Notes under the pieces: model-generated
What the model saw: only the letters and a program-made list of their open reading frames with translations
Database searches by the model: none
What the model was told of the DNA's origin: nothing
Part shown: positions 1 through 64,000 of the stretch, piece after piece
Layout: every line of letters starts with the position of its first letter
Position numbering within the stretch: the stretch's first letter is position 1
DNA from: a virus
Reading direction: 5' to 3' (one strand)
IMG/VR virus record: IMGVR_UViG_3300028394_000042
DNA length: 64,000 nt
Made by a program: the position numbers and the translations under genes

Positions 1-452
1 AACGCCTTGCCGCGCACGCCAGTAGTGCCGGACGTCTGTGCAAAGAACGTCAACTGGTTGGCCTGCTGGCTGATCGGCAGGTTCGCCTCAAAGCCGCTGG
101 ATACCCCAAGTGCCGGCTCCAGACTCAGCGGAATACGCAAAAAGTCGCGCTCACCGGAAAGTGAGTTGTAGTAATTAATGCCGACATCCCGGGCAAAACC
201 TGTTGTCGCGATAACGTCGGCTGGGTTTTCTTGGTTCTCAAACTCGATATACAGCGCCGAGATGTGATAAGACGGCCGGTCAGCCTGTGCGCGGTAGCCA
301 AGTTGCTTGGCAGCGATAAAGCCCCACGAATACTGGATTTGGTTGTGCTGCGAAAAAATAGGCGTGTGCAAGCCGGTTTTTTCGTCAATGCTCCAAAGCG
401 TGACGTGACCGCGAACGCCAAAATTTTCCGGTGTGATTTTGTCAGCAGCCAT
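1..452 (-). CDS. Partial gene running off the window edge; probable baseplate/tail-associated protein (MAADKITPENFGVRGHVTLW...)
   Basis: Translated manually: ATG at 452 preceded by AAGGA, open to base 1; directly follows the baseplate wedge gene. Not in the ORF track. Confidence 0.65.
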   Translation of the reverse strand, partial: MAADKITPENFGVRGHVTLWSIDEKTGLHTPIFSQHNQIQYSWGFIAAKQLGYRAQADRPSYHISALYIEFENQENPADVIATTGFARDVGINYYNSLSGERDFLRIPLSLEPALGVSSGFEANLPISQQANQLTFFAQTSGTTGVRGKA

Positions 453-461
453 TGTGGTTCC

Positions 462-2189
462 TTACTGGCACGTACCTGATACCAACCTGACCGTTACGCC
501 CAAATCCTGCACAAGTGTTACCGGCACAGTGTCGCTTTGGGGCGCCATTCCGGTAAAAACACGCGCTGTATCGCTGATAACGTCTTCGGCGTTTACAACG
601 TCTAGCCCGCCTGTCAGCTCGAAAATCACTATCATTGCGACCTGCGGCGGGAGCAACTGCCGTAGGTGTCTAACATTGTACAGGCCGAGGTGATTTTGCC
701 CCAACGCAGAAATTTGAATTCTGACTACAAATATGTTGTTTCGCAGCACATTTTCTACCAAAAACTGCATTGGGTTAATGGTTCTTGGCAGATGGGTTAC
801 TTCCGGCTCTGTAACTGAGTTTGCCCGCCTGTCGAGGATGTGCGCAAGCGTTCCCCGGCGTTTACTGCGCACAATACACGGCTGGTCGTTCGCTTGGGCA
901 GACGCTACGCCCCGGCTGTGAATCTCGTCAAAGAACCGGTCTACTTCTGCCGGTAAGCCCCCGAGCGCGAACTTCAGGTAGGTGTAGCCGCTTGGGTGGT
1001 CTGTAATCACCTCCAAGGGCACATCTACGTTCTCAAATACCAGCTCGCCGTAAAAGCAGGCAGACAGGAAACCGCCGTCGAGGGTCAGGGCGTTAATAGC
1101 CTTGCGGGTTCGGCGGCATACTTCTGAATTGGGGTCTAGCAGGATCTCGTCGTCGCCTTCGGTCGTAAGGCTTTCCCACAGGTTATCGGCCAGCACAGTG
1201 TCAGCAGGCGGGCAGCACACGAATTCCGGGTTTGTGGTGGTGAGTTGCGCGTATTTGTTGCCGACGAAGAACTCTGTGATCTCTAAGCCAGAAATTAGCT
1301 GTGTGCCGGCGCTGATCTGCTGGCCTACCGTCACTTTGGCTGTAGCGCCGGTGTTGAACCTGTAAACAGCCTTGTCGGTTATGATAAGTAAACCCGTGGC
1401 GTCCCGGTCAACCACTTCTACGGTTTCAGTGGGCTCAAGGCTAACCGGGATGCCACTGATCGCCGCGAGGGCCAAATCCAGTGTCGCCGCGCTAGCGCCG
1501 CCTTCGATAAGGCCGTTTATGATCGCGTTGGTGAGGTCTTTGTAGCCCTGACTGGTCTTTAGGTACAGCCCGACAGCGTACGCAAACTGGCGGAACACGT
1601 ACTCGTAATCGAACTGGCCGCAGAACCCCCAGAGCACTATTTCTTCGTCGTTCTCTACGCCTGCGATTGGTTTGCGCACCAGCCCGAGGTTGTCGAACGG
1701 ATTGACCGGGAAAACAATCGAGTTGCGCGTCGAGTCGATTGTGAAATCTATGTTTTTCAGCAGCGCCACTGTCGGATACGTAATCCGGTTGAACAGTTGG
1801 CGCACATCAGCGAGCTTGGCCGGCAGCGGGAAGGCAAAGCTTGTTTGAACAGGTGTTACGTCAAACTGGAGGCCGGAGTAGTCAAATACACCGGCGTTGT
1901 CGTCAAACCGGCTACCGGCTACAGCCGCAGAGTTCAGCTCAGACTTCTTTATCGTGATTGGCGTGATTGTCTCAGTGTGGAACAGCGGCACGTCATACCG
2001 GCTGAGCATTGCCAGCGTTTCAAGCAAGTTTTGGTACGTCTGGTTGGCTATCTGCCCTGTCGCTGCCGCATAAGACGAGACTTGGTCGGAGCTTGTGTAC
2101 GTGCGGGACCAGAAGCTTCCGAGCACAGCAACGAGATTGCGTGCGCGGTCAAAGTCAGAGCCCGGGTATACAAATGTCGGTGTGTCCAT
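462..2189 (-). CDS. Putative baseplate wedge protein, 575 aa
   Basis: Long ORF directly downstream of the baseplate J gene; function from position only. Confidence 0.55.
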   Translation of the reverse strand: MDTPTFVYPGSDFDRARNLVAVLGSFWSRTYTSSDQVSSYAAATGQIANQTYQNLLETLAMLSRYDVPLFHTETITPITIKKSELNSAAVAGSRFDDNAGVFDYSGLQFDVTPVQTSFAFPLPAKLADVRQLFNRITYPTVALLKNIDFTIDSTRNSIVFPVNPFDNLGLVRKPIAGVENDEEIVLWGFCGQFDYEYVFRQFAYAVGLYLKTSQGYKDLTNAIINGLIEGGASAATLDLALAAISGIPVSLEPTETVEVVDRDATGLLIITDKAVYRFNTGATAKVTVGQQISAGTQLISGLEITEFFVGNKYAQLTTTNPEFVCCPPADTVLADNLWESLTTEGDDEILLDPNSEVCRRTRKAINALTLDGGFLSACFYGELVFENVDVPLEVITDHPSGYTYLKFALGGLPAEVDRFFDEIHSRGVASAQANDQPCIVRSKRRGTLAHILDRRANSVTEPEVTHLPRTINPMQFLVENVLRNNIFVVRIQISALGQNHLGLYNVRHLRQLLPPQVAMIVIFELTGGLDVVNAEDVISDTARVFTGMAPQSDTVPVTLVQDLGVTVRLVSGTCQ

Positions 2190-2197
2190 GCGTCACA

Positions 2198-3835
2198 TCA
2201 ATTCAGAAAGCCAGCAGCGACGACCGAAATCGATACGTCTTGCGGGCTTGTGAGGAATACTGTCGTGCGGCCGGTAACCAGTCTTTCGGGGTCTGTCGGT
2301 ATGCGCAGAATAGCGCTATCGCGTACAAAGCTTAAATCGCCATTGGGGCGCCGGATCTTACCGAACATATCGATGCTGCTAACGGCTTGCTGGCCTGTCA
2401 GGTAGTCATGCACAACGTTTGTAATGACCGACGCATGCAATTGGCCAGAGAAGCCAATCTTGGACACAGCGGCACTTACAGCAGCTTGAATCTCTGCAAC
2501 AGGCGGCGTTGGGTCACTGGCTTGGGTGCGAATCTCAAATGAAATCTTGGTGAAGCACGGCACTGCGGCTTTGACCAGAATATCAGCGCTGCGCGATCTG
2601 TTAGCGCGAGAACTCAAGAAGTCCTGCATCTCGGCAATCAACGGCATAGCTGATGTCGTGACCACATACAGCGCGCGGGACTCGTTTGCAACCAAAGAAC
2701 TGGTGGCGGCGTCAGTGTCGTTGAAGCGGATCACGGCGTTTTGATATCTAGTGTACGTGCCTTCGTGCAGGTACAACACGTCTGGGACAAAGTCTGTGTT
2801 CAAGAAATCAATGTTGCGGATATCTTCAGCTACGCCGTATCCGCTGGACACTGTGTCGCCAGCCCGGGCAATACGGGTAACTTCGTAGAAACCGGGCGCG
2901 GTGTCTCTCGGCAGAATGAGCTGCCACTGATTCCCGCCCATATATGTAGCTTCAAGCAAGTGGTCTTGCAGCTGAGCGTAATCGCTGGTCTGCACATAGA
3001 TGTCGACCTTGCCGCCGCCTGATACTGGAAACAAGCTGTGCTGGTCGCGCTGCTGCTCTGGGTCGCCGCAGCCCAGCACCGAGACGTGCAGCGTGTTAGA
3101 GAACGCGGGCTGGTTGAGAATAGCTGCGGTGTAGCTCTGCCGACTGCCGATTGTCTTTGCGGCAAGGGCGGGCGCAAGCTTGGTCAGGTACTCTGCGTTT
3201 GAACTGGCGTCGCGACCGTGGATAAAGTCAGTGTTGGCGTATACGTCGGCGGTGTTGTTCAGCACGCTGTTTGGCGTGAGTTTAACGCCGCGGCGAATGT
3301 TGCCAGCTGCGCCAATAGTCGTAGCCTGCACAGTGATGTTAGCCGCGTAAGTACCGTCGCCTACCGGGATCATTACGCGCTCGTTTGCTGCCGTGGCTAC
3401 GTTACCGGCGCGCAGAATAACAAACGCCTCAGTGGGTTGAAATACAACACCAGTATCTGCGGCCGTGAGGCGCACATTAGCCGCAATGGCTGTTGTGACG
3501 TTCAGGTGAAAAATAACAGTGGCTACGCCTGTGGCTGGCGTACCGTTATCGCGGGTGATGTTGTAGTTCGACAACACCTGATCAACGACGCTCGTGTCTG
3601 CAAGTGTCGGATCGGTATTGATATCTAAAAGACTGTTGCTCTGCTGCAGGCGTGTGATGTTCTCTTGAATCGCTGCGTTCAGCACGCCGTCAAAGTACAG
3701 CACAAGATCGTGAAACACACCCCGAGTTAACTCAACCTCTGGGTGGCTTTCGGCCATAAGCTGCGTCAATTGAGCAATCATGGCCGCCACTTTTGTAGCG
3801 TCCAGCTGCTTTAAACTTGTGATCTCAATAGCCAT
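2198..3835 (-). CDS. Baseplate J-like wedge protein, 545 aa
   Basis: Typical J pattern: NYNITR..GTPATG, VQATTIGAAGNI, FIHGRDASSNAEY, GGKVDIYV. Confidence 0.85.
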   Translation of the reverse strand: MAIEITSLKQLDATKVAAMIAQLTQLMAESHPEVELTRGVFHDLVLYFDGVLNAAIQENITRLQQSNSLLDINTDPTLADTSVVDQVLSNYNITRDNGTPATGVATVIFHLNVTTAIAANVRLTAADTGVVFQPTEAFVILRAGNVATAANERVMIPVGDGTYAANITVQATTIGAAGNIRRGVKLTPNSVLNNTADVYANTDFIHGRDASSNAEYLTKLAPALAAKTIGSRQSYTAAILNQPAFSNTLHVSVLGCGDPEQQRDQHSLFPVSGGGKVDIYVQTSDYAQLQDHLLEATYMGGNQWQLILPRDTAPGFYEVTRIARAGDTVSSGYGVAEDIRNIDFLNTDFVPDVLYLHEGTYTRYQNAVIRFNDTDAATSSLVANESRALYVVTTSAMPLIAEMQDFLSSRANRSRSADILVKAAVPCFTKISFEIRTQASDPTPPVAEIQAAVSAAVSKIGFSGQLHASVITNVVHDYLTGQQAVSSIDMFGKIRRPNGDLSFVRDSAILRIPTDPERLVTGRTTVFLTSPQDVSISVVAAGFLN

Positions 3836-3842
3836 GTTGCAC

Positions 3843-4310
3843 CTACGGCAGTGTTTCTACGGGTAAGATGATTGTACGGGCATCGCCGGCTACACTTGAG
3901 ATAGCTACGCGTAGATTTAAGTAGCCCGGGCCTATGACAACAGATAGCAACTCAGCGTCGTCGAGGCGCTCGTCGGCGGGCATTGCGTCGTATTCTTCCA
4001 GCTGGAGCGCTGTTCGTACTCGTAACGCAGAGGCATAGAACGACTGCTCTACGTTTAGCTGTGTGCGCAACCGGCCTTGGCGCACGGCCGCCATAAAATC
4101 GCAACCCCTGTCAGGTAGGCCGGGCATAGAACCTTTTTCGGTCAAAAACTCCAGCACCCAGCGCTGCGTAAGCTTTTGGGCGCCGACGCAAATTTTGCCA
4201 GCTGTTTGCCCGGAGTAAAGCGCCATGTCCAGCTGCGCTTCCCCATTAGGTGTGGCGCCTTGAAACGCCAAGAAGTCGTATTTACGTACAGCGTAGTCTG
4301 CAAGGCTCAT
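3843..4310 (-). CDS. gp25/W-like baseplate wedge or sheath initiator
   Basis: GAQKLTQRW..EFLTEKGS...P.RG.DF pattern; 155 aa; immediately upstream of J. Confidence 0.7.
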   Translation of the reverse strand: MSLADYAVRKYDFLAFQGATPNGEAQLDMALYSGQTAGKICVGAQKLTQRWVLEFLTEKGSMPGLPDRGCDFMAAVRQGRLRTQLNVEQSFYASALRVRTALQLEEYDAMPADERLDDAELLSVVIGPGYLNLRVAISSVAGDARTIILPVETLP

Positions 4311-4319
4311 GGTTTACTC

Positions 4320-4790
4320 CTAGCTACCGCGGCCAGCGCGAATGTAAGAAACCACGCCGTTTTTGACCACAGAGAACACGCTTTTGTTTACCTGCGCGTG
4401 TCCGTCAAGCCGCCCGTGCATAAAAGCCATACAGCGAGGATATGACGCATGGCGCATACGCCACGCGCGCTCTTCTACGGCCATGAAGTCTGCCTGCCAC
4501 TTCATTGCGATAAGATCACCAGTTGTGCCGCTGTCTTTACCAGACCCGCCCAGTATGTCAGCGGAATAGATCTTATTGATATCATTACGGTCCCATGACG
4601 GCGAGTGCATACCCGGCACGTCCAGCAGCTCTTTTTCTTTAAGCTCGTCGGGCGTGTGCCATGGCCTCGCGTCACTCATGTACCTGAAAGTAGCGGCCAT
4701 TTGCCCGGCGCGGTCTTCTAGCTGAGCTACGCGCGCGGCAAATTTAGCGTCAAGCTGTCCGCGGCTTGTGCCGTCAATTGGTGCTGACAT
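4320..4790 (-). CDS. Hypothetical protein in baseplate cluster, 156 aa
   Basis: Tightly packed ORF between the sigma and gp25-like genes. Confidence 0.7.
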   Translation of the reverse strand: MSAPIDGTSRGQLDAKFAARVAQLEDRAGQMAATFRYMSDARPWHTPDELKEKELLDVPGMHSPSWDRNDINKIYSADILGGSGKDSGTTGDLIAMKWQADFMAVEERAWRMRHASYPRCMAFMHGRLDGHAQVNKSVFSVVKNGVVSYIRAGRGS

Positions 4791-4792
4791 GA

Positions 4793-5605
4793 TTAAAATC
4801 CGCCGTAGGTGTGTCGTTTGTCTAGCATGCCCTGAATCTTAGCCGCGCGTTGGCTTACAGCGCCCGGTGTAATTTTCAATTTCTGCGCAATTTCCTGTGT
4901 GCTTGTACGCCGCCGCCCGTTACGCCCGAGCGTCATATCTGCAATGAGTTTATCGGTCGGTCCCAAATCGTCATAGACAAAGTTGAACCACGCATCTGCA
5001 GCGTTGTTCGCGCCGGGAATGCTGCTGGCCATTCCGTCTCCGTAGCTGTCTTCGCTTGTCTCGCGTGTCGTTGTGCCTTCTGCGAGCGGCTGGTTGAATC
5101 GCCTGATTTTTTGAATACGGCGCTTGGACAGGCCGGTGGAATCAGCCAGCTCGTCATCTGTCGGGTCGCGCCCAAGAACGTCGTTAAGTTCTATTTCGTG
5201 TTCGTTCAATCTGGAGAAATCAAGGCCAGCCTGCTCTGGCACGTTGATAATATTTTGCGATTGCGCCGACAACCGCCGAATACCCTGTAACTGTGAAAGC
5301 AAATGCGTGCGGACATTACCCCGCTCTGGGTCAAAACTGCCTAGAGCCTTGAGCGCCATAATTTTTGCCCGCGACTTGATCGTTGGCCCGGCCGTGTTAC
5401 CGGCATAACTCGACACAGCCGTGTCGATTACGGGCTGGATTGTCTTCAACATAGCCGTGCTTGCTTCGGGCGTTTTGTTTGTCTGCCACTGCGCATATGC
5501 GTTGCTGAAATCATCATGCACACCAGCCGGGCGAGAACCAGAAAACGGTCCGCGAATATCGCCAAGAATAGACGGCGCGCCAGTAGTTGTGATTTTGTCG
5601 CTCAT
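4793..5605 (-). CDS. Sigma-70 family factor (divergent)
   Basis: Region 2 ALKALGSFDPERG; INVPE; region 3 LGRDPTDDELADSTGLS; region 4 helix-turn-helix STQEIAQKLKITPGAVSQR. Confidence 0.88.
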   Translation of the reverse strand: MSDKITTTGAPSILGDIRGPFSGSRPAGVHDDFSNAYAQWQTNKTPEASTAMLKTIQPVIDTAVSSYAGNTAGPTIKSRAKIMALKALGSFDPERGNVRTHLLSQLQGIRRLSAQSQNIINVPEQAGLDFSRLNEHEIELNDVLGRDPTDDELADSTGLSKRRIQKIRRFNQPLAEGTTTRETSEDSYGDGMASSIPGANNAADAWFNFVYDDLGPTDKLIADMTLGRNGRRRTSTQEIAQKLKITPGAVSQRAAKIQGMLDKRHTYGGF

Positions 5606-7284
5606 ATTGTTGTTCTATTTTGCGTGGTTGTTTTTAAGTTGCCGCCGTACCAAGCAGTGTCTTTTCCGTACAGCGGCGCGTGCGTTCCCGAAACCTCTAC
5701 TGTGTCTGCATCTTCTTCTTCTGTGCGCACGTAAGCCAGTGTAAAAGATGTCCCCGCTAGCCCGCGTTCGGCGTTAATTGCGTATGACACCTGCGTTACA
5801 GCGGCAATCATAGCGCCGTCAGACGCAATCTCTGTTGTTGGTGTTTCAATTCTAACAATACTGCCCGGCGCAATATCAAAACGCAACTTACCGGACAATT
5901 CGCCCTGTCGGTGGCTCAATTTTTCTGTTTTGTACCAGTGTTCTGCCAGTCGTGTGTATATGTCACTTTGCTGCAACTGAAACAGTGTCTCTGTTGGCGT
6001 GAGCGCGCCGTCTGGCGCTTTTGGCTCTCCAGTCCCCGGCGCTGCGCAATCGCCCGGCGATTTTCCGCCGACGCCGGTTGTAGGCCCAGCAAGTAGCGCC
6101 ATTGGCGTCACATTTGATAGCCATGTTGGCGGCTCTTTGAACAGTTTCATGCCTACGCGGTCAGTGCCCGCTTCGGCCGGCGGGTATTCGCCCGCTGGCC
6201 TGTTCAGATTTGCAGGAAATTGCGTCTCGCCGCTATCGTTAATTTCAGATGGGTCAAAATCATTTTGCGGCGACCAAACAATCATTACGCTCTCTAGCAG
6301 CTGTGTAAGGCTCGCATTAAAATTTGCGTAACTGTACTCGTCGCCGCGAATGTGTTTTGCGTGCTCGCTTTTTTCGTTGAATTGCAACCCAGCAAAAAAC
6401 GGGACTACAAGTGCGTGCTCAACACCCGGCGACACCGCAAAGAAAAACTGTGCGGCGTACTCACCAATCAGTTTGCCCCAGAAAGTTGTGTGCGCAAAAG
6501 AATCTAGCCCTGTTTTTACCAACGCCGTGCGGATTGAGTCGAGCAAGCAGTCTTCAGCATTTGCGCCAAGATCTAACGCAAGTGGTACGTTATTTATCTC
6601 TGCGGCCGTGCCGGGCATTTTATCTAGAGCTTTAAGCGCCGCGGTATTAGGTGTATTGTCGGGCATTGGGCAATTAGCTAATGCTTTAAATAACGGTTTG
6701 ATTACCAAATCCCAAAAATCTGTTGTTACATTGCCGCCGCGCACCAATAAGTTGTCGCCATCGATCATCGGCACAGAGGATAAACCGCCCGCTACTGCGC
6801 CTTGTTCGCCCCCGCCGCTTGTCTGCTCCAGTGACTGAAAACCGGCATTTGTCTGCAACGCGTACATTGCGCCGGGAAACCAGTTGCCGTTCATGGCAGA
6901 TGAATTGTTAAGCGCATCGAGCCAATGCACCAGCTGTATAGTGTAATTTGCGCTATTATGACTGCGTTGATAACCAATTCCGGCATACGCGCCCTCGAAA
7001 ATGACGAATGTGCCCGCTTCCATTTTCAGTTTCGCGCCTTCTTCGGGCGTAATGGTCAACGTCACAATCGCTTTTGCCCGCGGCTTCATTTTTTTCCGCG
7101 CTGTGTGTATTTTGGCCTGTTTTTGTCCGCCGCTACTTGCTTCATGCCCTACGGCAACGGTTAAAGAAGCTGTTGGAATAGAGTTCAAACCAAATGTGGC
7201 AGACATAGCCACAATATCGTTGAACACTTGGCCGTCTATAACCGCAGAGAGCCTGAAACTTGAATATACGTACGGATCAGCCAT
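5602..7284 (-). CDS. Baseplate hub protein (gp27/gpD-like), 560 aa
   Basis: C-terminal GELSGKLRFDIAPGSIVRI...VTQVSYAI pattern; lies downstream of the tape measure gene. Confidence 0.65.
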   Translation of the reverse strand: MADPYVYSSFRLSAVIDGQVFNDIVAMSATFGLNSIPTASLTVAVGHEASSGGQKQAKIHTARKKMKPRAKAIVTLTITPEEGAKLKMEAGTFVIFEGAYAGIGYQRSHNSANYTIQLVHWLDALNNSSAMNGNWFPGAMYALQTNAGFQSLEQTSGGGEQGAVAGGLSSVPMIDGDNLLVRGGNVTTDFWDLVIKPLFKALANCPMPDNTPNTAALKALDKMPGTAAEINNVPLALDLGANAEDCLLDSIRTALVKTGLDSFAHTTFWGKLIGEYAAQFFFAVSPGVEHALVVPFFAGLQFNEKSEHAKHIRGDEYSYANFNASLTQLLESVMIVWSPQNDFDPSEINDSGETQFPANLNRPAGEYPPAEAGTDRVGMKLFKEPPTWLSNVTPMALLAGPTTGVGGKSPGDCAAPGTGEPKAPDGALTPTETLFQLQQSDIYTRLAEHWYKTEKLSHRQGELSGKLRFDIAPGSIVRIETPTTEIASDGAMIAAVTQVSYAINAERGLAGTSFTLAYVRTEEEDADTVEVSGTHAPLYGKDTAWYGGNLKTTTQNRTTI

Positions 7285-8224
7285 TTAATTTCAGCCTCAG
7301 TGCTTCAGTGCGGTAAATAAGCGCAAGCGTAAACGCTGCTAAGCGGTACGCAGGCAAGCGGTGAGCATACCACAGGTTTTTGAAAGTGGTGTAAGGTTCA
7401 ACGGTGTGTTCGCCAAACAGATCGAACAACACTGGGCCGCCAATAAGTTCCAGCGCAGGCATAATAGTGGCTATAGCTGGAGATGGGTTTGCGCGTAAGG
7501 CTAGTGCCCAGCTGGCTCTAACATCTGTCACAGGCACGGACGACAACGTATTGAACTCTGTCGCAGATATCAGCGAGCCCGCGCCCGCGTAATTTGACTC
7601 CACAAGCGTGCCGCCAACGCTGCTGGCGCTATTCAACAACAACCCCGACGCGTCTGGCGCGCCAAAACGCACAGTAACCTGTGTTTGCGGCAAAACAAAC
7701 GCCGGAATATGGTCAGTACTTGCGAATGTTGTGGTTACCGCAGGCTCAGTAGTTCCAAGTTTTTGCGTCACAAGCACACCTGTGTTTTCTGCTGTAGCGC
7801 CCACCCCGACAAAGTAATTGTTTGTCGAAACACCAGTTGCGTTACTTGCGGCAAATTCACCACTAACGGCTACAGTTCTTGGCGTAGCGGCAGTTTGCGT
7901 GACCGTCACTTTGCGTCGATACAGCACGCTTTCGGCAGTATTGTCGGGCCAGTACGTAATTCGCGGGTCAAGTGCTTTCACGTAGCCGGCTAGCCCGTCT
8001 ATTGCGTGTACGTACGACAGCAGCTCTCGCGCCCGCAAATTCAAAAACCGCTGGTCGGGTTGTTGCCCAAACAATACGCCGCGGATAACGTTTAAGCCAG
8101 ACGGTAACGTAATTTGTTTGAACGTAGTCGGTACGTATTCGTAGCCGTCGACCAGCCTATTGGCTGCTACTCCAGACAAATTCAACAGCAGTGTGCGGGC
8201 ATGGTTAATCATTGAACGACTCAC
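7277..8224 (-). CDS. Hypothetical tail/baseplate protein, 315 aa
   Basis: Overlaps its neighbours in the tail operon. Confidence 0.6.
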   Translation of the reverse strand: MSRSMINHARTLLLNLSGVAANRLVDGYEYVPTTFKQITLPSGLNVIRGVLFGQQPDQRFLNLRARELLSYVHAIDGLAGYVKALDPRITYWPDNTAESVLYRRKVTVTQTAATPRTVAVSGEFAASNATGVSTNNYFVGVGATAENTGVLVTQKLGTTEPAVTTTFASTDHIPAFVLPQTQVTVRFGAPDASGLLLNSASSVGGTLVESNYAGAGSLISATEFNTLSSVPVTDVRASWALALRANPSPAIATIMPALELIGGPVLFDLFGEHTVEPYTTFKNLWYAHRLPAYRLAAFTLALIYRTEALRLKLNG

Positions 8225-8724
8225 TTACTGTTCTTTTTCGGCACAACGCTGAAACGCATCGACCACTGACCTACCATGGTTGCAGCGTCTTGCATCTCTA
8301 TGCGCATGCCAGTTAAAAACGCATAGAACGTAGCGTTTTTGTCTCCGCCGATTGACACAGATAAACGCCCGTTTGACGATAGTTTTTGCGCTCTGTAGAA
8401 ATCAAACACGCGCCCTAGTCTCGCTGCGTACGTGTTCAAATCCGGTGTCGATGTAAACGCTCTGTCGGTGCACGTGCGCACAAAACCAATTCCAGACATT
8501 GTCAATTCGCCCATGCGATTGCCGAAGCTGTACACATATATGAAATCGTTGACAGTGTGTAAAAACTGGTAGTTGCCGTTCATTTCTAATGCGAACCCGG
8601 TTAGCGGCGCTGTGAGCGCTATGCCATCGTTCAGACCTTCCATGTTGAGCGAAAAAAACGGTTCTGTATTGCAGCCGGCGACTTTAACTACGGCGCCGAA
8701 GCATGGACTAAAAATTACGGCCAT
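8221..8724 (-). CDS. Putative tail-tube initiator/tube-fold protein, 167 aa
   Basis: NYQFLHTVNDFIYVYSFGNRMGELTMSG; first gene after the tape measure. Confidence 0.55.
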   Translation of the reverse strand: MAVIFSPCFGAVVKVAGCNTEPFFSLNMEGLNDGIALTAPLTGFALEMNGNYQFLHTVNDFIYVYSFGNRMGELTMSGIGFVRTCTDRAFTSTPDLNTYAARLGRVFDFYRAQKLSSNGRLSVSIGGDKNATFYAFLTGMRIEMQDAATMVGQWSMRFSVVPKKNSK

Positions 8725-8738
8725 ATGTCACCTGTTGC

Positions 8739-11700
8739 TTAAAGCATGCCGAAGTCGACTGATGCCCCGCCGCCGCTTGGCTCTTCCATGCGTCGGCCCG
8801 CCGCGCGCATGATCACTTCATTAAGGCCCTGCAACACCAGTGTGCCGCCAATGTCTATTTTACCGCCGCTATTGTTGTTAACGGCGCCAGCATTATTTCC
8901 ACCACCAGCCTGTGTAGCTTTATTCGTTGTCTGTTGCGCGCCCTGCATCAAATTTTGTGAGTAGTTATCCGCGTCGCCAGCGAGCGCGTTCCGTCGGCTT
9001 ATTAAAAATGCGTGTCGTTTTTGGTCTTCTGGATTATCAAAAGCTTCTTCGCCTGTTTTAGCGCCTAAGCCAAATGTGGCCCAAAACCCAGTTTGTTCGC
9101 GTATCGGCACCACTTTTTTATTCACTTCAAAAATCTGCTTGTCGACATAGGCAAGCGGATTGCCAGACTCTAATTCTGCTTTGCGCTGGGTAAGTTCTTC
9201 GTAGCGCTGTACGCCTTTTGCTTTATCTTCGCCGCCTAATTGCTTCAGCATTGCCTCTCGCTCGGCTTGTACTTTAGCCAGTTCTTGCGGGTCTACCGGC
9301 CGCTGCTCTGCGTACGATACTGACGTGCCCATGCCCTGTTGGTGTGCTTGTTGCGTGGCTTCTGGTGTCATACCTACTGTCGGTGTTTGCTGCTCATTTT
9401 TGTCTATTGCTGTAACAAGCCGGTCAAAATTTTGTGCTTCAGCGCCACTCAATCCAATTCCATATTTACTGAGTGCGCTGTTGTTGAGCCCCTTCATTCT
9501 TTCAAGGGCCGCTTTGCGTTCGGCCGCTGGCAACTTGTTGAACATATCAACAGCCGCTTGGTCTGGAATAGTAAGCAACTGCGCACGCAAGCCGCGCTTA
9601 TCTTTATCCTGCATTATGGCGGCAAACGTGCCGCCAGTCGGATCTTGGCTTATGTCCTGCAACAGTTTTTTCTGTTCTGCTGTCAGTTCTTTCTTAACGC
9701 CCAGTTTGTCGTAATCGTAGTTCAGCTGACCGTCTGAGCTCACGCCAGTTACGTTGCCAACAGCAGCGGCTGCTGCCGCCGCCTCTGCTTCTCTCGCGGC
9801 CCGCGCTTCGGGTGTTTGCTCCAGCCCCGCGCTCTCTAGCCCGCCAAGTCGTGAAGCTTCTCTAAGCGACTTGGACAACGCCAGCGCCTCTTCTTGTCGC
9901 TGCTTAGACAGCCCACCGCCAAAAAAGCCGCCTTTGATTTTCTTTTCAAATCCCGCTGAGTCGCTATCAAGGGCCAGCTTTGCAAATTCTTTGATATCTT
10001 TTTCACTAGCCCTCGGCCCAAGGAACTGCTGCGCCATAGCGCGCGCGCCAGCTGCCACGTGCTCTGGCGTGCCGATGTTATGCGCGTTAAAAATGATGTT
10101 GGCGCGTTGTTTTTCAGCGTCGCTTTTTGCATTCTGGTACATACTACTTGCAACTTTAAGCCCGCCTCGCATTTCGGGCGCATACCGCTGCAAGATATCT
10201 TCACCAAATTGCACGTTACCCACGCGCTTTAACGAGTCACTGAAGCTACCGGACTTGCCTTCCCCCAGACGATCCAATTCTTCGCCAATACGCTGCGATA
10301 ACGCCGCTTCGTTTCCGGCAGAGACAGCAGCGCTTTGGTCTGCTTGCGCGCTAACAGTACCGCGCTGTTGTTCTGCCGCTTTGAGCACTTTTTCTGCGTA
10401 CGTCTGCGTATGCGCTGCCATGTTGCGCCCGGTTGTGTACGTTAGCCGCGCGCTCATTTCGCCGTATATGGTGTTAAACCCAGTCGCACGTTCCGATTCG
10501 GTTTTCCCCACCATATGTTCGAGATGTTGCTGCGCCATAGCTTTTGCTTTTGAGGCGCTATGTCCGCCGCCGGCTTTAGACATGAAGTGCTCGGTCAGTA
10601 TTTCTTTACTGCGGCGCTCCATTACTTTTGCTCGCGAGTCTGCCGACATGTCCGCTGTTTCGTCCATGATGACGTCGGCTAGTTTTCTAGTTAACAGCGT
10701 AGACGTCTGCTCACTGCGATTGCGGTATTCTGTGTCTGACATGCCGCTAGGCTTTAACGCCTGCTTTGCCTCTTTTGACGACAATCTACCGCGCATTTCG
10801 CCGCTGCTTGTTACTGACGCGTCGTTCAACAGGCGCTCTCGTTGAATTCGCATGCCGTAATCGGTCGTTGTGTAGGCTTCCGTATTTTCTTTGTCTCGAA
10901 AATACGCGTAGAGCTGTGCGTTAGACGCACCAGACTCGCGGGCCATGTTAAACACGCCGCTTACACCACGCTTAGCGGCCATTTCGGTAAGATTGACAGT
11001 CTTGCCGTTATACTCATACGTAGCCGCACCTTTGCGGTATGCTTCTACGGCAGCTGCCAGTTCGGTGCCCTTGTACTTATCTGGGCTTTCGCTGACCACG
11101 CGATTTAGGGTCGCTAACGACTGCCCAATACTAGATTTGTCGCCGCGTAGGCTGAGCATGCGCCTATTCTGTTCGGCTTCTGCTCGGTTCATTTTCCCTG
11201 CGCCCGCGGTGTCAAACATACCCGCGTCGGCCATTGCTTTTCCGCCAAGATTGCGCATCGCCTGTCCGCGATCAACAGTGCTTTCAGACAGCCCAATTTG
11301 TTGGCCGTAATTAAGGTCTTGTTGATGCGTTGCGACTAATTCAGCTGCGGACATGCCAGTCTGCCGCGCGACTACGCGCATCTCACGAACGAGCTTTTCG
11401 ACCTTTTGCGGCGACAGCGCTGTTTGCGCGCCATTTGTTAACTGTTGCAACGCAGCCATTAACTCTGGCACTGGCGCGTTTGGCCGCCCGTTGTCGCCAA
11501 AAATTTCTCGCATTGCTGCAAGTGCGCCGGTATGTTCTTTGACAATTCTGCCCGCACGTCGCGCGTCGAGCGCATTTGCGGCGGTAGAGAAACCGCCCAT
11601 TTGCTCAATCTCTTCTGCAGATTTAGAGCGCGGATCATTTTTGCTGAACTTGTCAATTTCTTTAAACGTTGTTTGCAGTTGCGTTTTATACTTACCGACT

Positions 11701-12545
11701 TTTTGCGCAAGTATGCCTTTACGTTCATCGCCATTCGCGGCTGCGTAATCTGAGTCTGTTGCCATTAAATCATCGTGGCCAAACTTTTCCGCCATGCGCT
11801 GTATTGTCTTGTCGTCGCGTTTTGCCGTGCCCATGACACGCACACGCTCCGCTGCCGTCATACCGCCAAGACTGCGCGACAACTTGCCCTGTTGAAAGAG
11901 CGTTTTTGTTATTTCACCGGCAGCGATTCCGCCAAAACCGTGCATTTCATCAAGGTTAGCGTCTTCGCCAAACATCGTGTCGTGCATCTGCGTCGAAAAA
12001 CTATCCAACGACGCAGCCGACATACGCCGCGCGCCCGTAGCCGCGTCTGGTCGGTAAAATCCCATGCTGTGCACGGCTGCGGCAGTAGCTGAAGGATCGC
12101 CACGCCGGCCAAACATAACGCCTTCTAGGTTCTCTGGCCCTATTTGCTGAGCCATAAAACTTTTGAACACCGGGTTATTCAACACAGCCGCGCCTGTATG
12201 GGCGTTAGCTATGTCTAGCTTCGAGGCTGGTTTTCCACCGTTTTTGGCAGCTTCAAAACCCAGCAGCTTTTTGGCTACCTCGGCGTTACCCGCAGCGTTG
12301 GCCGTAGCAATGGCCTGCTCGCCGGCTTGTTGATATTGCGCAGCCCGGAACGTGTCGGTTAGCGCTTGGCCGGGGTTTTGGTTGGCTAAGAAAGCATCTG
12401 GACCGCCCAAGCCGCGTACAAGCCCGGGGCCGTAAGTATTGGCCAGATACCCAAATGCGTTATCTATCTGGTACGGATTGCCCACAGGCGAGTACGCTGG
12501 CGCGGAGTACGGCTGCTGTATCCGGTTTGTAACGTATCCAGCCAT
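8739..12545 (-). CDS. Tail tape measure protein, about 1268 aa
   Basis: Long A/G/Q/K-rich helical protein after the chaperone pair. Start moved to ATG 12545, which has a GAGG RBS. Confidence 0.8.
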   Translation of the reverse strand: MAGYVTNRIQQPYSAPAYSPVGNPYQIDNAFGYLANTYGPGLVRGLGGPDAFLANQNPGQALTDTFRAAQYQQAGEQAIATANAAGNAEVAKKLLGFEAAKNGGKPASKLDIANAHTGAAVLNNPVFKSFMAQQIGPENLEGVMFGRRGDPSATAAAVHSMGFYRPDAATGARRMSAASLDSFSTQMHDTMFGEDANLDEMHGFGGIAAGEITKTLFQQGKLSRSLGGMTAAERVRVMGTAKRDDKTIQRMAEKFGHDDLMATDSDYAAANGDERKGILAQKVGKYKTQLQTTFKEIDKFSKNDPRSKSAEEIEQMGGFSTAANALDARRAGRIVKEHTGALAAMREIFGDNGRPNAPVPELMAALQQLTNGAQTALSPQKVEKLVREMRVVARQTGMSAAELVATHQQDLNYGQQIGLSESTVDRGQAMRNLGGKAMADAGMFDTAGAGKMNRAEAEQNRRMLSLRGDKSSIGQSLATLNRVVSESPDKYKGTELAAAVEAYRKGAATYEYNGKTVNLTEMAAKRGVSGVFNMARESGASNAQLYAYFRDKENTEAYTTTDYGMRIQRERLLNDASVTSSGEMRGRLSSKEAKQALKPSGMSDTEYRNRSEQTSTLLTRKLADVIMDETADMSADSRAKVMERRSKEILTEHFMSKAGGGHSASKAKAMAQQHLEHMVGKTESERATGFNTIYGEMSARLTYTTGRNMAAHTQTYAEKVLKAAEQQRGTVSAQADQSAAVSAGNEAALSQRIGEELDRLGEGKSGSFSDSLKRVGNVQFGEDILQRYAPEMRGGLKVASSMYQNAKSDAEKQRANIIFNAHNIGTPEHVAAGARAMAQQFLGPRASEKDIKEFAKLALDSDSAGFEKKIKGGFFGGGLSKQRQEEALALSKSLREASRLGGLESAGLEQTPEARAAREAEAAAAAAAVGNVTGVSSDGQLNYDYDKLGVKKELTAEQKKLLQDISQDPTGGTFAAIMQDKDKRGLRAQLLTIPDQAAVDMFNKLPAAERKAALERMKGLNNSALSKYGIGLSGAEAQNFDRLVTAIDKNEQQTPTVGMTPEATQQAHQQGMGTSVSYAEQRPVDPQELAKVQAEREAMLKQLGGEDKAKGVQRYEELTQRKAELESGNPLAYVDKQIFEVNKKVVPIREQTGFWATFGLGAKTGEEAFDNPEDQKRHAFLISRRNALAGDADNYSQNLMQGAQQTTNKATQAGGGNNAGAVNNNSGGKIDIGGTLVLQGLNEVIMRAAGRRMEEPSGGGASVDFGML

Positions 12546-12552
12546 GGCAGCC

Positions 12553-12939
12553 TCAATTGTTGTCCGCAACCATTTTTTTGTACCGCTCAATCAATTCGGC
12601 GGTTTCGCTGTCTATTATTGTATCGTTTTGCCCTGTAGATGACGGCGCTGCCGTTTTTGCCCACGGAAACGTTATTTGCCGCAATTCACTGAGTAATTCA
12701 ACTGTTTCTTGTTTAGTCTGTTTGAAACTGTCCTCAGTCAGATTACCGTGAGCCAACAACGCAAGGCGATGCGCGTAAGTATCGCGCAACACCGACAAAT
12801 TTTCTTTTCTCGCTACTTCGGACAGCAACAGCTGGTGCTTTATTCGCCATTTGGTGTTTCGGGGATCGGCACCGGTGTAGTCCATTACACCAGTCGCGGC
12901 AGCGCGCACCATCATCGCTGCTATTCGATCCCTGTCCAA
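12553..12939 (-). CDS. Tail assembly chaperone, downstream (T-like) frame; probably reached by -1 frameshift
   Basis: Frame opens just before the T5 run at the end of the upstream gene; adjacent to the tape measure. Confidence 0.6.
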   Translation of the reverse strand: MDRDRIAAMMVRAAATGVMDYTGADPRNTKWRIKHQLLLSEVARKENLSVLRDTYAHRLALLAHGNLTEDSFKQTKQETVELLSELRQITFPWAKTAAPSSTGQNDTIIDSETAELIERYKKMVADNN

Positions 12940-13940
12940 AAACTTGGCTCAAGCGCTACAGCTTCCAGAGCCTCTACAAGCCGCTGAAACCGCCGCAACT
13001 GCGCTTGCACAATCCTGCGCGTTACTTCGTGTGCCAGTGCTGTTTTGTTAAGCGTGGCGCGCATTGTGACAAGCGCAGTTTCGTTTTGTTTATCCGCAGG
13101 TGGCGTAAATACAACGTCTGCTAATTCTGGGTGCATCAGTACAGGTTTTCCGCGGCTGTCGATAATGCGTTCCAGAGAACAAGCCATTCGATACTCGGCA
13201 AACCGCACAAACCACTCAGACTCAGACAGGATGTCGCCGGCTGCTTGATCTAGCAGCAATTGGCGCTGCACCAAAAAATTCTCGTCAGCAAGCATGCTTC
13301 GAAACGTCACAATCATTTTTCCGCCGGCAATCTCGTAATCGCGACGAAACCGCGCGCCGCCGAGCAGCACAGCGATGAAATCTTCTTTGTCGTTCTCGGC
13401 AATTTCTACGTCAAATTTCTGTTTCATGTCCCAGCCGCAACGAGGACAAAACGGCAACACTGGCTCTGGCCCGCCAAGACCCGCGTCTGCCGCCCCCTCA
13501 ATTGTCGGGTCAATTGGCGCGTCCGGCGCTGCTTCTGGGGTCGCCGCCGCTGTTGGCTCTGGCGCTACAGTAGCTGGCGCTGTTACGTTGGCGCGGTCGT
13601 CGACAATTTGCGGGGTTTCTTGAAGAAACTTCTGGTACACCTCACGTACACTCGGCGACATATTGGCGGTCTGTGCTTCTAGTTGTTGCGCCGCAGCGTT
13701 GTTAGCCTCGACATTTATTGCGGCCGCAAGCACATTTTTTACCTGTGCAATGTCGTCGGGCTGCATGTCCTCAATTGCGATAAGCACGTCGCTACGCGCG
13801 GAGGCTGTTGGCAGGCGATCTTTGATCTGCACTAGCAGTTCGCCTAATGTGTGCGGAATAGGCTGTCCGTCTTGCCAGCCAAACTGCGTCAGCGTTTTTT
13901 TCGTGAAGTCAGACAGGTACGCGCTTTCGATAAGTTCCAC
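12921..13940 (-). CDS. Tail assembly chaperone (G-like), 339 aa
   Basis: AAGGAG RBS and GTG start; ends PSFWTGIE, overlapping the next frame; upstream of the tape measure. Confidence 0.6.
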   Translation of the reverse strand: MELIESAYLSDFTKKTLTQFGWQDGQPIPHTLGELLVQIKDRLPTASARSDVLIAIEDMQPDDIAQVKNVLAAAINVEANNAAAQQLEAQTANMSPSVREVYQKFLQETPQIVDDRANVTAPATVAPEPTAAATPEAAPDAPIDPTIEGAADAGLGGPEPVLPFCPRCGWDMKQKFDVEIAENDKEDFIAVLLGGARFRRDYEIAGGKMIVTFRSMLADENFLVQRQLLLDQAAGDILSESEWFVRFAEYRMACSLERIIDSRGKPVLMHPELADVVFTPPADKQNETALVTMRATLNKTALAHEVTRRIVQAQLRRFQRLVEALEAVALEPSFWTGIE

Positions 13941-13950
13941 TGGTTACTCC

Positions 13951-16827
13951 TTAGCGTCCAATAATGGGGTAGTTGCCGTTAATCTTTTTCTTCTGACTGG
14001 CATTGCTTTTGAACGACGGCGCTTTGTACGCGTCGTTCAGGTTATCTACAGCGCCGCGGTCTTTATCCCGCAGTGCGCCGCCGTTGTTTTCAACAATGCC
14101 CATATCCTGTTCAATATACGCATCGTTGTCGGCAAGCCATTTTTTGCCCGGGAACGGCCAAGTCTCGTCGCAGATCTTAGACTTAACTGGCTTCTCTGTC
14201 CACTTGTCTAGGCTGGCGTTGCCTATTCGCGCCATTTGCTGCCACCGGTCTTCATACAGCAAGAAGTCTGGAATGGCGTACTGCTCGTCAGTCCTGAATG
14301 AGAACTCCATAATGTCGACAACGCGGTCATTTCCGGGTTGTTTGTCGTCGTACCACAGTTGGCCCAGATACGTTTCGTCGACGTTTGTGCCCAGCTCTGG
14401 TAGCGTCTTGTCGATGTAATCGCGTACCTTGTCAATGCCTTCGTTGACCTGCGTCTGGCATTTGTCGTCACATGGCGCCACAAACTGCGCGCCTTTTGCG
14501 GCGGCTTTTGTGATGATGTGCCCCTTGCTGGCCAGAAAACCAATCGAGCCGTTGCAGAGCACATTGCCGTTGAGAATGATATCTTTATCAATCCCCAGCG
14601 GCCCGTTTAGCAGCGTAAAACCGCCACGGAACATGTTCGACTTCGTAACTGGGCCTTCTTCAGTTGGCTTAAAGAAGTGCAGGATCTCGCCGTCTTCAGA
14701 GACGTAGTTGTACATAGCCTGCGACTTCGTGACGATATCTGCTGTGCCCTTACCGGCGTCTAGCATGATATTGCCGGCGCCGCTATTCTCGCCATCAACT
14801 GTGCGCAGGTACATCTGGTTACCGAGCGCGACAATATTGGAGTTGGGCGCCCGCAGCACTACCCCGCCAAATTGCACGTCGTCACCGCACTTTTCGAAGT
14901 CATACGTCTTTTTGGCTGACCGGCTCTCGATAAGCACGCCGCCGTCATTGTTGCCGTTGCCAGCCATCACCATGACGTGCTTTTCGCTCTTGATGCGCAC
15001 ACTTTGCTTGGTTGTCGAAACGTCTACGCCCTCGTTAGCTCGCAGCACGCAGTTACCGCCAGCCCACATTTGCGCGTCACGGCCCGACTTGATCCAAACG
15101 TCTCCGGGCGCAGAAAGCACAAGGCAGCCGGCAGACATGCGAATTTCAGCACCATAGCCGTCTCCGATGACAACGCTGCCGTCTTCCAGCAACGACACAA
15201 AGCTTTCTGTCTCGTAGAAGTTCTGTTTGCCGTAGCGGTGGTCGATATTCAGCGAAACAGGCTGCGGCTCTTTCAGGTACATAGAGCCTTTGAGCGAGCT
15301 AAAGTCAGGCAGGCGCTGGTTGCATGTTGCGTACTCCAGCTCAGACTGTTCCCACGTTTTGTAGTCTTTGGTGTGCCAGTAAAACGGGTGCAGGCCGGAG
15401 TAGTTGAACAGGTAGCCGTGAAGGTCTAAAACAGCCGCTGCGCGCTGTAGGTTAGGGTGCGCGCTGTCTGTAGTCTGGATGTCGCCCGTAATCTTGTGCT
15501 CAGGGCCGTTGCCGTACTTACTGGCGGCTTTGTACGCTTGTTCGGTGTCGTCGCCCTTGCCAGACTCGGGTCGCTTGAGACGCTGCGGCATAGGGAGCAG
15601 CATGCGTTTAGATATCACAATCCCCTTGGCCGACGCTATGAACCGCCGCCCGTCTTGCCCGGTGTTGTCTTCAGCCAGCCCGTAAGCTGGTTTTTCTTCG
15701 TGCGTACGGGATTTGTCTTTACCGTTACCGGGGGCATCTGGCGCAAAACCACCTGTACTTGTGACTTTGGAGTCGTACGGCTGTGGCGGCGTACCAGCTG
15801 TATCGGGCTTGTAGGTCCAGAAATCAAGGCCCTGTGGCGGCGCGTGGACCACAGTTCGTCCGCCTTGCCCCAGATAACCAAAAAACTTCTGGGTGCGGTG
15901 ATACGGCTGCTGGAACTCGTTTTTGTTTTCCCAGTGCGAGTAGTGGGGTCTGCCTAGTGTGTTGTGGTAATCATCGGGCATGTAGACTTCAATGCCGTCA
16001 CCGGGTTTCAACATCCCGACAGCTTCCCACGGATATGGCGAGTAACCGTTTGTGTCGTTGCACTCTGCCTGATCCATGTAGGCGTCACGCTCGCTGCCAG
16101 CTGTCCACACCTGCAGGTTGTAGCCAGCCACGCGCAGCAACTGATCGTGGTAGAACCCGTAAATACCGCAAAACTCATTTACGGCAAGCTGCAGCATGAA
16201 GTCGTCAATGCTTAGCCGAATGCCGGTTGTTGAGATAGCGCCCCACTCGCCGGCAAGCGTAGCGTCGAACGGCCGCCAGTTGCTCCAATCAACCATCTGA
16301 CCGTTGAGCCGCTCTTTGATGTATTTCTTGTGGCAGTCGTCGACACGCTTGCGCGACGCCTGCGCGATGTAATCGTGGTACGCGCCACGACCAGTGCCCA
16401 GTACGCTAGGGTACGCGCCAAGGATGAACGCCTGCCCGATTTTGTCGTGCAGCATAATAATTACAGACGTGCCGGGCGTGTACGTATTAATTGACGTAGC
16501 GCCAAGGCAATTATTGCTTGTGTGCGTTGTCGCCTGCGCAATTACAGGCGCACGACCCTTCTCGACGAACACCTTGTAGCAATTCGCTATTGCTGTTCCG
16601 TCGACAATTTTGCCTAGACACACCCGGCCGGTGTCCTGAAACCCAAGCTTAAATCCGCATAGCTTAGAGAGCGGATCTGCTGCCGCCACACCTTGATTGC
16701 CGTTAGGCGGACTGGCAAATTGCGTATTGTTCTGCAGCCGCCTAACAGCCTGTGTCGGGTCGTAAGCGTACTGCGACGCGGAAGCCATAGGTTGCCCCAC
16801 CGGCTTCGAAGGCGGATTGCTGCTCAT
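13951..16827 (-). CDS. Baseplate central spike, gp5/VgrG-like, 958 aa
   Basis: N-terminal OB-like segment (GKIVDG...YTPGTSVII...FILG) and beta-helix-like repeats (DGSVVIGDGYGAEIRMSAGCLVLSAPGDVWIKSGRD). Confidence 0.65.
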   Translation of the reverse strand: MSSNPPSKPVGQPMASASQYAYDPTQAVRRLQNNTQFASPPNGNQGVAAADPLSKLCGFKLGFQDTGRVCLGKIVDGTAIANCYKVFVEKGRAPVIAQATTHTSNNCLGATSINTYTPGTSVIIMLHDKIGQAFILGAYPSVLGTGRGAYHDYIAQASRKRVDDCHKKYIKERLNGQMVDWSNWRPFDATLAGEWGAISTTGIRLSIDDFMLQLAVNEFCGIYGFYHDQLLRVAGYNLQVWTAGSERDAYMDQAECNDTNGYSPYPWEAVGMLKPGDGIEVYMPDDYHNTLGRPHYSHWENKNEFQQPYHRTQKFFGYLGQGGRTVVHAPPQGLDFWTYKPDTAGTPPQPYDSKVTSTGGFAPDAPGNGKDKSRTHEEKPAYGLAEDNTGQDGRRFIASAKGIVISKRMLLPMPQRLKRPESGKGDDTEQAYKAASKYGNGPEHKITGDIQTTDSAHPNLQRAAAVLDLHGYLFNYSGLHPFYWHTKDYKTWEQSELEYATCNQRLPDFSSLKGSMYLKEPQPVSLNIDHRYGKQNFYETESFVSLLEDGSVVIGDGYGAEIRMSAGCLVLSAPGDVWIKSGRDAQMWAGGNCVLRANEGVDVSTTKQSVRIKSEKHVMVMAGNGNNDGGVLIESRSAKKTYDFEKCGDDVQFGGVVLRAPNSNIVALGNQMYLRTVDGENSGAGNIMLDAGKGTADIVTKSQAMYNYVSEDGEILHFFKPTEEGPVTKSNMFRGGFTLLNGPLGIDKDIILNGNVLCNGSIGFLASKGHIITKAAAKGAQFVAPCDDKCQTQVNEGIDKVRDYIDKTLPELGTNVDETYLGQLWYDDKQPGNDRVVDIMEFSFRTDEQYAIPDFLLYEDRWQQMARIGNASLDKWTEKPVKSKICDETWPFPGKKWLADNDAYIEQDMGIVENNGGALRDKDRGAVDNLNDAYKAPSFKSNASQKKKINGNYPIIGR

Positions 16828-16883
16828 TATGCCACCAAATGGTGTGGTTACGGGCTGTTGCCCAAGGCGTATAGCCTAATACC

Positions 16884-16920
16884 ATAAACGGCGGTCGCGT
16901 AAAACGCAACCGCCGTTTAT
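16884..16920 (-). terminator. Intrinsic terminator after the sheath and tube genes
   Basis: 17-bp stem ATAAACGGCGGTTGCGT-TTT-ACGCGACCGCCGTTTAT with one G-U pair on the minus strand; T-rich ends. Confidence 0.8.
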
Positions 16921-16985
16921 TTTGTCTTCCATTACAGTTAGCGCCGCAAAAATTAAACGCGCGGCTAAACTGCTATCGTGCTTGC

Positions 16986-17456
16986 TCAGGTCTGGGCGTA
17001 ATCAAGATCCAGAAACATAAACGCCAAATTTTCGCTGACCACTACTTCTTGCGCGGACACGCTGCCGCCAATGCTGGTCAGTGTTGCGCTCTTTAATTCG
17101 TAGGACAGGCTTGCTTTGTTTTTGCCGCAGGCAGAACTAGACATTCCCAGCTTAAGGTGCGCCGGCGTGCACATATTTCCGTACGCCGTAACCATAGCCC
17201 CGAAGTTTTTTGAGCCGCTAACGAGTCGCGTGATCTGCGCCTGCCCTTGGCGCCGATTACCAGAATAATACACGTTTGCCGACCCAATTTCATACAGCAT
17301 GTTAATTTGACGCGTTAACGTAAATTGAATCTGCTGCACAAGTGCGCCTGTGCCGTCGCCAACGCCGTTGGGCAACGTTAACGTCAGATCTTCTGCGCGA
17401 AAAGATCCGCCGTGCGTTTGAAAAGGAAGCGCTGCTGAACCAAAAACTGAGGCCAT
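16986..17456 (-). CDS. Tail tube protein, 156 aa
   Basis: Directly follows the sheath gene; LVQQIQF...LYEIGS...G..QITRL pattern. Confidence 0.8.
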   Translation of the reverse strand: MASVFGSAALPFQTHGGSFRAEDLTLTLPNGVGDGTGALVQQIQFTLTRQINMLYEIGSANVYYSGNRRQGQAQITRLVSGSKNFGAMVTAYGNMCTPAHLKLGMSSSACGKNKASLSYELKSATLTSIGGSVSAQEVVVSENLAFMFLDLDYAQT

Positions 17457-17492
17457 AGTTCACCTAATGGTTGTGAGATGTGCGTACAAACC

Positions 17493-20384
17493 TTAAACGA
17501 CCAAGTGCAGCTCAATATTGTTAAGCGGCGCCGGGACAACCAGATCAAGCACAATCTCGATCCGGTCTTTGAGAAGCGGATGGAGTTGCAGGGTACGAAT
17601 TGTGCCCGAGATCAACTGTGACCCCAGTTCTTCTGTGTAACCGTTTGCGGTCAGAAAATCGATGACTGTGGTTACTTCGAACCGCAGCCGGCGAACCATG
17701 CCCTCTTGCGCGTTGGTGCGCCCGATAAACGGACGCAGCCGGCGCAGGAACAAGTAAGACATGCTGTCGACGTTTCGGCGGATCATCTCTTCCCGACGAT
17801 TCAGGTCAAGATTGTCCGTGGTCAGAGCGTGACGAGTAAACGGCGTGCCATCCTTGTCTTCAGTGACGATCCACACGCCAGCTTCGGCAAGCCGATTGAG
17901 CTGTGTCTCGTTGAAGTACTGGTACGACCGGCTGTAGTCGTCAAACCCGGCAACCTCGACGTTCGTGAGGGGCTGGTGTGGCACAACGCCGCTCGCCAGA
18001 CCACCAAGAGCCGCAGCAAGGAAAAATCCGGGCTGAATAACGCCAGCCTCGCCAACCTGATCGGGCCACACGCCGCACACGCGCCGGTTCGACAGCGAAC
18101 CAGCCTGCTGCACAACGTCTTCAACGATCTCGTTACGGTTTCGATTGTGATAGATTTCAACCCGCTGCGGAACGGTCACAACCTCGTCAACACCCGAGAA
18201 CAGGAGGAGCGTAGATTCAGAAAGCACGCTGTCTACAACGTACTCGCTGTACTGCTCTTCGCCGAACGAGTCCACCGTGTACATGTACCGGACAATGTCG
18301 CCGGGCCGCACGTCATTGGTGATGAAATAACCGTTGCCGCTGGTGACTTCCAGCCGCGTGTACTGCGTGCCAGTAGCCCCGGGATCATCGGCAACCGTGG
18401 CCAGCACCAAAGAATCAACAGTGTTAGCCAGCACGCCACCAATGGTCACGCCCTGCCCAACAACCTTGGCGACCGGATGCGCCTGCAGCGCAAAGAAAGC
18501 GGCTTTCCAGTTGTTGGCAACTTCGTTCGACTCGCCGCCGATGTGTGCAGCGTAAAGATCCTGCACAAGCCGGTCAAACGTGAGCGGGACGAGATTGTAC
18601 ATATCGTCGCGGCCCTTGATTCGCGTCAGCACCTCAACCCAGCTATCGAGCGATCCGGGGTTGGTGACAGCCGTATACTTCACCGCCGTGCCGTTAGAAT
18701 TGGACAGCGCCTTGTAGACGCCCCACTTCAACGGGTTGTCGGGGTGCAGCTGGCCGGGAATGTTATCAATATCTGCCACGTCTGTGAGCGTATTGACCTG
18801 ATCCGCCAGCGTCGACAGCCACTCACGGTACTCGATGTACAGCTTGCCGCCGTGTACTTCTAGCGGCAGCTCAACGCCACCGTCGGTCCACTCGGGATAG
18901 TAGGCAACCATGCCTTCTTGCACGCACAGCTGCGTAGCTTCGGCGTAGTAGTTAGTCAGCGGAGCAAAACCAAGCCGGCTAGCCGAGACTTCAATGTCAT
19001 CCTTGATGAACATTTTCATTTCAAGGTGGCAATTCTCGTCACGCATAGCGACCGGCAGGTCGTCACGCAGAATGAGCTCGTTCACAGCGCCGCTACCTGA
19101 CGCTGTAACCGTGATATACCACTTGTCGCCCTTGCGCATTCCGGCCACAGCGTCAGCTGCGCCGCTAACGCCAGTGAACTTCACCTTAACGCCGCGCGTG
19201 CCAATTGCTGTGCTAACAGCGTTGGTGCTGACGCCGTCGTCCGACACGACAGTTGGGCCGGAGAAATCAAGACCCTTCACAGTGCGCGCCGTGATCTGTG
19301 GCTTAACAGTTCCGGCAAACGTTCCACCGCGCACGCACTCGATGATGTACGTGTCGTCCTTGGCGCCCGTGTAGCCGGCAAGAATATTGCCGCTGCCGTC
19401 TGTACCGTCACTCGAAACGGCGTCAGAAATAGCGTTGACTTTTTCAAACACGCTGGTCACAACAACCCGCCATGTCTGCCCGGGCACAAACTCTTCGGGG
19501 CTTACACCAGCGGCAGTCGCAGCGGCACTGCATCCAACTGCGCCGTCGTTGTTGTAAAACACAACTTTCAGGCCGCGGGTGCCGATGTTGGTGTCTTCGC
19601 CGAACTCGGCCAACACCTCAGCCACGTCGTCTGTACCGCTCGCCGACCTGACCCGCAGGTTAGCCTGACTGCAATTACCAGCAGACGCGGTGATAGCCTC
19701 GATCACGTACTCTTCAGTGACCCGGCCAGAAGCCGCGCCGTCGTAGGCGTTGTTATCAGAAATCTCGACTGTAATGCAGTTATCTGGCCCGGCAACTTTC
19801 GTGACGGTAGCCGACGCGGCCACTGTGCCTTGATTGTTGACGTCAGAAACAGCAGGCGCAATCAAAGAGTCCGTCTTGCGGCTAACAAAACCGGTGATTG
19901 TCGTAGTCAGGTTGCTCTCAACACACGCGTTGTCGGGGTCAACAAACCGCAGCTTCACAACATCGCCAATCTTGACATCGCGGTCCTTGAAAGCAGCGCT
20001 GCGCGGATAGGCTGCGCCATTCGACTTAAACGACAGGCCCCACGCTTTAACATGATTTGGCTTGTTGCAAACAGCGTGAATGTGCGAGCAACCACAGGCG
20101 CTAGCAGCAAAGTCGTAATACAGCAACAGCGCGTCGTCGACGTACAGCTTTGTGTACTTGTCGTCAACGAGCGAACCGGGATTGCGGTGCGGCCACGCGT
20201 AGCACACATCTTGCAGCCGGTCGTACTCGCCGAGCAGGCTTTGTGGCTTTTCCGAAGAAACAGCATACCGGTGCAGCACAGCATTCGGACCAGAGATATG
20301 CGCGCGCAGCGGCTCCGTGATCTCAGTCGGGATGATCTTGAACTCTTGGAAAACAAGAACTTGGGGTTTTACGTAGCTCGACAT
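17493..20384 (-). CDS. Contractile tail sheath protein, 963 aa
   Basis: N-terminal YVKPQVLVFQE; C-terminal QLNRLAEAGVWIV, RHALTTD, REEMIRRNVD, VPAPLNNIELHLVV. Confidence 0.92.
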   Translation of the reverse strand: MSSYVKPQVLVFQEFKIIPTEITEPLRAHISGPNAVLHRYAVSSEKPQSLLGEYDRLQDVCYAWPHRNPGSLVDDKYTKLYVDDALLLYYDFAASACGCSHIHAVCNKPNHVKAWGLSFKSNGAAYPRSAAFKDRDVKIGDVVKLRFVDPDNACVESNLTTTITGFVSRKTDSLIAPAVSDVNNQGTVAASATVTKVAGPDNCITVEISDNNAYDGAASGRVTEEYVIEAITASAGNCSQANLRVRSASGTDDVAEVLAEFGEDTNIGTRGLKVVFYNNDGAVGCSAAATAAGVSPEEFVPGQTWRVVVTSVFEKVNAISDAVSSDGTDGSGNILAGYTGAKDDTYIIECVRGGTFAGTVKPQITARTVKGLDFSGPTVVSDDGVSTNAVSTAIGTRGVKVKFTGVSGAADAVAGMRKGDKWYITVTASGSGAVNELILRDDLPVAMRDENCHLEMKMFIKDDIEVSASRLGFAPLTNYYAEATQLCVQEGMVAYYPEWTDGGVELPLEVHGGKLYIEYREWLSTLADQVNTLTDVADIDNIPGQLHPDNPLKWGVYKALSNSNGTAVKYTAVTNPGSLDSWVEVLTRIKGRDDMYNLVPLTFDRLVQDLYAAHIGGESNEVANNWKAAFFALQAHPVAKVVGQGVTIGGVLANTVDSLVLATVADDPGATGTQYTRLEVTSGNGYFITNDVRPGDIVRYMYTVDSFGEEQYSEYVVDSVLSESTLLLFSGVDEVVTVPQRVEIYHNRNRNEIVEDVVQQAGSLSNRRVCGVWPDQVGEAGVIQPGFFLAAALGGLASGVVPHQPLTNVEVAGFDDYSRSYQYFNETQLNRLAEAGVWIVTEDKDGTPFTRHALTTDNLDLNRREEMIRRNVDSMSYLFLRRLRPFIGRTNAQEGMVRRLRFEVTTVIDFLTANGYTEELGSQLISGTIRTLQLHPLLKDRIEIVLDLVVPAPLNNIELHLVV

Positions 20385-20477
20385 GCGTCAGCCTCCGTGC
20401 CTATTTGTGTGCGGTTTTGCGGTCACTGGGTAGTATACCTCACTACCCATTTCAAAAACAAAACCAGTAAAGTGAAT

Positions 20478-21188
20478 TTAACAAGACAGTAAATCTGATG
20501 CCTTGAAGACAATCCGCTTTAGGCGCGGTGCATACGGCTGGAGCGTCCAAGCTTCCTCGGCCATGTATGACACAGTGACAGGTACGGCATATCCCTGCAC
20601 AACTTCTTGAACCTCTCCTGCTCCGCCAACCTCAGACACAATGAACTTATGCAAGTCCATTTGGTCGCGAATCATTGGCGAAAAATGACCTAAAAACCTG
20701 ACAACTTCGGCGGCTAAGTATTCGTTCTCAGAGCCGGTGGCAGCTAAACAGAACAATGTGTGGCTGCCGGCCCAAAGCCCGGCATATGAGTTAGCTCCAG
20801 TATAATCATTCTGCCCACTCAAATCACCAATACCCTGCCGCTGCCATTGCCACGCATTTCGTTTAATCAACACGGCCGGGCGTTTATCAGCTGTATTTGG
20901 GGCCCAGCGCGTAATACTCTCAATCAGAATTCCGCCGGCGTTTAACCCGTTATCAACCGGTCGCCAAGCTCCAAGATCTTGTACCTGCCTACGCACACGC
21001 GGCTCGTCTACATTGTCGGCGTCTGCAAAGTGCGTAATAAGCAGTTGGCGCAGCAGTCCTGTCATTACGTGGGGGCGCATGCCGTAAGAACACAGCGAGC
21101 TAACTTTGCCTACGCGGTTCTCTGGTGTGCTGCCGGCCGGGAATTCAGCTTCTACTTCTGGCGGGTTTAACGGATCGCAGGTGCTCAC
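20478..21188 (-). CDS. Putative tail terminator/completion protein, 236 aa
   Basis: Between neck genes and sheath; KRPAVLIKR motif. Confidence 0.55.
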   Translation of the reverse strand: MSTCDPLNPPEVEAEFPAGSTPENRVGKVSSLCSYGMRPHVMTGLLRQLLITHFADADNVDEPRVRRQVQDLGAWRPVDNGLNAGGILIESITRWAPNTADKRPAVLIKRNAWQWQRQGIGDLSGQNDYTGANSYAGLWAGSHTLFCLAATGSENEYLAAEVVRFLGHFSPMIRDQMDLHKFIVSEVGGAGEVQEVVQGYAVPVTVSYMAEEAWTLQPYAPRLKRIVFKASDLLSC

Positions 21189-21202
21189 GGCAAAATCCTT
21201 TG

Positions 21203-22528
21203 TTAGATGTTCCAGAAGTCGTCGGCTGGGTCAACCGGGCCGCAGATCTTTTCTGTGCCGTCTGTAACCACATCGACGTTGTCTTCAGTAATGATAAGCT
21301 CTTCTTCGTTAACAACTGGCGTGGTCGGATCGTCGGAAGTGCCTTGCAGTTGTTGCTCGGACAGCCAGACGCAGCGGAGAGTAGCGCCGGCAGCCACAAC
21401 CGTAATAATTTGAATGTCCGGGCCGTAATCGCCGGGTTTTTCAAACAACAGCGCGTAATCACCCTCGTCTAGCTGCACAGCCGTTGTCCAGCGCCCGTTT
21501 GCGGATGTTGTTGTCACAGCGACGGCGTCAGTGCGGTCTGGCATAGCTGGATACGCTGCGTCATACACTGCTTTTGTGAACACATAGACATACGCGCCTT
21601 CGACAGCGCAATCTGTTCCGTCTGTGTAGGCTAAAGCGTCTGGCGCGCCGTAATTGTGGTCAACCGTGATCGCGCCACAGCCTTCAATAGGCAGCGCATA
21701 CACGGGCGGCGGGTTTGCTTCGCCGTACACTTCAAGTCCGTACGCCGTGTTGTTGAATGGAAGCAGGCCAAGCTGCACTGTATATACGAGCGGTACGTTA
21801 CGAATAGCGGCAGCTGTCTGGATGCTTTCAACCAGCCAGCGTTCGTCACTAGCGCCGTTGACCCAGATATCGTTTTTACTGAGCGCCGGAAAACCGATTA
21901 CGCGCGCTGTCACATACGGGTTATCGCGGGTTGTGCCCTTCGCCTGATCGTCAATCTGGGTCTGATTTGTCTGCGGTGACAAGTCCCAACACTGCATTTC
22001 AAGCGGCGGGTGATAGCCTGTCTCAAAGCCTGTACCTTTGCAAACAGCGCAGTTCGAGTCTGTGATCTCTTGCGTCAACGGGTCTAAACACCGCCGACAG
22101 GGCTGACCAAACCGCATGGGCTTTAAGAGGTACCCGGGAGTTGATACATACCGGTGGCGCAGTTTCTCTTTACGGATAACCTCGCGCGACAACACCCAGT
22201 CTTTTTCGGGTAGCTCGCCAAAACAGCTTGCGGCCTGAGATACGTACAGGTCGCTGGGCGTGGTTAGCGTAACGCGGTAGTGGCTAAGCAGCTCATAGCC
22301 AGATGTGTGCCAGCTTGGGTCATACGCTAAGTAGCTATCTGTGACCGGCGCGCCGATGTTTGTCCAGTCTACGGCGTCACGCAGGCCGGTTTTGCCGAGC
22401 TGTAACTGGAATACATACGGGCCGGGCTGGTTAAAAGTCGGCTCCAGCTGCCACCAAACGCGCGTGTTGCCGCGGACCATATGATCCACGGACACACGGC
22501 GGAACGGGAAAATACGAGATTGCGACAT
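21203..22528 (-). CDS. Putative neck/head-closure protein with zinc finger, 441 aa
   Basis: CxxC..CxxCxGTG..GY motif and position in the neck cluster. Confidence 0.6.
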   Translation of the reverse strand: MSQSRIFPFRRVSVDHMVRGNTRVWWQLEPTFNQPGPYVFQLQLGKTGLRDAVDWTNIGAPVTDSYLAYDPSWHTSGYELLSHYRVTLTTPSDLYVSQAASCFGELPEKDWVLSREVIRKEKLRHRYVSTPGYLLKPMRFGQPCRRCLDPLTQEITDSNCAVCKGTGFETGYHPPLEMQCWDLSPQTNQTQIDDQAKGTTRDNPYVTARVIGFPALSKNDIWVNGASDERWLVESIQTAAAIRNVPLVYTVQLGLLPFNNTAYGLEVYGEANPPPVYALPIEGCGAITVDHNYGAPDALAYTDGTDCAVEGAYVYVFTKAVYDAAYPAMPDRTDAVAVTTTSANGRWTTAVQLDEGDYALLFEKPGDYGPDIQIITVVAAGATLRCVWLSEQQLQGTSDDPTTPVVNEEELIITEDNVDVVTDGTEKICGPVDPADDFWNI

Positions 22529-22530
22529 GC

Positions 22531-23547
22531 TTAGTACCGAATACGAATAGCGTCTGTGTAAGAGCTGTACTTATACGTAGAAGACACCTCGCCGTAGCAG
22601 CTTTCCAGATTGATACTCGCCTTCGTAGCCCGCACCCAGTCCTTGTAGGCTTGCCAGCGCATTTGGGCAGCGCGCTCGTAGCTAGACTCTTTGTTCTGGT
22701 CAGCAACAGACAGGCCGGCAGCGCTGTAGTCGAGCTGATTGCGCCGAAACTGCTCTGCTACCATCATAAACAAATTGGCGCAGATACCTTCCAGCCAATG
22801 ATATCTAAACGGAAAATTCTGAGTGTTGTAAACAGCGTCCAGCGGCGGCGGGATCTCGTTCCAGTACATAACAGGCCGCGTAATCGCTAGCGCAATCTCT
22901 GCGTTGTCGAACATTAAGTTATCTAAAAGAAAACTCTCGGACGGCGCTGAATCGCGCAAGTGCAGGCGAATCTCGGCAATACTGGGCGGGCCGCCTTGCG
23001 TATTCAACGTGTCAAACGTGCTGCGCGCGATCACCACCGAAAACGTATTCGAAAAGATGACGCACGGCGTATTGGCTGCTTGGGCCGGAATACTGACCAG
23101 CGCAAACTCGCCGTAGTAGATACCCGGCACGCCGACCATATTGGCGGTAAGGTCGGCCTCTACTTGGCCAACTGTGCCATCGCCCACGCGCGCCAGCACC
23201 TCTACGGGCAACTGCCAGTTACCGAGCGACAGCTGCTCTTTCAGGCGCAGTACAACCTTGAAATTACCGGTCTGCTCGTTGTTTACGCCAGCGCCTAACC
23301 CGGCGCCAGTGAGATTTACGGGGTTGCCAGCTTTATCGTGCATCTGCCACGCAATTGTGCTGCACTGCCCCTGCGTAAGCTCCACAGAGCGCATACGGGT
23401 GTTGTTCGGCACCCCGTTCACGGTAGAGATAGCCGGGCTGATGATATTCTGGCCCACGCACGAAACAGGCGTCAGCTCCTGCCCGCTTGTGTCGTTAACA
23501 CAGCAGTTTACGATAGGATGCGGGGCAGGAGTGGCAATAACAGGCAT
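22531..23547 (-). CDS. Putative head-tail adaptor (neck) protein, 338 aa
   Basis: IRLHLRD, WNEIPP, RNQLDYSAAGLSV; first gene after the capsid operon. Confidence 0.6.
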   Translation of the reverse strand: MPVIATPAPHPIVNCCVNDTSGQELTPVSCVGQNIISPAISTVNGVPNNTRMRSVELTQGQCSTIAWQMHDKAGNPVNLTGAGLGAGVNNEQTGNFKVVLRLKEQLSLGNWQLPVEVLARVGDGTVGQVEADLTANMVGVPGIYYGEFALVSIPAQAANTPCVIFSNTFSVVIARSTFDTLNTQGGPPSIAEIRLHLRDSAPSESFLLDNLMFDNAEIALAITRPVMYWNEIPPPLDAVYNTQNFPFRYHWLEGICANLFMMVAEQFRRNQLDYSAAGLSVADQNKESSYERAAQMRWQAYKDWVRATKASINLESCYGEVSSTYKYSSYTDAIRIRY

Positions 23548-23582
23548 AGCGACTCTCCGTTAGTGAGTTAAGCATCCAATAT

Positions 23583-23619
23583 ACAAATAGAAAGGGCTGG
23601 CCAGTGACGGCCAGCCCTT
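23583..23619 (-). terminator. Intrinsic terminator ending the capsid operon
   Basis: AAGGGCTGGCC-GTCACT-GGCCAGCCCTT followed by TCTATTTG. Confidence 0.8.
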
Positions 23620-23644
23620 CCGTAAAACTGCTGTTGCAAAACGA

Positions 23645-24010
23645 CTAGGCGTCGTTGGCGTTGAGGTCGCCTTCGGTGTAGTCGCCACCACCCGTCCACG
23701 ACGGAGCCGTCGTGCCGAGTTCCTTGGTCGACGCCATACCGAGTTCGCGCGTCACGCCACCGGTCTCGCTGAGGATGTACACAGACGGAGACTTGATGAT
23801 CGACAAATCACCGTTCACCAGCGCGCTTTCGAGCGCCTTGAACTGCCGCTGTGCCCGCTTGCTGCCCAGCTTGGTGACAAGGTCACCCGGCTGAGTGTAC
23901 GTCTCGTTATTCGCGAGGCGCTTGCCGTGCGTGCCAAGAAATCCGAACACTCGCTCGGCTCCCGACACATTTTTCACGGTCGTATACAGATCTGTTGACG
24001 TATTAGGCAT
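23645..24010 (-). CDS. Small head-associated protein, 121 aa
   Basis: GGGAG RBS; lies within the capsid operon. Confidence 0.75.
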   Translation of the reverse strand: MPNTSTDLYTTVKNVSGAERVFGFLGTHGKRLANNETYTQPGDLVTKLGSKRAQRQFKALESALVNGDLSIIKSPSVYILSETGGVTRELGMASTKELGTTAPSWTGGGDYTEGDLNANDA

Positions 24011-24029
24011 GTGTTGTCACTCCCATTGT

Positions 24030-24416
24030 TCACTGTGTGTCTTGCAGAGCCGAAGCAGCAGCTGCCTGTAACATCAGAACAGCCTGCGCAATAGCCGGCT
24101 GCTCTGCTGCCACGTCGGCCGCACTGCTGAACGCAGCCGATTTCTCAACCGGACCACCGAGGCCCGCGGCGGCAAGCATCGCGTCGAGTTGCTGGTTATG
24201 AGCAACTAACGTCGATGCTTGCGCAGCCGCGACCTTTTCCTGCTCTGCCGTGTAGAGCACGTGGAGCTTAGAGGCAGCTGACCACATTTCTGCAGCTTCA
24301 CTCTCGGAACGCGGGTTAACCCCGTATGCCGAAAGCTTCTCGAAGAAATACGGCGCGGCAAGCTCCGTCACCATTGTGGCGTACGCCTGCTCAGCCGCCT
24401 CTTTGACATTGTCCAT
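24030..24416 (-). CDS. Small head-associated protein with K-x-A motifs, 128 aa
   Basis: AGGAG RBS; VKEAA, EKVAA, EKSAA. Confidence 0.75.
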   Translation of the reverse strand: MDNVKEAAEQAYATMVTELAAPYFFEKLSAYGVNPRSESEAAEMWSAASKLHVLYTAEQEKVAAAQASTLVAHNQQLDAMLAAAGLGGPVEKSAAFSSAADVAAEQPAIAQAVLMLQAAAASALQDTQ

Positions 24417-24453
24417 GACTAGTGCTCCTGTGGTTTTTAACCGTTACACGACA

Positions 24454-25380
24454 TTACTTGAAGTCAACGCGAGCCAGACCGTTGGTATGGCCGAAAGAGC
24501 CACCCTGTGTCTGGTAGGCAAAGTACTCAAGCATGAAAGCTTCACGACGGATGTACATCGTGGTGGGTTCCAGCTCGTAGTTCTTGCCGATGAACTTGGG
24601 CGAGGCAAACATAAAAAGACTATCGTCGGGGACCAAATCGCGCTTGATAGTCACAATCCAACGGCAGTTGAGGAAGTTAGTTTCCGCCCAGCCGTTCTTG
24701 ATGATGTCCTGCGAGAAGTCACCGCCCATTTCGTCGCGGCCGAACTTCAGCAGCTCCTTGATGGTGATGTTATTCACCAAGCAAGTTTCAACTTCGAAGT
24801 GGCTGGACGTACGGGGCATGACCTTCAGGGCGTCAACAAGGGTCTCACGAGTGATACCGCCGCTGATCTCCTCGTACTGCACATAGCCAGAAGCCGGATT
24901 AGTGGCGCCAGCGGTGGGCAGCACAGCATTGAAGGCAGCAATGAACTTGCTATCTTCTTCAGCCAGCATGTCCTTGATCATGTTGTCCGACAGAACCTGA
25001 CGAATGTCGATCACATACGTCCGCAGCTCGTCGACGTCCTTCACAGCGCGAGGCGACACGATCCGGTCAAACATGACGCGGTAACGTGGGCCACGGATGT
25101 AGAAGTTAATCGGGAGCGTCGCGAACGGAAGCGACACAGCCGCCGGGGAATCGGGTTCCTTGTCCACAACCTTAACGGGCTTGTCAGTATCAACCTGACG
25201 GTCAAGCTCGTCGTTGGTGATGGTCAGCGGGGGCATAATCCGCCGATAGAACCCGTCTTCACGCATCTTGGTGCGCGTGAAGTCGTTAACAGCGTCGATG
25301 GCCTGCTTCTGCATGCCGGGGGTATCGAGCTGCTCAAAAAGAGTCTCATTGAGCAATTGAACTTCTTGCTGAGTGGGCAT
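24454..25380 (-). CDS. Major capsid protein (HK97-like fold), about 308 aa
   Basis: RTKMREDGFYRRIMPP, DELRTY..DIRQVL, DMLAEEDSKF; follows scaffold and decoration genes. Start moved to ATG 25380 (GGAGG RBS). Confidence 0.85.
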   Translation of the reverse strand: MPTQQEVQLLNETLFEQLDTPGMQKQAIDAVNDFTRTKMREDGFYRRIMPPLTITNDELDRQVDTDKPVKVVDKEPDSPAAVSLPFATLPINFYIRGPRYRVMFDRIVSPRAVKDVDELRTYVIDIRQVLSDNMIKDMLAEEDSKFIAAFNAVLPTAGATNPASGYVQYEEISGGITRETLVDALKVMPRTSSHFEVETCLVNNITIKELLKFGRDEMGGDFSQDIIKNGWAETNFLNCRWIVTIKRDLVPDDSLFMFASPKFIGKNYELEPTTMYIRREAFMLEYFAYQTQGGSFGHTNGLARVDFK

Positions 25381-25384
25381 TATT

Positions 25385-25400
25385 GGAACCTCCATGTTCC
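25385..25400 (-). promoter_or_regulatory. ANGGAN hexaloop hairpin over the MCP Shine-Dalgarno (CsrA/RsmA-type site)
   Basis: GGAAC-AUGGAG-GUUCC; matches (A/U)CANGGANG(U/A). Confidence 0.6.
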
Positions 25401-25418
25401 TAGTAGTTAGTAAGTGGG

Positions 25419-25988
25419 TCAGTCGATAGTGGCGGCAGTGCCAGCTGGCAGGTACACGCTCCAGAACGAAAGAGTCAGCACGCCATTGTGATTACGGGAT
25501 GCGCCGCTGGAAACAACGCCGCAAACCGCGTTAACGTACTGGACAGCGCTCTGATTGGTCAGCACGCCGCCTGTGGAGAGAGCACTTGTCGACGTACCAG
25601 CTGTGAGCGTGTCGCCCGGGGCGTACGTCTGCGTGGAATCAAATTCCGTGGACGCAATTTCGTACCCGCCAGTTGCAACAAGACCAGACAACTTGCCCGA
25701 AGGCGAAATAGCCTGATGCATGAAGTTACCGCCAGCTGTGGTGCCGGGGTTGCTCACATCAGCATCGCCGGAGCCATTGAGCAAGAAGATGCCCATGTGC
25801 GCAGCGCTGACGCCCGGAAGGAACACTTCCTTGCCGCCAGACAACTCAAGATGCACAACGCGACCGCGCGGAACTGTGAACGAAACGCTGCTCGACAACT
25901 TTGCAGAGTAGTCGAGGCTAGCCATATCGAACCAGCCCTTCTTCACGTCAAGGCCGTGCTCGAACATCAAATCAGGGGCAGTAGCCAT
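25419..25988 (-). CDS. Putative capsid decoration/cement protein, 189 aa
   Basis: Small beta-rich protein directly upstream of the MCP; STEFD...YAPGDTLT. Confidence 0.65.
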   Translation of the reverse strand: MATAPDLMFEHGLDVKKGWFDMASLDYSAKLSSSVSFTVPRGRVVHLELSGGKEVFLPGVSAAHMGIFLLNGSGDADVSNPGTTAGGNFMHQAISPSGKLSGLVATGGYEIASTEFDSTQTYAPGDTLTAGTSTSALSTGGVLTNQSAVQYVNAVCGVVSSGASRNHNGVLTLSFWSVYLPAGTAATID

Positions 25989-25991
25989 CGT

Positions 25992-26007
25992 AAGACCTCC
26001 ATGTCTT
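25992..26007 (-). promoter_or_regulatory. ANGGAN hexaloop hairpin over the decoration-gene Shine-Dalgarno
   Basis: AAGAC-AUGGAG-GUCUU. Confidence 0.6.
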
Positions 26008-26047
26008 TGTCAATTTCGGGAATCATTCCCGGGGTAGTAAAACGAGC

Positions 26048-26479
26048 TCAAGAAGTGGGCGGATTGAGTCCAAGACCCGTGAAAAATTTCACGTCGGAAG
26101 CTTTGAGGCGACCGTCGCGGGCACCCACATACCCGCTCGTCAAACTAGAGTCAGGGTTGTAGCCGGCGGTCTTCGTGGTCGACCCAACCGGTGTGCCAAT
26201 ACGAGCCATCTCGGCAGCGTTTTTGTGCGACGCCAGCTTGATAACAAGCTCCATCGCGCGCACCGGATCACGAAGCGCTGCATCCAACGCTTCCTTCTGG
26301 TGTGCTTCGATGCGCTCGTTATCGAGGCAAGCTTTAACAGCAGCAGGAACTAAGCTAGCCAGCTTTGCCTGCGTGTCGTCTTGCGCCTTGATAGCGGCCG
26401 CGGCCTTTGTCAGCGCTGCATCGGAATAACCGATGTAGTCGATGACTTTCTGGACAAGAGCGGTATTGCTTGTGGACAT
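26048..26479 (-). CDS. Head assembly/scaffold-associated protein, about 143 aa
   Basis: Start moved to ATG 26479 (GGAGG); helical; contains TKTAG. Confidence 0.7.
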   Translation of the reverse strand: MSTSNTALVQKVIDYIGYSDAALTKAAAAIKAQDDTQAKLASLVPAAVKACLDNERIEAHQKEALDAALRDPVRAMELVIKLASHKNAAEMARIGTPVGSTTKTAGYNPDSSLTSGYVGARDGRLKASDVKFFTGLGLNPPTS

Positions 26480-26495
26480 GAAAACCTCCAAGAAA

Positions 26496-27839
26496 TTAAC
26501 GACTGATCAGTTCGATGATGTGCTGCTTCATGCTGTCACGCAACTGGCGCGACCGCTTAGTGCGAGCTTCCTTAACCTGAAACTTACCGGAGCGCTTGAA
26601 GTCAACAACCATGCGCCCAATCGAGTCCAGAGCCGCCGCCATCTTGGCCTCAGCAGCTGCGGGATCGCCGCCCATAGCGGCAGCAGGGTCAGCCGGCGGC
26701 ATGCCGCCAGCTTCTGCGCCGGGAGCGCCGCCAGCCTCAGCGCCACCGTGTGACAGGGCCTGCAGCAGCGCTTCCGGTGGGATGCCAAGCTCTTCGAGGG
26801 CCATGGCCAACTCCTGAACAGCCTCTTCGTTACCGGGCTGTCCGCCACCCTCTTCGCCGCCCATCTCACCGCCCATTTCGCCACCCATCTCGCTGCCCAT
26901 TTCGCCGCCCGCCATCGGCGGAGCCTCGCTCAGGCCAGATTCCATGTCGCCGGGAGCGGAGTGATCTTCACCCTCTGCAGCGTCATCGGTCGGATCGGCA
27001 CCAGCGGCTTTGGACGACAAGAACCCGATAAACAGGTCAGCCATCTCGTCGGCCTCGCGCAGTGTGTTTGCGCACACCTCGCGAACAGACGCTTCAGCAG
27101 CTTCCTTATCCAGTCCAATCGCAGCCGCCAGTTCGTAGCCGGCCTTGAAGGCAGAAGCCTTAACACCAGCGTCAGAAGGCTCAAGGTCAACAGACTTGTC
27201 CTTGCCTTCGCCCGGCATCTTCACAGCCTTCGTGCCCGACTCTTCAGCCTTTTCCTTAGCCGAAGACTCAGACGACTCGTGAGCCGAGCTGCCCTCAATC
27301 TTCTTCTTCAAGAACTCAGGCATCTCAGACTGTTTGGTCAAGTTAGCTGTACCGAAGTTAATCAGGTTCGCAAGGATCTCGTTACCAAGCGCGCCGCAAT
27401 TAGCGCGGGCTTCCTTGAACGACACAGCGCTGTACTTCTCGCCGCTGTCAGCCTTAGCTGGGTGAGTAGTGCCCGGATCGTCCTTGGTGCCCTTGTAATC
27501 CTTTTCAGCTGCGGGGTCTTCACCAGTGGCAGCGGTGTTCGTGTTGATATTCAGCTGGACGTCATCCTGCCGGCCTTCTTGCGAAAGGGGAGCAGTGCTG
27601 TCAACACCGAGCGGGCCCTGCTGCTTCTTCATGTCCGCTTCGTACTCAGCGCTGCGCGCGCCCTCTGAGGCGACCTGCACGTTGTTGTCAACATGGGCCG
27701 TGGGGTGCGTGGACGCACCGACGTAAGTACCCGGATCAGCTGGCGTAGGCGCTGCCGACTTTACAGCGCCTTCCGAGATCTCAGCAGCCAGCGCGTTGAG
27801 TTGTGCGAACAGTGAACGTGTCGTCCGTGCCATGGTCAT
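26496..27839 (-). CDS. Putative scaffold/core protein, acidic and low complexity, 447 aa
   Basis: Between protease and MCP; A/G/E-rich; GGEM repeats. Confidence 0.6.
   Translation of the reverse strand: MTMARTTRSLFAQLNALAAEISEGAVKSAAPTPADPGTYVGASTHPTAHVDNNVQVASEGARSAEYEADMKKQQGPLGVDSTAPLSQEGRQDDVQLNINTNTAATGEDPAAEKDYKGTKDDPGTTHPAKADSGEKYSAVSFKEARANCGALGNEILANLINFGTANLTKQSEMPEFLKKKIEGSSAHESSESSAKEKAEESGTKAVKMPGEGKDKSVDLEPSDAGVKASAFKAGYELAAAIGLDKEAAEASVREVCANTLREADEMADLFIGFLSSKAAGADPTDDAAEGEDHSAPGDMESGLSEAPPMAGGEMGSEMGGEMGGEMGGEEGGGQPGNEEAVQELAMALEELGIPPEALLQALSHGGAEAGGAPGAEAGGMPPADPAAAMGGDPAAAEAKMAAALDSIGRMVVDFKRSGKFQVKEARTKRSRQLRDSMKQHIIELISR
26853..26909 (-). repeat. 12-bp coding tandem repeat (G-G/S-E-M, 4-5 copies)
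   Basis: GGEMGSEMGGEMGGEMGGE in the translation. Confidence 0.8.
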
Positions 27840-27877
27840 CTCCTTTGGGGTCTAATCGTTAAACGATTAGCTTCCGT

Positions 27878-29338
27878 TCATGTGACATAATTTTGCAGTA
27901 CACAATGGTTTGTTGTCAACCAATTCTTTCCATATTTTTCGCAAACAACGGCGAGGGCAGCAATCTTATACAACGCGTAATGTTGCGCAAGTGCTGTTTC
28001 TGCATTACTGCTCGCCCGCTTCTCCGATGGAAACTCAACTGATTGAACGTTACGCAATGCAGCCAAATAAGCGCGTTTTTCAACGTTACTCGGCAACACG
28101 CTGTGCGTATAACTCACACGCTCTGCCCACGCTCTAGTGAGCGGCGAAGCAGCGGGTGCAGGTAAATATGCGTTGTGTTCAAGCTGGCTCACAATGTCTG
28201 CATCGTTAGCCAACTTAGAGAAAATGTTAGGCAGCGCATATGCAACAGCGCCTACCAGTTTCTCGTCCGCAGACTTAACTGTCAACGCTAAGAAATCCCG
28301 CAACGGCAGAATTACACCAGCGTCGGCAAGTCCACGTAACACCTCGGCCATTTTAACAGATTGGCACTGCATAACATCAATAGCTGGTTGCACATCTCGC
28401 GATGTTGCAAGCGCTACTTGTGTCCAACTCGGCGCCATGTGTGTAGCTTGCTTCTCTGCCTGTACCAGCTCAGCCAATACTTCCAGTTGCAGTTGTGCAT
28501 ACTTGGATGTAACGCCATCAGTATCAAACCCAATCGGAGCTGTTACGCCAAGCTGCTCAGCCAGCTCTGCGCCTGACAGCGTGACTGCGCCAGCGGCTTT
28601 TTCCAGCCGACCGGACACATAGGCAATACGGTCAGCCGGGCGGAAAACGTGGGAGATATCGAAGAAACTGGGGTTTGGATTATCAGCGTGCAGCACATGC
28701 CCATCTTCAAGCACGCGGCCAATGTTGCGCTTCAATCCGCCAGCTTTACAATGGCCGCCGCTCTCGACTGCATCACAATACTCAGCGCGGGTCTTGGCTG
28801 TGTTGCCGCAAGCAGAGCACTTATCAAACGGAATCTTGCAGGCCATAGAAACGGCGATGTCTCTGTCTTGCGACAGCTTCTCCATTTCTTTGTCTGCAAT
28901 CAGCCCGCCATTACGGTCGGCAGCTTCTTTCGAGCCGTTCAGCGCAACAACAAGTTCGATCCGGCGCATGGGTTCGTGGTAAGCAGACGCCTTTACGATA
29001 CCGAAGCTTTTGGCTTGATCCTTGTTGGCGTGGTCGCGATAGAACCGAGCAAACTTTGTGAACGTCGGGTGATACCGCTGGCAGCATTCGCGCGTGAAAC
29101 CGTCGCCGTTGCGGTTCGGGCCGTAGTCTTCCGTAGCGCCAATAGCGATCATGTGTACGGGAATCTCGTCTTTGGCAAACTTGATGTTTTCAAGCTTGTG
29201 CGCAAACTCCGCGCCGGCCCGTTTGATCAGGTCAGCCTTGTCTGAGCCGAGCAGCCCGCGACTAGATAACTTAATCAACGAAGCAACTGGCTCGCTGAAG
29301 TCTTGCGCGTGCGGCTGGATAACTTTGATCATGCTCAT
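27878..29338 (-). CDS. Prohead maturation protease, 486 aa
   Basis: NRNGDGF, YRDHAN, VSMACKIPFDKCSACGN, FFDISHV..PAD; position upstream of scaffold and MCP. Confidence 0.78.
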   Translation of the reverse strand: MSMIKVIQPHAQDFSEPVASLIKLSSRGLLGSDKADLIKRAGAEFAHKLENIKFAKDEIPVHMIAIGATEDYGPNRNGDGFTRECCQRYHPTFTKFARFYRDHANKDQAKSFGIVKASAYHEPMRRIELVVALNGSKEAADRNGGLIADKEMEKLSQDRDIAVSMACKIPFDKCSACGNTAKTRAEYCDAVESGGHCKAGGLKRNIGRVLEDGHVLHADNPNPSFFDISHVFRPADRIAYVSGRLEKAAGAVTLSGAELAEQLGVTAPIGFDTDGVTSKYAQLQLEVLAELVQAEKQATHMAPSWTQVALATSRDVQPAIDVMQCQSVKMAEVLRGLADAGVILPLRDFLALTVKSADEKLVGAVAYALPNIFSKLANDADIVSQLEHNAYLPAPAASPLTRAWAERVSYTHSVLPSNVEKRAYLAALRNVQSVEFPSEKRASSNAETALAQHYALYKIAALAVVCEKYGKNWLTTNHCVLQNYVT

Positions 29339-29350
29339 GTTGGTACTCGG

Positions 29351-30724
29351 TTAGCTGAGTGCGCGGCCTATTTCTTGCGATTCCAGATTGTTCTTCCGGC
29401 TTTCGGCTTTCAGCTTCTCTAGTTCGACCATCTGTTTCACGTCAAAATCAGCGAATTGCCCAGCCTCCAGCCGCTTGCGCAACAGCGACTGCATTGCCGC
29501 GCCGGAGTCCGTAAAGCTGGGCGCCATCTCTGCAATCTGGTTGTAGGCTGATGCAACTTCGTGCGGGTCATAGCCAGAGATTACAGGGTCGTTCAAAATA
29601 AGGTCGTTCAGCACGCCGCGGGACTTGATTTGCTGCAGTTTCTGCTCGTGATCAGCGTCTGACAGTGACGCGTAGGCTTTTTGGCGCTGTGCTGTTGGCT
29701 CTGTCTTCTTGCTCATATCCGGCGGTAAGTCTGAGCCCTGACCCATAATGCCACCCAGCGTGGCCATCGTGTTGCCAAATGACATACCGGGTGTAGGCGC
29801 CGGCGCAGCAGGGCCGGGTTCTTTAGCGGCTGACTTCAACGTCAGCGGCTCGTTTTGCTGCTCAAACATAATTGAGCCTGTAAGAAACTCTGGCGCTGTT
29901 TTCTTCCAGTTGGCCGCCGCAGTCTTCTCGGGCAGCACGTAACTTTGCGCTAAGTTGTACGCAGCAACGTCTTCCAGCACACCTGCAACAAGTCGCACTG
30001 GCAGCAAATCACCAAAGTGCGATTCTTTTGTCGCGGCTTGCTTTTCAACATGCGGGTAAACAGCGGCTACCTTGCGCAGCACCATCTCGCCGTCATTGCC
30101 AAGGCGCCGGCTAACTTCTCGCACAGCGTCACCGAATGTCATGCTGCCGGGTACGCGGAAATAGCTGCACAGCTTTTCCATGCTGGCGGCTGCTTTTTGA
30201 TACGCCGCGCTAGCCTGTCGGCGCAGTTCTTCTGCCGCGCGCTTGTCAGCCATCTTTTTGCTGTAAACACGCTCTGCCGCAGACTTCTCGTCACGGGGCG
30301 GCGGTGTCCATTGATTCGCGGGCAAGGCAACTGTCGCGGCTGCTTGTTTGGTCAGCGCGCTGTTACGCCGGGCAAGAAAGCCAGTTGGCGACACTGCATA
30401 CTCAGTCGACACGATGGACGACTGTGTAACTTCGCCAGCTGTCTTGACATGCTTGGGGTACAGTGCGTCCATGACAACATTGACGTCGGCTAACTGGAAG
30501 TCAGCGGCTTTTTCCAGCGCGTCTTCACCTTGTTCGCGCTGCTTTGTTGTCCGCCCGGTGTTGTAGGCGTGCACCATGAGATTGATGTGGCCAGCCGGGA
30601 TGTTAGACGCTGTGGCACTCTTGATGATTGCGTCGTTCGGGCTGGAGCCGGCGTTGACAAGCTCAGCCGCTTTTTCAATAGCGGCAATCAGCGTCTGCTC
30701 GGCTTGTTTATTTAGTGGCCGCAT
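29351..30724 (-). CDS. Putative internal head protein rich in K-x-A motifs, 457 aa
   Basis: GGAGG RBS; more than 10 K-x-A motifs. Confidence 0.7.
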   Translation of the reverse strand: MRPLNKQAEQTLIAAIEKAAELVNAGSSPNDAIIKSATASNIPAGHINLMVHAYNTGRTTKQREQGEDALEKAADFQLADVNVVMDALYPKHVKTAGEVTQSSIVSTEYAVSPTGFLARRNSALTKQAAATVALPANQWTPPPRDEKSAAERVYSKKMADKRAAEELRRQASAAYQKAAASMEKLCSYFRVPGSMTFGDAVREVSRRLGNDGEMVLRKVAAVYPHVEKQAATKESHFGDLLPVRLVAGVLEDVAAYNLAQSYVLPEKTAAANWKKTAPEFLTGSIMFEQQNEPLTLKSAAKEPGPAAPAPTPGMSFGNTMATLGGIMGQGSDLPPDMSKKTEPTAQRQKAYASLSDADHEQKLQQIKSRGVLNDLILNDPVISGYDPHEVASAYNQIAEMAPSFTDSGAAMQSLLRKRLEAGQFADFDVKQMVELEKLKAESRKNNLESQEIGRALS

Positions 30725-31655
30725 CGGTAGCCTCCGGGTAACGCAGTTCTTGAATCATTTTTTGATCTTGCACGTCGCCGCCAACAGCAAGGGTCATGAG
30801 TTCGTCATTGCGTAACTCAGCAGCGCCATTATCAAAAGGTAACATTTTTAGGGTCGAAGAATCCAGTTTTGTACCCACGCGGAACGGCAGGGCTGCAAGC
30901 ATAGCCCCGATGTTCTCGACAATTGTGCTGTGTGCTTTACTGGCGTTTGCAGTTGTACGCTCAATTTCGACGTATTTAACAAACGAGTCGATGAGCGGCA
31001 GTTGCGTGTGCGAGTTAACCTGCACGGTCAACGCCGCAAGCGCTGCCTTGTACTTCATTGTATTAACAGCGAAGTCTTGGAAGAAACCAGCCACGGCGTC
31101 AGGCGCCTCTGGCTTAGCGGTAGGCGTAAACTTGCCGATAATGGCGCTTAGCGTGTGCTCGCCACCGTGATAGCCCATAAGCTTCCACAGCAGGTCATAT
31201 TGGCGCTCTGATAGGCCGCGGGTAACAGCGTCGGCAAGGACCACGTTCAAGATGTAGTCCGTATGCGCCATTTTCTCGCGAATGTCAAAGAAGACATGCG
31301 CGAAAGCTGCAACAACGCTTGGCTCTATGCCTAATTTGGCCGCAATGCTCTCGTCTGTTTCGCCAGCCAGAATGCGGGCCTCGATAGCCCAGCGTGTTGG
31401 GGCTTTGTCTTCTATCCAGATTGAGTGGGCCCAGAAAAGATCCCTGTCGCGCTGCAGCAACGCGTAAAGCGCAGCCGGGCGACTGTTAGCCAGATCAAAA
31501 TGGCGCTTGAGCTTGACGGCCCTGCGGATCCACGTAAAGCCCTCTGCGCCGTCTAGCGTGCGCGAAGCCCGTGGCCCGCCCTTGTCGATCTGTAGCGCGC
31601 GCAACCAGCGCCAGTGCGGCGCGCGTTGCGGGCTATCGCGGAAATCATTGAGCAT
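30708..31655 (-). CDS. Hypothetical protein with possible helix-turn-helix, 315 aa
   Basis: ESIAAKLGIEPSVV; overlaps both neighbours. Confidence 0.7.
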   Translation of the reverse strand: MLNDFRDSPQRAPHWRWLRALQIDKGGPRASRTLDGAEGFTWIRRAVKLKRHFDLANSRPAALYALLQRDRDLFWAHSIWIEDKAPTRWAIEARILAGETDESIAAKLGIEPSVVAAFAHVFFDIREKMAHTDYILNVVLADAVTRGLSERQYDLLWKLMGYHGGEHTLSAIIGKFTPTAKPEAPDAVAGFFQDFAVNTMKYKAALAALTVQVNSHTQLPLIDSFVKYVEIERTTANASKAHSTIVENIGAMLAALPFRVGTKLDSSTLKMLPFDNGAAELRNDELMTLAVGGDVQDQKMIQELRYPEATDAATK

Positions 31656-32053
31656 TAGCGCAGCGTCGGGGTGTCAACGGTTACAGACAACACGAAGTTC
31701 TTGGCCCCAGACCCCGCTGGCGTGATCTTCAGATAAAGATATCTTTGCGGGTTTGTGGGCGTTCCGTCACGATTGAGATAAGACAGTGACAGGTCATTGT
31801 TTTCAGAAACAGCCACATTGTTAGCGGCCGTAAACGTAGCAAGGTGGAACACGCTGGCGGGCAGGGTGCTATTTGGCTCGGTGTCCTGCTTGCTGGTATA
31901 CAAGTCGGCCGTAAACCCGGCGTTTGTGCCGGAAGCCTGCGCCAAGGTAGCCCGCTTCAGGATACCGCGATGCGGCATCGGGATAGCGACGACAGTGGCA
32001 GTAGCGCTTGTAGCCGTAAACGTCTTTTCGCCGGACCAAACTGTACTGGGCAT
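31655..32053 (-). CDS. Small beta-rich putative virion protein, 132 aa
   Basis: T/A-rich; C-terminal RYLYLKIT. Confidence 0.7.
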   Translation of the reverse strand: MPSTVWSGEKTFTATSATATVVAIPMPHRGILKRATLAQASGTNAGFTADLYTSKQDTEPNSTLPASVFHLATFTAANNVAVSENNDLSLSYLNRDGTPTNPQRYLYLKITPAGSGAKNFVLSVTVDTPTLR

Positions 32054-32064
32054 GTTTCCACCTG

Positions 32065-34446
32065 TTACGAGTTAGCGACAGAGCTGAGATCGACGTCCTG
32101 CGCGGCTTCTTCTGGGTACGCCTCAATCGTCTTCTGCTTCAAGAACAGAATCACGTCGCCCAGCATTTCAAAAGCATTGCGCAGCGAATCTTCCAGCTCC
32201 GGCATGTCAGACTTGCCGTACCGCTCAGCGAACCGGTCGCCGTGCCAGTAAAACATGAATAAGATACGGCCGAGCTTGTCGAGGCCCTTGGTCAGATCGC
32301 CCATGTAACGATCAACCATACCGTCATCGCGGACAGCCTTGAGCATGCTGCCGATCATTGCCGTGTCGAACACCTCGCGCTGACCGCTTTGGGCTGCGTC
32401 TGTGATCGACCGGATGTCTTTCTTGTCCAGCAGCGTGTTGGGGTTGTAAATACTGCGGTCTGTGTTGCTGGCGCTCATACTCGACACGGGCACGCCCACG
32501 TCGATACCCAGCTGGGTTGGCACACTTGTCCCCATGATGGTTTCGCCGCCCATCACCGGACCCGGGTCGGTCGGGGCGTTAGGCGCGCTGTTAATCATCA
32601 TTGGCCCGCCGTACGGGTCGGCGTACTTGATGCGACCGCTGTATTTGCGCTTCGCGGCAGCCTGCTTCAGAATGTCGCGAGCGGCCGTTTCACGCAGACC
32701 GTGAGTCTGCACCAGCGATACAAGGCCGCTCATGGGGCCCATGCGCTCGCCGTTGATCTCCACCGTCGTGCCGTTGTGGTACACAGTCAGCGCCGCCGTC
32801 TTGTTCAGCAGCGACAGCTGTGCGTCAGCCAGATTGCCCGGCATCAGCGGCGAATTTTTGCTTTCGCCGCAACCACACGCATTTTGACCGGCTTCTTCGG
32901 CGTCAGCTACGTCATCTTCGCCGGGGGAGCACTTTAACGACTTGAAACCCTCTGGCACGAAGATATCGCCCATGCTCGACCGCAGCTTGGAGCCCTTGCT
33001 GGAGCCGAGATGGATACGCACACCGTCGCGATACTTGTCGTAGTTCAGCTGATCCGTGTAGCAGCAGCCGCTAATGTGGCCGCGGGGTGGATGCTTGCTG
33101 TGGTCTTCCAGATGGACTTCGTATGATGTCGTCCCGTATTGGCTTTCGCCGTACTCACGAATCATGCGCACAGGCACAGTGGCGTCACCGCTCTTGTTCA
33201 AGAGCATAACGCGGCCCCTACCAGACGGCAGGCTTGTGGCTTCGGGCAGCGCGTCGAACCACTCGTCAAACTCTTCACCTTCAATGCGCGACAGCGCAAA
33301 AACTTGGTCAGCCCGCGTGTTAATCCAGTCTGGCGTGCCTTCAACGCGCACAACCGTAATGAAGTCAGCGCGCTTGGCAGCACCTTGTGGATGCACAGCA
33401 ACGTAACAGCGCTCGACGTTACCCGGCTTGACAAGGATCTCGTACAGGCCAGACGACGATGGCGTGAACAGCTTCTTCTCAACTTGAATGTCGTACGGCA
33501 CCGAAACGTTGTCGCGGTCCCGCTCGTCCTTGATCAGCACGCCGTCCCGCAGCAGTTTCTCTTGATCGTCTTCACTGTAACCGGCAGGTAGCTTAGTTTG
33601 GATCGTCAGATCAAACGTAATAATCTTCAGCCCCTTTGCAGACGCTGGCTCGGCTGGCGCCTCAGACAACACGCTGGCCACTTTTACCTGACTCTCGCGA
33701 GCCTTGGCCAGTGCAACAGCTTCCTTAATGATATCTAAACCGTGAAACTCCGAGATAGCTTCGGCCACAGCTGGCGCATACTGGCATGTTTTGACCAGCA
33801 TGTTCAGCGTTTCAAGCCGGGCTTCTTTCAGAAACTTCTTCAGGTCCATCAGCTGACCAATTTCAGCAAAGACGGCATTTGTGTTCTGCGTAGCGGTCTT
33901 GGCAAATGGCGCCATGACAGCAGTGATCATCTCTTTGAGCGTCGGCTGTGCGGAGCCGAACTTAGCCGGGCTGCGCGAAAGCTGCGTAAAATCAGGGTTA
34001 CGCTGGCCAAACTGCGAAAGATTCTTGTCGATGCCGCTGCCGAGAATATTGGGCTTGCGGTTCAGCAGGTAGTTAATCCAGTTCTCTTTCAACGGCACGA
34101 AAACATCCTGATTCTTGATGTACAGGAGTTCGTGGCCCTTGAGATCGCCGTTCAGAAAGAACACAGGCGCGTACAGCCACTGCGAACCAAGCTTGAACGC
34201 AAACACACCAATAGCCTTGGTGTTTTCGCGGTTCCGGTCGAGCAGCTGAAAACCGATTTCGTGCTCAAGGAGCTTGGGCGCCGAGTCGCGGAGATAAGCG
34301 TGCGCCAGATTGCTGAACGACTGCTCAAATGAGGTGTCGTCGCCCCGGCCGCCGATGTCAGCTTGTTTTGTCTGGCTTCGGTCATGCGACCGAACGACTT
34401 TCAGCCAATGCTGCCACGACGCTTCTTTGCTTTTCTTGTTGTACAC
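32065..34446 (-). CDS. Large putative head/virion protein, about 793 aa
   Basis: Start moved to GTG 34446 (GGAGG); multiple K-x-A motifs. Confidence 0.7.
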   Translation of the reverse strand: MYNKKSKEASWQHWLKVVRSHDRSQTKQADIGGRGDDTSFEQSFSNLAHAYLRDSAPKLLEHEIGFQLLDRNRENTKAIGVFAFKLGSQWLYAPVFFLNGDLKGHELLYIKNQDVFVPLKENWINYLLNRKPNILGSGIDKNLSQFGQRNPDFTQLSRSPAKFGSAQPTLKEMITAVMAPFAKTATQNTNAVFAEIGQLMDLKKFLKEARLETLNMLVKTCQYAPAVAEAISEFHGLDIIKEAVALAKARESQVKVASVLSEAPAEPASAKGLKIITFDLTIQTKLPAGYSEDDQEKLLRDGVLIKDERDRDNVSVPYDIQVEKKLFTPSSSGLYEILVKPGNVERCYVAVHPQGAAKRADFITVVRVEGTPDWINTRADQVFALSRIEGEEFDEWFDALPEATSLPSGRGRVMLLNKSGDATVPVRMIREYGESQYGTTSYEVHLEDHSKHPPRGHISGCCYTDQLNYDKYRDGVRIHLGSSKGSKLRSSMGDIFVPEGFKSLKCSPGEDDVADAEEAGQNACGCGESKNSPLMPGNLADAQLSLLNKTAALTVYHNGTTVEINGERMGPMSGLVSLVQTHGLRETAARDILKQAAAKRKYSGRIKYADPYGGPMMINSAPNAPTDPGPVMGGETIMGTSVPTQLGIDVGVPVSSMSASNTDRSIYNPNTLLDKKDIRSITDAAQSGQREVFDTAMIGSMLKAVRDDGMVDRYMGDLTKGLDKLGRILFMFYWHGDRFAERYGKSDMPELEDSLRNAFEMLGDVILFLKQKTIEAYPEEAAQDVDLSSVANS

Positions 34447-34516
34447 GGCCACCTCCATGCGGCACTGCAGACAATCGGACACTGCTAATAATTTACAGTG
34501 TTTCAGCCCCTATATC

Positions 34517-37500
34517 CTACTGTAATGGTTTAGGCGCTTCCAGCGGCTTCCAGCCACTCGTTGTGCCAGTTACGCCAAACTGCTCGCCGTGAGCCAGCGC
34601 TGGGACATAGCTACTACCGGCCGAGTCGCTGCTCAGCCCGCGGTGCACGCTATTCAACAGGCCGCGCTCCTGATAAGAACCGAGCATTCGCGTCATCCAG
34701 TCAGGATCGTTCGAGATATTCGACATGCCGCGCACCATCTCTGGCTCAAACGGCGGCGGAGCTTTATGCGCTTGAATACTGTTAATGCCGTACTTGTTCA
34801 AATTTGTGACGACATTTTTACCAATCTTTGTGCCGATTGAATAGTGCAATACTGGCTGCTCAAGATAATGGCCAGTTAACTCACTCGGTCGGCCGGCGAC
34901 AGCGCCAGTTCTAGGCGTCCAGCCGCGCTCCAAAACAGAGTACGGAACAATGTCGTCGGGCGAATATTCACCCTGCTCGTCTGTCATGCGCACGTGGTTA
35001 ACCAGCCCGCGCGAAAGAAGCTCGATGTTTCGCCGGTGCGCTGGAATACCACTGTTTTGCATAACTTGCCGCATGGCTTGCACAAAGTACCGCCGGCCTT
35101 CACCAATGCCCTTGTGCTTAACGACTTCAGACGGGTTTGGCATGCCGTCAGACAACGAGTCGCCGGCCTCAAGTGTGTCGCCGCGCTTTACAATCACCTC
35201 GCGCTCAGTCGGCACGTAGTGATCCTGCCCGTTGATCTGGACATAATGCCCGCCCTGTGGCGCTGGCCGAATACCCTGAACTTGGCCGTCTGTTTGAGCG
35301 TGCGTTGCGCCGCTTGGATACTTTTTCGGCACCTGCACTAGCGCGTTTAGCGCCTTGAAACCAGAAATAGCGCCAGCGCCGCCCACGCCGCCAGAGTGCT
35401 TTGATGAAATCTGCGACTGCGTGACCGGCTCAGAATTAGAGACAACAAGCCCGTTTTCCAGTAAAAACAAATGATCCGAATGCGCAATGTATATGTCGTA
35501 TGTCGGCCTGACGCCCGCGTCTTCTTCACGAACAAACCGCGCCCGTGTTGAGTCGTTTGTCTTTTTTGCCTCTACAACAATCTGCATTAGTTTTTCGTGT
35601 TTTACGCCGGGAATATAAAAATCTGCCAGTTTTTGTACCATGTCCCCGGCGTTGATTGTGAACACATACATGGGTCGAGCATTGTCGGCCTTCTTTTGCG
35701 ACAGGCGCACAGCAGATCCGTAAATACCAAAACGCACCGCAAGAAGCTCTTTAATCCCAACAATTAATTCGCGGCTTGTGGCTCCAAACCCAATGCCATT
35801 GCTGTGTTCGTTTTTAATCACGTAGCCATCAGTGGCAAGAATTCCAGCAATATATGCACGTATTGACGCGTTTGACCACGACCATATTGTGCGCGGCAAC
35901 TGTTTTTCGTAGGAATGACAACCCCATAAACCCTCGCCGCTCAGCCAATGCTTGAGCCGATTACGGTACTGCTTATTGTCAGTTTCTTTCATGTACACAG
36001 AATCTTCATCACGAATTCGATATTCGGGGTGCGCGCCTGTCAAACTAAAACCCAGCGGACGCAATAACGCCGGTAAGTCATCGGCTAGCTCTTTGTCATA
36101 ACACGTAAATCGCACAGCGTTCTCAGTTGTCAGGCAGCCGTCGCCAGTCAGGATACCGGCCAATAACGCGTACGGCTCTTCGCGCGTATCTGTGTCATCA
36201 AAACTTGTCGCGAGCTTAGCGCAAATATAGTCATGCGCGTTTGGCGGTTGAAAACCAAGCGGGCGCGTAGCTATGGCGTCAAAGTACGCCAGCCGGTTAG
36301 CGGCAGCTTTGTTAGTGCGAACAACAACTTCAGTCAGAATTTTGTGCTCACGCGTGCCGATAACTGACAGGTAGTCTTCGTCGTTTACGGCGCCTGTGCC
36401 GCGGCGATACAGCACACGTACGCACGATTTATCGCCGCTGTACTGCTGCGCCAGCACAGGTACCGGGCAGACAACGCCAGAAATTGAGCACCCCAGCACA
36501 ATGTCACCCGCAACGATGTCCTCAATCTTTTTCACAGACCCGTCAGCCATGCGTACGCGCGTGCCTGCGGCTAAACAGAGCGCCTGCGCGGCGGCGATTC
36601 CGACGTAGTCGCCAATCGGCGGGAGCCGGCCTTTTTCGCGGTAGCCGACGTCTTTGGCGTAAACGCCGCCGTCTTCAGGACCGCCAGTAATAGGGCTGCG
36701 GACTAAGATATCTTTAACGCCCGACTGCCGTAAGTCCTGCAGGATTTTGCCCGTAAGCCGCGTGTTGCGCTTGTAGCCGCCAGCCGCGCGCGACAGAAAC
36801 GCACCTTCGTTGTCCGGGTCGTCTACTTCGGTCGGCATGCCGCGCTCTTCGGCCGTCCGTAAACGCTCGGGATCGTCCTCGTCGTCATGCGTAACAAGTA
36901 GCCTGTGCGCCATTTGCGTAAGCTGCTTGCCGTAAAACCCGGCGTCAGCCGTGGCGGTCTTGAGGTCGATAACGCCTTTGCGCGTACCGAACGCGCCGGC
37001 AAAATACTCGACCGGCGTCAAACCAGCACCGTAACCGCGCAACACGGGAATTGGAATTGGCTCGCCGCGGTGGTCTAGGTACTGCATGTCAGCGCCAATC
37101 AACGAGTTCAGCTGGAACTTATTGCCGACGCCACTGCCGAGAATCTGATGGGCTAACGGGTTATCCTGCCCCTGCGCCTCGGTAAATACTTTCTCGACCA
37201 GATCGCGCTGCGCGTTTGACGCAAGTTCGAGCAACTTGAGGTTCTTCTGCTTTTCGGTCGACTGCCGGTCGCTCAAAATCTCGTGCATCGCCGCGTGCGT
37301 CTTTATCTGCGCGTTACGTGCCGCCAGTGTTGGCCGAATGTCGTTCAAACCAAAAGACAACCCGTTTGTAGAGTAACCAGCGTCCCGGCCCACGTCGTGC
37401 AGCGCCTTCATCACCTTTTTGTATTTGTCAGGGTGCTGTTCGGCTAGTTGAGTGGCCAACGTGCCCATCGTTTTCTTTGTCAGCACGCGCTCGTAGTCAC

Positions 37501-37558
37501 GCATTTCAGGCGGCAAAGCTTCGTTGATCAGAACTTGACCAAGCGTAGTTTTCAGCAT
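34517..37558 (-). CDS. rpoC: RNA polymerase beta' subunit, C-terminal half, with intein
   Basis: TTLGQ; GLTPVEYF...GTRKG.ID...TADAG (bridge helix); VGIAAAQAL|SEPVTQ..SKHSGG (trigger loop); RRNIELL. Probable start ATG 37558. Confidence 0.92.
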   Translation of the reverse strand: MLKTTLGQVLINEALPPEMRDYERVLTKKTMGTLATQLAEQHPDKYKKVMKALHDVGRDAGYSTNGLSFGLNDIRPTLAARNAQIKTHAAMHEILSDRQSTEKQKNLKLLELASNAQRDLVEKVFTEAQGQDNPLAHQILGSGVGNKFQLNSLIGADMQYLDHRGEPIPIPVLRGYGAGLTPVEYFAGAFGTRKGVIDLKTATADAGFYGKQLTQMAHRLLVTHDDEDDPERLRTAEERGMPTEVDDPDNEGAFLSRAAGGYKRNTRLTGKILQDLRQSGVKDILVRSPITGGPEDGGVYAKDVGYREKGRLPPIGDYVGIAAAQALCLAAGTRVRMADGSVKKIEDIVAGDIVLGCSISGVVCPVPVLAQQYSGDKSCVRVLYRRGTGAVNDEDYLSVIGTREHKILTEVVVRTNKAAANRLAYFDAIATRPLGFQPPNAHDYICAKLATSFDDTDTREEPYALLAGILTGDGCLTTENAVRFTCYDKELADDLPALLRPLGFSLTGAHPEYRIRDEDSVYMKETDNKQYRNRLKHWLSGEGLWGCHSYEKQLPRTIWSWSNASIRAYIAGILATDGYVIKNEHSNGIGFGATSRELIVGIKELLAVRFGIYGSAVRLSQKKADNARPMYVFTINAGDMVQKLADFYIPGVKHEKLMQIVVEAKKTNDSTRARFVREEDAGVRPTYDIYIAHSDHLFLLENGLVVSNSEPVTQSQISSKHSGGVGGAGAISGFKALNALVQVPKKYPSGATHAQTDGQVQGIRPAPQGGHYVQINGQDHYVPTEREVIVKRGDTLEAGDSLSDGMPNPSEVVKHKGIGEGRRYFVQAMRQVMQNSGIPAHRRNIELLSRGLVNHVRMTDEQGEYSPDDIVPYSVLERGWTPRTGAVAGRPSELTGHYLEQPVLHYSIGTKIGKNVVTNLNKYGINSIQAHKAPPPFEPEMVRGMSNISNDPDWMTRMLGSYQERGLLNSVHRGLSSDSAGSSYVPALAHGEQFGVTGTTSGWKPLEAPKPLQ
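35435..36577 (-). mobile_element. Intein with LAGLIDADG homing endonuclease, 381 aa
   Basis: Starts CLAAGTRVRMADG; block B GTREHKIL; LAGILTGDG and IAGILATDG; ends TYDI...HLFLLENGLVVSN, followed by Ser(+1). Confidence 0.95.
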
Positions 37559-37559
37559 G

Positions 37560-37799
37560 TTAAGGCGTCCAAACAAGATTCTGAATTGGTTTTGGCTTGA
37601 AGTCTGTAACTACAACTGTCTTATCAACGCCTAACGCGCGTAACACGTTATGGAAATCTTTTTCGCCCGGCGTTGAGTACACAATAGCTTCGTCAACTTG
37701 AATAGCCACAAAGATCGGATTGCCCATGTCATCTTCGACAATGATGCTGTGGGCCTTCTGTTCGACTGGCTGCAAGTGATGCTGCGTCTTAACTAGCAT
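37560..37799 (-). CDS. Small hypothetical protein between the RNAP genes, 79 aa
   Basis: Tightly coupled to both neighbours. Confidence 0.7.
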   Translation of the reverse strand: MLVKTQHHLQPVEQKAHSIIVEDDMGNPIFVAIQVDEAIVYSTPGEKDFHNVLRALGVDKTVVVTDFKPKPIQNLVWTP

Positions 37800-38532
37800 T
37801 GCCTGACAGACTCCGGCTAAGCGCCATAACGGCCGCGGCTTTTAACTGCATCTGAGTTGGGCCCGTATACGACGGGTCTTCAAACTGCACCAAGTCAGCC
37901 GGCACCGGTCGGCCGATGTACGACGCAGACTTTGGTTGCTCTGCGGCAAGCCACCACGCGCCCTTAACTGCGCCGGCGTTTGGATCAGCGCCCGGAGGCA
38001 GCGGCCCGCCCGGAGGAAGCGGCCCGCCCGGATCCTGCGGGCCAGCCGGGGCATTTGGATCTTGCTGTGCGCCAGCATTGGGGTCTTGCTGGGGCGGCGG
38101 CGCCATTGGCCCGCCCGGCAATGCAGACTCAGCTGGCGGGGCGCCGTTGCTGCCGGGAGGAAGTACCAACGACTCAGGCGGCACTTGTACATTCATGGCG
38201 TTCATGATCGCCGTAAGCTGCTGCTGCATGTTGTACAGCCGGAAGTCGATCATCTTCATCATGTCTTCAGGCTTGGGTTTCTGCGCTGCAGGCGCAGCCG
38301 CCGGGGCCACTGGCGCAGCAGCGGCTACGGGAGCCTGCGGTTGCATAGCGCTCATTGCGGCGGCATTTGGGTCCATCGGCGGCGCGCCGCCCATCGACGG
38401 ATCAGCTGGAGGTGCCGCGCCGGCCATTGCCGGATCCATTGGAGGTGCGCCGCCCATCATAGGGGGGCCGTCAGCCTGCTTCGCAAAATACGCGCGGGCA
38501 ATCGAGATCAGTTCTGGATTAACGGTGTGCAT
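37789..38532 (-). CDS. Pro/Ala/Gly-rich low-complexity protein between the RNAP genes, about 247 aa
   Basis: Start moved to ATG 38532 (GGAGG); GGAPPMDP, QQDPNA and GGPLPP repeats; K-x-A motifs. Confidence 0.75.
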   Translation of the reverse strand: MHTVNPELISIARAYFAKQADGPPMMGGAPPMDPAMAGAAPPADPSMGGAPPMDPNAAAMSAMQPQAPVAAAAPVAPAAAPAAQKPKPEDMMKMIDFRLYNMQQQLTAIMNAMNVQVPPESLVLPPGSNGAPPAESALPGGPMAPPPQQDPNAGAQQDPNAPAGPQDPGGPLPPGGPLPPGADPNAGAVKGAWWLAAEQPKSASYIGRPVPADLVQFEDPSYTGPTQMQLKAAAVMALSRSLSGNAS

Positions 38533-38554
38533 AGAAACCTCCATGTTGAGCACG

Positions 38555-41500
38555 TCATGTATTATCTTCCACAATATGTACCGGGGTGTCCACTTCTATT
38601 TCCCCGCGGTGATAGGCGTGAACAGCGTCTTTCTTTGTGCGATACACCCGCGGTTTAGCTTTGTTGTTGATCCGACTAGCCGCCAAATACAGGCCAGTCT
38701 GATAATCTTTGTTCGGCACGTAATGCGCTTTGAACGACGAAGCCGAGAATAAATTCTTGCTCGGCAGCATTTTCTCGACGGCTTCTTTTGCGGCGTCTTC
38801 GGTGCTGGGCACGTGATACTGCATAGCGTCGCCGTCAAAATCTGCGCCGAAACCCTTGGTGATAACCGGGTTAACTTCCATGACTTTGTTCTTGGTGAGC
38901 CGCGGATAGAACGCCATCATGCCATACCGGTGCAACACAGGCGCGCGGTTAATCACAATTGGCCGGCTGTTCATTTGCGTGTTCAACTCGTCTGCGGCCG
39001 CTTTGCTCTTGTCAACAACAGCCTGTAACGCCTGCATTCTTGGTAAGCCGCGGCGCACAAGGCCACGCACAACGAATGGCTTGTAGATATCCCACGCTTT
39101 TTCTTCTGGCAAGGCTACTTCGTCCATGTCCAAGTCTGGGTTGGGCGTAATGACAGCACGCCCGACAAGATCGACTGTGCTGCTGAGAAGTTTACGCTGC
39201 ATTGTGCCGTACTTGGGGGAGTTGCCAAATACGTGCGACAGGAAACCTTTTACGTTACGCTCGACGTTTTTGGGCTGCTGCGGATCACCCAACCCAGTCA
39301 CGGCCTTCAGCGAGTCGTATACGCCCAGACGCTCGTCGCTATATTCAGACAGTGCACCAGATGCTTCTTTCAGCGCGCCGTTAGCGTCCAGCAGCTCTTT
39401 GTACAGATAGTTAGCGTCAGCCACGAGCGGTAGTTTCTTGGGGCCCATCGTAGATACGGGCCTGAAGATTGGCGGCAGTACGGGGACTTTAGTCAGCATC
39501 CAGTCTTTCGGATGCACGCCGGTAGCCTGCGAACTCTTGAGGAAACCCAATCGGCGCACAGCCGCGTCACGAAGAGTACTCCGCCCGCTTTTGATATCTT
39601 CACGGGCTTGCTCTATGGCGTGCGGGACGTTTACTTTGGCCAAGGCTTTTTGAATTGCCTGCGGGCCAGTTGAGTCAAACAACGTCGCTTGGCCAGCCAG
39701 TACGCCGCGGAACTGCTTCTCTGTCAGACCCAACACGCGCCTAATCGGGTCTTCCATGATTGGGTTGGGCATTGGCTCGTGCAGCGTAATCTTCGACCAG
39801 CGATTGCCGCCGTGTCCGCCTGTCAGCGCCTCGTCAAACAAGCCGCCCGGAACTGGCTTCATGCGCCCCTTCCAGTCCACAGTCTCAGAGTTCTGGATTT
39901 CGCGCGTACCAGATAGCTGATCGACGTCTTTATCCGTCATCGCCATGATGTTCGTCTTTGTGCCTTGCCGCGTCACGTTGATTCCAGACGCGCGCAGCTG
40001 GCCGACAAACTTCTCGTACACATGCGGGATCTTCGGAAGCGGCGGGGCGTAACCAGCCATAAACTGCGACCAGTAATCAGGATTAGCTTGCCCGCGCACC
40101 ATTTTGGCATCACGGATAACTTTGCCGGCACCGTGAGACAACAGCGCGCCAAGGTCCAGCATGCCGACGCGCTTTGCACCTTCCGAGCCGCCCTTTGCTG
40201 GCGTACCCTCGGCGGTGTAACTTCCCATTGACCGGCCCTGCGCCTTGGATTCGCTGGTGTGGTGCAGCTTCATGAAGAACCGGCTGCCAGTTAACACACC
40301 CGGAATCTTGCGGCCTGTTTCAGGGTCAAACAGGTCTTCTTTGTCAGATAGGCCGTGCTTGTCCAACTCACTCTGGGCAAAATCAATCAGACTGTTTTGG
40401 TTGTCGAAGTCTTTGATCTTGTACGGCTTACCGGTCTTGTCCGCTACTTTACCCAGCGTAGCCTCAATGACCTGCGCTGGATTTACGCGGCTGATTAAAC
40501 CAAGTGGACTAACCAGCACTTCAAATGGGTTGCCGTCTTTATCATGCGGCATCTGGTGATCTGGCACAATTTCGGCAATCACACCCTTGTCGCCAAATCT
40601 ACCTGTGAGCTTGTCGCCAACTTCCATGACCGACTGGTTTTTTACAACAACGCTCACGCCCTTGTCTGTGTGCTCTACGTCGGTAACAACCCCGGGCGAA
40701 TGATGATCCCACGTCACGGTTTCGTCTGTGAAACTACCAGCACGACCGCGATGCACTTTGCCGTACACCGTGTCTTTTTTCTTCGCGACAAGCACAAGGG
40801 GATCGCCGTAGTTAACAGTTGTGCCCTTTTGAATAGCGCCTTTGTCGTCAAAGTTGTCGAGCAGCTTCTTGTCGTACACAGCGGGAAACAAGCTGGTAAA
40901 AGCTTTCTTGCCTACGTGCGTGTTCTCGTCCCATTGCGCTTCATGCTGGTACATGTGCTCGCTGGTCAGACGCTTGGCCGCACTCTCTGAGATCACGCTG
41001 GCGTCTTCGTAGTTCTTGCCTCTAAACGGCAGATAGGCCACGCGCATGTTCAAGCCAAGTGCTGCGCTACCCTTGTCGTCCGTGAAGTTAGACCGCGCAA
41101 GAAGCTGGCCGGGTTTTACAACGTCGCCGGGCTGAACCATCGGCGTCTGGTGTAAAAACGTCTTCCGGTTGTACGGCATGTCGTTGTACAGCTCGATAGT
41201 CTTCTTGTTGCCGTCTTTATCGCGCAGCACAATTCCATCAGGAGACACCGACACAACCTGCCCGTGTGCTTCTGCGCGCGTAGCTCCAAGCCGCGTACCC
41301 ATCTCGTCTTCGTGCGATGTGGTAGGGTCGTCTGCTGTGGCTGATTGGACATGCGGGGCCTGCGCGCCAACGAGCGGCAGTGCTTGGGTGAACATGCGCG
41401 AACCCATGATGACGCGGTGGCCTTTCACCATGGTCTTCATCGGCACCATGTTGCTCAAGCTAGACAGCGTTGAGTCCATGTGCGGTAAGCTGTATTGCGT

Positions 41501-42955
41501 CTCTTCACGCGGCACATACTTCAGCCGGCCGTTGACAAGCGCAGCGACCACGGGCAACTTGTTGTGCTCTTCGCCCGGGAACACAAGCGGCGTGTCGGCC
41601 AGCTCTTGCGGCGTTTTGAAGATCTTTTCGCCGGTTTTGTTATCTATAACGGGCGTATAGATCTTGCCGTCAGCGCCCTTCATGGCACCGCGGGCAAAAC
41701 GCATGTCTACGCCGACTTTTCCGCTCTCTGGTGTGCGGAGATAATCGATGAACCCAAGGTGGCTGGGCTGGACGCTACGTGATTCAGCGGGCACAGCATC
41801 GAGCGACGATATGCCGCCTTCGCCCATGCGCGTAACGCGGGTCTGGTGGTCGTAAATCTCAGCCGGGTTGATTTCTTCCAAGCTCGACCCAAGGCCAGAG
41901 CCAATTAAGGCAGCTTGAATAGACTTGTCGAACACGCTGCTGGGAATGTGGTCTACGGACTTCTTGGCCGTTGCGCGCCACAGAAGCTTATTCAGGCCCA
42001 TGCGGTCTTTGCCAAAACGCTCCGCAATCAGATCTTCAGGGCCAGCGACAGACTGAAACACCATGTTGTCACGGTCGTCTGGGTCTGACTCGCGCCTGTT
42101 CACAGCCAACAGCTTTTTGGTGATGGCTAAAATAGTTTCAGGGTTAATAGTCGTGTGCCCTGTGCCGAGCGTGCGGGTTGTGACTTCGGGATCGAGTTGC
42201 GTCTTGGCAAACTCGGCCATGATTGCTTGCTGCTTGGCTACAGAATCAGCGCCCTCGACTTGTTTGTTCACAAGCCGCTGATAGAGCTTATCCAGCGTGC
42301 CGGCGTCGCCCTTCTCCATATTGACTGCGGTGATGTCGTTACCCCAGTGCTCGCGCAGCTGAGTGTCAGTGACGCCCATTTGCTTGAGCAGCGGCATAAG
42401 CGGAATTTGCGCCTGCCCGATGCTGATCTTGAACACGCCCGTAGCAGGGTCGAGAAAATACCGGTGGGAGCGGCCTTTACCGGGAAGCGTGTTAACGTGC
42501 GCTTCGATTTCGCCGTTGTCTTTTTCGCGGGTAAATACACCGGGGCGCAACCGCATCTGGTGCGCTAGCGTGTACTCGACGCCGTTGTTGACGAACGTAC
42601 CGGAGTCTGTGAGATACGGCACATGGGCAATCGTCGTCTTACGCTGGCCAACTGTCTCGCCGGTTTTGTTATCTATAAGATTCCACGTGCCCTGCATTCG
42701 GCGCGACAACGAACTTTTTGTCAGAACTGCGCGCTTCTGATCAACGCGCGTAAACGTTTCTGGGCCAGCGTAACTAACGTCGGCAAGGTTCAACGAGTAC
42801 AGGTCGTTTTGTACCGGTTTGATCGTCTGTGCGCTTTTCAGCGCCTGATCAAAGATATTCTGCCGCATACCAGACACGTCCCCAAACGCTCGCATGGCGG
42901 GCGCGGGAAGTGGTTGCGGCGGAGTAGTAAGCGGCGGCAGTTCGGGCGCTGGCAT
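38555..42955 (-). CDS. rpoB: RNA polymerase beta subunit fused to the N-terminal (catalytic) half of beta', 1466 aa
   Basis: Beta motifs GTFVNNG, TPESGKVG, NYEDA, GDKLTGRFGDKG, PLGLISRVN, KLHH; then beta' motifs GLFD, VPVLPPIFRP, VDLVGRAVI, NRAPVLH, GADFDGD. Confidence 0.96.
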   Translation of the reverse strand: MPAPELPPLTTPPQPLPAPAMRAFGDVSGMRQNIFDQALKSAQTIKPVQNDLYSLNLADVSYAGPETFTRVDQKRAVLTKSSLSRRMQGTWNLIDNKTGETVGQRKTTIAHVPYLTDSGTFVNNGVEYTLAHQMRLRPGVFTREKDNGEIEAHVNTLPGKGRSHRYFLDPATGVFKISIGQAQIPLMPLLKQMGVTDTQLREHWGNDITAVNMEKGDAGTLDKLYQRLVNKQVEGADSVAKQQAIMAEFAKTQLDPEVTTRTLGTGHTTINPETILAITKKLLAVNRRESDPDDRDNMVFQSVAGPEDLIAERFGKDRMGLNKLLWRATAKKSVDHIPSSVFDKSIQAALIGSGLGSSLEEINPAEIYDHQTRVTRMGEGGISSLDAVPAESRSVQPSHLGFIDYLRTPESGKVGVDMRFARGAMKGADGKIYTPVIDNKTGEKIFKTPQELADTPLVFPGEEHNKLPVVAALVNGRLKYVPREETQYSLPHMDSTLSSLSNMVPMKTMVKGHRVIMGSRMFTQALPLVGAQAPHVQSATADDPTTSHEDEMGTRLGATRAEAHGQVVSVSPDGIVLRDKDGNKKTIELYNDMPYNRKTFLHQTPMVQPGDVVKPGQLLARSNFTDDKGSAALGLNMRVAYLPFRGKNYEDASVISESAAKRLTSEHMYQHEAQWDENTHVGKKAFTSLFPAVYDKKLLDNFDDKGAIQKGTTVNYGDPLVLVAKKKDTVYGKVHRGRAGSFTDETVTWDHHSPGVVTDVEHTDKGVSVVVKNQSVMEVGDKLTGRFGDKGVIAEIVPDHQMPHDKDGNPFEVLVSPLGLISRVNPAQVIEATLGKVADKTGKPYKIKDFDNQNSLIDFAQSELDKHGLSDKEDLFDPETGRKIPGVLTGSRFFMKLHHTSESKAQGRSMGSYTAEGTPAKGGSEGAKRVGMLDLGALLSHGAGKVIRDAKMVRGQANPDYWSQFMAGYAPPLPKIPHVYEKFVGQLRASGINVTRQGTKTNIMAMTDKDVDQLSGTREIQNSETVDWKGRMKPVPGGLFDEALTGGHGGNRWSKITLHEPMPNPIMEDPIRRVLGLTEKQFRGVLAGQATLFDSTGPQAIQKALAKVNVPHAIEQAREDIKSGRSTLRDAAVRRLGFLKSSQATGVHPKDWMLTKVPVLPPIFRPVSTMGPKKLPLVADANYLYKELLDANGALKEASGALSEYSDERLGVYDSLKAVTGLGDPQQPKNVERNVKGFLSHVFGNSPKYGTMQRKLLSSTVDLVGRAVITPNPDLDMDEVALPEEKAWDIYKPFVVRGLVRRGLPRMQALQAVVDKSKAAADELNTQMNSRPIVINRAPVLHRYGMMAFYPRLTKNKVMEVNPVITKGFGADFDGDAMQYHVPSTEDAAKEAVEKMLPSKNLFSASSFKAHYVPNKDYQTGLYLAASRINNKAKPRVYRTKKDAVHAYHRGEIEVDTPVHIVEDNT

Positions 42956-42959
42956 TACG

Positions 42960-43853
42960 TCACCCGATTTGTGATTGGGCAGCCTGCTGCTTTAACGAGG
43001 CAATTTCGTCGGGGTCTACGTATGTTGGCAAAATTCCAGCAATTCTCGCTTTTGACTTAGCAGCGTCTTCAACAGCCTTGGCGTGCGCCCGTTCTTTTGC
43101 GCGGTCGTACATGAGCTTGGCGGCAAGCCCGCCCATACCCAGCCCAGTGGCAACATATGCGCCGCCAACAGCCCCCGGTACGCGCTTGGCTACATCTGTA
43201 ATGTCATTCAGCCATTGCGGCCACGCGACTTTCTCTGCGGCAGCTTTCTCGACAGCCGTGTCGTACACGCCGTCTAAGTTGTTCTTGGCGCTGCGGCCCA
43301 GTAACGCGTCGTGATATTCTTTTTCGGCAGCGTCGATTTCAGCTTGCCGGTTTTGCTGCTTTTTACGTTTGTGCAACATGCTCACAAGCCCAGTCCCGCC
43401 GGCCAATCCAAGCGCGCCAGCGCCAAGAGTAGCGCCTGTACCGAAAGACGACCGAATAATGTTTGGGTCGTACGTACCCGGAGACGTCTGGTCGATAATT
43501 GGGGAAAGCGGACGCAGCAGATCGATAATCTTGGACGGCAGCATGCCGCCAATGCCTTCAGTTATGTTGTCGTAAATTCCGGCAAACTTGGCTGGCTCTT
43601 CTTCTTCCTTGCGCTTCGCGCGCTCGCGGGCAGCCTGCGACAGACTTCGAGCAAGATAATACAAGCCAGCAGCGCCAACGCCAACACCCAGCCCAGTCCC
43701 GCCAGCGCGCAGAATACGGTCGCCCCAGAAACGCTTAAGATCGGGCTCTGTAGGCGCGCTAGCGCCGGATACAGCGGGTTTTGCTGCATAGTTGCCTGCT
43801 TGTGCGCCGAAAGTGGAGTCCATGCCGCCAATTGCTTGCTTCTCTCGCTGCAT
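42960..43853 (-). CDS. Gly-zipper helical protein, putative ejection protein, 297 aa
   Basis: Three G/A-rich hydrophobic segments, each downstream of a K-x-A motif (EKQA, AKFA, EKVA). Confidence 0.65.
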   Translation of the reverse strand: MQREKQAIGGMDSTFGAQAGNYAAKPAVSGASAPTEPDLKRFWGDRILRAGGTGLGVGVGAAGLYYLARSLSQAARERAKRKEEEEPAKFAGIYDNITEGIGGMLPSKIIDLLRPLSPIIDQTSPGTYDPNIIRSSFGTGATLGAGALGLAGGTGLVSMLHKRKKQQNRQAEIDAAEKEYHDALLGRSAKNNLDGVYDTAVEKAAAEKVAWPQWLNDITDVAKRVPGAVGGAYVATGLGMGGLAAKLMYDRAKERAHAKAVEDAAKSKARIAGILPTYVDPDEIASLKQQAAQSQIG

Positions 43854-43865
43854 AAGTGCACCTGC

Positions 43866-44216
43866 TTATTTTGCGGGCGGTACTAGGCCGTATACCTGAT
43901 ACCACTCCATCCAAATACGGTAGTGTTTTTGTTGTTCGTCCCAGTTATCGGTTCGTTTAACGAGCCGATACCAGCCGTTCACTAGTTTATCACTTATGTC
44001 GTCAAACATCGCCTTGTCGACAGGATCCCACAGCAAAAACATACGCGACTTAAAATCGCGACGCTCGTCTAGGTTCTCAACCTCTTCTTGTTTCAGGTCG
44101 CGATGCGCAGAGTCGGTCGCCAATACGGGCAGCCCGTCTATTGTGCCGGGCCACTGTAACCGTAAATCGCCGTGCTGCGCGCCACCAATTTCGCCGTGAT
44201 ATTTACTCAGGCTCAT
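43866..44216 (-). CDS. Hypothetical protein, 116 aa
   Basis: Packed minus-strand ORF. Confidence 0.7.
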   Translation of the reverse strand: MSLSKYHGEIGGAQHGDLRLQWPGTIDGLPVLATDSAHRDLKQEEVENLDERRDFKSRMFLLWDPVDKAMFDDISDKLVNGWYRLVKRTDNWDEQQKHYRIWMEWYQVYGLVPPAK

Positions 44217-44219
44217 TTG

Positions 44220-44579
44220 TTATCCTGCTGGGCGGTACAACCGTAACTTATGATTTACCTTGGCACGGGCTGCGTACGCCTTGTACGCTGCGGCTAATTC
44301 TCGTGCCTTAATGTCTTCTTCGTCAATGTCAGGTTCTGTAAGCTTAGCGGCAGTGTGCCCGAGCAGACCGCCGCCTACGGTAGCCAGCGCCAGCGGTGTG
44401 TACGCGATATTGCCAAGCGCATTTGTAACTGTTTGCATGTCAGGCAACCCAAACGCGGCTGTTTTGACATACTGATCTGCGCTGGTAATCCGGTGAGTTA
44501 ACTCGTCGCCAACAAGACCCTCTTCGGCGCAGCGCTGCAGGAAACCGCGCTTGAAAGCTTCTTTTTCAGTCTCTGCCAT
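44220..44579 (-). CDS. Small putative ejection protein, 119 aa
   Basis: AFKRGFL, VKTAA, then hydrophobic LALATVGGGLLG. Confidence 0.65.
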   Translation of the reverse strand: MAETEKEAFKRGFLQRCAEEGLVGDELTHRITSADQYVKTAAFGLPDMQTVTNALGNIAYTPLALATVGGGLLGHTAAKLTEPDIDEEDIKARELAAAYKAYAARAKVNHKLRLYRPAG

Positions 44580-45073
44580 CAGTAGTCTCCCGGCAAAATC
44601 AGTTTTTTGGGTGGTGCCCCTACTGCGAAATCTGGGGTGGCATACCGGCCTGTGTCTCTCCCCAGTGGTAGGGCGCCGGGCAGCGCTGACTTGAAATTAG
44701 CGCCGCTGGCCATTGATATCTTACTCTTTCGACCCGGGCGGTGTCGCTTGAACCATGCATCTACGGCCGGATCATCGCGGTCGCCTTGCTCTTTGGCTTC
44801 CCGGGTGCAGGCAATCATGTTATCGATTGCCTGTTGTAACTCCATTCGGTCGGCGCTCAGCCAGACCGCTGCAGATGGATTATCTGCTGCCATTACACGC
44901 ATGCGCTGCGCTTCCTCGCCAATGGCTTGGGCGCGCAAAAGAAACTCTTTACGCGTCAACACGTAAAACTCGCCTGTCTCCTCGTCATGCAAACAGACAA
45001 AGCCGTTCTGGGCGTAGAATTTCAGGCCGCGGTACGTGAAGCACTTACCCGTAACCGTCTGCAGATCAGGCAT
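44579..45073 (-). CDS. Hypothetical protein, 164 aa
   Basis: Stop overlaps the start of the next gene. Confidence 0.7.
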   Translation of the reverse strand: MPDLQTVTGKCFTYRGLKFYAQNGFVCLHDEETGEFYVLTRKEFLLRAQAIGEEAQRMRVMAADNPSAAVWLSADRMELQQAIDNMIACTREAKEQGDRDDPAVDAWFKRHRPGRKSKISMASGANFKSALPGALPLGRDTGRYATPDFAVGAPPKKLILPGDY

Positions 45074-45106
45074 TTAGCACCCGTAAAAAGATAAGATAAC
45101 CAGCCG

Positions 45107-45460
45107 TTACTTAACGATTGTGCCGGACTTTGTGATTGTTCCGGTGGTAACAACCGGCAGTGGCCGCTCCTGCAGTTTCATAATCGGCGCGGTGCCAGAC
45201 GTACTCTTAGGGCGATAATTGGCGCACTTGGTCCAGCCCTGCCCGTCGCCGGACGGCACTTTCCCTGTGCCGCCGCATGTCAGGCAGTCCTTGTGGTCGA
45301 CCTCCGGGTTTACTGGCCCGACGGGGGCCAACGGCGAGCCATGAAGTAAAGCAGAGTAAGAAACCTCTGCAGCGACCAACCCGATAACGTCTTTTTGGGT
45401 CGGCTTCGCATCTGGCACCACCGCAACCGGAGTGAAAAACAGCATGAGCCACTCAAACAT
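45107..45460 (-). CDS. Small protein with hydrophobic N-terminus and CxxCxGxG motif
   Basis: AAGGA RBS before MFEWL; CLTCGGTGKVPSGDG..KC. Confidence 0.6.
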   Translation of the reverse strand: MFEWLMLFFTPVAVVPDAKPTQKDVIGLVAAEVSYSALLHGSPLAPVGPVNPEVDHKDCLTCGGTGKVPSGDGQGWTKCANYRPKSTSGTAPIMKLQERPLPVVTTGTITKSGTIVK

Positions 45461-45496
45461 GTGTTGTCCTTTTGCGATTACTGCGACACGTTCCAA

Positions 45497-46525
45497 CTAT
45501 ATGTTGCCGAGAGCGCCATAACTTTTCAACTTCTTTGGCGGCCAGCCGTTAACACCAGACATCGCGATCATATACCGATTTTTGATATCCGCCCACCGTA
45601 CCCAGAATGCGCCAACAGGAATATCAATAATAGTTCCGAAGATACGGCGCCCGCCGGAGTTCCAGTCGCCCCAGCTCTGCTGCAGCAACACAAGCGGCCC
45701 GCCGTAGAGTTTAATGATTTCTGGCCTGTCGTCTACAGCAAGATACGCCATCGCGTGAGCCCAGCCAGCACGAGTGCGGGCCGACACGCCATTAATGTCG
45801 CGCTCGTCCGAAAAACTTTCACCGCCGCATGAACTTACGCAGTAGCCGTTCGCGAGTAAGTCGCGCAGCACTTCGTACGACTCGACTTCGGTGATTGTCT
45901 GAACAAGGTGGTCTTTGCCGACAGCCAACCAAGTTTTAGGGGGCTCTTTTGAGCCGTAAATACCAGCGTTCTTCGAGCTGTACGACGTAAAATCGACGTT
46001 GATTTCAGGGTATTCTTTGCGCAGCCACAAGCCGCTCTCGTTCAGCACTACAGCTGCAGCTTCAGGACACGACCAGCCGTCGCCGCCGTGCCGGCGCCAA
46101 TTGTAGATCGCCTCTGTAGACAACACGCCGGAAAGAATACCGGCGGGGCTAACTTCAGGCGCGCTTTCAAGTTTACCCGTCTTCGGGTCGGGTACGCCGC
46201 TGGTAATGTCGCAGCACATGGTGCCAAGACACGCATTACGGGTTGACCAGCTTACACAGTCGCCGCGACCTTGGGCTCCACCCGGGAGGCAACCCGGGTA
46301 GAGCTTCAAGATCTCAAGAACTGGCAGGCTCAACTTGCCCTTGCCAGTTTCTTCCAAGTTATATGCCGAGCACGCCATTGCGCCGTCGGGAATACCGCCG
46401 GCCGCACTGATCTGATCGCGCAGTTTTTCAGCGGCTTCTGGGTTGCTACGCGCCCCCACAAAGCCCTTTTCGTACGCTGCCTTAACGTCGTAAACGCTTG
46501 TAAAAAACTGCTCTTTGTCGTCCAT
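45497..46525 (-). CDS. Papain-like (C1-type) cysteine peptidase, 342 aa
   Basis: QGRGDCVSW (Gln, Cys), WAHAM (His), QQSWG (where papain has NSWG). Confidence 0.75.
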   Translation of the reverse strand: MDDKEQFFTSVYDVKAAYEKGFVGARSNPEAAEKLRDQISAAGGIPDGAMACSAYNLEETGKGKLSLPVLEILKLYPGCLPGGAQGRGDCVSWSTRNACLGTMCCDITSGVPDPKTGKLESAPEVSPAGILSGVLSTEAIYNWRRHGGDGWSCPEAAAVVLNESGLWLRKEYPEINVDFTSYSSKNAGIYGSKEPPKTWLAVGKDHLVQTITEVESYEVLRDLLANGYCVSSCGGESFSDERDINGVSARTRAGWAHAMAYLAVDDRPEIIKLYGGPLVLLQQSWGDWNSGGRRIFGTIIDIPVGAFWVRWADIKNRYMIAMSGVNGWPPKKLKSYGALGNI

Positions 46526-46546
46526 GACATGTCTCCGGCAAAAAGA

Positions 46547-46894
46547 TCAATTGCTCTCGGTCTCGTCGGCAACAGGTGCATCGGCTACGACATTCTCGCT
46601 GACCAGCGTCACGGCAAAACCACCGGGCTGGGCAGGAGCAAGCGTGTCCTCAGCTGTAAACTCAAGCGTGGCAGGCACAGACTTGTTGCCAACATCGTCC
46701 ACATCAATCAGCGACAGCACAACCTGCGCACCCTGCGGAACTTCAATCGCACCCAAATTAGTAGCCGTGCCGGCCAGCACAGTTGCGGGCTGCTCAACGC
46801 CATTCACCGTCACGGTCAGAACGCGAGACCCAACGTCTGCATCGACCGGGGGCGCCACAGAAACGTTATACGTATACGTCAGAACATTTGCCAT
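46547..46894 (-). CDS. Small Ig/FN3-like acidic protein; may have a longer membrane-anchored form from 47050
   Basis: AAGGAG RBS; VDDVGNKS...DTLAPAQP pattern. Confidence 0.6.
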   Translation of the reverse strand: MANVLTYTYNVSVAPPVDADVGSRVLTVTVNGVEQPATVLAGTATNLGAIEVPQGAQVVLSLIDVDDVGNKSVPATLEFTAEDTLAPAQPGGFAVTLVSENVVADAPVADETESN

Positions 46895-47051
46895 AGAATC
46901 ACTCCTTAATTGCACCACTCTCAACCCAAACGGCGCGGACACGCCGCTGTTCGTTTCACACAAAAAAATGTACGACGCGGTCAGCACAAAAATACAGAAC
47001 AGTAAAATAACCAGACCTGTCGGCGATAACGCCACCCCAAGCGTCGGCATG

Positions 47052-47549
47052 CTACTTCTTCTCCGCGATAATTGGCTTAGCCTGTCGCGCAGAACTGGCA
47101 ATCGTCTCGCACACGTCGATGATCTTTTTCAGCATGTCTGGCGTAATTGACTGCACTTCTTTTGAGCCAATAGCCGCGTCAAACAACTGCTCAATCGCGA
47201 CATCTAGGCCGGGATACGTGCCCGGCTTCTCAATAGCCAGCTGCAGCGTGTTGGTTTGAATGTCGTGGAGCTGCTCTGTGGTGTTCACGCGCGCGCTGTT
47301 GTCCCGCGTAAGCACGCGCGCTAAGCCTGTGTAAACGCTATCAGTGCGGGCTTTGTCTTCGGGCGTAGCGTTGGCCAACAAAGTCAAAATACCCGCGTCA
47401 GTTGCATGCTCAACAACTGGCGCAACAGGTGCCACGACTGGTTCAGGCTTGGCCATAAACGCGCCGGGGCCGTTAGGAAACAACAGTGAAATAGCCAGCA
47501 AAACGCCAGCTAACAGCACTAATTTGGTACCGCAGTTTTTGCAGTTCAT
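47052..47549 (-). CDS. Membrane-anchored or exported protein, 165 aa
   Basis: N-terminal hydrophobic helix followed by a Pro/Val linker. Confidence 0.7.
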   Translation of the reverse strand: MNCKNCGTKLVLLAGVLLAISLLFPNGPGAFMAKPEPVVAPVAPVVEHATDAGILTLLANATPEDKARTDSVYTGLARVLTRDNSARVNTTEQLHDIQTNTLQLAIEKPGTYPGLDVAIEQLFDAAIGSKEVQSITPDMLKKIIDVCETIASSARQAKPIIAEKK

Positions 47550-47845
47550 ACAACACCCTTAGACGGTTGCTGAAACTCGACAATCACACGCAAGAGCACA
47601 GTACACGCCTCTACGCCATCTTTGCAATCTTCTGCAGAAAGACGGTCGCGAAGATTGGTGACCGCAACAATGTCGTTCACCAGATTTACGGCAATGGACG
47701 GCTGCACAACAGGCGCAGTAGCTGCGGCTGGAACACCCACATTAGCGCCAAAAAGCTTGCGAATGATAGCGCCGATCTGTGCGCGATACACAAGAAACAC
47801 GGCTACGGCAAACAAACCAGCGCAGATAAGTTGGAACTCAGTCAT
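47546..47845 (-). CDS. Small membrane protein, 99 aa
   Basis: N-terminal transmembrane segment; GGAG RBS. Confidence 0.7.
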   Translation of the reverse strand: MTEFQLICAGLFAVAVFLVYRAQIGAIIRKLFGANVGVPAAATAPVVQPSIAVNLVNDIVAVTNLRDRLSAEDCKDGVEACTVLLRVIVEFQQPSKGVV

Positions 47846-47879
47846 GGTAACTCCAGTTTAAGACAGGTGCTGTAGTGTA

Positions 47880-48692
47880 TCAGGTTTGCGGAACAAGGAC
47901 ATATGGCCGCCCGTTAATCAACAACGTGCCGTGAATTTGGGGCGCAGCGTCTTTTGTAATTGGGTAACGTTCGGTGCGGGGGCCGTACAACTTCACAATT
48001 TCTTCAATGTCGCCCGTCTGCGGCTTTGTCATGTTCGGGTCGTAGTAGGGCGCCATGAGATTACCGGAATTCAAGTGCGGCAGCCCCAAGGCGTGGCCCA
48101 GCTCGTGGCAGATCACAGCCACTGCCATGTTGAAACTCCACGACTCAGCCTCGTCAAACATCTGGTCGAGCTGGATATTTGGCGCTACGCCGCACGGTAA
48201 CTCACTCCACGCGAGCGTCCCGCCTTTGTTATCTAAACCGTGTTTCGCACCCATGCCAGACCGCGCATAGATGTTAGCCAAGCTCTGGTTGTCGACCCGG
48301 ACGGGGTCTATGTTGCACACCTCTGCCCACTGCGAAAACGCGATGTCGTAGGCTTGCGCGATCTGTTCTTTGTTCAGACCGGGCAGATTGATCTCGTGGA
48401 AGTAGGCTATCTTCTCCATAGGCCACTTGCAGATCTCGCCACCCGGGGCTGTGATATTGAAATCAGGCAGCCCGCAGCGTGGCCGGTTAATCCGGTGCGC
48501 TGTCTTAGGGCCGACCTTGCCAGTGGGGTCCAGACCGTTGAACTCCTGATAAGCCTTGATGGCTTTCTGGAGTTCTGGGCCTGAAATCTTTTTCACTGCG
48601 GCCATCGACTTGTCGCCAAAGTACCCAAGCCCGTGCAAGCGCTTTAAGATATCTAAGACGGGGATGACGTGCTCAAACGGTTTGCGTGCCAT
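47880..48692 (-). CDS. Peptidoglycan-binding-like domain plus matrixin (M10) zinc metalloprotease
   Basis: AIKAYQEFNGLDPTGKVGPKT; PRCGLPD cysteine switch; HELGHALGLPH; Met-turn LMAP. Confidence 0.9.
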   Translation of the reverse strand: MARKPFEHVIPVLDILKRLHGLGYFGDKSMAAVKKISGPELQKAIKAYQEFNGLDPTGKVGPKTAHRINRPRCGLPDFNITAPGGEICKWPMEKIAYFHEINLPGLNKEQIAQAYDIAFSQWAEVCNIDPVRVDNQSLANIYARSGMGAKHGLDNKGGTLAWSELPCGVAPNIQLDQMFDEAESWSFNMAVAVICHELGHALGLPHLNSGNLMAPYYDPNMTKPQTGDIEEIVKLYGPRTERYPITKDAAPQIHGTLLINGRPYVLVPQT

Positions 48693-48716
48693 GTGTGCGT
48701 CCTTGCATAGCGTGGG

Positions 48717-49124
48717 TTATTGCGCTTCTTCCTGCGCTATCGCAATCAGAGCGTCAAGCGCAGCGTCATCGGCAGATTCGCTGATGTCGTACAACGCCGT
48801 CAAAATAGGATTCGGCTTAGTCTTGCTAACCGCATGCCCCGCAAACTTCTCGCTGTACAGAGCGTTCATTCGCCGCCGCAGCCGGATAAGTTTTCTCGGC
48901 GGCAGCGTGCGAATGTCTCGAATGCTCTGCTTCAGGTCTTTGGGCTTGTTGGGATTGCAGTACATAAACAACTGCACACAAATCGAAATGATCGTGATGA
49001 TCGTAATCGGATCGAACTGCGCCGATTGCTCAGACTGAAAATCAAGCTCATCAGCTAGCTTGTTCTTCAGCGCTTTAAGCTCCGGCGTAGCGTCGATCCT
49101 ACGTTGCAGTTCGGTAAGCTCCAT
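48717..49124 (-). CDS. Hypothetical protein with central hydrophobic segment, 135 aa
   Basis: DPITIITIISICVQLFMYC. Confidence 0.7.
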   Translation of the reverse strand: MELTELQRRIDATPELKALKNKLADELDFQSEQSAQFDPITIITIISICVQLFMYCNPNKPKDLKQSIRDIRTLPPRKLIRLRRRMNALYSEKFAGHAVSKTKPNPILTALYDISESADDAALDALIAIAQEEAQ

Positions 49125-49127
49125 GGC

Positions 49128-49505
49128 TCAGCCCTGCCGCGCTTGCATACGCTCAACAGCCTGCATACGCTCAACAGCCACGATTTCCATGAGCTTGTAC
49201 CGCGACTCAATCAGCTTGAGCTTTACGGCAGTCCGCCCAGAGATGTACTTCCAGATCAGCGCACTATTGAGCACAAGAATTTGTGTCGCGCCAACAACAG
49301 CAGTCACAGCCTTAAGCACAGTGTCAGCGTCAGACTGGTTGATCCAACCCAACATGACGGCCACGGCTACCAAGTTGGCCACGGCGCCAGCGGCCATAGT
49401 CCAGAACTCAGCCGTCAACCAGCTTCCGCCGGTGTCTTGGGCTGTATCAGCCACAGTGTTGTTCAAAACGCGCAGCTCTTCACGGGCGGTATCGATAGCT
49501 TGCAT
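49128..49505 (-). CDS. Holin-like membrane protein, 125 aa
   Basis: WLTAEFW followed by two transmembrane helices and YISGRT. Confidence 0.55.
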   Translation of the reverse strand: MQAIDTAREELRVLNNTVADTAQDTGGSWLTAEFWTMAAGAVANLVAVAVMLGWINQSDADTVLKAVTAVVGATQILVLNSALIWKYISGRTAVKLKLIESRYKLMEIVAVERMQAVERMQARQG

Positions 49506-49574
49506 GGCAATGCTCCTAGAGTTAGTGGGTAACTCTATTGTGCCAAAGCAGGCAAGCTAGCGCAACACAACTAG

Positions 49575-50603
49575 CTATCGCGCGCCAAAAAGCGGCGGAA
49601 TTATGGCGTGCATCATGCCGCCCCACAAACCCATGTCTTGTAACTTATTCTGGCCCTCGGGTGTTAACCCGGCCATTGCCGACAGCGCCCGGCCAGCTAT
49701 GTTAGCTGTGGCTAACCCAACGCCCGCTGACGCAATCCCGTGAATGACGTCAATTGGCCTGATAATAGGCGACCGCTGGCTGGCGCCGATACCAGACATA
49801 AGGCCGGTAGCTGCTGCAGCATATTGCGGCGGCGTATGTGTTTGAAAGCCGTTGGCAAAGCCGCGCTGCACATCGTTCCACGCGGCTTGATTGAACTGCG
49901 ATACGTGCACGTTAGGCTGGTACAGCGGCATTCCCGGGTAAGCGCCAGTGTCGTCATACGACATAGCAGCTTTTTCTGGTAACTGCTCGTGCGGATATTC
50001 AAACGGCGTGTCGTTGCGCGTGACTAACCCCTTAAGCATGCTTGTGCGCATAGCTTTGGCGTTCGAATACGCGTTGACGCCGCCAGTTGCCAGCCCGCCA
50101 AGCGCGCCAATCATGCCGAGCGTCCGACGTAGTTTACCGCGCTGTATATAACGTTCTGGAAACAGCTGCTCCGCCAGCGCGCCAGCGCCGTAGCCAAGCC
50201 CGCCAGCCAGCAGGCCGGTCATAAGCCCATTGGATAGCGGCGTCGGGCCACCAAGCATGGCAGTTCCAGTATTCCACACTGCTGGCAACCCGGGCACTAC
50301 AGAACCGCGCTTGATAATAATCTCTTTGTCCCAGTCCGGGGTCGTGGCGGCAAACGTCGTCATAACAGGCGTTTTACCAAGCAGTTCGGCAAGCTTGATC
50401 CGGGCGCTATCAGTCGGAAGCGTTGGCCCGTAAACGGTAATTTGATTTGCGCTTGGCGCCCATGTAGCCACGCTAGTAGACAGCAAATCAACAGCAACAG
50501 CCGCGCGCTCGTAGGCTAGCTTCACGGTAAATGCGTACGGCAGCAGTTCTGCTACGCGCGCAGGCACCAGTCGCCATTCGTAGAACGTAGCTGTATTTGC
50601 CAT
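49575..50603 (-). CDS. Gly-zipper putative ejection protein, 342 aa
   Basis: GLLAGGLGYGAG, GALGGLATGG; K-x-A motifs; no Cys seen. Confidence 0.65.
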   Translation of the reverse strand: MANTATFYEWRLVPARVAELLPYAFTVKLAYERAAVAVDLLSTSVATWAPSANQITVYGPTLPTDSARIKLAELLGKTPVMTTFAATTPDWDKEIIIKRGSVVPGLPAVWNTGTAMLGGPTPLSNGLMTGLLAGGLGYGAGALAEQLFPERYIQRGKLRRTLGMIGALGGLATGGVNAYSNAKAMRTSMLKGLVTRNDTPFEYPHEQLPEKAAMSYDDTGAYPGMPLYQPNVHVSQFNQAAWNDVQRGFANGFQTHTPPQYAAAATGLMSGIGASQRSPIIRPIDVIHGIASAGVGLATANIAGRALSAMAGLTPEGQNKLQDMGLWGGMMHAIIPPLFGAR

Positions 50604-50927
50604 TCACTTACCCGACAGCGCCATAAAAAGGTGCAACATGAACCGAACAAACACGACCAGCCACGCCAATGCGCCGCTAATAGCTAAAAAAACGACTACG
50701 CTCGTGGCCGTGAGCGCCGGAAACAGCTTGTGTACGGGGATAGTCTTGAACAGCTGCCACGCCCGAATGTAACCCAGTGGGCCGGCTGGCTTAGTTGGCT
50801 CTGGCTCTGGTACTGGTGTTGGGCCGGGAGCTGGTTTTGGCTTGGGCTTAAACCAGTCTACAAGTCCGCCAAGAATAGGCCGCACTGGCTTGCCGTCTTT
50901 TTCAGTGTCAACCATTTTTGCGCCCAC
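50604..50927 (-). CDS. Pro-rich membrane protein, about 107 aa
   Basis: KPKPKPAPGPTP linker and C-terminal transmembrane segment. Confidence 0.65.
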   Translation of the reverse strand: MGAKMVDTEKDGKPVRPILGGLVDWFKPKPKPAPGPTPVPEPEPTKPAGPLGYIRAWQLFKTIPVHKLFPALTATSVVVFLAISGALAWLVVFVRFMLHLFMALSGK

Positions 50928-52443
50928 CTAAGTTTTTCAATGAGTCAAAGATATCATTACCGTACATTTGCGTCGCTTTGTCCAGCGGGTTCATCTGCGG
51001 CAGCGTTCCGTGTACAGCAGCCAACGCCATTTGATATCTATACTGCGGGTCGAGCTGCGTGCGGTACATGTGCATGTTCTGCCGCGAGTTCAAAATGAAA
51101 TCGCCGCGCTGCTTTGCTTTTGACAAGTGATCCATGACGTTGGCAAACACTGGCTTAGCGTTGTCGTACACAAGCGGGTGCTGGAAGTTCATCAGATTTG
51201 CAAACTGCTGTGCGTACACGCTGCCGTCTGTGTTGGGCACATTGAAAGCCGCTTTTACGCCGCTTGGAATAGTCGTCGGGTCAGTGTGGAACCGGAACTT
51301 GGTCGGCATGTGCGTAATGCCCTTGAACTTGGGCGCGTCGTCGTCGATCTGCCAGTCTTGCGGCGACTGCGACATAAGCTTCCTGAGAATCTGCGCCTTG
51401 TGGCCGTAACGCTTGTTGTCAGAGTGATTCTTGGCCGCGAGCAATTCTTCGATGATCTGCGCGCGGGAAAGCTTCTCTATGAGCTTTTCTTTTGCGTAGT
51501 AGGCGGGGTCACTGGACAGGTGATCCTTGGCAATTTCTTTGGCGATTTGATCATTGTCTGTGTGTTCGTGTTCATCGGCTTGTCCTTCTGCGAGGGCTTT
51601 TGAAGAAAAATCCCGGTCGGGAACATTATCAGCTTTTCCACCATGTAACAGGTCTTTTGTTACCGTGCGGGAAAGTGTGTTAGAGTGCTGTATTTCAGCA
51701 GTAGATGCAGCTTTACACCTGCCACAGCCCGTTTTTTTGCATACGCATGTTTCAGGGCACGTGCACGGGCCAGAACAACCGCACTCGTATGTTGTGTCTG
51801 TAGCCGCGGCTGCTTTCAGCTCGCCACGACTGGAACTCTGCATAGGCATACCGTCATCGGTGGCGTTGCCCTTGCTTATGCCGTTGGGCTGCAGCACGTT
51901 TTTACGGCGCGCGGCAATTGTGATGTGAAACTGGTGGTCGCCGTTAGGCATGGGTGACAGGCCGTAGCTCTTGCGCAGCGCTGTAAGCCCGGGCGCAGTC
52001 ACGGTCATCACCCAGACTTTGCTGACGTTGCCAGCTTTGGGCGTGAACTCTTCAAGCTTGCCCAGTGAGTAATGAAACGTGTGGCCGCGCTCGTTGATCT
52101 TGTCTGGGCCAATCTTTTCAACTTCTTCGGCAGACATGACAGAGATATGCGCGTTCATTACGTCTGGCTTGTCGTCGTCGAGGCCCCACACGCCTTTTGT
52201 GGGAAGCTCTGCGCCCGGGGCTGTCATGGCGTCAAACAAGCCACGGACAAACGCATTGGGGACAGACAAGAGCAGCCAATTGGACTTAGACAGATACAGC
52301 CGGCCTGAAAACGCGTGGTTTGTGCTGGCCTGCTTGTCGCCCCGGTACAGCCAACCGAAGGCGTTGCCGGCTACATAGGCCGGATGCTCTCTGAGATATG
52401 CCGGATCCCATGCCAAGGGATCGAGGGCTGATAGGCTGTCCAT
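50908..52443 (-). CDS. Multidomain protein: 2H phosphoesterase, Cys-rich segment and DUF5661-like domain
   Basis: Two HxS/T motifs (AHISV, FHITI); CGCSGPCTCPETCVC..GCGRC; EHEHTDN.QIAKEIAKDHL..DPAYY. Confidence 0.7.
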   Translation of the reverse strand: MDSLSALDPLAWDPAYLREHPAYVAGNAFGWLYRGDKQASTNHAFSGRLYLSKSNWLLLSVPNAFVRGLFDAMTAPGAELPTKGVWGLDDDKPDVMNAHISVMSAEEVEKIGPDKINERGHTFHYSLGKLEEFTPKAGNVSKVWVMTVTAPGLTALRKSYGLSPMPNGDHQFHITIAARRKNVLQPNGISKGNATDDGMPMQSSSRGELKAAAATDTTYECGCSGPCTCPETCVCKKTGCGRCKAASTAEIQHSNTLSRTVTKDLLHGGKADNVPDRDFSSKALAEGQADEHEHTDNDQIAKEIAKDHLSSDPAYYAKEKLIEKLSRAQIIEELLAAKNHSDNKRYGHKAQILRKLMSQSPQDWQIDDDAPKFKGITHMPTKFRFHTDPTTIPSGVKAAFNVPNTDGSVYAQQFANLMNFQHPLVYDNAKPVFANVMDHLSKAKQRGDFILNSRQNMHMYRTQLDPQYRYQMALAAVHGTLPQMNPLDKATQMYGNDIFDSLKNLGGRKNG

Positions 52444-52470
52444 GTCGTGCTGGCCTGTTGTTAGGGGCGC

Positions 52471-52632
52471 CTAGTTTGGCGCGGCGTACGCTGGTTTGGC
52501 ATTACCGCTTACCTGTGCGTCATGCTGTTTGTGGGCCGCAGCCGCAAACGCTGAAAACAACAGCATGGCGCAGCAGAACAGGGACGCCACCCACGCCATG
52601 ACGCTCAATTGCTTACGAATCGTGATGCTCAT
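52471..52632 (-). CDS. Small single-transmembrane protein overlapping the holin
   Basis: MSITIRKQ followed by a hydrophobic helix. Confidence 0.5.
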   Translation of the reverse strand: MSITIRKQLSVMAWVASLFCCAMLLFSAFAAAAHKQHDAQVSGNAKPAYAAPN

Positions 52633-52969
52633 GCTTTGGCTCCTCGATGTGTTCGCGTTCATGGACAATCGTGACTTTGATGCCTGAGCCAGCCAGTAAA
52701 GATATCAATAAGTCAGTCAACGTTGAACCACCCATGCCAGCGAGTACGCAAACGCCAATCAAGCCATATACGTTCTCGGCTTTCCTGTAGTTTTGGTACC
52801 AAAGCAACGCAATCGCTAACCCCATGAACCCGGCGTTAAGCATGGCGCTGACTACAGCTAGTTTAGAGAGTTTCTTGGCAAACCGCAAAAGCGTAGCCAG
52901 ACCCGCAAACGCAGCTGCGCCAAACGCGCTGACGAACACACCCAGCGATGTAGAAAGCTCGTCGCTCAT
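52613..52969 (-). CDS. Holin-like protein with three transmembrane helices, 118 aa
   Basis: Three hydrophobic helices, LAGMGG, charged C-terminal tail; TATAAT upstream at 53015-53020. Confidence 0.6.
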   Translation of the reverse strand: MSDELSTSLGVFVSAFGAAAFAGLATLLRFAKKLSKLAVVSAMLNAGFMGLAIALLWYQNYRKAENVYGLIGVCVLAGMGGSTLTDLLISLLAGSGIKVTIVHEREHIEEPKHEHHDS

Positions 52970-53021
52970 GGTATTTAACTTCTTTGCTACGCTGTGTTTA
53001 CGTCAACCAGATTAATTATAC

Positions 53022-53247
53022 AAATGCACCAAAAGCCCTTGCGATCCCCTTCCGCAAGTCCAGTTTCAACCGAAGTCGAAAATCCACGGCGACTTACAAA
53101 GGCGCTAAGCGCCTCGTGTGGCATTCGCCGTTCCTCCACCCGCGCGCTCGACAAAATCTGACCGCGGAACCTGTAAAGCCATTGGCATCCCTGCCGCAGA
53201 CAATACGCCTAACCAGCCGGCCACCACGACTAACTTTTGGTGCACTT
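53022..53247 (-). ncRNA. Putative structured non-coding RNA, about 226 nt, family not recognised
   Basis: 15-bp closing helix with G-U pairs on the minus strand, cUUCGg and GNRA tetraloops, potential 7-bp pseudoknot, extended -10 TGCTAAACT just upstream. Confidence 0.7.
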
Positions 53248-53327
53248 CAAGTTTAGCAAATTCATACCCCACTACAGAGTACGAACCCAGACCAGCAAAT
53301 TGTCAAAGAACACTGCGAATTACGCGC

Positions 53328-53786
53328 CTAAATATAGCGTGCCGGCTCATTGCTGCACAGGCCAGCCGGCTCGTGGTCGAAAAGCCAGTTGCTGTCAGCC
53401 ATTTCGGGGAACACAGCGATAGAACGCGGGGCTAACTCACGAGGCGGCAGGGTCCAGATAAACTGCGAGCTGGTCAGGGTCAGCGGCGACTCTGTAGCTA
53501 GCACAGCATGCGCGCCAATGTTGCACAGCGCGTCTAGCGTTTCGGCGTTCTGGCACCGGCTCCACACGCGATGCTTTGAAAAGAAACTGGGTGGAACTGG
53601 TGTAAAACCGCTGGCGTGCGGCAAAAGAAAACCGCCACTCCTGAACACGACGTCCACGCATATGTGCCAGCCAGCTTTGAGCGCTTCTTGGAGATATTTC
53701 AGCGTGTTTTCCTGCTCTGGAATGCGCCCGTTGATGTTGCCCAAGTGTGAGATGATAATCCCGTCAAACCTCTGATTTTGTGCCAT
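53328..53786 (-). CDS. Short glycerophosphodiester-phosphodiesterase (GDPD)-like protein, degenerate
   Basis: IISHLGN..G...ENT..Y...AL..G..ICVDV. Start moved to ATG 53786. Confidence 0.6.
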   Translation of the reverse strand: MAQNQRFDGIIISHLGNINGRIPEQENTLKYLQEALKAGWHICVDVVFRSGGFLLPHASGFTPVPPSFFSKHRVWSRCQNAETLDALCNIGAHAVLATESPLTLTSSQFIWTLPPRELAPRSIAVFPEMADSNWLFDHEPAGLCSNEPARYI

Positions 53787-53803
53787 ACAACCGTCCTTGT
53801 TGC

Positions 53804-53864
53804 AAATAAAAACGCCCGGTGGTTCCCTCGCTTTCATCCTTGTCGGAGAGCGCTGGGCCGGGCG
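53804..53864 (-). terminator. Extended stem-loop plus U-tract; terminator or small RNA
   Basis: CGCCCGG...CCGGGCG followed by TTTTTATTT. Confidence 0.6.
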
Positions 53865-53881
53865 ATGTACTGTGGCTTTGT

Positions 53882-53910
53882 ATGGTACTGAACTGGCCTC
53901 AACCTGTCCA
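53882..53910 (-). promoter_or_regulatory. Sigma70-like promoter candidate
   Basis: TGGACA-17 nt-TACCAT. Confidence 0.45.
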
Positions 53911-53918
53911 CAATTTGA

Positions 53919-54929
53919 TCAGAGAATTTTGGCCGCAATCAGACAGCCGCGGACAACAGCGTGCAGCGGGTCATTGGCGTGCCGAACTTCTTTCACAGCC
54001 AATGGAAAACCGTTCTCTTCCAGCTTGACTTTGAACATCTCGACAAAGCCCTTGGCCTGCGTTGTGCCGCCTGCCAAAGAGATCACAAGGGGCGCCGTGA
54101 ACTTGGGCAAAGACTTGTGCCCCTTGAGCGCCGCAGCCAGTTGCTTGACCGTGTAGTCAATAAGCCGTTCGTAGTAGGCGCTCACAGCTGACAGCACCGG
54201 ATTGTCGTTCTGCTCGCCAATCACAAACGTGCCGTGCTCTTTCTCAGCTTGAACTACCGAATCTGACTCGGCAGTTGCGACAGCGGTCATGCGGTCGATC
54301 CAGTCGCCCGAGCGTGTCGTCGAGAACAGCACTGTGGGCTCGCCGTTGAGCATTACGCACACGTTGACCATACCTGCGCCCCACGAGAGCCCAATGCCCG
54401 TGTAGTCGTCATTTTCGAGCTCTGAGTAGCACAGCGCTTCAGCCTCGTTGATAGCGCGCGGGCTGTACCCGACGCCGGTTAAGATAGCTTTAACAGTGTC
54501 CTCGTGGTAGCCAACGTCAAAGTCTTCGTCGCCCTTGTCTACAGGCTGCGCTGGAATACAGAACACGATCTTCTCGTCGGGCTCTGTGGCTTGGCCGGCT
54601 ACTTCCTGCAGAATGAAAGCCAGCACGCGCTTGGCGTCTTTCTCTTTGGGAGAAACTACGCCGCGGTACATCGGGCGCTTGGCCGAGTCATTGCGCTCTA
54701 CAGCTTTCTCGATAGCGTCTTGGCCCAGCAAAATAAAGCTTCCGTCGCTGTCTTTGACGAAGACTTTACCAGTCAGGCCCTTTTCGATCATCTTCGTGGC
54801 CACAGGCGTCGTGGGTTTGATCACGTAGAAAGCATCGCGGAAGTCTTTGTAGGCGATGTTCGCGTTGTTCTCAGTGCTGTCTTGGGCCAGCACGATAAAA
54901 GAAGTACCGACGTCTAAACCTTTGGCCAT
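53919..54929 (-). CDS. Actin-fold ATPase (MreB/MamK/ParM superfamily), about 336 aa
   Basis: GLDVGTS (phosphate 1), INEAEA (connect 1), SWGAGMVN (phosphate 2), LAGGT (adenosine), DPLHAVVRG (connect 2). Confidence 0.88.
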   Translation of the reverse strand: MAKGLDVGTSFIVLAQDSTENNANIAYKDFRDAFYVIKPTTPVATKMIEKGLTGKVFVKDSDGSFILLGQDAIEKAVERNDSAKRPMYRGVVSPKEKDAKRVLAFILQEVAGQATEPDEKIVFCIPAQPVDKGDEDFDVGYHEDTVKAILTGVGYSPRAINEAEALCYSELENDDYTGIGLSWGAGMVNVCVMLNGEPTVLFSTTRSGDWIDRMTAVATAESDSVVQAEKEHGTFVIGEQNDNPVLSAVSAYYERLIDYTVKQLAAALKGHKSLPKFTAPLVISLAGGTTQAKGFVEMFKVKLEENGFPLAVKEVRHANDPLHAVVRGCLIAAKIL

Positions 54930-54930
54930 G

Positions 54931-55266
54931 TCATTTTCCTTTGAGCTGCGCAAGTTTCGAGATCGAAGAAGTTATATCATCCTGTGTTTCTGTCGTTTTG
55001 CCAAGTGAAACAGGCTGGGTTTTTGCCATAGACGCGGTGCTTATCTTCGAGACAAACGTGCGGTCGTCTATCGATATCTGGTTAGCTGGCGCTGTAACGA
55101 CAGGCGCAGTTCGCTCTGGTTCGCGGGCTTTGCCGTCTGTTAGCCAACTTGACGCTGGTTGTACAGGATGCGAGCAAGCCACGTCGAGCCGGCCGATGAC
55201 GTAGCCTACAATCCCGCCGACGAGCAACAACAGAAAGCTGGTCGCGTACTGGTTGTACAGCTCCAT
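54931..55266 (-). CDS. Single-transmembrane protein coupled to the actin gene, about 111 aa
   Basis: FLLLLVGGIVGYVIG; C-terminal amphipathic ISKLAQLKGK. Confidence 0.7.
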   Translation of the reverse strand: MELYNQYATSFLLLLVGGIVGYVIGRLDVACSHPVQPASSWLTDGKAREPERTAPVVTAPANQISIDDRTFVSKISTASMAKTQPVSLGKTTETQDDITSSISKLAQLKGK

Positions 55267-55274
55267 AGATGTGC

Positions 55275-55895
55275 TTAGCCTTTGCGCCAGCCCTTGTGTT
55301 GGTGTCGTGTGCCCCGTGTGACGCACCGCATGTTTGCCCTATTTAAGCCGTGTTTCTTGCAGAACTGCCTCATGTTTACGGCTGTTATGCGCTCACCGGC
55401 TGGCGAAATGAGCTTACACACGCTGGCTGTCTGTGCTGCGCGGGTCTTGCCGCCCTTTTTACCGCCAGCAGAAGAATGTGCGCTGTGCTCTGCTGTTGTC
55501 ATGCGGCTAAACCCAGAGCCGCCCGCAAGAGACCGCGCATATGCCTGCTTGCGCTGCGCTTCTGTCAGGATAAACCGCCCGCGCACGTTGCGGTTCAGGC
55601 ACAGCTTCAGGCCGTCGTTCATCATGGCGTCTTTGATAAGCGTTTCTTCAGCGCGCCACAAAGCCTGCGCGTTTCGCTTATTCGCCAGCACGTATCGGCA
55701 CTTTAACACGACTTTCAACGCATTTCGCTGGTACTCAGGGTGGCCGGGCGTGTTGTACTTCTTGAACGTAACCATAGAGCCAAAATACGCATGGTCATCA
55801 ACCGGGCTGCGCGCCGTAATGCGCGAGCCGTAGTACACACGATGCGCTATGTCAGGGTAGACAATCGCGTACGTGTAATGCCACCGCTTTTGCAT
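55275..55895 (-). CDS. Free-standing GIY-YIG-like (Seg-type) homing endonuclease
   Basis: HYTYAI...YYGSR, YFGS, conserved E and LN, C-terminal FCKKHGL...HKGW DNA-binding module. Confidence 0.75.
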   Translation of the reverse strand: MQKRWHYTYAIVYPDIAHRVYYGSRITARSPVDDHAYFGSMVTFKKYNTPGHPEYQRNALKVVLKCRYVLANKRNAQALWRAEETLIKDAMMNDGLKLCLNRNVRGRFILTEAQRKQAYARSLAGGSGFSRMTTAEHSAHSSAGGKKGGKTRAAQTASVCKLISPAGERITAVNMRQFCKKHGLNRANMRCVTRGTRHQHKGWRKG

Positions 55896-56002
55896 ACACT
55901 GACTCCATTCAGTGTGGCTCGCAGTGTAACCAGATCCATCTAGTTACTGCCGACTAGTTTACTTTGTCGGCACCCGGTTGACCTAGTTACAGCAAACAGC
56001 GG

Positions 56003-56650
56003 TCATTTCATTGTGACGGTCAGCGGCGCTTTGTATTGCTTCAGGTAGCGCTTGTATACCACAGGGTTTGGGTTCTCTACCGTAGGTATGCTGCTGGCTT
56101 CTTCTGGCGTAGCGATGACTTGGTGTACAGCTTCGCCAGAAAGTGTGTCGCACCAGACTACGTTTTCAAGCTTAAGCCCGTCAGCGTCGTGGATAACAGC
56201 CACGTCTGGGATCTCGCTCGCCCTGCCTGCGTCAAAGATCATTTCTCGTCTCCTGTGTTTTTCTGGCGCGTCCAACTCAAACATTTTGATAACTAAGTCC
56301 AAAGCTACTGCACACATGACTTCCAGCGCTGTATCTGACTGGCACTCTGGGCACGTACGCTTGTGCTCTTCCAGCTGCTTTTCAAGAGCGGCAATATCCG
56401 CGTCTAGTCTAGCTTTTTTATCTTGCTCAAAAGCGGCAAGCACGTGATCTGGAAGCCGGCCGATCAATTTTGTTTCTCGATCTTTATCGTCCATGGTTTC
56501 TTCAGCTTTCATTCTGGCCACACGGGAGGAGATATGCGCGTCTAGTCTAGCTCTAGCGAGTGCGCTGGCGTCCGGCGCCATAGCCTTCCTAAAAGCAACG
56601 AGGGTCTCGCGGGTGAAACCACCGGCAAACTCATCTTGGTTGTCTGGCAT
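56003..56650 (-). CDS. Hypothetical protein, 215 aa
   Basis: AGGAG RBS; HxxxCxxC. Confidence 0.6.
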   Translation of the reverse strand: MPDNQDEFAGGFTRETLVAFRKAMAPDASALARARLDAHISSRVARMKAEETMDDKDRETKLIGRLPDHVLAAFEQDKKARLDADIAALEKQLEEHKRTCPECQSDTALEVMCAVALDLVIKMFELDAPEKHRRREMIFDAGRASEIPDVAVIHDADGLKLENVVWCDTLSGEAVHQVIATPEEASSIPTVENPNPVVYKRYLKQYKAPLTVTMK

Positions 56651-56659
56651 CTGTGTCTC

Positions 56660-56908
56660 CTACAAAAAATCCGCTTCAAGTAACTTACGCCGCGCAACGG
56701 GGTCACTTGGAAGCGTCGCCATGGCTAGTGCAGTGGCATCTATTTTACCTTGCGCATATTGCGCAAAAGCAACACGCACGGAACTAGTATAAAAAAAGTT
56801 TACAGGGCCGCTTTCTTTTACGAGTTCACCAAGCCGTTGAGTGCCACTTCTGGCACTTAACTCGTCTTTTTTGTCGCAAGGTGCCAACTCTGTCACTTTA
56901 TCGGCCAT
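56660..56908 (-). CDS. Hypothetical protein, about 82 aa
   Basis: GAGG RBS before MADKV. Confidence 0.5.
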   Translation of the reverse strand: MADKVTELAPCDKKDELSARSGTQRLGELVKESGPVNFFYTSSVRVAFAQYAQGKIDATALAMATLPSDPVARRKLLEADFL

Positions 56909-56922
56909 AGTTTCCTCAGCTT

Positions 56923-57573
56923 TCATTCTGGCCACTCAGGGGGAGATATACGCGCTTCTTCCTCAGTAAATAACTGCAGCACCAAAATCTTTTGTTGAAT
57001 TTCGGGCGGTAGTTTGTTGAGGTATGTGTCAACAAGATCTATACGCGCCCCTTTAGCCAGATGCGTAAACATGTTGGAGACAATGCGCACCCGAATCGAC
57101 GCGCTATTACGGTGATATATCGACAATGCTGTGAAAGTCATTGGGCTAAGTGCGTCTTGAACAAGCCGTAATTCCTTGGTTTGGCCATGTAAGTCATCGA
57201 CGTACGGCGGCGGGGCTACGGTGTGCGCCGCTGCAACAGGCGTCACGCGGCGGCGGTAGATGATAGACGGATACTTATGGCCCCCATGCCTGTGCGTCGG
57301 CAGCCTCAACCACTCACGTTGGTTGTCTCGATAAGCCGATTCGTCACCCTCCTGCAAAACATCTTCCGGCCCAAGCTCGCGCCAACCCTCGCCAACGTCT
57401 GGCTTATCGCCGTCGATTTCCACGGGTTTATCGAGCTCTTTGATCGCCGCGTCTGCAATGGCGACTGCCCGGGCGGCTACGTCAGCGACAAAAGCGGCAT
57501 CGAGAGTGTTGCCAGTATACGACGCACACAAGCCATTTAACGCTGCCTTAACAAACTCTTCGCGCGGACTCAT
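56923..57573 (-). CDS. Mosaic hypothetical protein with BolA-like C-terminal segment
   Basis: REEF..AAL.GL N-terminus; GEGWREL module; IRVRIVS..F.....RIDLV...L. Confidence 0.6.
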   Translation of the reverse strand: MSPREEFVKAALNGLCASYTGNTLDAAFVADVAARAVAIADAAIKELDKPVEIDGDKPDVGEGWRELGPEDVLQEGDESAYRDNQREWLRLPTHRHGGHKYPSIIYRRRVTPVAAAHTVAPPPYVDDLHGQTKELRLVQDALSPMTFTALSIYHRNSASIRVRIVSNMFTHLAKGARIDLVDTYLNKLPPEIQQKILVLQLFTEEEARISPPEWPE

Positions 57574-57632
57574 GTAATGTTCCTTTGGTTACCTACTACA
57601 CAAAACATTGCACAAACTTGAATCTTCTGTAG

Positions 57633-57660
57633 ACCATTTCGCTGACGTCAACGAAATGGT
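57633..57660. repeat. 28-bp near-perfect palindrome
   Basis: ACCATTTCGCTGAC|GTCAACGAAATGGT, one mismatched pair. Confidence 0.85.
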
Positions 57661-57691
57661 GCAGCGGCGGCGGAGAGAGGATACCGGTTTA

Positions 57692-58075
57692 TCAATTCGG
57701 TCCTCGCTCCGCCGCAAGCGCCGCTTTTAGATCTTGTATTGAGTAGTACACAGGCTTACCGGCTTGAATAAAATACCGCACTTCTGAGTCAGCCCCAGAA
57801 GATTCCGCCTGTTGATACGAGTATTCGTTAAACAACGCCACCAGACGCAGGCATATATCACAACGCGACACGATTTCCCTGTCGTACGCCAGCCAGTGCT
57901 CGTATGGCCGCGGAAACGACAAATGCTGAAAATGCGACCACAACGGTGCAATCGGTACAACCCCAAGAGACAGCAGCTCATCGAATACTGCCAATTGAAA
58001 CCGCACGTTAATTGCTGTGTCGCCCTTTGTGTACGGGCTGGCAATGTAGACCCGCGGTTTTTCATTTACCGGCAT
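57692..58075 (-). CDS. Nucleoside 2-deoxyribosyltransferase-like (DUF4406/DUF1937-type) protein
   Basis: RVYIASPYT, W..YD....RCD, ESSGADSE, GKPVY. Start moved to ATG 58075. Confidence 0.75.
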   Translation of the reverse strand: MPVNEKPRVYIASPYTKGDTAINVRFQLAVFDELLSLGVVPIAPLWSHFQHLSFPRPYEHWLAYDREIVSRCDICLRLVALFNEYSYQQAESSGADSEVRYFIQAGKPVYYSIQDLKAALAAERGPN

Positions 58076-58214
58076 ATTTAATCCTTTCATGTGTGGTGCA
58101 GCGGCGGCGGGGTGCTTAGGGAGCCAGCCATGCACAGCCAACCCACACCCCGCCGCAAGCGCCGCTACTAGCTTCTCTGCCACCGAGTTCCCCAGCAGCA
58201 AAGAGAACTTTCAT

Positions 58215-58718
58215 CTATGTTGTTGCCGACTTTACGCGGCGGCGGTGAAAACCTCCAACAGCGCCGACGCACTTGCCAATAGTGCGGCGTGTCACTAAAA
58301 CCCAAAGGCCGGCGTCGCTACTCTCGTACTCGTCGCCAGCCGCGATTACCTCGTTAGCTTTCAGCAGCCGCCACTCTTCGCGCACAACGAGCTGCGCCGG
58401 TTTGTCGGGTTCGGCCGCCGTATGCCGCGCAACAATGTCGTTAAGCGTAACAGCCCACGAAGGTGTGTTGTCGCAAACAGCTGACATAGCAGCATCTGCT
58501 ATAGCGTCCAGCTCGTGCTGCGTCAGCAACTCGCGCGGAGTCAAACCGGTGTCCATCTGCACGTATACGTCGCCATCACGTACGGACAACGTGCAGTCTT
58601 GCTCTGCATAGCGCCTGATAACTTCTTCCAGCGTCCGCACTTTTTGCAGGGCAGCGTGTAGTTCGTGCCCCATGCCGACAAGCTCTTTGCAGCACCGGCC
58701 CAAAGGATCATCTGTCAT
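58215..58718 (-). CDS. Hypothetical protein, 167 aa
   Basis: YAEQDCTLSV; WRLL..E.I..GDE module also present in 56923-57573. Confidence 0.65.
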   Translation of the reverse strand: MTDDPLGRCCKELVGMGHELHAALQKVRTLEEVIRRYAEQDCTLSVRDGDVYVQMDTGLTPRELLTQHELDAIADAAMSAVCDNTPSWAVTLNDIVARHTAAEPDKPAQLVVREEWRLLKANEVIAAGDEYESSDAGLWVLVTRRTIGKCVGAVGGFHRRRVKSATT

Positions 58719-58771
58719 TACTCACCTACAATAAGTTTTTTTGCATGAAAACTTGACAACTGTTCCGCAGT

Positions 58772-59056
58772 TTATTTGTTGTCTTTAATTTTTCGCCTGC
58801 GTACCCAGTTTTTTGGTAAAGATCCGTTAGGGTAATCAAGCGGCACATAAAACCCGCCAAAAGTCCCGTCAATGTCTATTTGCCGTTTGACTAGGTTGAA
58901 CGTGCCGGCATTCCATGAGCCGTCAATCATTAGGTCTGCAATCGGCGGGCAATACACCTCGACTGGCTCCCCGTGACGATACCGCCAAGCCGGGTCAAAT
59001 TCAAGGGTAGGTACCGCAATCACGGTGACCAAGAAAGCTCTGCGGGTAAAGCTCAT
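58772..59056 (-). CDS. Paralogue B with twin-arginine-like N-terminus
   Basis: MSFTRRAFL; clearly similar to 59053-59355. Confidence 0.7.
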   Translation of the reverse strand: MSFTRRAFLVTVIAVPTLEFDPAWRYRHGEPVEVYCPPIADLMIDGSWNAGTFNLVKRQIDIDGTFGGFYVPLDYPNGSLPKNWVRRRKIKDNK

Positions 59057-59355
59057 TTTTCGGGACTCTTCTTGCGCACCCAATTTCTCGGCAACGGCAT
59101 ATCAGCGTAATTAAGTGGTATGTGAAAACTGCCGCCGGGCTTAAAAACGTCTATTTGCCGTTTGCGTAAGTTAAACATACCGTCGCGCCATTTGCCGTTT
59201 TTGCCCTCAAGCCAGCCGCTGCCGCTTAGCAAATCAGCTACGTCTGGAATCCACACCTGCACCGGATCGCCGTCACAATGCGGCCACGCTTGCTCAAATT
59301 CAAGCGCCGGGACTGTGATTACAGTTGCCAAGAAGGCTCTGCGGGTGACGCTCAT
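59053..59355 (-). CDS. Paralogue A with twin-arginine-like N-terminus
   Basis: MSVTRRAFL; shares FNL.KRQID and LP.NWVR with paralogue B. Confidence 0.7.
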   Translation of the reverse strand: MSVTRRAFLATVITVPALEFEQAWPHCDGDPVQVWIPDVADLLSGSGWLEGKNGKWRDGMFNLRKRQIDVFKPGGSFHIPLNYADMPLPRNWVRKKSPEK

Positions 59356-59475
59356 TTATGTCGCGTGGTTTAGCCGCGGCTCCACCGGCCAGCAAAGAAC
59401 GCCAGCACAGACATTGCAAGGGCAACCCACGGCCACTGCATAGAAAACGACAGGTACATAAACACAGCTGCTGCG

Positions 59476-59823
59476 CTATTCATCTGGCATTTCCTTTGTT
59501 GTCATTGGTTCCGCGCTACACAAATACTCGGTATGTATTTCTGGGCTATGCAAATACTCGACGCGTAGCGGTGCCGGATGTTGGCGGCGTTCAACTTTAA
59601 CTTTTCCTTTGTCAGATTGCCCGAAAAACGATACTGCGTAGCTCCAACAAAGCCGGCCATCTGCGTTAAAAACGATATGATCAGCTTCGCCTGTATCAGT
59701 GTTGCACCACCGCACGTAATGCAACTCCACACCGTTAGCGTCAAATACCTGACAACTTGCGGTACGTAAAACAGTGTTGCTACCTTCAGTGTCTAAGATC
59801 AGCTGTTTAATGTCTAAAATCAT
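59476..59823 (-). CDS. Hypothetical protein, about 115 aa
   Basis: VFDANG...WCNTDTGE...PAPLRV; AGGAG RBS. Confidence 0.65.
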   Translation of the reverse strand: MILDIKQLILDTEGSNTVLRTASCQVFDANGVELHYVRWCNTDTGEADHIVFNADGRLCWSYAVSFFGQSDKGKVKVERRQHPAPLRVEYLHSPEIHTEYLCSAEPMTTKEMPDE

Positions 59824-60026
59824 CTGTCTTCTCCTTTGATTACCCACTCGAACTTAGGCTCGCCGTCTTCGTCACTGACCCACTTCGCCGCGCCGACCTT
59901 TATAGCCTCGCGACGCACGTCTCGTTCCCCGATGTCCACACCTCTAAGCACGCTGAGAATAGAAATTGCGGACAGCATTACCAGCATAAAAACAAGGACT
60001 ACAGCAATTTCTTTCGTAGATATCAT
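59820..60026 (-). CDS. Small single-transmembrane protein, paralogue B
   Basis: DVRREAIKVGAAKWVSDEDGEPKFEW. Confidence 0.7.
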   Translation of the reverse strand: MISTKEIAVVLVFMLVMLSAISILSVLRGVDIGERDVRREAIKVGAAKWVSDEDGEPKFEWVIKGEDR

Positions 60027-60229
60027 TTGCCTTCTCCTCTGATTATCCACTCAAACTTAGACGCACCATTTTCGTCACTGACCCACCGCGCCACGCCGGT
60101 CTTTATGGCCTCTTGGCGCACGTCTTGCCTACCGCTCACTACGCCTTTAAAAAAGCCCATCATTACACCGACTATAAGCAGTGCCGCTGTAAGTAGAAGA
60201 ACAACTCGCGCCTCGTTATCAGTCGCCAT
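60023..60229 (-). CDS. Small single-transmembrane protein, paralogue A
   Basis: DVRQEAIKTGVARWVSDENGASKFEW. Confidence 0.7.
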   Translation of the reverse strand: MATDNEARVVLLLTAALLIVGVMMGFFKGVVSGRQDVRQEAIKTGVARWVSDENGASKFEWIIRGEGK

Positions 60230-60642
60230 TATTTGTCTTTCTCTACGTGATCGTAATCAAATAGCTTTTTCATGATGCCCTTTAGCGTCAGTCGCTCTAA
60301 AATTGAGTTTAGCGCTGCCGCTACGTCATCGCCTTTATATAGTGCTGGCACTGCGGGATTGTTGTTGAAGCCGTTGCAGCTGCCACACGCATTCGCAGCT
60401 TCTTTTAAGGCCCAGATTTCGACGTCGGTGAGCTGTAATTGCATTGCCTTTTCCCGCAGCCGCTGAATTTCAGCGTCGGCCACAGCAAATCTTGTATTCG
60501 GGGCTGCGCGTAGCTGCGTAATTTCAACTGCTGCCTCAAGCAATAGATCATTAGTGTACTCTTGCGTATAGGCCGACAGGCTATCTTCAGCAGCTGCCGT
60601 AACAGCTCTGGCATTTAAGCGCGGCACGATGTCATAATTCAT
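60229..60642 (-). CDS. Hypothetical protein, 137 aa
   Basis: DIVPRL...EAAVEITQLR; overlaps neighbours. Confidence 0.65.
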   Translation of the reverse strand: MNYDIVPRLNARAVTAAAEDSLSAYTQEYTNDLLLEAAVEITQLRAAPNTRFAVADAEIQRLREKAMQLQLTDVEIWALKEAANACGSCNGFNNNPAVPALYKGDDVAAALNSILERLTLKGIMKKLFDYDHVEKDK

Positions 60643-60968
60643 TTGCCAGCCTCCATCGCCTTCAACAGCCGTACAGCCTTGAGCAGATCAATGGTGACAG
60701 CGCCACCGTTTTCGTCTCGCACCTGAATGCGCGATGTGCCGTCTTTGTCAGCAATGATTGCCCAGCCGTAGATGCCGTCTTGCGTGCGGGCACCAACGTA
60801 TGCATCGCCTCGTTCACAAGCCAACGTGACGTGTTGCATTTTGTCGGGGCCGCAAAAGAACGCAAACTTGTCGTCGTTATGCGTGCTGAATACAAACTGA
60901 GTCGGCAACGCAGCTGCAAGGCACAGGGCGCAAAGAGCAGAAAGAACACAAGCAAAAGCAGTCCGCAT
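60639..60968 (-). CDS. Exported hypothetical protein
   Basis: AGGAG RBS before the signal-peptide-like MRTAFACVLS. Confidence 0.6.
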   Translation of the reverse strand: MRTAFACVLSALCALCLAAALPTQFVFSTHNDDKFAFFCGPDKMQHVTLACERGDAYVGARTQDGIYGWAIIADKDGTSRIQVRDENGGAVTIDLLKAVRLLKAMEAGK

Positions 60969-61022
60969 GATAAAACTCCTAGGTAAATGAAACAAAACTC
61001 AACTCAGGTTCACCGCGTTAAC

Positions 61023-61289
61023 TTATTCGCTGATATTCGCTTCTGCCTGCCGCTTTGAGCACGGGCAGTCTGGGTGATGCACGAAGTGGTGTATCGACTC
61101 TACCCACAAATGGTTATCGTGCGTGACGGTCTGCATGCCCCACGCCGCTGACGGACTAACGGCAGTTGTTTCACTATTAAGGGGCTTGGGTATTCGCATC
61201 ATCAGCTGGAACACCAGCGCAATCAGCACTAAGCTTACGCCTCCAGCCACCATACCGTCAACCAGCGTAAAACCACTACGTTGATTCAT
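61023..61289 (-). CDS. Small protein with prepilin-type N-terminal motif
   Basis: RSG|FTLVD plus hydrophobic helix; C-terminal HHPDCPC. Confidence 0.65.
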   Translation of the reverse strand: MNQRSGFTLVDGMVAGGVSLVLIALVFQLMMRIPKPLNSETTAVSPSAAWGMQTVTHDNHLWVESIHHFVHHPDCPCSKRQAEANISE

Positions 61290-61296
61290 GTTGCAT

Positions 61297-61674
61297 TTAC
61301 AACAACCTTTCTATGATTGCCTTTGTGCCGGCATTGAACTTATGCAAAATATCAATTTCTTTGTGGGCTGCCGCAAGCCGCAGCCGGGCAATCTCCGCGT
61401 CGCCCCGTAGCCGCTTGATCTCTTCTACCATGGCCGCTGACAACTCGTCGCAGCGTACACTGCCGGCTCTCTCTACCACCAGCCCAAGATCCGTGAGCTG
61501 CTTCTCTATGGTTGTGTGCTCGTCGCAGGAGCTTGAGATTAGCTCGTCGTTTAGCTGGTTTATGCGGTCAATTTCATCAAGCACAAGTTGGTCTTCATCG
61601 CTCCAGCTAATCCGGCTGCTGAACTGGCTGTAAACACGCGTACGAAATTTTGCAATGATGTCACTGTCAAACAT
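61297..61674 (-). CDS. Hypothetical coiled-coil protein
   Basis: Start moved to ATG 61674, inside the junction repeat. Confidence 0.6.
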   Translation of the reverse strand: MFDSDIIAKFRTRVYSQFSSRISWSDEDQLVLDEIDRINQLNDELISSSCDEHTTIEKQLTDLGLVVERAGSVRCDELSAAMVEEIKRLRGDAEIARLRLAAAHKEIDILHKFNAGTKAIIERLL

Positions 61675-61957
61675 CTTTGTCCCCTTCTTTCTGCTTGGAT
61701 AAGCCGAGAAAACTTTGGCGGGAGCGGTAGTAGTACTTAAAGTCATCGTCTGCAACTCGCGCGTTGAGTTCGTTTAGCTGCGTCTGCAAATACCCAACAA
61801 CAGCCAGCAATTCAGAGGCTGTCATCCGCTCAACAGGCTCACCAAAAAACATCAAGTCTCTGGCCGCAAGCCAGCAGTCAGCGACAAGTTCGGCCCGCCG
61901 GCTTTGCTCTTTTGAGTCAAACTCTGCCATGTTCATTGGTACAACACGCTTAGGCAT
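61667..61957 (-). CDS. Hypothetical protein, 96 aa
   Basis: Flanked by junction repeats. Confidence 0.6.
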   Translation of the reverse strand: MPKRVVPMNMAEFDSKEQSRRAELVADCWLAARDLMFFGEPVERMTASELLAVVGYLQTQLNELNARVADDDFKYYYRSRQSFLGLSKQKEGDKDV

Positions 61958-62349
61958 CTTTGTCTCCCTCTTTCTGTTTGTTCAATATCTTTTCCATGAT
62001 TGTTTTAACGCGTCACTTAATCCTCAAATTCAAATTGGTCAGCGTCAAACACAATGATTGAATGCCCAAAAATATTGTGCCCGCCGCGCATCGTTGGCGC
62101 ACCCGGCTTAAAAGCAGCGATTGCAATGTCTAGCGCGACTTCAAAATTACGCGGCAAATACACGTACTTTGCCCCGCCGCAGTGAGACTCGCCCCACCTT
62201 AACGGCTCAGATATACGCTGCATATAGGCAGCAAGACAAGCTTGATACACACTCCAAGCCAACTCTTCTACAGTAGAAAAATCATCAGTGGTTACAGGTT
62301 CAGGCATCTTTGTCTCCCTCTTTCTGCTTGTCTAAGATCTTCTTCATGA
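61672..62349 (-). repeat. Dispersed gene-junction repeat, 3 copies (62302-62349, 61952-61999, 61672-61697)
   Basis: Core CAA(G/A)CAGAAAGA(G/A)GG(A/G)GACAAAGATG containing the RBS and the next start codon. Confidence 0.85.
62017..62307 (-). CDS. Hypothetical protein, 96 aa
   Basis: Flanked by junction repeats. Confidence 0.6.
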   Translation of the reverse strand: MPEPVTTDDFSTVEELAWSVYQACLAAYMQRISEPLRWGESHCGGAKYVYLPRNFEVALDIAIAAFKPGAPTMRGGHNIFGHSIIVFDADQFEFED

Positions 62350-62551
62350 CTTCAGGCGCTACTGGGATCTGCATCGCGTGCCTGTAGATCGGCCGGATCT
62401 TGTTCCCCTCGTACACCTCGTCGATGTCATACCGGTGCAGGCTGTGGCCGTCGATCATCATGATGGTCTCTTGGTCGGGCGGCACGGCAAGCACAATGCC
62501 GTCGAAGGGCCCGCCGTATAGCTCGTGCTTGACTAGTTTTTGTTTAGCCAT
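62300..62551 (-). CDS. Hypothetical protein, 83 aa
   Basis: LYGGPFDG motif; GGAGG RBS. Confidence 0.7.
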   Translation of the reverse strand: MAKQKLVKHELYGGPFDGIVLAVPPDQETIMMIDGHSLHRYDIDEVYEGNKIRPIYRHAMQIPVAPEVMKKILDKQKEGDKDA

Positions 62552-62572
62552 AAATAGCGCCTCCGTGCGCTC

Positions 62573-62716
62573 CTACTCATCCTTGAAGTATCTGTACTTC
62601 TCGCCTTGCTTGAGGAACATGTGCAGGTTGAAAATCAGGCTAATGAGAGCTGCGGCTGTAATCAAGGCGGCAGCGTACAGCAGGTGTTCAACCACAAGCC
62701 ATATGTAGATCAGCAT
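62573..62716 (-). CDS. 47-aa membrane peptide
   Basis: Translated manually (MLIYIWLVVEHLLYAAALITAAALISLIF...); below the ORF track cut-off. Confidence 0.5.
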   Translation of the reverse strand: MLIYIWLVVEHLLYAAALITAAALISLIFNLHMFLKQGEKYRYFKDE

Positions 62717-62735
62717 GTGCGTAGCTTCCAGACGT

Positions 62736-62995
62736 AATAAAAAGCAGGTTGAACGTTAGCAACAGAACCGCTCGTGTCCTGTTTGTGCTCGATATCGGCC
62801 GGGGCGAAAGGAAACGGTTGAACTCCGTAAAAAACCCAGCAACCAACGTTCGGCGCCCACGGCTAGCTCAAGTGGGTGCAAGTTTTGGAGGAAGGAAAAC
62901 AAAACTCTGCGGTTACACTCCTGCGAGCAACGGGCGTAAAAGTGAGGATTGCTTTTACGTGCGCTCAAGCTGGCACCTCGCCGCAACTCTCCTGC
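62736..62995 (-). ncRNA. Putative structured non-coding RNA, about 260 nt; strand uncertain
   Basis: Gene-free gap with a closing helix plus U-tract and four 7-9 bp internal stems. Confidence 0.55.
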
Positions 62996-63019
62996 AAGGA
63001 CAAAGATATCAAAATCCGG

Positions 63020-63667
63020 TCATTCTGGCGCGTCGAAAACTCCAGCAAAGAACCTACCGTGCAAATGAACTTCGTCGTAAGCGTAATCGCCTGTAAGCGT
63101 GGCCCGCGGAATCCAGTCGCGCAGCTTGAAATTGTGCAGAATCATGTTGGGTTTAATCGTGTGCAAATGACCTTCATAGGGCGGCATGTCAGTCCACTCG
63201 AAAATCCTGACGCGCTTGGCTACCTGCATAGCGTTCGCCAAGATAAGCTGCGGGTCTATCACGTGTTGCAGGCAGTTGTAGATCCAAGCCTCGTCAAACG
63301 TGCCCAGTATCTCGCGGGGGCCGGGGAGCGTGATGTCTTCGCCCCGCATGCAAATACGCGTAATGTTCCAGCCCTGCTCTGCCAGTATCCTATAAGGCTC
63401 ATCCAGCGACCCGTAGTCCAGCGGGTCGAGACACACAGCGCGCTTGGCCTGAATACTCTGCAGCAGTGAAAACGGCCCGCAGCCAATGTCCAGTACGCTC
63501 TTGTCGCGAATATCAGCTGGCCGGATGCTCATCAGGCCCGCGACGATCTGGCCTTTCTTGATCTCCATGCCGTGATGCTCAGGATAAGTGTGCCACCACG
63601 TGCGTTCCCACTTCTGCGCGTCTTCCCACTGTTTGAGCAGCGGTAGATCGGGGGTTTCTGCCGTCAT
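63020..63667 (-). CDS. Class I SAM-dependent methyltransferase, 215 aa
   Basis: VLDIGCGP motif I, LDPL, FDEAWIYNCLQHVIDP. Confidence 0.88.
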   Translation of the reverse strand: MTAETPDLPLLKQWEDAQKWERTWWHTYPEHHGMEIKKGQIVAGLMSIRPADIRDKSVLDIGCGPFSLLQSIQAKRAVCLDPLDYGSLDEPYRILAEQGWNITRICMRGEDITLPGPREILGTFDEAWIYNCLQHVIDPQLILANAMQVAKRVRIFEWTDMPPYEGHLHTIKPNMILHNFKLRDWIPRATLTGDYAYDEVHLHGRFFAGVFDAPE

Positions 63668-63822
63668 TTGTTGTTTTCTTTCTTTGCGTCTATTTCTGCT
63701 GCTTCTTCTTCCGTGATCTCGCGCTTCGGAAATACGTCACGGATGTCTGGTCGCGTGTCGATAGCCGCCCACATTTCGCACCACCGGGCAAACAACGTAT
63801 CGTGTAAATCCGGGGCTGTCAT
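63664..63822 (-). CDS. 52-aa hypothetical protein
   Basis: Translated manually; ATGA overlap with the methyltransferase start. Confidence 0.45.
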   Translation of the reverse strand: MTAPDLHDTLFARWCEMWAAIDTRPDIRDVFPKREITEEEAAEIDAKKENNK

Positions 63823-64000
63823 TCTTTATGCCTGTGGTTCATTTGCGTGTTTTTTCATGCTGTCAAAAAACGCCACTTCGTCTGCCGTAAGCATGTCCCG
63901 TATTGAGTTAGCCCGCAATACTTCACGCATGTCTACGTGGCTGGTTTTGAACAACTCTATCAACCCAGCATCTGTAAGAAATGCGTTCATTATTGTGGCG

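Follow-up and report, generated by a model that had tools for sequence, protein, structure and literature searches.

Phage proteins that repress translation at ribosome-binding-site (RBS) hairpins are known from MS2 and Qbeta, in which the coat protein acts on the replicase operator, and from T4 RegA. For the bacterial regulator CsrA, mutagenesis in E. coli has assigned the RNA-binding residues to L2, L4 and R6 (region 1) and to V40, R44 and I47 (region 2). The published motifs of the CsrA/Rsm family are CANGGAYG in a hexaloop, as obtained by SELEX, and AUGGA or ANGGA in apical loops near start codons (AUGGA in CLIP data). The gene is also carried by mobile elements. About 1.2% of phage genomes have a csrA, its occurrence on phages and plasmids has been catalogued, and knockdown of the csrA of phage PTXU04 leads to smaller plaques. 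The role of these genes in the life cycle is described as untested and manipulation of the host is assumed, and in the literature we found no paper on an element-borne CsrA that targets the mRNAs of the element itself.

The DNA studied here is from an uncultured jumbo phage with a full record of 120 kb, and the window, meaning the whole stretch analysed by position, is a 64,000-nt part of it. A sequence-only reading of the window had listed nine hairpin sites over the RBSs of capsid, sheath and other genes and had suggested that they form a CsrA-type switch. A direct check of the sequence found all nine as written, at those positions on the minus strand (Table 1). The hairpins are real, at start sites they are enriched in one geometry, and their stems covary; a csrA gene with conserved RNA-binding residues is present. 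On balance we favour the view that the hairpins serve the phage's own mRNAs as translational operators of the CsrA/Rsm type, with a phage-encoded CsrA as their most likely reader; the phage thus probably controls the translation of its own virion genes through these candidate CsrA hairpins.

Table 1. Hairpins, target genes and csrA of the phage. Positions are those of the window except for csrA.
Feature	Position	Strand	Remarks
csrA, 73 aa	G000:C1:29235-29456	-	17 kb before the window; PF02599
9-bp hairpin, AUGGAC loop	12871..12894	-	110-aa ORF called to begin at the loop AUG; absent from the sequence-only list
Sheath-like gene, 963 aa	17493..20384	-	target gene; weak assignment (PHROG 279, E 9e-4)
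Weak 3-bp GGC-ACGGAG-GCU	20390..20401	-	on SD of the 963-aa sheath-like gene; not the MFE fold
Major capsid protein gene, 308 aa	24454..25380	-	target gene; tblastn match to annotated MCP of Salmonella phage Arash
Hairpin GGAAC-AUGGAG-GUUCC	25385..25400	-	holds SD of the major capsid gene, start 25380; MFE fold
Hairpin AAGAC-AUGGAG-GUCUU	25992..26007	-	on SD of the 189-aa gene directly upstream of the capsid gene, named decoration in the sequence-only reading; MFE fold
Hairpin GCCGC-AUGGAG-GUGGC	34448..34463	-	on SD of a 793-aa gene, GTG start 34446; MFE fold
3-bp AAC-AUGGAG-GUU	38536..38547	-	247-aa gene; sequence present, not the MFE fold; marginal
4-bp hairpin, AUGGAC loop	46516..46529	-	342-aa gene called to begin at the loop AUG; weak fold, z +0.55; marginal
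3-bp UGC-AAGGAC-GCA	48696..48707	-	matrixin/PG-binding gene; not the MFE fold
5-6 bp hairpin, heptaloop AAGGACG	53787..53803	-	152-aa gene; MFE fold; geometry unlike the main class
7-bp hairpin, AUGGAG loop	55896..55915	-	abuts start codon of a 206-aa HNH-endonuclease-like gene; MFE fold
8-bp hairpin, AUGGAU loop	55926..55947	-	same HNH-gene leader, 31 nt upstream of the 55896 hairpin
Hairpin AGCGC-ACGGAG-GCGCU	62556..62571	-	on SD of an 83-aa gene; MFE fold, z -1.9

An NN-GGA-N hexaloop on a stem of 4 bp or more was found at 7 of the 83 RBS-located GGA triplets of the 120-kb record and at 15 of the 995 elsewhere (Fisher p 8e-4; 6e-5 for stems of at least 5 bp), and among 25 loop geometries only this one and its one-pair-opened form were enriched at start sites. 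For the ANGGAN motif the counts were 11/42 at RBSs versus 13/225 outside them with at least 3 flanking pairs, and 6/42 versus 2/225 with at least 5 bp. Exchanging the 5' flanks among RBSs as a permutation control gave p = 2e-4 to 4e-4, and genome-wide the paired sites are above chance as a class. The coding strand of the record has 11 ANGGAN hairpins of 4 bp or more, and 10 of them lie at or beside a start codon; in the csrA-carrying genomes the GGA is placed 10-14 nt before the start in 57 of 68 hairpins. Only about 5-6% of the genes have such a hairpin, and the hairpins are found within operons, in intergenic gaps of 20-40 nt, rather than at the 5' ends of transcripts. Taken singly, the hairpins fold with modest energies (-5 to -12 kcal/mol, z about -1 to -2). 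Their significance comes from position, geometry and covariation and not from stability. The leaders of the capsid gene, its upstream neighbour and the 793-aa gene have one site each, and two hexaloop hairpins occur in the HNH-gene leader only.

The likeness to known CsrA/RsmE loop sites, from which the idea of a switch had started, was confirmed, as the C-A-N-GGA-G-G of the hairpins agrees with the published consensus motifs. Among the 68 RBS hairpins of the csrA-carrying genomes, loop position 1 is A in 57, compared with 262 of 757 GGAs in RBSs without a hairpin (p 1.8e-15), and the closing pair is C-G in 46. Position 2 is U or C in 38 of them, which breaks the continuity of pairing with the anti-SD, so that the conserved loop A is not explained by SD pairing. 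Position 6 is G in 56 of the 68 where the SELEX consensus has Y, while the C, A, GGA and closing G are kept. Minimum free energy (MFE) folds present ANGGA in an apical loop, as an A-Y-GGA-G hexaloop, at 25385, 25992, 34448, 62556 and 55896.

The expected covariation of the stems in relatives was borne out at the capsid site and at the site of its upstream neighbour. At the capsid hairpin (-6.3 kcal/mol) 87% of cells are paired in 39 distinct relatives, with 33 double-change cells versus 8.5 in shuffles, and at the upstream-gene hairpin 77% of cells are paired in 36 distinct relatives, with 30 double-change cells versus 11.5 (0/500 shuffles at each site). The loop A-Y-GGAG and the closing C-G are retained across relatives at both sites, and the orthologous sheath, capsid and upstream-gene sites have unrelated stem sequences among the relatives G004, G006, G007, G010 and G011. 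The 34448 hairpin is identical in G004 and four loci, and the G011 site has a different 6-bp stem. At the sheath gene the earlier claim stands in part: the site has only 3 bp in this genome, but 5-6 bp stems of differing sequence are found at the orthologous site in many relatives and in G004, G007, G010 and G011, and the hairpin has been lost in one sublineage. Two other roles for the stems were rejected, that of terminators because no U-tract follows them and that of DNA operators because the spacer is constant between covarying arms.

Other sites are more variable in their form and conservation. Both hairpins of the HNH-gene leader, listed before as related sites, are MFE folds, and at 55926 this fold places the GGA in an apical tetraloop, as the outer A and U of AUGGAU pair; the other related site, at 53787, has a heptaloop and not a hexaloop. 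The 72-nt HNH-gene leader has a two-site architecture and folds at -22.7 kcal/mol (z -2.8). The gene itself matches PHROG 2081 HNH endonuclease (E 8e-9), and for neither this gene nor the 83-aa gene were relatives found in viral_contigs. The 12871 hairpin is the site with -15.5 kcal/mol, z -3.5 and 0/200 shuffles; neither it nor the 46516 hairpin is conserved in G004. Searches with the 793-aa, 189-aa and 247-aa target proteins in PHROGs, Pfam, PDB sequences and by tblastn against phages gave no or marginal matches. The three 3-bp sites (38536, 20390, 48696) are each individually within chance. The matrixin/PG-binding protein has Pfam Peptidase_M10 and PG_binding_1 domains, but its G004 orthologue has no GGA hairpin, and the 48696 hairpin is probably chance pairing. 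The proposed switch on morphogenesis and lysis genes is partly supported; the gating of lysis genes is unsupported, as G004 has kept neither the matrixin nor the 53787 site.

The search for a phage csrA was positive in the same record. The protein matches PF02599 with 69.7-70 bits (cut-off 27) over profile positions 1-48 of 53, and its residues 1-54 align to solved CsrA/RsmE chains (phmmer E 3e-8 to 4e-7). Clade copies have 31-55% identity with the copy of this record and a mean column identity of 33%, and M1, L2, L4, R6, V30, P37, R44 and E46 are invariant in 12 of them. In the present phage V40 is kept, V42 is changed to I, I47 to L and R7 to E. In G007, G009 and G010 the RBS of csrA itself is folded into a hairpin with an AAGGAG hexaloop, as would be expected for autoregulation. 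The csrA RBS of the present phage is without a hairpin.

Within the clade the hairpins and csrA are found together, and the sister clade has neither. Of the 19 records with a completeness of 90% or more, 16 have the gene. Stems of 4 bp or more flank the RBS-located ANGGAN hexamers in 57 of 319 cases in six csrA-carrying genomes versus 4 of 259 in three genomes lacking csrA (Fisher 5.5e-12), the latter rate being at background level, and the GC contents overlap (50-69% and 49-66%, respectively). The orthologues in the csrA-lacking sisters have plain strong SDs without stems. The three genomes without csrA form one outgroup clade, so that this co-occurrence is a single evolutionary contrast, and at least seven other genes of G004 have the same in-group-only pattern, with no Pfam domain in the six candidates tested (6/6). 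A divergent CsrA in G012, indicated by a weak tblastn match, was rejected as the match translates to an unrelated sequence. In the unrelated csrA-carrying phages phi297 (1/39) and Vibrio 431E45.1 (1/31) RBS hairpins are at background. Carriage of csrA alone does not, therefore, predict hairpins, and the feature is specific to the clade.

In the mechanism that we propose, each operator has an A-(U/C/A)-GGA-G hexaloop, usually closed by C-G, so that the SD sequence GGAGG lies partly in the loop and partly in the first pair of the stem. A CsrA dimer on the operator would compete with the 30S subunit and would repress the genes for capsid and sheath, the gene directly upstream of the capsid gene, the 793-aa gene and a few accessory genes, and this repression would last until the target mRNAs exceed the CsrA protein in number. 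Binding by CsrA, an effect that represses and does not activate, and the timing are the inferred parts of this model. More tentatively, it is possible that the phage clade has a self-contained viral Csr circuit, in which its CsrA (autoregulated in some lineages) would clamp the ribosome sites of capsid, sheath and other virion mRNAs and the late mRNAs would titrate CsrA as their own sponge, giving a threshold or stoichiometry control independent of the host Csr system. A sponge RNA or other antagonist was found neither with Rfam, which at the gathering threshold gave one tRNA only in all 120 kb, nor in a scan for clusters of GGA-loop hairpins, which gave many chance clusters, the densest of them, in G004, inside a coding region.

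The hairpins could also act without a protein reader, either tuning access to strong GGAGG(U) SDs or shielding intercistronic virion RNA from nucleases, while the phage CsrA acts on host mRNAs. Short and weak stems of -5 to -6 kcal/mol would suit tuning, the stems are on genes that are likely highly expressed, such as those of capsid and sheath, host manipulation is what the literature proposes for mobile-element CsrA, and there are unrelated csrA-carrying phages without such hairpins. We nevertheless consider it rather unlikely, as the near-invariant loop A, the closing C-G and the exclusive hexaloop geometry would be left unexplained, the sister orthologues do without stems at a similar GC range, and the hairpins have an intra-operon position. 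It is less probable still that the CsrA/RsmA of the host alone reads the hairpins, with phage mRNAs following the Csr status of the host or soaking up its CsrA and the phage copy only adjusting the pool; the sequence-only reading had named a host CsrA as one of two possible readers. The motif does agree with the bacterial consensus, but all 16 in-group records of at least 90% completeness keep their own csrA, across a GC range of 50-69% that implies diverse hosts, and sister phages without the gene are also without the hairpins.

Another clade-specific RNA-binding protein or endonuclease might read the GGAG loop, such as a RegB-like SD cutter or one of the in-group-specific proteins mentioned above. 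T4 RegB is reported to cut the GGAG of SD regions. A search for the RegB family gave no match, a weak negative as the family matched no control genome either, the candidates tested have no recognised Pfam domain, and among the encoded proteins CsrA alone has a known specificity that suits the motif; a reader of this kind seems very unlikely. The caveat of the sequence-only reading that GGAG is also the ordinary SD applies to weak individual sites, and the three 3-bp sites including that of matrixin do look like chance. For the class as a whole, ordinary SDs with chance flanking complementarity are hardly credible, being contradicted by the geometry-specific enrichment, the flank permutation, the stem covariation and the replication in five other genomes. 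Operators read by the phage's own CsrA remain the explanation that we prefer.

If this is true, it would be the first case found of a virus using the CsrA regulator family on itself, and phage CsrA would gain concrete targets for testing, namely a 73-aa protein and 20-nt RNAs. The hairpins are also of use in annotation, as they mark true start codons, for example that of the capsid gene at 25380 and not the in-frame loop AUG at 25395.

Compared with the bacterial operators of CsrA, RsmA and RsmE (RsmE-hcnA, PDB 2JPP; CsrA-glgC), the phage has in common an ANGGA hexaloop, usually closed by C-G, over the SD 10-14 nt before the start, and a CsrA-family protein with L2, L4, R6 and R44 in the same genome. 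It differs in that both the putative regulator and its targets are viral, with virion structural genes as the targets, in that loop position 6 is a G, which completes GGAGG, and not Y, and in that leaders mostly have a single site and a sponge RNA was not found. A csrA on a mobile element is shared with the rsmM-type genes of F116 and phi297, the Vibrio phage csrA, gp28 of E. coli phage PTXU04 and RsmQ of plasmid pQBR103. For those proteins, in contrast, host mRNAs are the proposed targets, and phi297 and Vibrio 431E45.1 are without RBS-hairpin enrichment. T4 RegB has its target in common, the GGAG of RBSs in phage mRNAs, but it acts on early mRNAs and needs no hexaloop hairpin. With the MS2/Qbeta coat protein and T4 RegA the proposed system would share that a phage protein occludes the initiation region of phage genes, and in MS2 the protein reads a small hairpin. 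Their folds and motifs are unrelated to those described here, where a bacterial global regulator family would have been recruited by the phage to a dozen or so dispersed operators.

The hairpins that the sequence-only reading had placed over ribosome-binding sites (RBSs) were all found at the positions given and with the sequences quoted, and we regard it as nearly certain that they are a real, conserved class of RNA structure on these sites. On the coding strand there were 267 ANGGAN hexamers, of which 42 lay 6-18 nt upstream of a called start (genes were called with a self-trained codon model, and starts picked by Shine-Dalgarno (SD) sequence and start-codon type). At least three consecutive flanking pairs were present in 11/42 RBS hexamers vs 13/225 non-RBS hexamers, and at least five in 6/42 vs 2/225. 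When 25 loop geometries were compared at each GGA, only NN-GGA-N (two bases 5', one base 3') and the closing-pair-opened form of the same hairpins were enriched; NN-GGA-N loops with stems of at least 4 bp occurred at 7/83 RBS GGAs vs 15/995 elsewhere (p = 8e-4), and with at least 5 bp at 6/83 vs 5/995 (p = 6e-5). Chance is an extremely improbable source of this pairing: permuting the 5' flanks among RBS sites, the control proposed earlier, gave p = 2e-4 to 4e-4. Eleven coding-strand hairpins reached at least 4 bp, with the SD inside seven; of the other four, one shares a leader with a second hairpin and sits 31 nt upstream of it, two carry the called start as their loop AUG, and one is deep intragenic. 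Hairpin energies are modest, and the case is therefore built on position, geometry and conservation.

Positions of hairpins (window, minus strand, by first coordinate or span) and other features
Feature	Position	Claimed hairpin is MFE fold (ViennaRNA)	Remark
110-aa gene hairpin	12871-12894	yes	AUGGAC loop, AUG = called start; 9 bp, z -3.5
Sheath-like gene hairpin	20390	no	3 bp
Capsid gene hairpin	25385	yes	loop AUG within 25380-25395
TAACTAA-type repeats	about 25401-25420; L015:9940-9985		same place in many loci
189-aa gene (upstream of capsid gene) hairpin	25992	yes
793-aa gene hairpin	34448	yes
247-aa gene hairpin	38536	no	3 bp
342-aa gene hairpin	46516-46529		AUGGAC loop, AUG = called start
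Matrixin gene hairpin	48696	no	3 bp
152-aa gene hairpin	53787	yes	heptaloop
HNH-endonuclease-like gene	55275-55960
Its two hairpins	55896, 55926 (55896-55947)	yes, both
83-aa gene hairpin	62556	yes
csrA	record 29235-29456, minus strand		73 aa
tRNA gene	record 24319-24391, minus strand (L168:4319-4391)
Tandem CsrA gene, G007	L071:1165-1653		163 aa
Insertion-type CsrA, G011; G016	L083:1471-1716; L086:1447-1698
Close-clade CsrA	L001:1426-1644

A capsid-protein search gave 65 related loci (56-99% identity), in which ANGGAN hairpins with stems of 4 bp or more numbered 241 on the coding strand vs 41 on the opposite strand. At the capsid RBS, C-A-Y-GGAG-G was constant in 39 distinct sequences and the stem varied (GGAAC/GUUCC, AGAAC/GUUCU, AAGAC/GUCUU, GCAC/GUGC, CGAUC/GAUCG, UUC/GAA), with 87% of cells paired and 23-63% in slid registers. 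The suggested covariation check was borne out, with 33 double-change cells vs 8.5 ± 2.5 in shuffles (0/500) at this site, and 30 vs 11.5 (0/500; 77% paired) at the gene upstream. At the 793-aa gene, close relatives carry the hairpin unchanged and the related phage G011 has another, of 6 bp; the stem at the sheath site is 5-6 bp long in many relatives and just 3 bp in the sublineage of the present phage. One sublineage (L012, L023, L025, L057) has lost the sheath hairpin, AG... now coming after the loop, and retains those of the capsid and upstream genes; it is a natural variant for probing the hairpin's role. The matrixin, 152-aa, 342-aa and 110-aa gene sites are not conserved in the relative G004, and the proposed gating of lysis genes is unsupported, the matrixin site having only three pairs and not being the MFE fold. 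At the 152-aa gene the hairpin folds with a heptaloop in place of a hexaloop.

The capsid loop AUG is in frame, so that longest-ORF calling gives the gene five extra residues; ACGGAG loops in relatives place the true start at 25380. The TAACTAA-type repeats immediately upstream of this hairpin, expanded in some relatives, may be stops in all frames or a promoter-like motif. The HNH-like gene has the sole two-hairpin leader and a terminator-like hairpin ahead of it, and was probably acquired recently, since no relatives were found in viral_contigs; none were found there for the 83-aa gene either.

The window covers bases 46759-110758 of a 120,049-bp IMG/VR record judged 59% complete, whose roughly 148 genes are almost all on the minus strand; the window's four single-base differences from the stored record (28732, 41401, 50998, 58670) fall outside the hairpins. 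The related phages are of jumbo size, at about 170-235 kb. The search for a phage csrA succeeded 17 kb outside the window, where a PF02599 match revealed a homologue whose residues 1-54 align with solved CsrA/RsmE chains. The gene occurs in 17/24 related records (16/19 of those at least 90% complete); 12 copies share only 31-55% identity with the present one, and M1, L2, L4, R6, V30, P37, R44 and E46 are invariant. In three relatives (G007, G009, G010) the csrA RBS itself lies within an AAGGAG hexaloop hairpin, of 5 bp in G007, where (L071, with L085) two tandem CsrA domains form a covalent 'dimer'. Two other variants carry an insertion of ~20-25 aa past the first strand, and G011, with this type only, prefers AGGGAG loops.

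We consider a regulon in which the phage-encoded CsrA acts on mRNAs of the phage itself, from virion and accessory genes, to be the best, and a reasonably probable, reading of these sequence comparisons. Among six csrA-positive genomes (the present record and five relatives, one partial) and three csrA-minus relatives, RBS ANGGAN hexamers had stems of at least 4 bp in 57/319 vs 4/259 cases (Fisher p = 5.5e-12); the rate was 14-23% in each csrA-positive genome and at the 1-3% non-RBS background in the csrA-minus ones, with overlapping GC ranges (50-69% and 49-66%). In the capsid tree the csrA-minus genomes group together as a single outgroup clade, and this contrast thus amounts to one event; at least seven other genes, none with a Pfam domain, are distributed like csrA, and hairpins were absent from two unrelated csrA-positive phages. 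It is very unlikely that some other factor reads the hairpins. That host CsrA is their only reader is also unlikely, if less so. Hairpins that tune independently of any protein are a somewhat stronger, still doubtful, alternative.

In csrA-positive genomes, loop position 1 is A in 57/68 hairpins vs 35% for RBS GGAs outside hairpins (p = 1.8e-15), the closing pair is C-G in 46/68, and position 2 is U or C, which breaks anti-SD pairing, in 38/68. The few hairpins of csrA-minus genomes lack all three biases, and capsid, upstream-gene and sheath RBS orthologues there are plain strong SDs. No sponge RNA was found by Rfam over the 120-kb record, where one tRNA gene was the sole match, or by a scan for GGA-hairpin clusters; RegB gave no match, but the family matched no control genome either.

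About 1.2% of phage genomes carry csrA (PMC7366521), and its knockdown in phage PTXU04 resulted in small plaques, the role in the phage life cycle having been called untested before then (PMC11879866). Full-text literature searches turned up no description of phage mRNAs as targets of a phage CsrA. Close-clade phage CsrAs (L001, L069, L075, L076, L080) share a short C-terminal G-L-E-R-(P/Q) motif that bacterial CsrA lacks and that might be a partner-binding tail. The phage hairpins agree with the published CsrA/Rsm consensus motifs, one a CANGGAYG hexaloop and the other AUGGA/ANGGA apical loops near starts, and depart from them solely in the G at loop position 6.

Follow-up and report, generated by a model that had tools for sequence, protein, structure and literature searches.

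The window analysed here is a 64,000-nucleotide stretch of viral DNA (IMG/VR record IMGVR_UViG_3300028394_000042) from an uncultured phage with a genome of about 200 kb and a single RNA polymerase (RNAP), which is of bacterial type and built from two chains. The RNAP genes and the features discussed with them are as follows:

4793..5605, minus strand: sigma-70-family factor, 270 aa, 0 Cys (Pfam Sigma70_r3 above cut-off; PHROG sigma)
8739..12590, minus strand: tape-measure-like protein, 1283 aa, 0 Cys, no family match
24454..25395, minus strand: major capsid protein, 313 aa, 2 Cys (ESM Atlas 0.98 to HK97-fold capsid clusters)
30708..32053, minus strand: pair of Cys-free proteins (one of 315 aa containing an HTH-like stretch, one of 132 aa), located downstream of the gp218-like structural gene
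32065..34482, minus strand: homologue of the virion structural protein Arash gp218 / D69 0266, 805 aa, 9 Cys (tblastn/blastp)
34517..37558, minus strand: C-terminal half of beta' (beta'C), intein-bearing precursor, 1013 aa from ATG (Pfam Rpb1_5)
35432..36577, minus strand: class-1 intein, 382 aa, with LAGLIDADG homing endonuclease (Pfam LAGLIDADG_3, E=1e-15; Hom_end_hint)
37560..37799, minus strand: 79-aa protein between the RNAP genes, 0 Cys, 73% identity in a relative
37789..38574, minus strand: Pro/Ala/Gly/Met-rich protein between the RNAP genes, 251-261 aa, 0 Cys, from its translation probably disordered
38555..42955, minus strand: beta fused to the N-terminal half of beta' (beta-beta'N), 1466 aa, 0 Cys
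42960..43853, minus strand: glycine-zipper protein, 297 aa, 0 Cys, three membrane-like glycine-zipper segments in the translation
43866..44216, minus strand: 116-aa protein, 0 Cys, part of the tight gene block that holds the RNAP

In one chain of the RNAP, beta is joined to the first half of beta'; the other chain is the second beta' half, which matures by protein splicing. The fusion matches Pfam RNA_pol_Rpb2_6 (E=8e-53) and Rpb1_2 (E=3e-24), aligns to beta and beta' chains from the PDB and carries the DFDGD catalytic motif at nt 38828-38842. The public gene call for beta'C is also 1013 aa, and the start at 37576 given in the initial annotation is a TTG upstream of the ATG. One Rpb2_6 match per genome was found in all three complete relatives, and one sigma factor per genome. 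An alpha-type assembly subunit was not detectable, as none of four genomes matched the alpha dimerisation domain, with 14 of 14 control genomes matching. The Cys-free partners of the RNAP are its cognate sigma-70-family factor and a helicase of the SNF2 (RapA-like) type. The break in beta' falls near the point of the cyanobacterial gamma/beta' split: gamma aligns with the phage fusion's C-terminal part and cyanobacterial beta' with beta'C from about residue 48. Natural beta-beta' fusions are known from Helicobacter. Unlike the phage enzyme, the cellular RNAPs sampled retain both zinc sites and the alpha dimer.

The intein interrupts the trigger loop at its base (AAQAL/SEPVTQ) and shows Cys1, a TREH block, a C-terminal Asn and a +1 Ser. 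Its boundaries are fixed because intein-less relatives run AAAQAL/SEPVTQ over the site, the uninterrupted sequence in 117 relatives being AAAQALSEPVTQ. As proposed in the initial annotation, the Cys of the beta'C gene, here counted as eight, all sit within the intein, at residues 334-553 (intein 334-715, in the numbering of a 1019-aa product), leaving a mature beta'C of 631 aa with none.

The count of zero Cys in beta-beta'N likewise agrees with that annotation, and compares with 7 Cys in Salmonella beta and 15 in beta', whereas the phage chains (exteins) have none. Since the RNAP set was purged of Cys, beta' has lost both of its zinc sites. The N-terminal zinc-binding domain is deleted: the local alignment to Salmonella beta' stops at GLFCARIFG (GLFDEALTG in the phage), immediately before Cys70/72/85/88, and HMMER alignments to solved beta' chains pick up again only at about residue 141-156. 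The deletion junction, GGLFDEALTGGHGGNRWSKI, lies at nt 39788-39847 in beta-beta'N. At the second site, at nt 36872-36895 (HDDEDD) and 36644-36700 (GGPEDGGVYAKDVG) in beta'C, the four ligand positions read D/G/Y/D in an alignment to mycobacterial beta'. Three further usual Cys, read from alignments to solved PDB beta and beta' chains, are replaced (rmCpietpe to fiDylrtpe, yqCglp to deValp, lvCtayna to viTkgfga). The earlier claims on these losses were borne out.

The same composition was found in homologues. Among 120 close homologues of beta-beta'N, 108 contain no Cys and the others a single one, or Cys mostly within an intein; all 117 intein-less beta'C homologues and all 120 sigma homologues are Cys-free. 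In 150 representatives (43-59% identity) 175 Cys occur among 217,890 extein residues (0.08%) and 1828 among 84,483 residues of the intein inserts (2.16%). Judged by their sequences, hundreds of relatives follow the Cys-free rule for the RNAP. A chance absence, or a compositional founder effect of a Cys-poor lineage, has nothing in its favour except that many phage proteins are low in Cys, and its probability is negligible. Zero Cys in 2103 aa has P=5e-12 if the genome rate of 1.24% applies and P=5e-8 under the rate of Salmonella beta/beta', the state holds over 43-85% identity while inteins in the same genes have 2.2% Cys, and the Cys distribution across the genome is bimodal: of the 61 proteins with 200 aa or more, 14 lack Cys against 1.6 expected. 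This explanation was rejected on the homologue counts, the extein/intein contrast and the excess of Cys-free proteins.

Cys counts across the proteins of the genome and in homologous phage RNAPs, which the initial annotation had suggested as a check, showed that the Cys-free state is specific and kept across homologues. The Cys fraction of orthologues correlates between the genome and a complete relative (Spearman rho = 0.84), and the Cys-free state is shared, with 16 both-zero and 4 discordant pairs (Fisher p=5e-13). Ordinary enzymes are not equally Cys-poor, so that the refutation proposed in the initial annotation fails: the terminase has 13 Cys in 640 aa (2.0%), an AAA ATPase 10 in 495 and a 2H phosphoesterase 8 in 511, and in the complete relative DNA polymerase A has 16 in 1055 (1.5%) and SbcC 8 in 717. 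The Cys-free set shows no depletion of methionine (3.2% versus 2.2%). The Cys-free, zinc-site-free state is real, specific to the named proteins and strongly selected.

Outside the RNAP, the Cys-free partners named previously were recovered: the sigma factor, the tape-measure-like protein and the glycine-zipper protein all lack Cys. The sigma gene sits in the baseplate/tail operon and is orthologous to gp10 of the Salmonella phage Arash (30% identity, E=3e-20, conserved neighbours). The tape-measure-like assignment is a putative one, made on size and on the position between sheath and baseplate genes; the ortholog in a relative has 1554 aa and again no Cys. The glycine-zipper protein, 4 nt upstream of the RNAP gene and also Cys-free in two relatives, is a candidate ejection or membrane-conduit protein. 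For the Pro/Ala/Gly/Met-rich protein, Pfam and PHROG searches gave no match; its likely ATG is at 38544, and a relative has the gene in the corresponding place. The description of sheath, neck and baseplate proteins as Cys-rich was overstated, as the sheath-like protein has 1.25% Cys and most of the rest lie at 0.4-2.3%, normal for this genome, and only fibre and collagen-like proteins reach 2.5-3.5%.

Placement of the RNAP genes in a head-morphogenesis cluster holds in part. They belong to a tight same-strand block running from 46525 to 30708, with intergenic gaps of at most 34 nt, that includes homologues of virion proteins; the gp218-like structural gene adjoins beta'C on its downstream side, and the capsid gene (31% identity to D69 0275, E=5e-40) follows 9 kb downstream. 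The portal gene, however, is about 70 kb away, as measured in a complete relative. Gene packing suggests late expression of the RNAP set, whereas promoter and terminator scans gave signal at background.

We consider it probable that the RNAP set was purged of Cys because it is made late, packed into the virion and delivered with the DNA to start phage transcription; the packaging proposed in the initial annotation is partly supported. RNAP, sigma factor and helicase would be expressed late alongside the structural proteins and incorporated into virions, and would enter a Gram-negative host with the DNA, where the delivered enzyme would initiate phage transcription. Free thiols and Zn-Cys clusters may be liabilities on the way, given an oxidising exterior and periplasmic Dsb enzymes, and partial unfolding in a narrow tail channel would cost the RNAP its zinc.

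Virion presence was measured for Arash, while the present phage is known here from its genes. Mass spectrometry of purified Arash virions places RNAP subunits, sigma factor and helicase among the most-detected proteins, with 3516 spectra for gp206 (the highest), 1210 for gp216, 1148 for the helicase gp217 and 467 for the sigma factor gp10 (PMC10585845). The list comprises 116 of 272 proteins, among them evidently cytoplasmic enzymes, with ribonucleotide reductase and a kinase also present, and its authors allow for carry-over contamination by abundant proteins (PMC10585845). Such a permissive list also suits an ordinary intracellular RNAP for middle or late genes that is not functionally packaged and lost Cys and zinc for reasons within the cell, such as thiol-reactive or oxidative stress, a host factor targeting Cys/Zn sites, or independence of zinc supply. 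The sole RNAP of each genome must act in the cell anyway, so its composition could serve that phase. We nevertheless regard an intracellular origin of the loss as unlikely: other in-cell enzymes of these genomes retain 1.2-2% Cys, the Cys-free set includes the tape-measure-like and glycine-zipper membrane-type proteins, which have no transcription role, and the methionine content speaks against both general oxidation and sulphur economy. Moreover, the virion-detected Arash sigma factor is Cys-free, whereas 3 Cys are present in the second one, gp196, which is absent from the table rows considered (PMC10585845).

Delivery with the DNA could also be combined with another cause of the loss, in which the RNAP is packaged and the absence of Cys and zinc extends its extracellular shelf-life, since a stored virion would be spared oxidised thiols, disulphide cross-links and the oxidative release of zinc; unfolding and passage through the periplasm would then not be what the enzyme is adapted to. 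Zn-Cys clusters are redox-labile, and the tape-measure-fused RNAP of the thermophile phage P23-45 shows the same bias (0 Cys in 5002 aa). Still, methionine, likewise oxidation-prone, is enriched, and exposed capsid, sheath and fibre proteins retain or gain Cys. In N4-like phages (Schitoviridae), where Cys suppression in ejection proteins has been explained by periplasm transit, the bias does not extend beyond the ejection operon (PMC11445570). We rate storage as slightly less plausible again than the intracellular explanation.

For the preferred reading, packaging and delivery with the DNA, a parallel in composition is phage N4. Its virion RNAP gp50 lacks Cys (0/3500), as the initial annotation had stated and as counted directly here, and so do the ejection proteins gp51 (0/644) and gp52 (0/150); among other virion RNAPs, phi14:2 gp66 has 2 Cys in 2180 aa and the P23-45 enzyme shares the bias. 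N4 gp50 is a single-subunit T7-like polymerase of a podovirus with an unrelated fold; Cys suppression and a proposed life history are what is shared, and homology is not claimed. The phiKZ virion RNAP (gp178, gp149, gp180, gp80) resembles the present enzyme in being multisubunit, bacterial-type, two-barrel and without alpha, and is accompanied by an SNF2-type helicase; it is made late, packaged, ejected and runs early transcription (PMC7598289, PMC7824862). It differs in that beta and beta' are divided into 4-5 chains, and in that phiKZ lacks a sigma factor and encodes a further, paralogous RNAP that is not in the virion, whereas the present phage has one fused enzyme with sigma and zero Cys. 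The phiKZ virion RNAP contains 16 Cys (0.61% versus 1.16% in the non-virion paralogue, p=0.04), including a second-site-like Cys cluster, which is in favour of an intracellular enzyme. Therefore, a multisubunit RNAP can be ejected without being Cys-free, and with only about two-fold depletion in phiKZ the Cys-free signature is suggestive, not diagnostic.

The nearest cultured relative is Arash (32% identity of the fusion over 97%), which shares with the Vibrio phages D69, D148 and D181 the beta-beta'N fusion and separate beta'C. The Arash-type RNAP shows the same deletion of the zinc-binding domain, gp10 and gp217 are Cys-free orthologues of the sigma factor and helicase of the present phage, and the Cys-free sigma gene again lies in the baseplate operon. 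The beta-beta'N of Arash and D69 is nearly Cys-free with 1-2 Cys (1 in the 1525 aa of Arash gp206). Both phages keep the four second-zinc-site Cys, the only ones in Arash gp216, where the present phage has D/G/Y/D; packaging thus does not need zinc loss. The present phage further differs from Arash by the intein in beta'C, by two small genes between the RNAP genes and by the portal gene, which directly precedes the RNAP gene in Arash and lies about 70 kb off in the present clade.

The phage RNA polymerase (RNAP) is divided over two chains, and its genes lie on the minus strand, as do nearly all genes of the genome:

38555-42955, minus strand: beta-beta'N, 1466 aa, the whole RNAP beta subunit joined to the first half of beta'
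37789-38574, minus strand: cysteine-free low-complexity protein rich in Pro, Ala, Gly and Met, between the two RNAP genes
34517-37558, minus strand: beta'C, the remainder of beta' (Pfam Rpb1_5), interrupted by an intein
between the beta-beta'N and beta'C genes: two small genes, the low-complexity one just listed (251/261 aa) and one of 79 aa

In beta-beta'N the catalytic barrel of beta (Rpb2 domain 6) was detected at residues 563-914 (PF00562, E=8e-53), and the beta' part matched Rpb1_2 of Pfam (E=3e-24). Beta chains from the PDB aligned to residues 80-1016 (best E=4.5e-70) and beta' chains to residues 1069-1462, with the beta' catalytic loop present as GADFDGD (residues 1370-1376), which matches NADFDGD in the alignment. 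Bridge helix and trigger loop are represented in beta'C by Rpb1_5 and the trigger-loop base AAQAL/SEPVTQ. There is one RNAP copy per genome and one detectable sigma factor. In relatives the low-complexity protein keeps its position between the RNAP genes, at 49-57% identity.

The parent IMG/VR record comprises 120,049 bases and is 59% complete (CheckV); complete relatives measure 204-205 kb, with direct terminal repeats in one of them. The RNAP genes belong to a run of genes on the same strand, spaced by at most 34 nt, which also includes a homologue of the virion protein gp218 of Salmonella phage Arash; the capsid gene lies 9 kb downstream. An RNAP produced solely with structural genes would serve the next infection if it were packaged, as in N4 and phiKZ. 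Scans of the 29-48 kb region for sigma-70 promoters (10 vs 7.5 in shuffles) and intrinsic terminators (29 vs 26) stayed at shuffle level. Pfam assigned few structural genes, and for 20 window proteins compared with PHROGs, hits were limited to sigma, sheath (weakly) and one family lacking an assigned function. For the 805-aa neighbour an ESM Atlas look-up gave a best score of 0.76 and no clear assignment; the idea that it is the portal was dropped, as the homologue of the Arash/D69 portal sits elsewhere in a complete relative. The window differs from the record G000 by four single bases, at 28732, 41401, 50998 and 58670. Where G000 has a stop codon, one of them gives Lys, so that the window holds an intact 486-aa gene at 27878-29338; another replaces Ala by Ser at beta-beta'N residue 519, and none of the four creates a cysteine.

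The alpha dimerisation domain (PF01193) was not detected at E<=1 in the record or in any of three complete relatives, whereas each of the 14 control genomes matched; a very divergent alpha may nevertheless be present. The 297-aa gene upstream of the RNAP was weighed as an alpha-like subunit. This was rejected because its sequence is of a glycine-zipper, membrane type and the genomes lack a detectable alpha dimerisation domain. The fusion of beta and beta' may stand in for the alpha scaffold.

Cysteine counts bore out the initial annotation, which had described beta-beta'N as free of cysteine and beta'C as carrying it only within the intein. Beta-beta'N and mature beta'C together contain no Cys in about 2100 residues (2097-2103), and all eight Cys of beta'C lie inside the intein; for comparison, Salmonella beta has 7 and beta' 15. 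The zinc sites claimed to be lost are indeed gone. The N-terminal beta' zinc-binding domain with its four Cys is missing, some 30 residues being deleted between GLFDEALTG and a HIELA-like segment. Local alignment to Salmonella beta' reaches GLFCARIFG/GLFDEALTG and ends exactly ahead of Cys70/72/85/88, and homology to solved beta' chains picks up again at about residue 141-156. At the second zinc site (Cys814/888/895/898 of E. coli/Salmonella) the aligned residues are D, G, Y and D, a replacement that the relatives keep too. Three further positions usually held by Cys were likewise replaced in alignments to beta' chains, as had been proposed. The second site is present in every cellular RNAP that was aligned and, to our knowledge, is a general feature of cellular RNAPs, in which it is linked to assembly of the enzyme.

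The insert in beta'C (382 aa, 35432-36577, minus strand) matches LAGLIDADG_3 (E=1e-15). It starts with CLAAGT (Cys1), contains a TREH block and ends in VVSN followed by a +1 Ser, the penultimate residue being Ser instead of the usual His. By these motifs it is classed as a class-1 intein with a LAGLIDADG homing endonuclease. The intein sits at the base of the trigger loop, and its boundaries are exact, since 117 relatives without the insert read AAAQAL|SEPVTQ. The beta-beta'N family is itself rich in inteins: most representatives of its 50%-identity clusters (P0122-P0271) measure 1800-3350 aa, with up to five inserts of 300-500 aa each, as in P0147 (3350 aa). With 2.2% Cys in the inserts and Cys-free exteins around them, the +1 position must be taken by Ser or Thr.

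That the absence of cysteine reflects selection, and that chance is excluded, was evident at several levels. Proteins of this genome contain 1.24% Cys; at that rate, 2103 residues would lack Cys with a probability of about 5e-12. Cys content is bimodally distributed: among the 61 proteins that reach 200 aa, 14 are Cys-free (1.6 expected), as are 15 of 100 in a complete relative (1.9 expected). Of the 120 beta-beta'N homologues sharing 74-100% identity, 108 lack Cys altogether and four contain a single one; in the remaining eight nearly all Cys lie inside an intein. An internal control was provided by 150 cluster representatives at 43-59% identity, found with beta-beta'N residues 270-1466 as query. 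In their query-aligned parts, Cys accounts for 175 of 217,890 residues (0.08%), a portion of them probably at intein junctions, whereas their inserts of at least 100 aa, i.e. the inteins, have 1828 in 84,483 (2.16%). Both parts share the same gene and the same mutational background, and the mature protein alone was purged. Cysteine was also absent from all 117 intein-less beta'C relatives and from all 120 sigma relatives (0 in 32,400 residues). Across orthologue pairs of this genome and G002, a complete relative, the Cys fractions rise together (Spearman 0.84), and whether a protein is Cys-free agrees between the two (Fisher p=5e-13). A sulphur economy or a general oxidation economy was considered as the cause and rejected, since the Cys-free set is richer in Met (3.2% vs 2.2%), which points to a pressure specific to thiols.

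The Cys-free proteins comprise, besides the RNAP chains and about ten that are small or unassigned, the following:

4793-5605: sigma factor, Sigma70_r3 above the cut-off
immediately outside the window, truncated where the contig of the record ends: SNF2 helicase (Pfam SNF2 and Helicase_C)
4 nt upstream of the RNAP gene: glycine-zipper protein, 297 aa
tape-measure-like protein, 1283 aa

The SNF2 helicase of G002 (727 aa) also has no Cys. Equally Cys-poor cytoplasmic enzymes had been named as an observation that would speak against a packaged RNAP; ordinary enzymes were found to be Cys-normal, both here (terminase 13/640, AAA ATPase 10/495, 2H phosphoesterase 8/511, volactin 4/344) and in G002 (DNA polymerase A 16/1055, SbcC 8/717, ResIII helicase 7/555).

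Several other genes were observed. The volactin, an actin-like protein (PF25216, E=1.5e-62), is full-length and phage-encoded (53919-54953, minus strand). A matrixin-type zinc metallopeptidase fused to a peptidoglycan-binding domain (47880-48692, minus strand) may be a lysis or entry enzyme. A Cys-free helical protein of 315 aa (30708-31655, minus strand) has an HTH-like stretch, ESIAAKLGIEPSVV, and no family match; possible roles are those of an additional transcription factor or a small-terminase-like protein. Large collagen-repeat proteins are encoded: one outside the window (G000:C1:34585-38655) is very Cys-rich, with 43 Cys in 1356 aa, and of those in G002 one has 71 in 1596 aa (18010-22800) and one is Cys-free (125371-127731, 786 aa). 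A 207-kb relative (L013) carries at 17068-17997 an extra Cys-free gene of 309 aa, absent from the window, between a 0270-like (protease-like) gene and a 457-aa head-region gene.

Among cultured phages, the closest are Salmonella phage Arash and Vibrio phages D69, D148 and D181 (32% identity over 97%). Arash gp206 is homologous to beta-beta'N along its full length at this identity, and both phages have the fusion together with a separate beta'C; the C-extein of beta'C in the window phage shares 26-29% identity with Arash gp216 and D69 0264. The window sigma factor is an ortholog of Arash gp10 (E=3e-20), its baseplate neighbours are orthologues of gp12-14, and the SNF2 helicase is an ortholog of gp217 (E=6e-53). 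In the Arash study, mass spectrometry of gradient-purified virions gave 3516 spectra for gp206, the highest of all proteins, 1210 for gp216, 1148 for gp217 and 467 for gp10 at 100% coverage (PMC10585845); for this type of RNAP module, virion presence was measured in Arash alone. A role in early transcription is put forward by the authors, who also allow for carry-over (PMC10585845). A second Arash sigma factor, gp196, has three Cys and does not appear in the available parts of the virion table (PMC10585845).

Arash gp206 has one Cys in 1525 aa, gp10 and gp217 have none, and gp216 and D69 0264 have exactly four each, which are the ligands of the second site. These counts outline a stepwise loss of cysteine and zinc sites. 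The zinc-binding domain and all dispensable Cys are gone in every member examined, and the last zinc site is retained in the Arash/Vibrio branch and lost in the clade of the window phage. On sequence grounds, the enzyme is classed with the virion-type phage RNAPs of the Arash family, as one in which the loss of cysteine and zinc is completed. Taken together, the proposal of the initial annotation that the RNAP is packaged and ejected was partly supported.

We tentatively propose, as a possibility rather than the probable case, that the Cys-free signature marks the whole delivered set of about 15 proteins and roughly 7,000-8,000 residues, with holoenzyme and helicase being ejected and refolding in the host. 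The contractile tail would deliver a complete sigma-dependent bacterial-type holoenzyme and a RapA-like SNF2 helicase, along with the tape-measure and glycine-zipper conduit proteins. The holoenzyme would pass the tail at least partly unfolded and then refold with no need of zinc or, given the beta-beta' fusion, of an alpha scaffold. If true, this would be the first natural multisubunit RNAP without structural zinc and the first packaged RNAP using a sigma factor. A large and abundant phage clade whose RNAP has neither zinc sites nor thiols nor a detectable alpha shows what a two-barrel RNAP can spare, and this enzyme, naturally free of cysteine and made of two chains, lends itself to structural and labelling studies. 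In the literature searched, no description of a Cys-free or zinc-free multisubunit RNAP was found, and that on N4, on ejection proteins generally and on crAss-like RNAP held no statement on cysteine, the study of phage DEV being the sole exception (PMC11445570).

Other virion RNAPs indicate how diagnostic zero cysteine is. The statement that the N4 virion RNAP lacks cysteine was confirmed by direct count: gp50 has none in 3500 aa, as have the co-ejected gp51 and gp52, and N4 replication enzymes contain 1.1-1.4%. The tape-measure-fused virion RNAP of P23-45 is Cys-free over 5002 aa, in a phage whose Cys background is low, and gp66 of the crAss-like phage phi14:2 has 2 in 2180 aa, with cargo neighbours at 1/1421 and 1/1797. 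In the ejection operon of Schitoviridae Cys suppression is conserved, and the proposed reason cited is passage through the Dsb-containing periplasm (PMC11445570). The virion RNAP of phiKZ, however, is a counter-example, with 16 Cys in 2614 aa (0.61%) and a second-site-like cluster retained, although its non-virion paralogue has more (33/2850, 1.16%; p=0.04). Zero cysteine is therefore neither necessary for an ejected enzyme nor proof of one; it fits an ejected enzyme, as a correlate of the virion RNAP class and not as its defining trait. In phiKZ a zinc-binding-domain-like Cys pattern is seen in non-virion gp55 (C58/60/73/76), and the virion paralogues gp178 and gp180 have no such cluster, so that loss of this domain may separate virion from non-virion enzymes there too. 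If the RNAP of the window phage is packaged, zero cysteine would be a cheap sequence signature for predicting injected proteins of uncultured phages, with trust in it limited by phiKZ, and sigma-dependent holoenzymes would join the N4-type, phiKZ-type and crAss-type enzymes as virion cargo.

Follow-up and report, generated by a model that had tools for sequence, protein, structure and literature searches.

An undescribed pseudoknotted RNA family heads a holin-like gene in a clade of uncultured giant lake phages and displays a candidate CsrA-type site

The window analyzed here, a stretch of 64,000 nucleotides, is part of an IMG/VR virus record of 120 kb whose completeness is estimated at 59%. 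Its relatives are contigs of about 200 kb sampled from lakes and fresh water, and terminal repeats are present in some of them. The locus under study lies on the minus strand within a 358-nt intergenic gap, flanked by a 169-aa open reading frame and a gene for a 118-aa membrane protein (Table 1). The label "GDPD-like", given to the upstream ORF when it was read from sequence only, found no backing in Pfam, NCBIfam or PHROG. The 118-aa protein has a charged tail rich in His and Glu, contains three hydrophobic segments and had no match in the same three collections. Its language-model neighbors were clusters partly annotated as Phage_holin_3 (score 0.90), so that the earlier name "holin" keeps the support of look-alikes and lacks that of any protein family; the gene is referred to as holin-like.

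Several features of the surrounding genes were recorded. Directly 3′ of the holin-like gene is a 42-codon ORF (52471-52599, minus strand) with a hydrophobic, Cys-containing N-terminus (MAWVASLFCCAMLLFSAFAAAA...), whose product may be a partner of the holin-like protein, either a small membrane protein or a lipoprotein. The next large gene in the holin-like operon (50908-52443, minus strand) encodes a 511-aa protein in which a 2H "Swiss Army Knife" phosphoesterase domain is combined with a DUF5661-like module; the literature on this 2H context yielded nothing usable. Two genes upstream of the RNA, an actin-fold protein (53919-54953, minus strand) matched Pfam Volactin at 212 bits, with weak matches to salactin and MamK, and represents a phage actin-like ATPase. 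One homologue of the 118-aa protein (P0019) comes from a 203-kb contig that NCBI lists under a Sphingorhabdus sp. assembly; as this contig is probably of phage origin and was binned with a MAG, it gives a weak hint of the host at best.

Table 1. Positions of the RNA, its structural elements and associated genes and sites. Coordinates refer to the window unless another contig is named.
Feature	Position	Strand	Remarks
Structured RNA	53022..53247	(-)	seven helices, P1-P7 (P5a inside P5), and one pseudoknot
P1	5′ strand 53232..53247 with 53022-53037	(-)	compensatory changes in 13/15 pairs
P2 hairpin, AGUCG-UGGUGGC-CGGCU	53215..53231	(-)	3/5 pairs covary
J2/3, GGUUAG(G)	53208..53214	(-)	unpaired, nearly invariant (alignment columns)
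P3	53178..53201	(-)	lower stem variable, tip fixed as GC-AGGGAU-GC; CsrA-type candidate site CAGGGAUG at 53186-53193
P4, CCGYGGUCAGAU...GUCG..CRCGG	53140..53167	(-)	conserved internal loops; 99% of cells paired; 3 pairs covary, 5 invariant
J4/5, invariant GGNGG (GGAGG in the window copy)	53132..53139	(-)	
P5, ACGGCGA/UCGCCGU	53125-53131 with 53086-53092	(-)	6/7 pairs covary; encloses GCCAC and P5a
P5a hairpin, AGGCGC/GCGCCU	53099-53115	(-)	4/5 pairs covary
P6 hairpin, UUCG loop	53063..53082	(-)	sequence and loop variable; 8/8 pairs covary
P7 hairpin, CUUGCG/CGCAAG	53038..53058	(-)	4/7 pairs covary; loop contains invariant GGGGAUC
-10-like element TGCTAAACT	53250..53258	(-)	transcription start predicted at P1 foot
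Spacer, P1 to start codon	52970..53021	(-)	52 nt in the window; poorly conserved, weak Shine-Dalgarno
Upstream gene	53328-53837		169-aa ORF; sole assignment a PHROG of unknown function
Downstream gene	52613..52969	(-)	118-aa three-helix membrane protein, holin-like; always directly 3′ of the RNA
csrA	G000:C1:29235-29456, outside the window; L082:1423-1644	(-)	73 aa; Pfam CsrA 69.7 bits
A[ACU]GGA[GC] hexaloops	~20398, 25395, 26002, 34458, 38544, 48704, 55908, 62566	(-)	in the window

As a single sequence the 226-nt RNA was predicted to fold with a free energy of -94.9 kcal/mol (z = -3.4 against dinucleotide shuffles), and single-sequence folds of two relatives had the same architecture. Searches with both flanking proteins retrieved 80 related loci, all of which had kept the intergenic sequence, at 67-80% identity. 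RNAalifold applied to 39 distinct copies returned 64 pairs, of which 47 had compensatory changes. With the pseudoknot included, 97.4% of the 2,683 pair cells in the 39 distinct relatives were standard pairs; when the 3′ partners were slid by 1-3 columns as a control, the proportion of paired cells was only 36-44%. The sequence-only reading had proposed a structured RNA and had made covariation its test. Indeed, all of its helices were present where it had placed them and were backed by comparison with the relatives, and changes on both sides were found in 50 of 69 pairs among the 39 relatives, with none of 500 shuffles attaining these values. These data confirm that 53022-53247 is a real, intricately folded RNA. 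A scan for further helices or pseudoknots, in which all alignment columns of 56 sequences were paired against all and strictly Watson-Crick pairs were admitted, recovered little beyond the known helices, and the few isolated column pairs outside the structure look like the product of shared ancestry. A protein-coding reading of the stretch was rejected: its open frames were not conserved and 630 of 703 alignment gaps were 1-2 nt in length.

The closing helix of 15 bp seen in the initial reading is P1, which closes a junction from which P2, P3, P4, P5 (with P5a), P6 and P7 radiate. The P2 stem is formed by AGUCG (53227-53231) and CGGCU (53215-53219). Its loop bases GUGGC (53220-53224) anneal to GCCAC (53118-53122) in the internal loop of P5 to create the pseudoknot, in which three of five pairs covary and 100% of cells are paired. 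A pseudoknot had been anticipated, with ACGGCGA and UCGCCGU as its strands; these form the nested helix P5, and the crossing element is the P2 loop. Of the long helix UCGUGGUGGC/GCCACACGA proposed earlier, the outer half was without support; P2 is a local hairpin. The AGGCGC hairpin, the UUCG hairpin and the CUUGCG/CGCAAG helix correspond to P5a, P6 and P7, all of which covary.

The unpaired elements found to be invariant were GGUUAG in J2/3, GGNGG in J4/5, parts of the P4 internal loops including GUCAGAU, GAAAGU in P5, the P3 tip and the GGGGAUC of P7. The middle base of J4/5 was A in 34 sequences, U in 14, C in 4 and G in 3, and because this base varies J4/5 does not qualify as a conserved GGA site or as a Shine-Dalgarno sequence; it was rejected both as a Shine-Dalgarno mimic and as a third CsrA/GGA site. 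P6 and lower P3, which vary freely, look like spacers. P1 stacked on P2 could form a helix of about 20 bp, a potential target of a double-strand RNase.

A search of the whole window against Rfam 15 at gathering scores gave no matches. At E values up to 10, the interval 52900-53400 gave only a 10-bit chance match to an archaeal snoRNA outside the RNA, and the Csr/Rsm models of Rfam did not match the RNA. The initial failure to assign a known family was thus borne out. No tRNA or tmRNA was found in the window by ARAGORN, and no similar sequence in cultured-phage DNA by blastn. The strict P2 motif had no match in 185,579 prokaryote genomes (one per species); 107 matches to a loose three-block pattern in prokaryote genomes were all rejected as chance, none of them passing the nhmmer profile of the family. 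The RNA was carried by about 95 IMG/VR contigs of one clade, with exactly one copy in each of 168 fetched loci, and an nhmmer search of the 120-kb genome, with E values up to 10 allowed, found no second copy. No description of such an RNA family was found in the literature. The RNA constitutes an undescribed family, its fold is new, and all its carriers are uncultured giant lake phages of a single clade; in kind, as a structured leader or protein-binding regulatory RNA, it belongs to what is already known.

The relation of the RNA to its neighbors was consistent across the clade. Among loci retrieved by the RNA motif only, the 118-aa gene followed the RNA directly in all 74 with enough DNA, and the upstream 169-aa gene was replaced in about 25 of the 74. 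In relatives the spacer between P1 and the start codon was 16-60 nt, in many only 16-25 nt. No conserved terminator, that is, no conserved hairpin with a U-tract, followed the RNA; P7 with its U-run was flagged as a terminator in the window copy and was rejected, being unconserved, with the U-run part of the P1 strand. No conserved second promoter was found between the RNA and the 118-aa gene. The short spacer, the absence of a terminator or separate promoter, the 74/74 linkage and the variable upstream gene together support the identity of the RNA as the 5′ leader of the 118-aa gene. Promoter, RNA and membrane-protein gene are one module, of which the RNA is physically the 5′ leader.

A TAnAAT-type hexamer, usually preceded by TG, occupied the same aligned position just 5′ of P1 in the relatives, and the predicted start of transcription is at the foot of P1. 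This conservation of position upheld the earlier description of the RNA as promoter-led. The -10 motif was rejected as a recurrent phage promoter, with 3 matches in the window against 4.6 expected. The window copy also contains a perfect TGTATAAT at 53015-53022 on the minus strand, immediately 3′ of P1, where the TATAAT had been noted. This element is private to the window and absent from the relatives; it was rejected as a second promoter for the next gene, and the restart of transcription once proposed there is not a feature of the family. The Shine-Dalgarno sequence of the 118-aa gene is weak; most genes of the phage have a good one.

In two lake metatranscriptomes from different studies, one contig each was 100% identical to the RNA, at 53045-53234 (depth 24.6) and 53027-53208 (depth 6), both inside the predicted RNA. 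The same RNA libraries had no contigs on the flanking genes, though a DNA run covers them; being assembled contigs, these data are blind to ends, strand and level and may include DNA carry-over, and a stretch without contig cover is no proof against transcription. They provide a weak hint of a discrete, stable RNA species near the predicted boundaries that accumulates well above the body of the mRNA. The idea of a stand-alone RNA, put forward from the sequence, is favored by these RNA-confined contigs and opposed by the synthesis of the RNA as the leader of a gene, by the unbroken linkage and by the missing terminator. Nothing pointed to the ribozyme or packaging RNA that had been suggested with it.

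No conserved complement to the invariant G-rich loops was found in the spacer or the next 420 nt, which leaves these loops free for a factor acting in trans. The spacer likewise did not pair with the body of the RNA. In the window and two relatives the RNA domain folded alike with or without downstream sequence, and no expression platform (terminator/anti-terminator or Shine-Dalgarno-sequestering helix) was found. Of the properties looked for in a riboswitch, the RNA has the conserved aptamer-like fold, the invariant unpaired bases and the position as a 5′ leader, and lacks the expression platform.

At the tip of P3, the sequence CA[G/U]GGA[U/C]G was present in 55 of 56 unique sequences. The first G of the loop was U in 11 of the 56; the C, A, GGA and G were fixed. 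The tip had originally been read as GGCA-GGGA-UGCC with a GNRA loop. It is better read as GC-AGGGAU-GC, and a GNRA tetraloop is disfavored by the U found in those 11 sequences at the first position, where G is required. The SELEX consensus of CsrA is RUACARGGAUGU, which typically forms a six-base loop with a closing C-G pair (PMC7652899). The bases that are invariant in the P3 tip coincide with those fixed in this consensus (PMC7652899), and the tip forms an A-R-G-G-A-U hexaloop with C-G closure. The sole family member to depart from the pattern was an IMG/VR relative (L180) in which the tip is CAUGAUG, with one G of the GGA missing; this reflects a sequencing error or a natural variant that has lost the site. 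The GGGGAUC in the loop of P7 may be a second GGA site of non-canonical type. The distances from the conserved GGA loops to the start codon, which lies downstream, are 70 nt and 215 nt, and the spacer contains no conserved GGA. The arrangement looked for in a CsrA-repressed leader, at least two GGA sites with one over the Shine-Dalgarno or start codon, was not found. Nor was that of a CsrA sponge, at least five GGA in repeated stem-loops on an independent transcript with its own terminator: only the GGA of P3 and P7 were invariant, and the other GGA of the window copy were unconserved.

The phages encode a CsrA of their own. The gene also occurs as one copy, roughly 70 kb from the RNA, in each of the 9 near-complete relatives, that is, in 9/9 RNA-bearing relatives at least 90% complete. 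The co-occurrence of RNA and csrA is not independent evidence, because all carriers belong to one clade. The protein aligned with solved CsrA proteins, including the equivalents of L2, L4, R6 and Arg44; L2, L4, R6 and the critical arginine are important CsrA residues. Distant csrA genes were present in cultured Pseudomonas and Vibrio phages. In this genome, 7 hairpins with an ANGGAN hexaloop and at least three Watson-Crick pairs were located over ribosome-binding sites, against about 1.3 expected; in the loci of relatives 24 had stems of 5 bp or more, where about 0.4 were expected, and a slid control gave none. The A[ACU]GGA[GC] hexaloops contain the Shine-Dalgarno sequence, 7-10 nt before the start codons of several genes. 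Several of the stems in the window are 5-7 bp, for example CACUGA-AUGGAG-UCAGUG before a 206-aa HNH-like ORF, which is conserved in relatives. This enrichment over ribosome-binding sites suggests that a CsrA-type translational regulon appears to be present in these phages.

With its CsrA-type site and a csrA gene in the same phages, the RNA is probably a viral regulator of gene expression. It is tentatively proposed that it serves the holin-like transcript as a 5′ domain for the docking of CsrA, a reading that is quite possible though short of probable. The RNA would be an autonomous 5′-terminal domain of that transcript, made from its own host-type -10 promoter, and its seven helices and pseudoknot would make up a rigid scaffold that displays the invariant CsrA-type hexaloop at the P3 tip together with the GGGGAUC loop of P7. 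A dimer of phage-encoded CsrA, or of host CsrA, would dock on the P3 and P7 loops, and occupancy of P3, possibly also of P7, would set the fate of the transcript. One predicted fate is a change in stability and translation of the holin-like gene, which is poorly equipped with a Shine-Dalgarno; the other is the release of a stable RNA-protein particle of roughly 220 nt. Both the binding of CsrA and any regulatory output are predictions from sequence. Most CsrA-repressed leaders need a site that overlaps the Shine-Dalgarno or start codon, and the proposal is disfavored by the finding that neither candidate site does so. The threefold variation in spacer length likewise disfavors tight structural coupling to the ribosome-binding site. 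The proposal is further weakened by the P7 loop, which is not a canonical ANGGAN, by the one sequence in 56 without the P3 GGA, by an ornate, pseudoknotted fold of 226 nt that far exceeds the needs of CsrA docking, and by the lack of an expression platform. A bolder version, considered somewhat unlikely, is a self-contained viral Csr system in which the phage CsrA and the late and other genes with ANGGAN hairpins would be joined by the RNA as a dedicated high-affinity partner. Heading the holin-like gene and setting the level of free CsrA, the RNA would then act with the protein as a timer of late translation and lysis.

Two alternatives retain part of this picture. The RNA might be a stable small RNA that acts in trans to titrate CsrA, a miniature CsrB/RsmZ, relieving repression of the phage genes with ANGGAN hairpins, with the position before the holin-like gene incidental or secondary. 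Its own promoter, the RNA contigs of two metatranscriptomes confined to 53027-53234 with none on the flanking genes, and candidate sites clear of the ribosome-binding site of the next gene would fit such a sponge, and the many candidate CsrA-type hairpins elsewhere in the genome would need an antagonist. Known sponges, however, have many GGA loops, and here the conserved ones amount to one canonical and one odd, J4/5 being GGNGG; moreover, no terminator precedes the next gene, linkage to one downstream gene in 74/74 loci is unexpected for a free-standing sponge, and the complex fold would go unexplained. A sponge is judged unlikely. Equally improbable is a cis-acting sensor of a ligand or protein other than CsrA, a new riboswitch or operator in which a ligand pocket or tertiary contacts would be built from the invariant G-rich loops and junctions, the likeness to CsrA sites being due to chance. 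The size of the RNA, its multi-helix junction, pseudoknot and many invariant unpaired bases are typical of aptamer domains, and its fixed position at the head of one operon suits this reading; the author's estimate of the probability that 226 nt match the six fixed bases of CANGGANG somewhere by chance is about 0.05, which is only moderately unlikely. Against it, P1 is very stable at 12-15 bp, whereas most riboswitches have a short P1 stabilized by ligand; no terminator, anti-terminator or partner sequestering the Shine-Dalgarno was found, the length of the spacer is not conserved, and the invariance of the P3 tip fits CsrA better than it fits a GNRA contact.

An RNA that cleaves itself or is processed out of the operon transcript, or that has a structural, packaging or scaffold role, is very improbable. 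The RNA contigs do end inside the P1 boundaries on both sides, but contig ends are not RNA ends. Most relatives have an A/U-rich single strand after P1, and the P1-on-P2 stack of about 20 bp could, by inference, be recognized by a double-strand RNase; no conserved candidate cleavage site was identified, however, no Rfam ribozyme family matched even at E up to 10, and nothing ties the RNA to packaging genes.

The proposed CsrA-docking leader has counterparts among known systems. The flhDC leader is shielded from RNase E by two CsrA sites at its extreme 5′ end, and in the moaA leader CsrA binds inside a structured riboswitch aptamer (PMC7652899). Like these CsrA/RsmE-bound leaders, the phage RNA has a SELEX-matching GGA hexaloop at the very 5′ end of an mRNA and a csrA gene in the genome, and, as in moaA, its candidate site lies inside a larger conserved fold. 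It differs from them in that the pair is phage-encoded, no site lies over the Shine-Dalgarno, one site is canonical, the fold matches no known aptamer and the site is predicted. With the sponges CsrB, CsrC and RsmX/Y/Z it shares a promoter, apparent abundance and stability, and GGA in hairpin loops. Those RNAs carry many GGA repeats on simple stem-loops and their own terminator, whereas the phage RNA, built on a complex pseudoknotted core, conserves two GGA loops, lacks a terminator and always adjoins one gene. As an ornate, strongly covarying orphan fold from uncultured or phage sequence it resembles the raiA motif, HEARO, OLE, ROOL and GOLLD; it differs in that no Rfam model of these families matches it and in that it is found in one lake-phage clade before a single downstream gene, and it is smaller than ROOL, GOLLD and OLE. 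The csrA of phage PTXU04 is gp28, knock-down of which results in small plaques; by the account of this 2025 paper, it was the first test of the role of a phage csrA, and no RNA partner is named there (PMC11879866). The lake phages likewise encode a CsrA homologue and, unlike PTXU04, have a candidate partner RNA and candidate ribosome-binding-site targets in the same genome.

Large, strongly covarying folds outside known families are rare, and several earlier ones were new riboswitches, ribozymes or RNA-protein machines. At about 225 nt the RNA is compact, which suits it to probing and cryo-EM, and its position ahead of a holin-like gene, in phages that encode csrA and carry CsrA-type hairpins, suggests a function that can be tested. 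With a cognate phage RNA the role of phage csrA could be approached directly, and the RNA would illustrate a way in which a giant phage might schedule translation and lysis post-transcriptionally. If the viral Csr system is true, this would be the first time that an RNA partner is known for a phage CsrA, and the fold of that RNA would be new as well.
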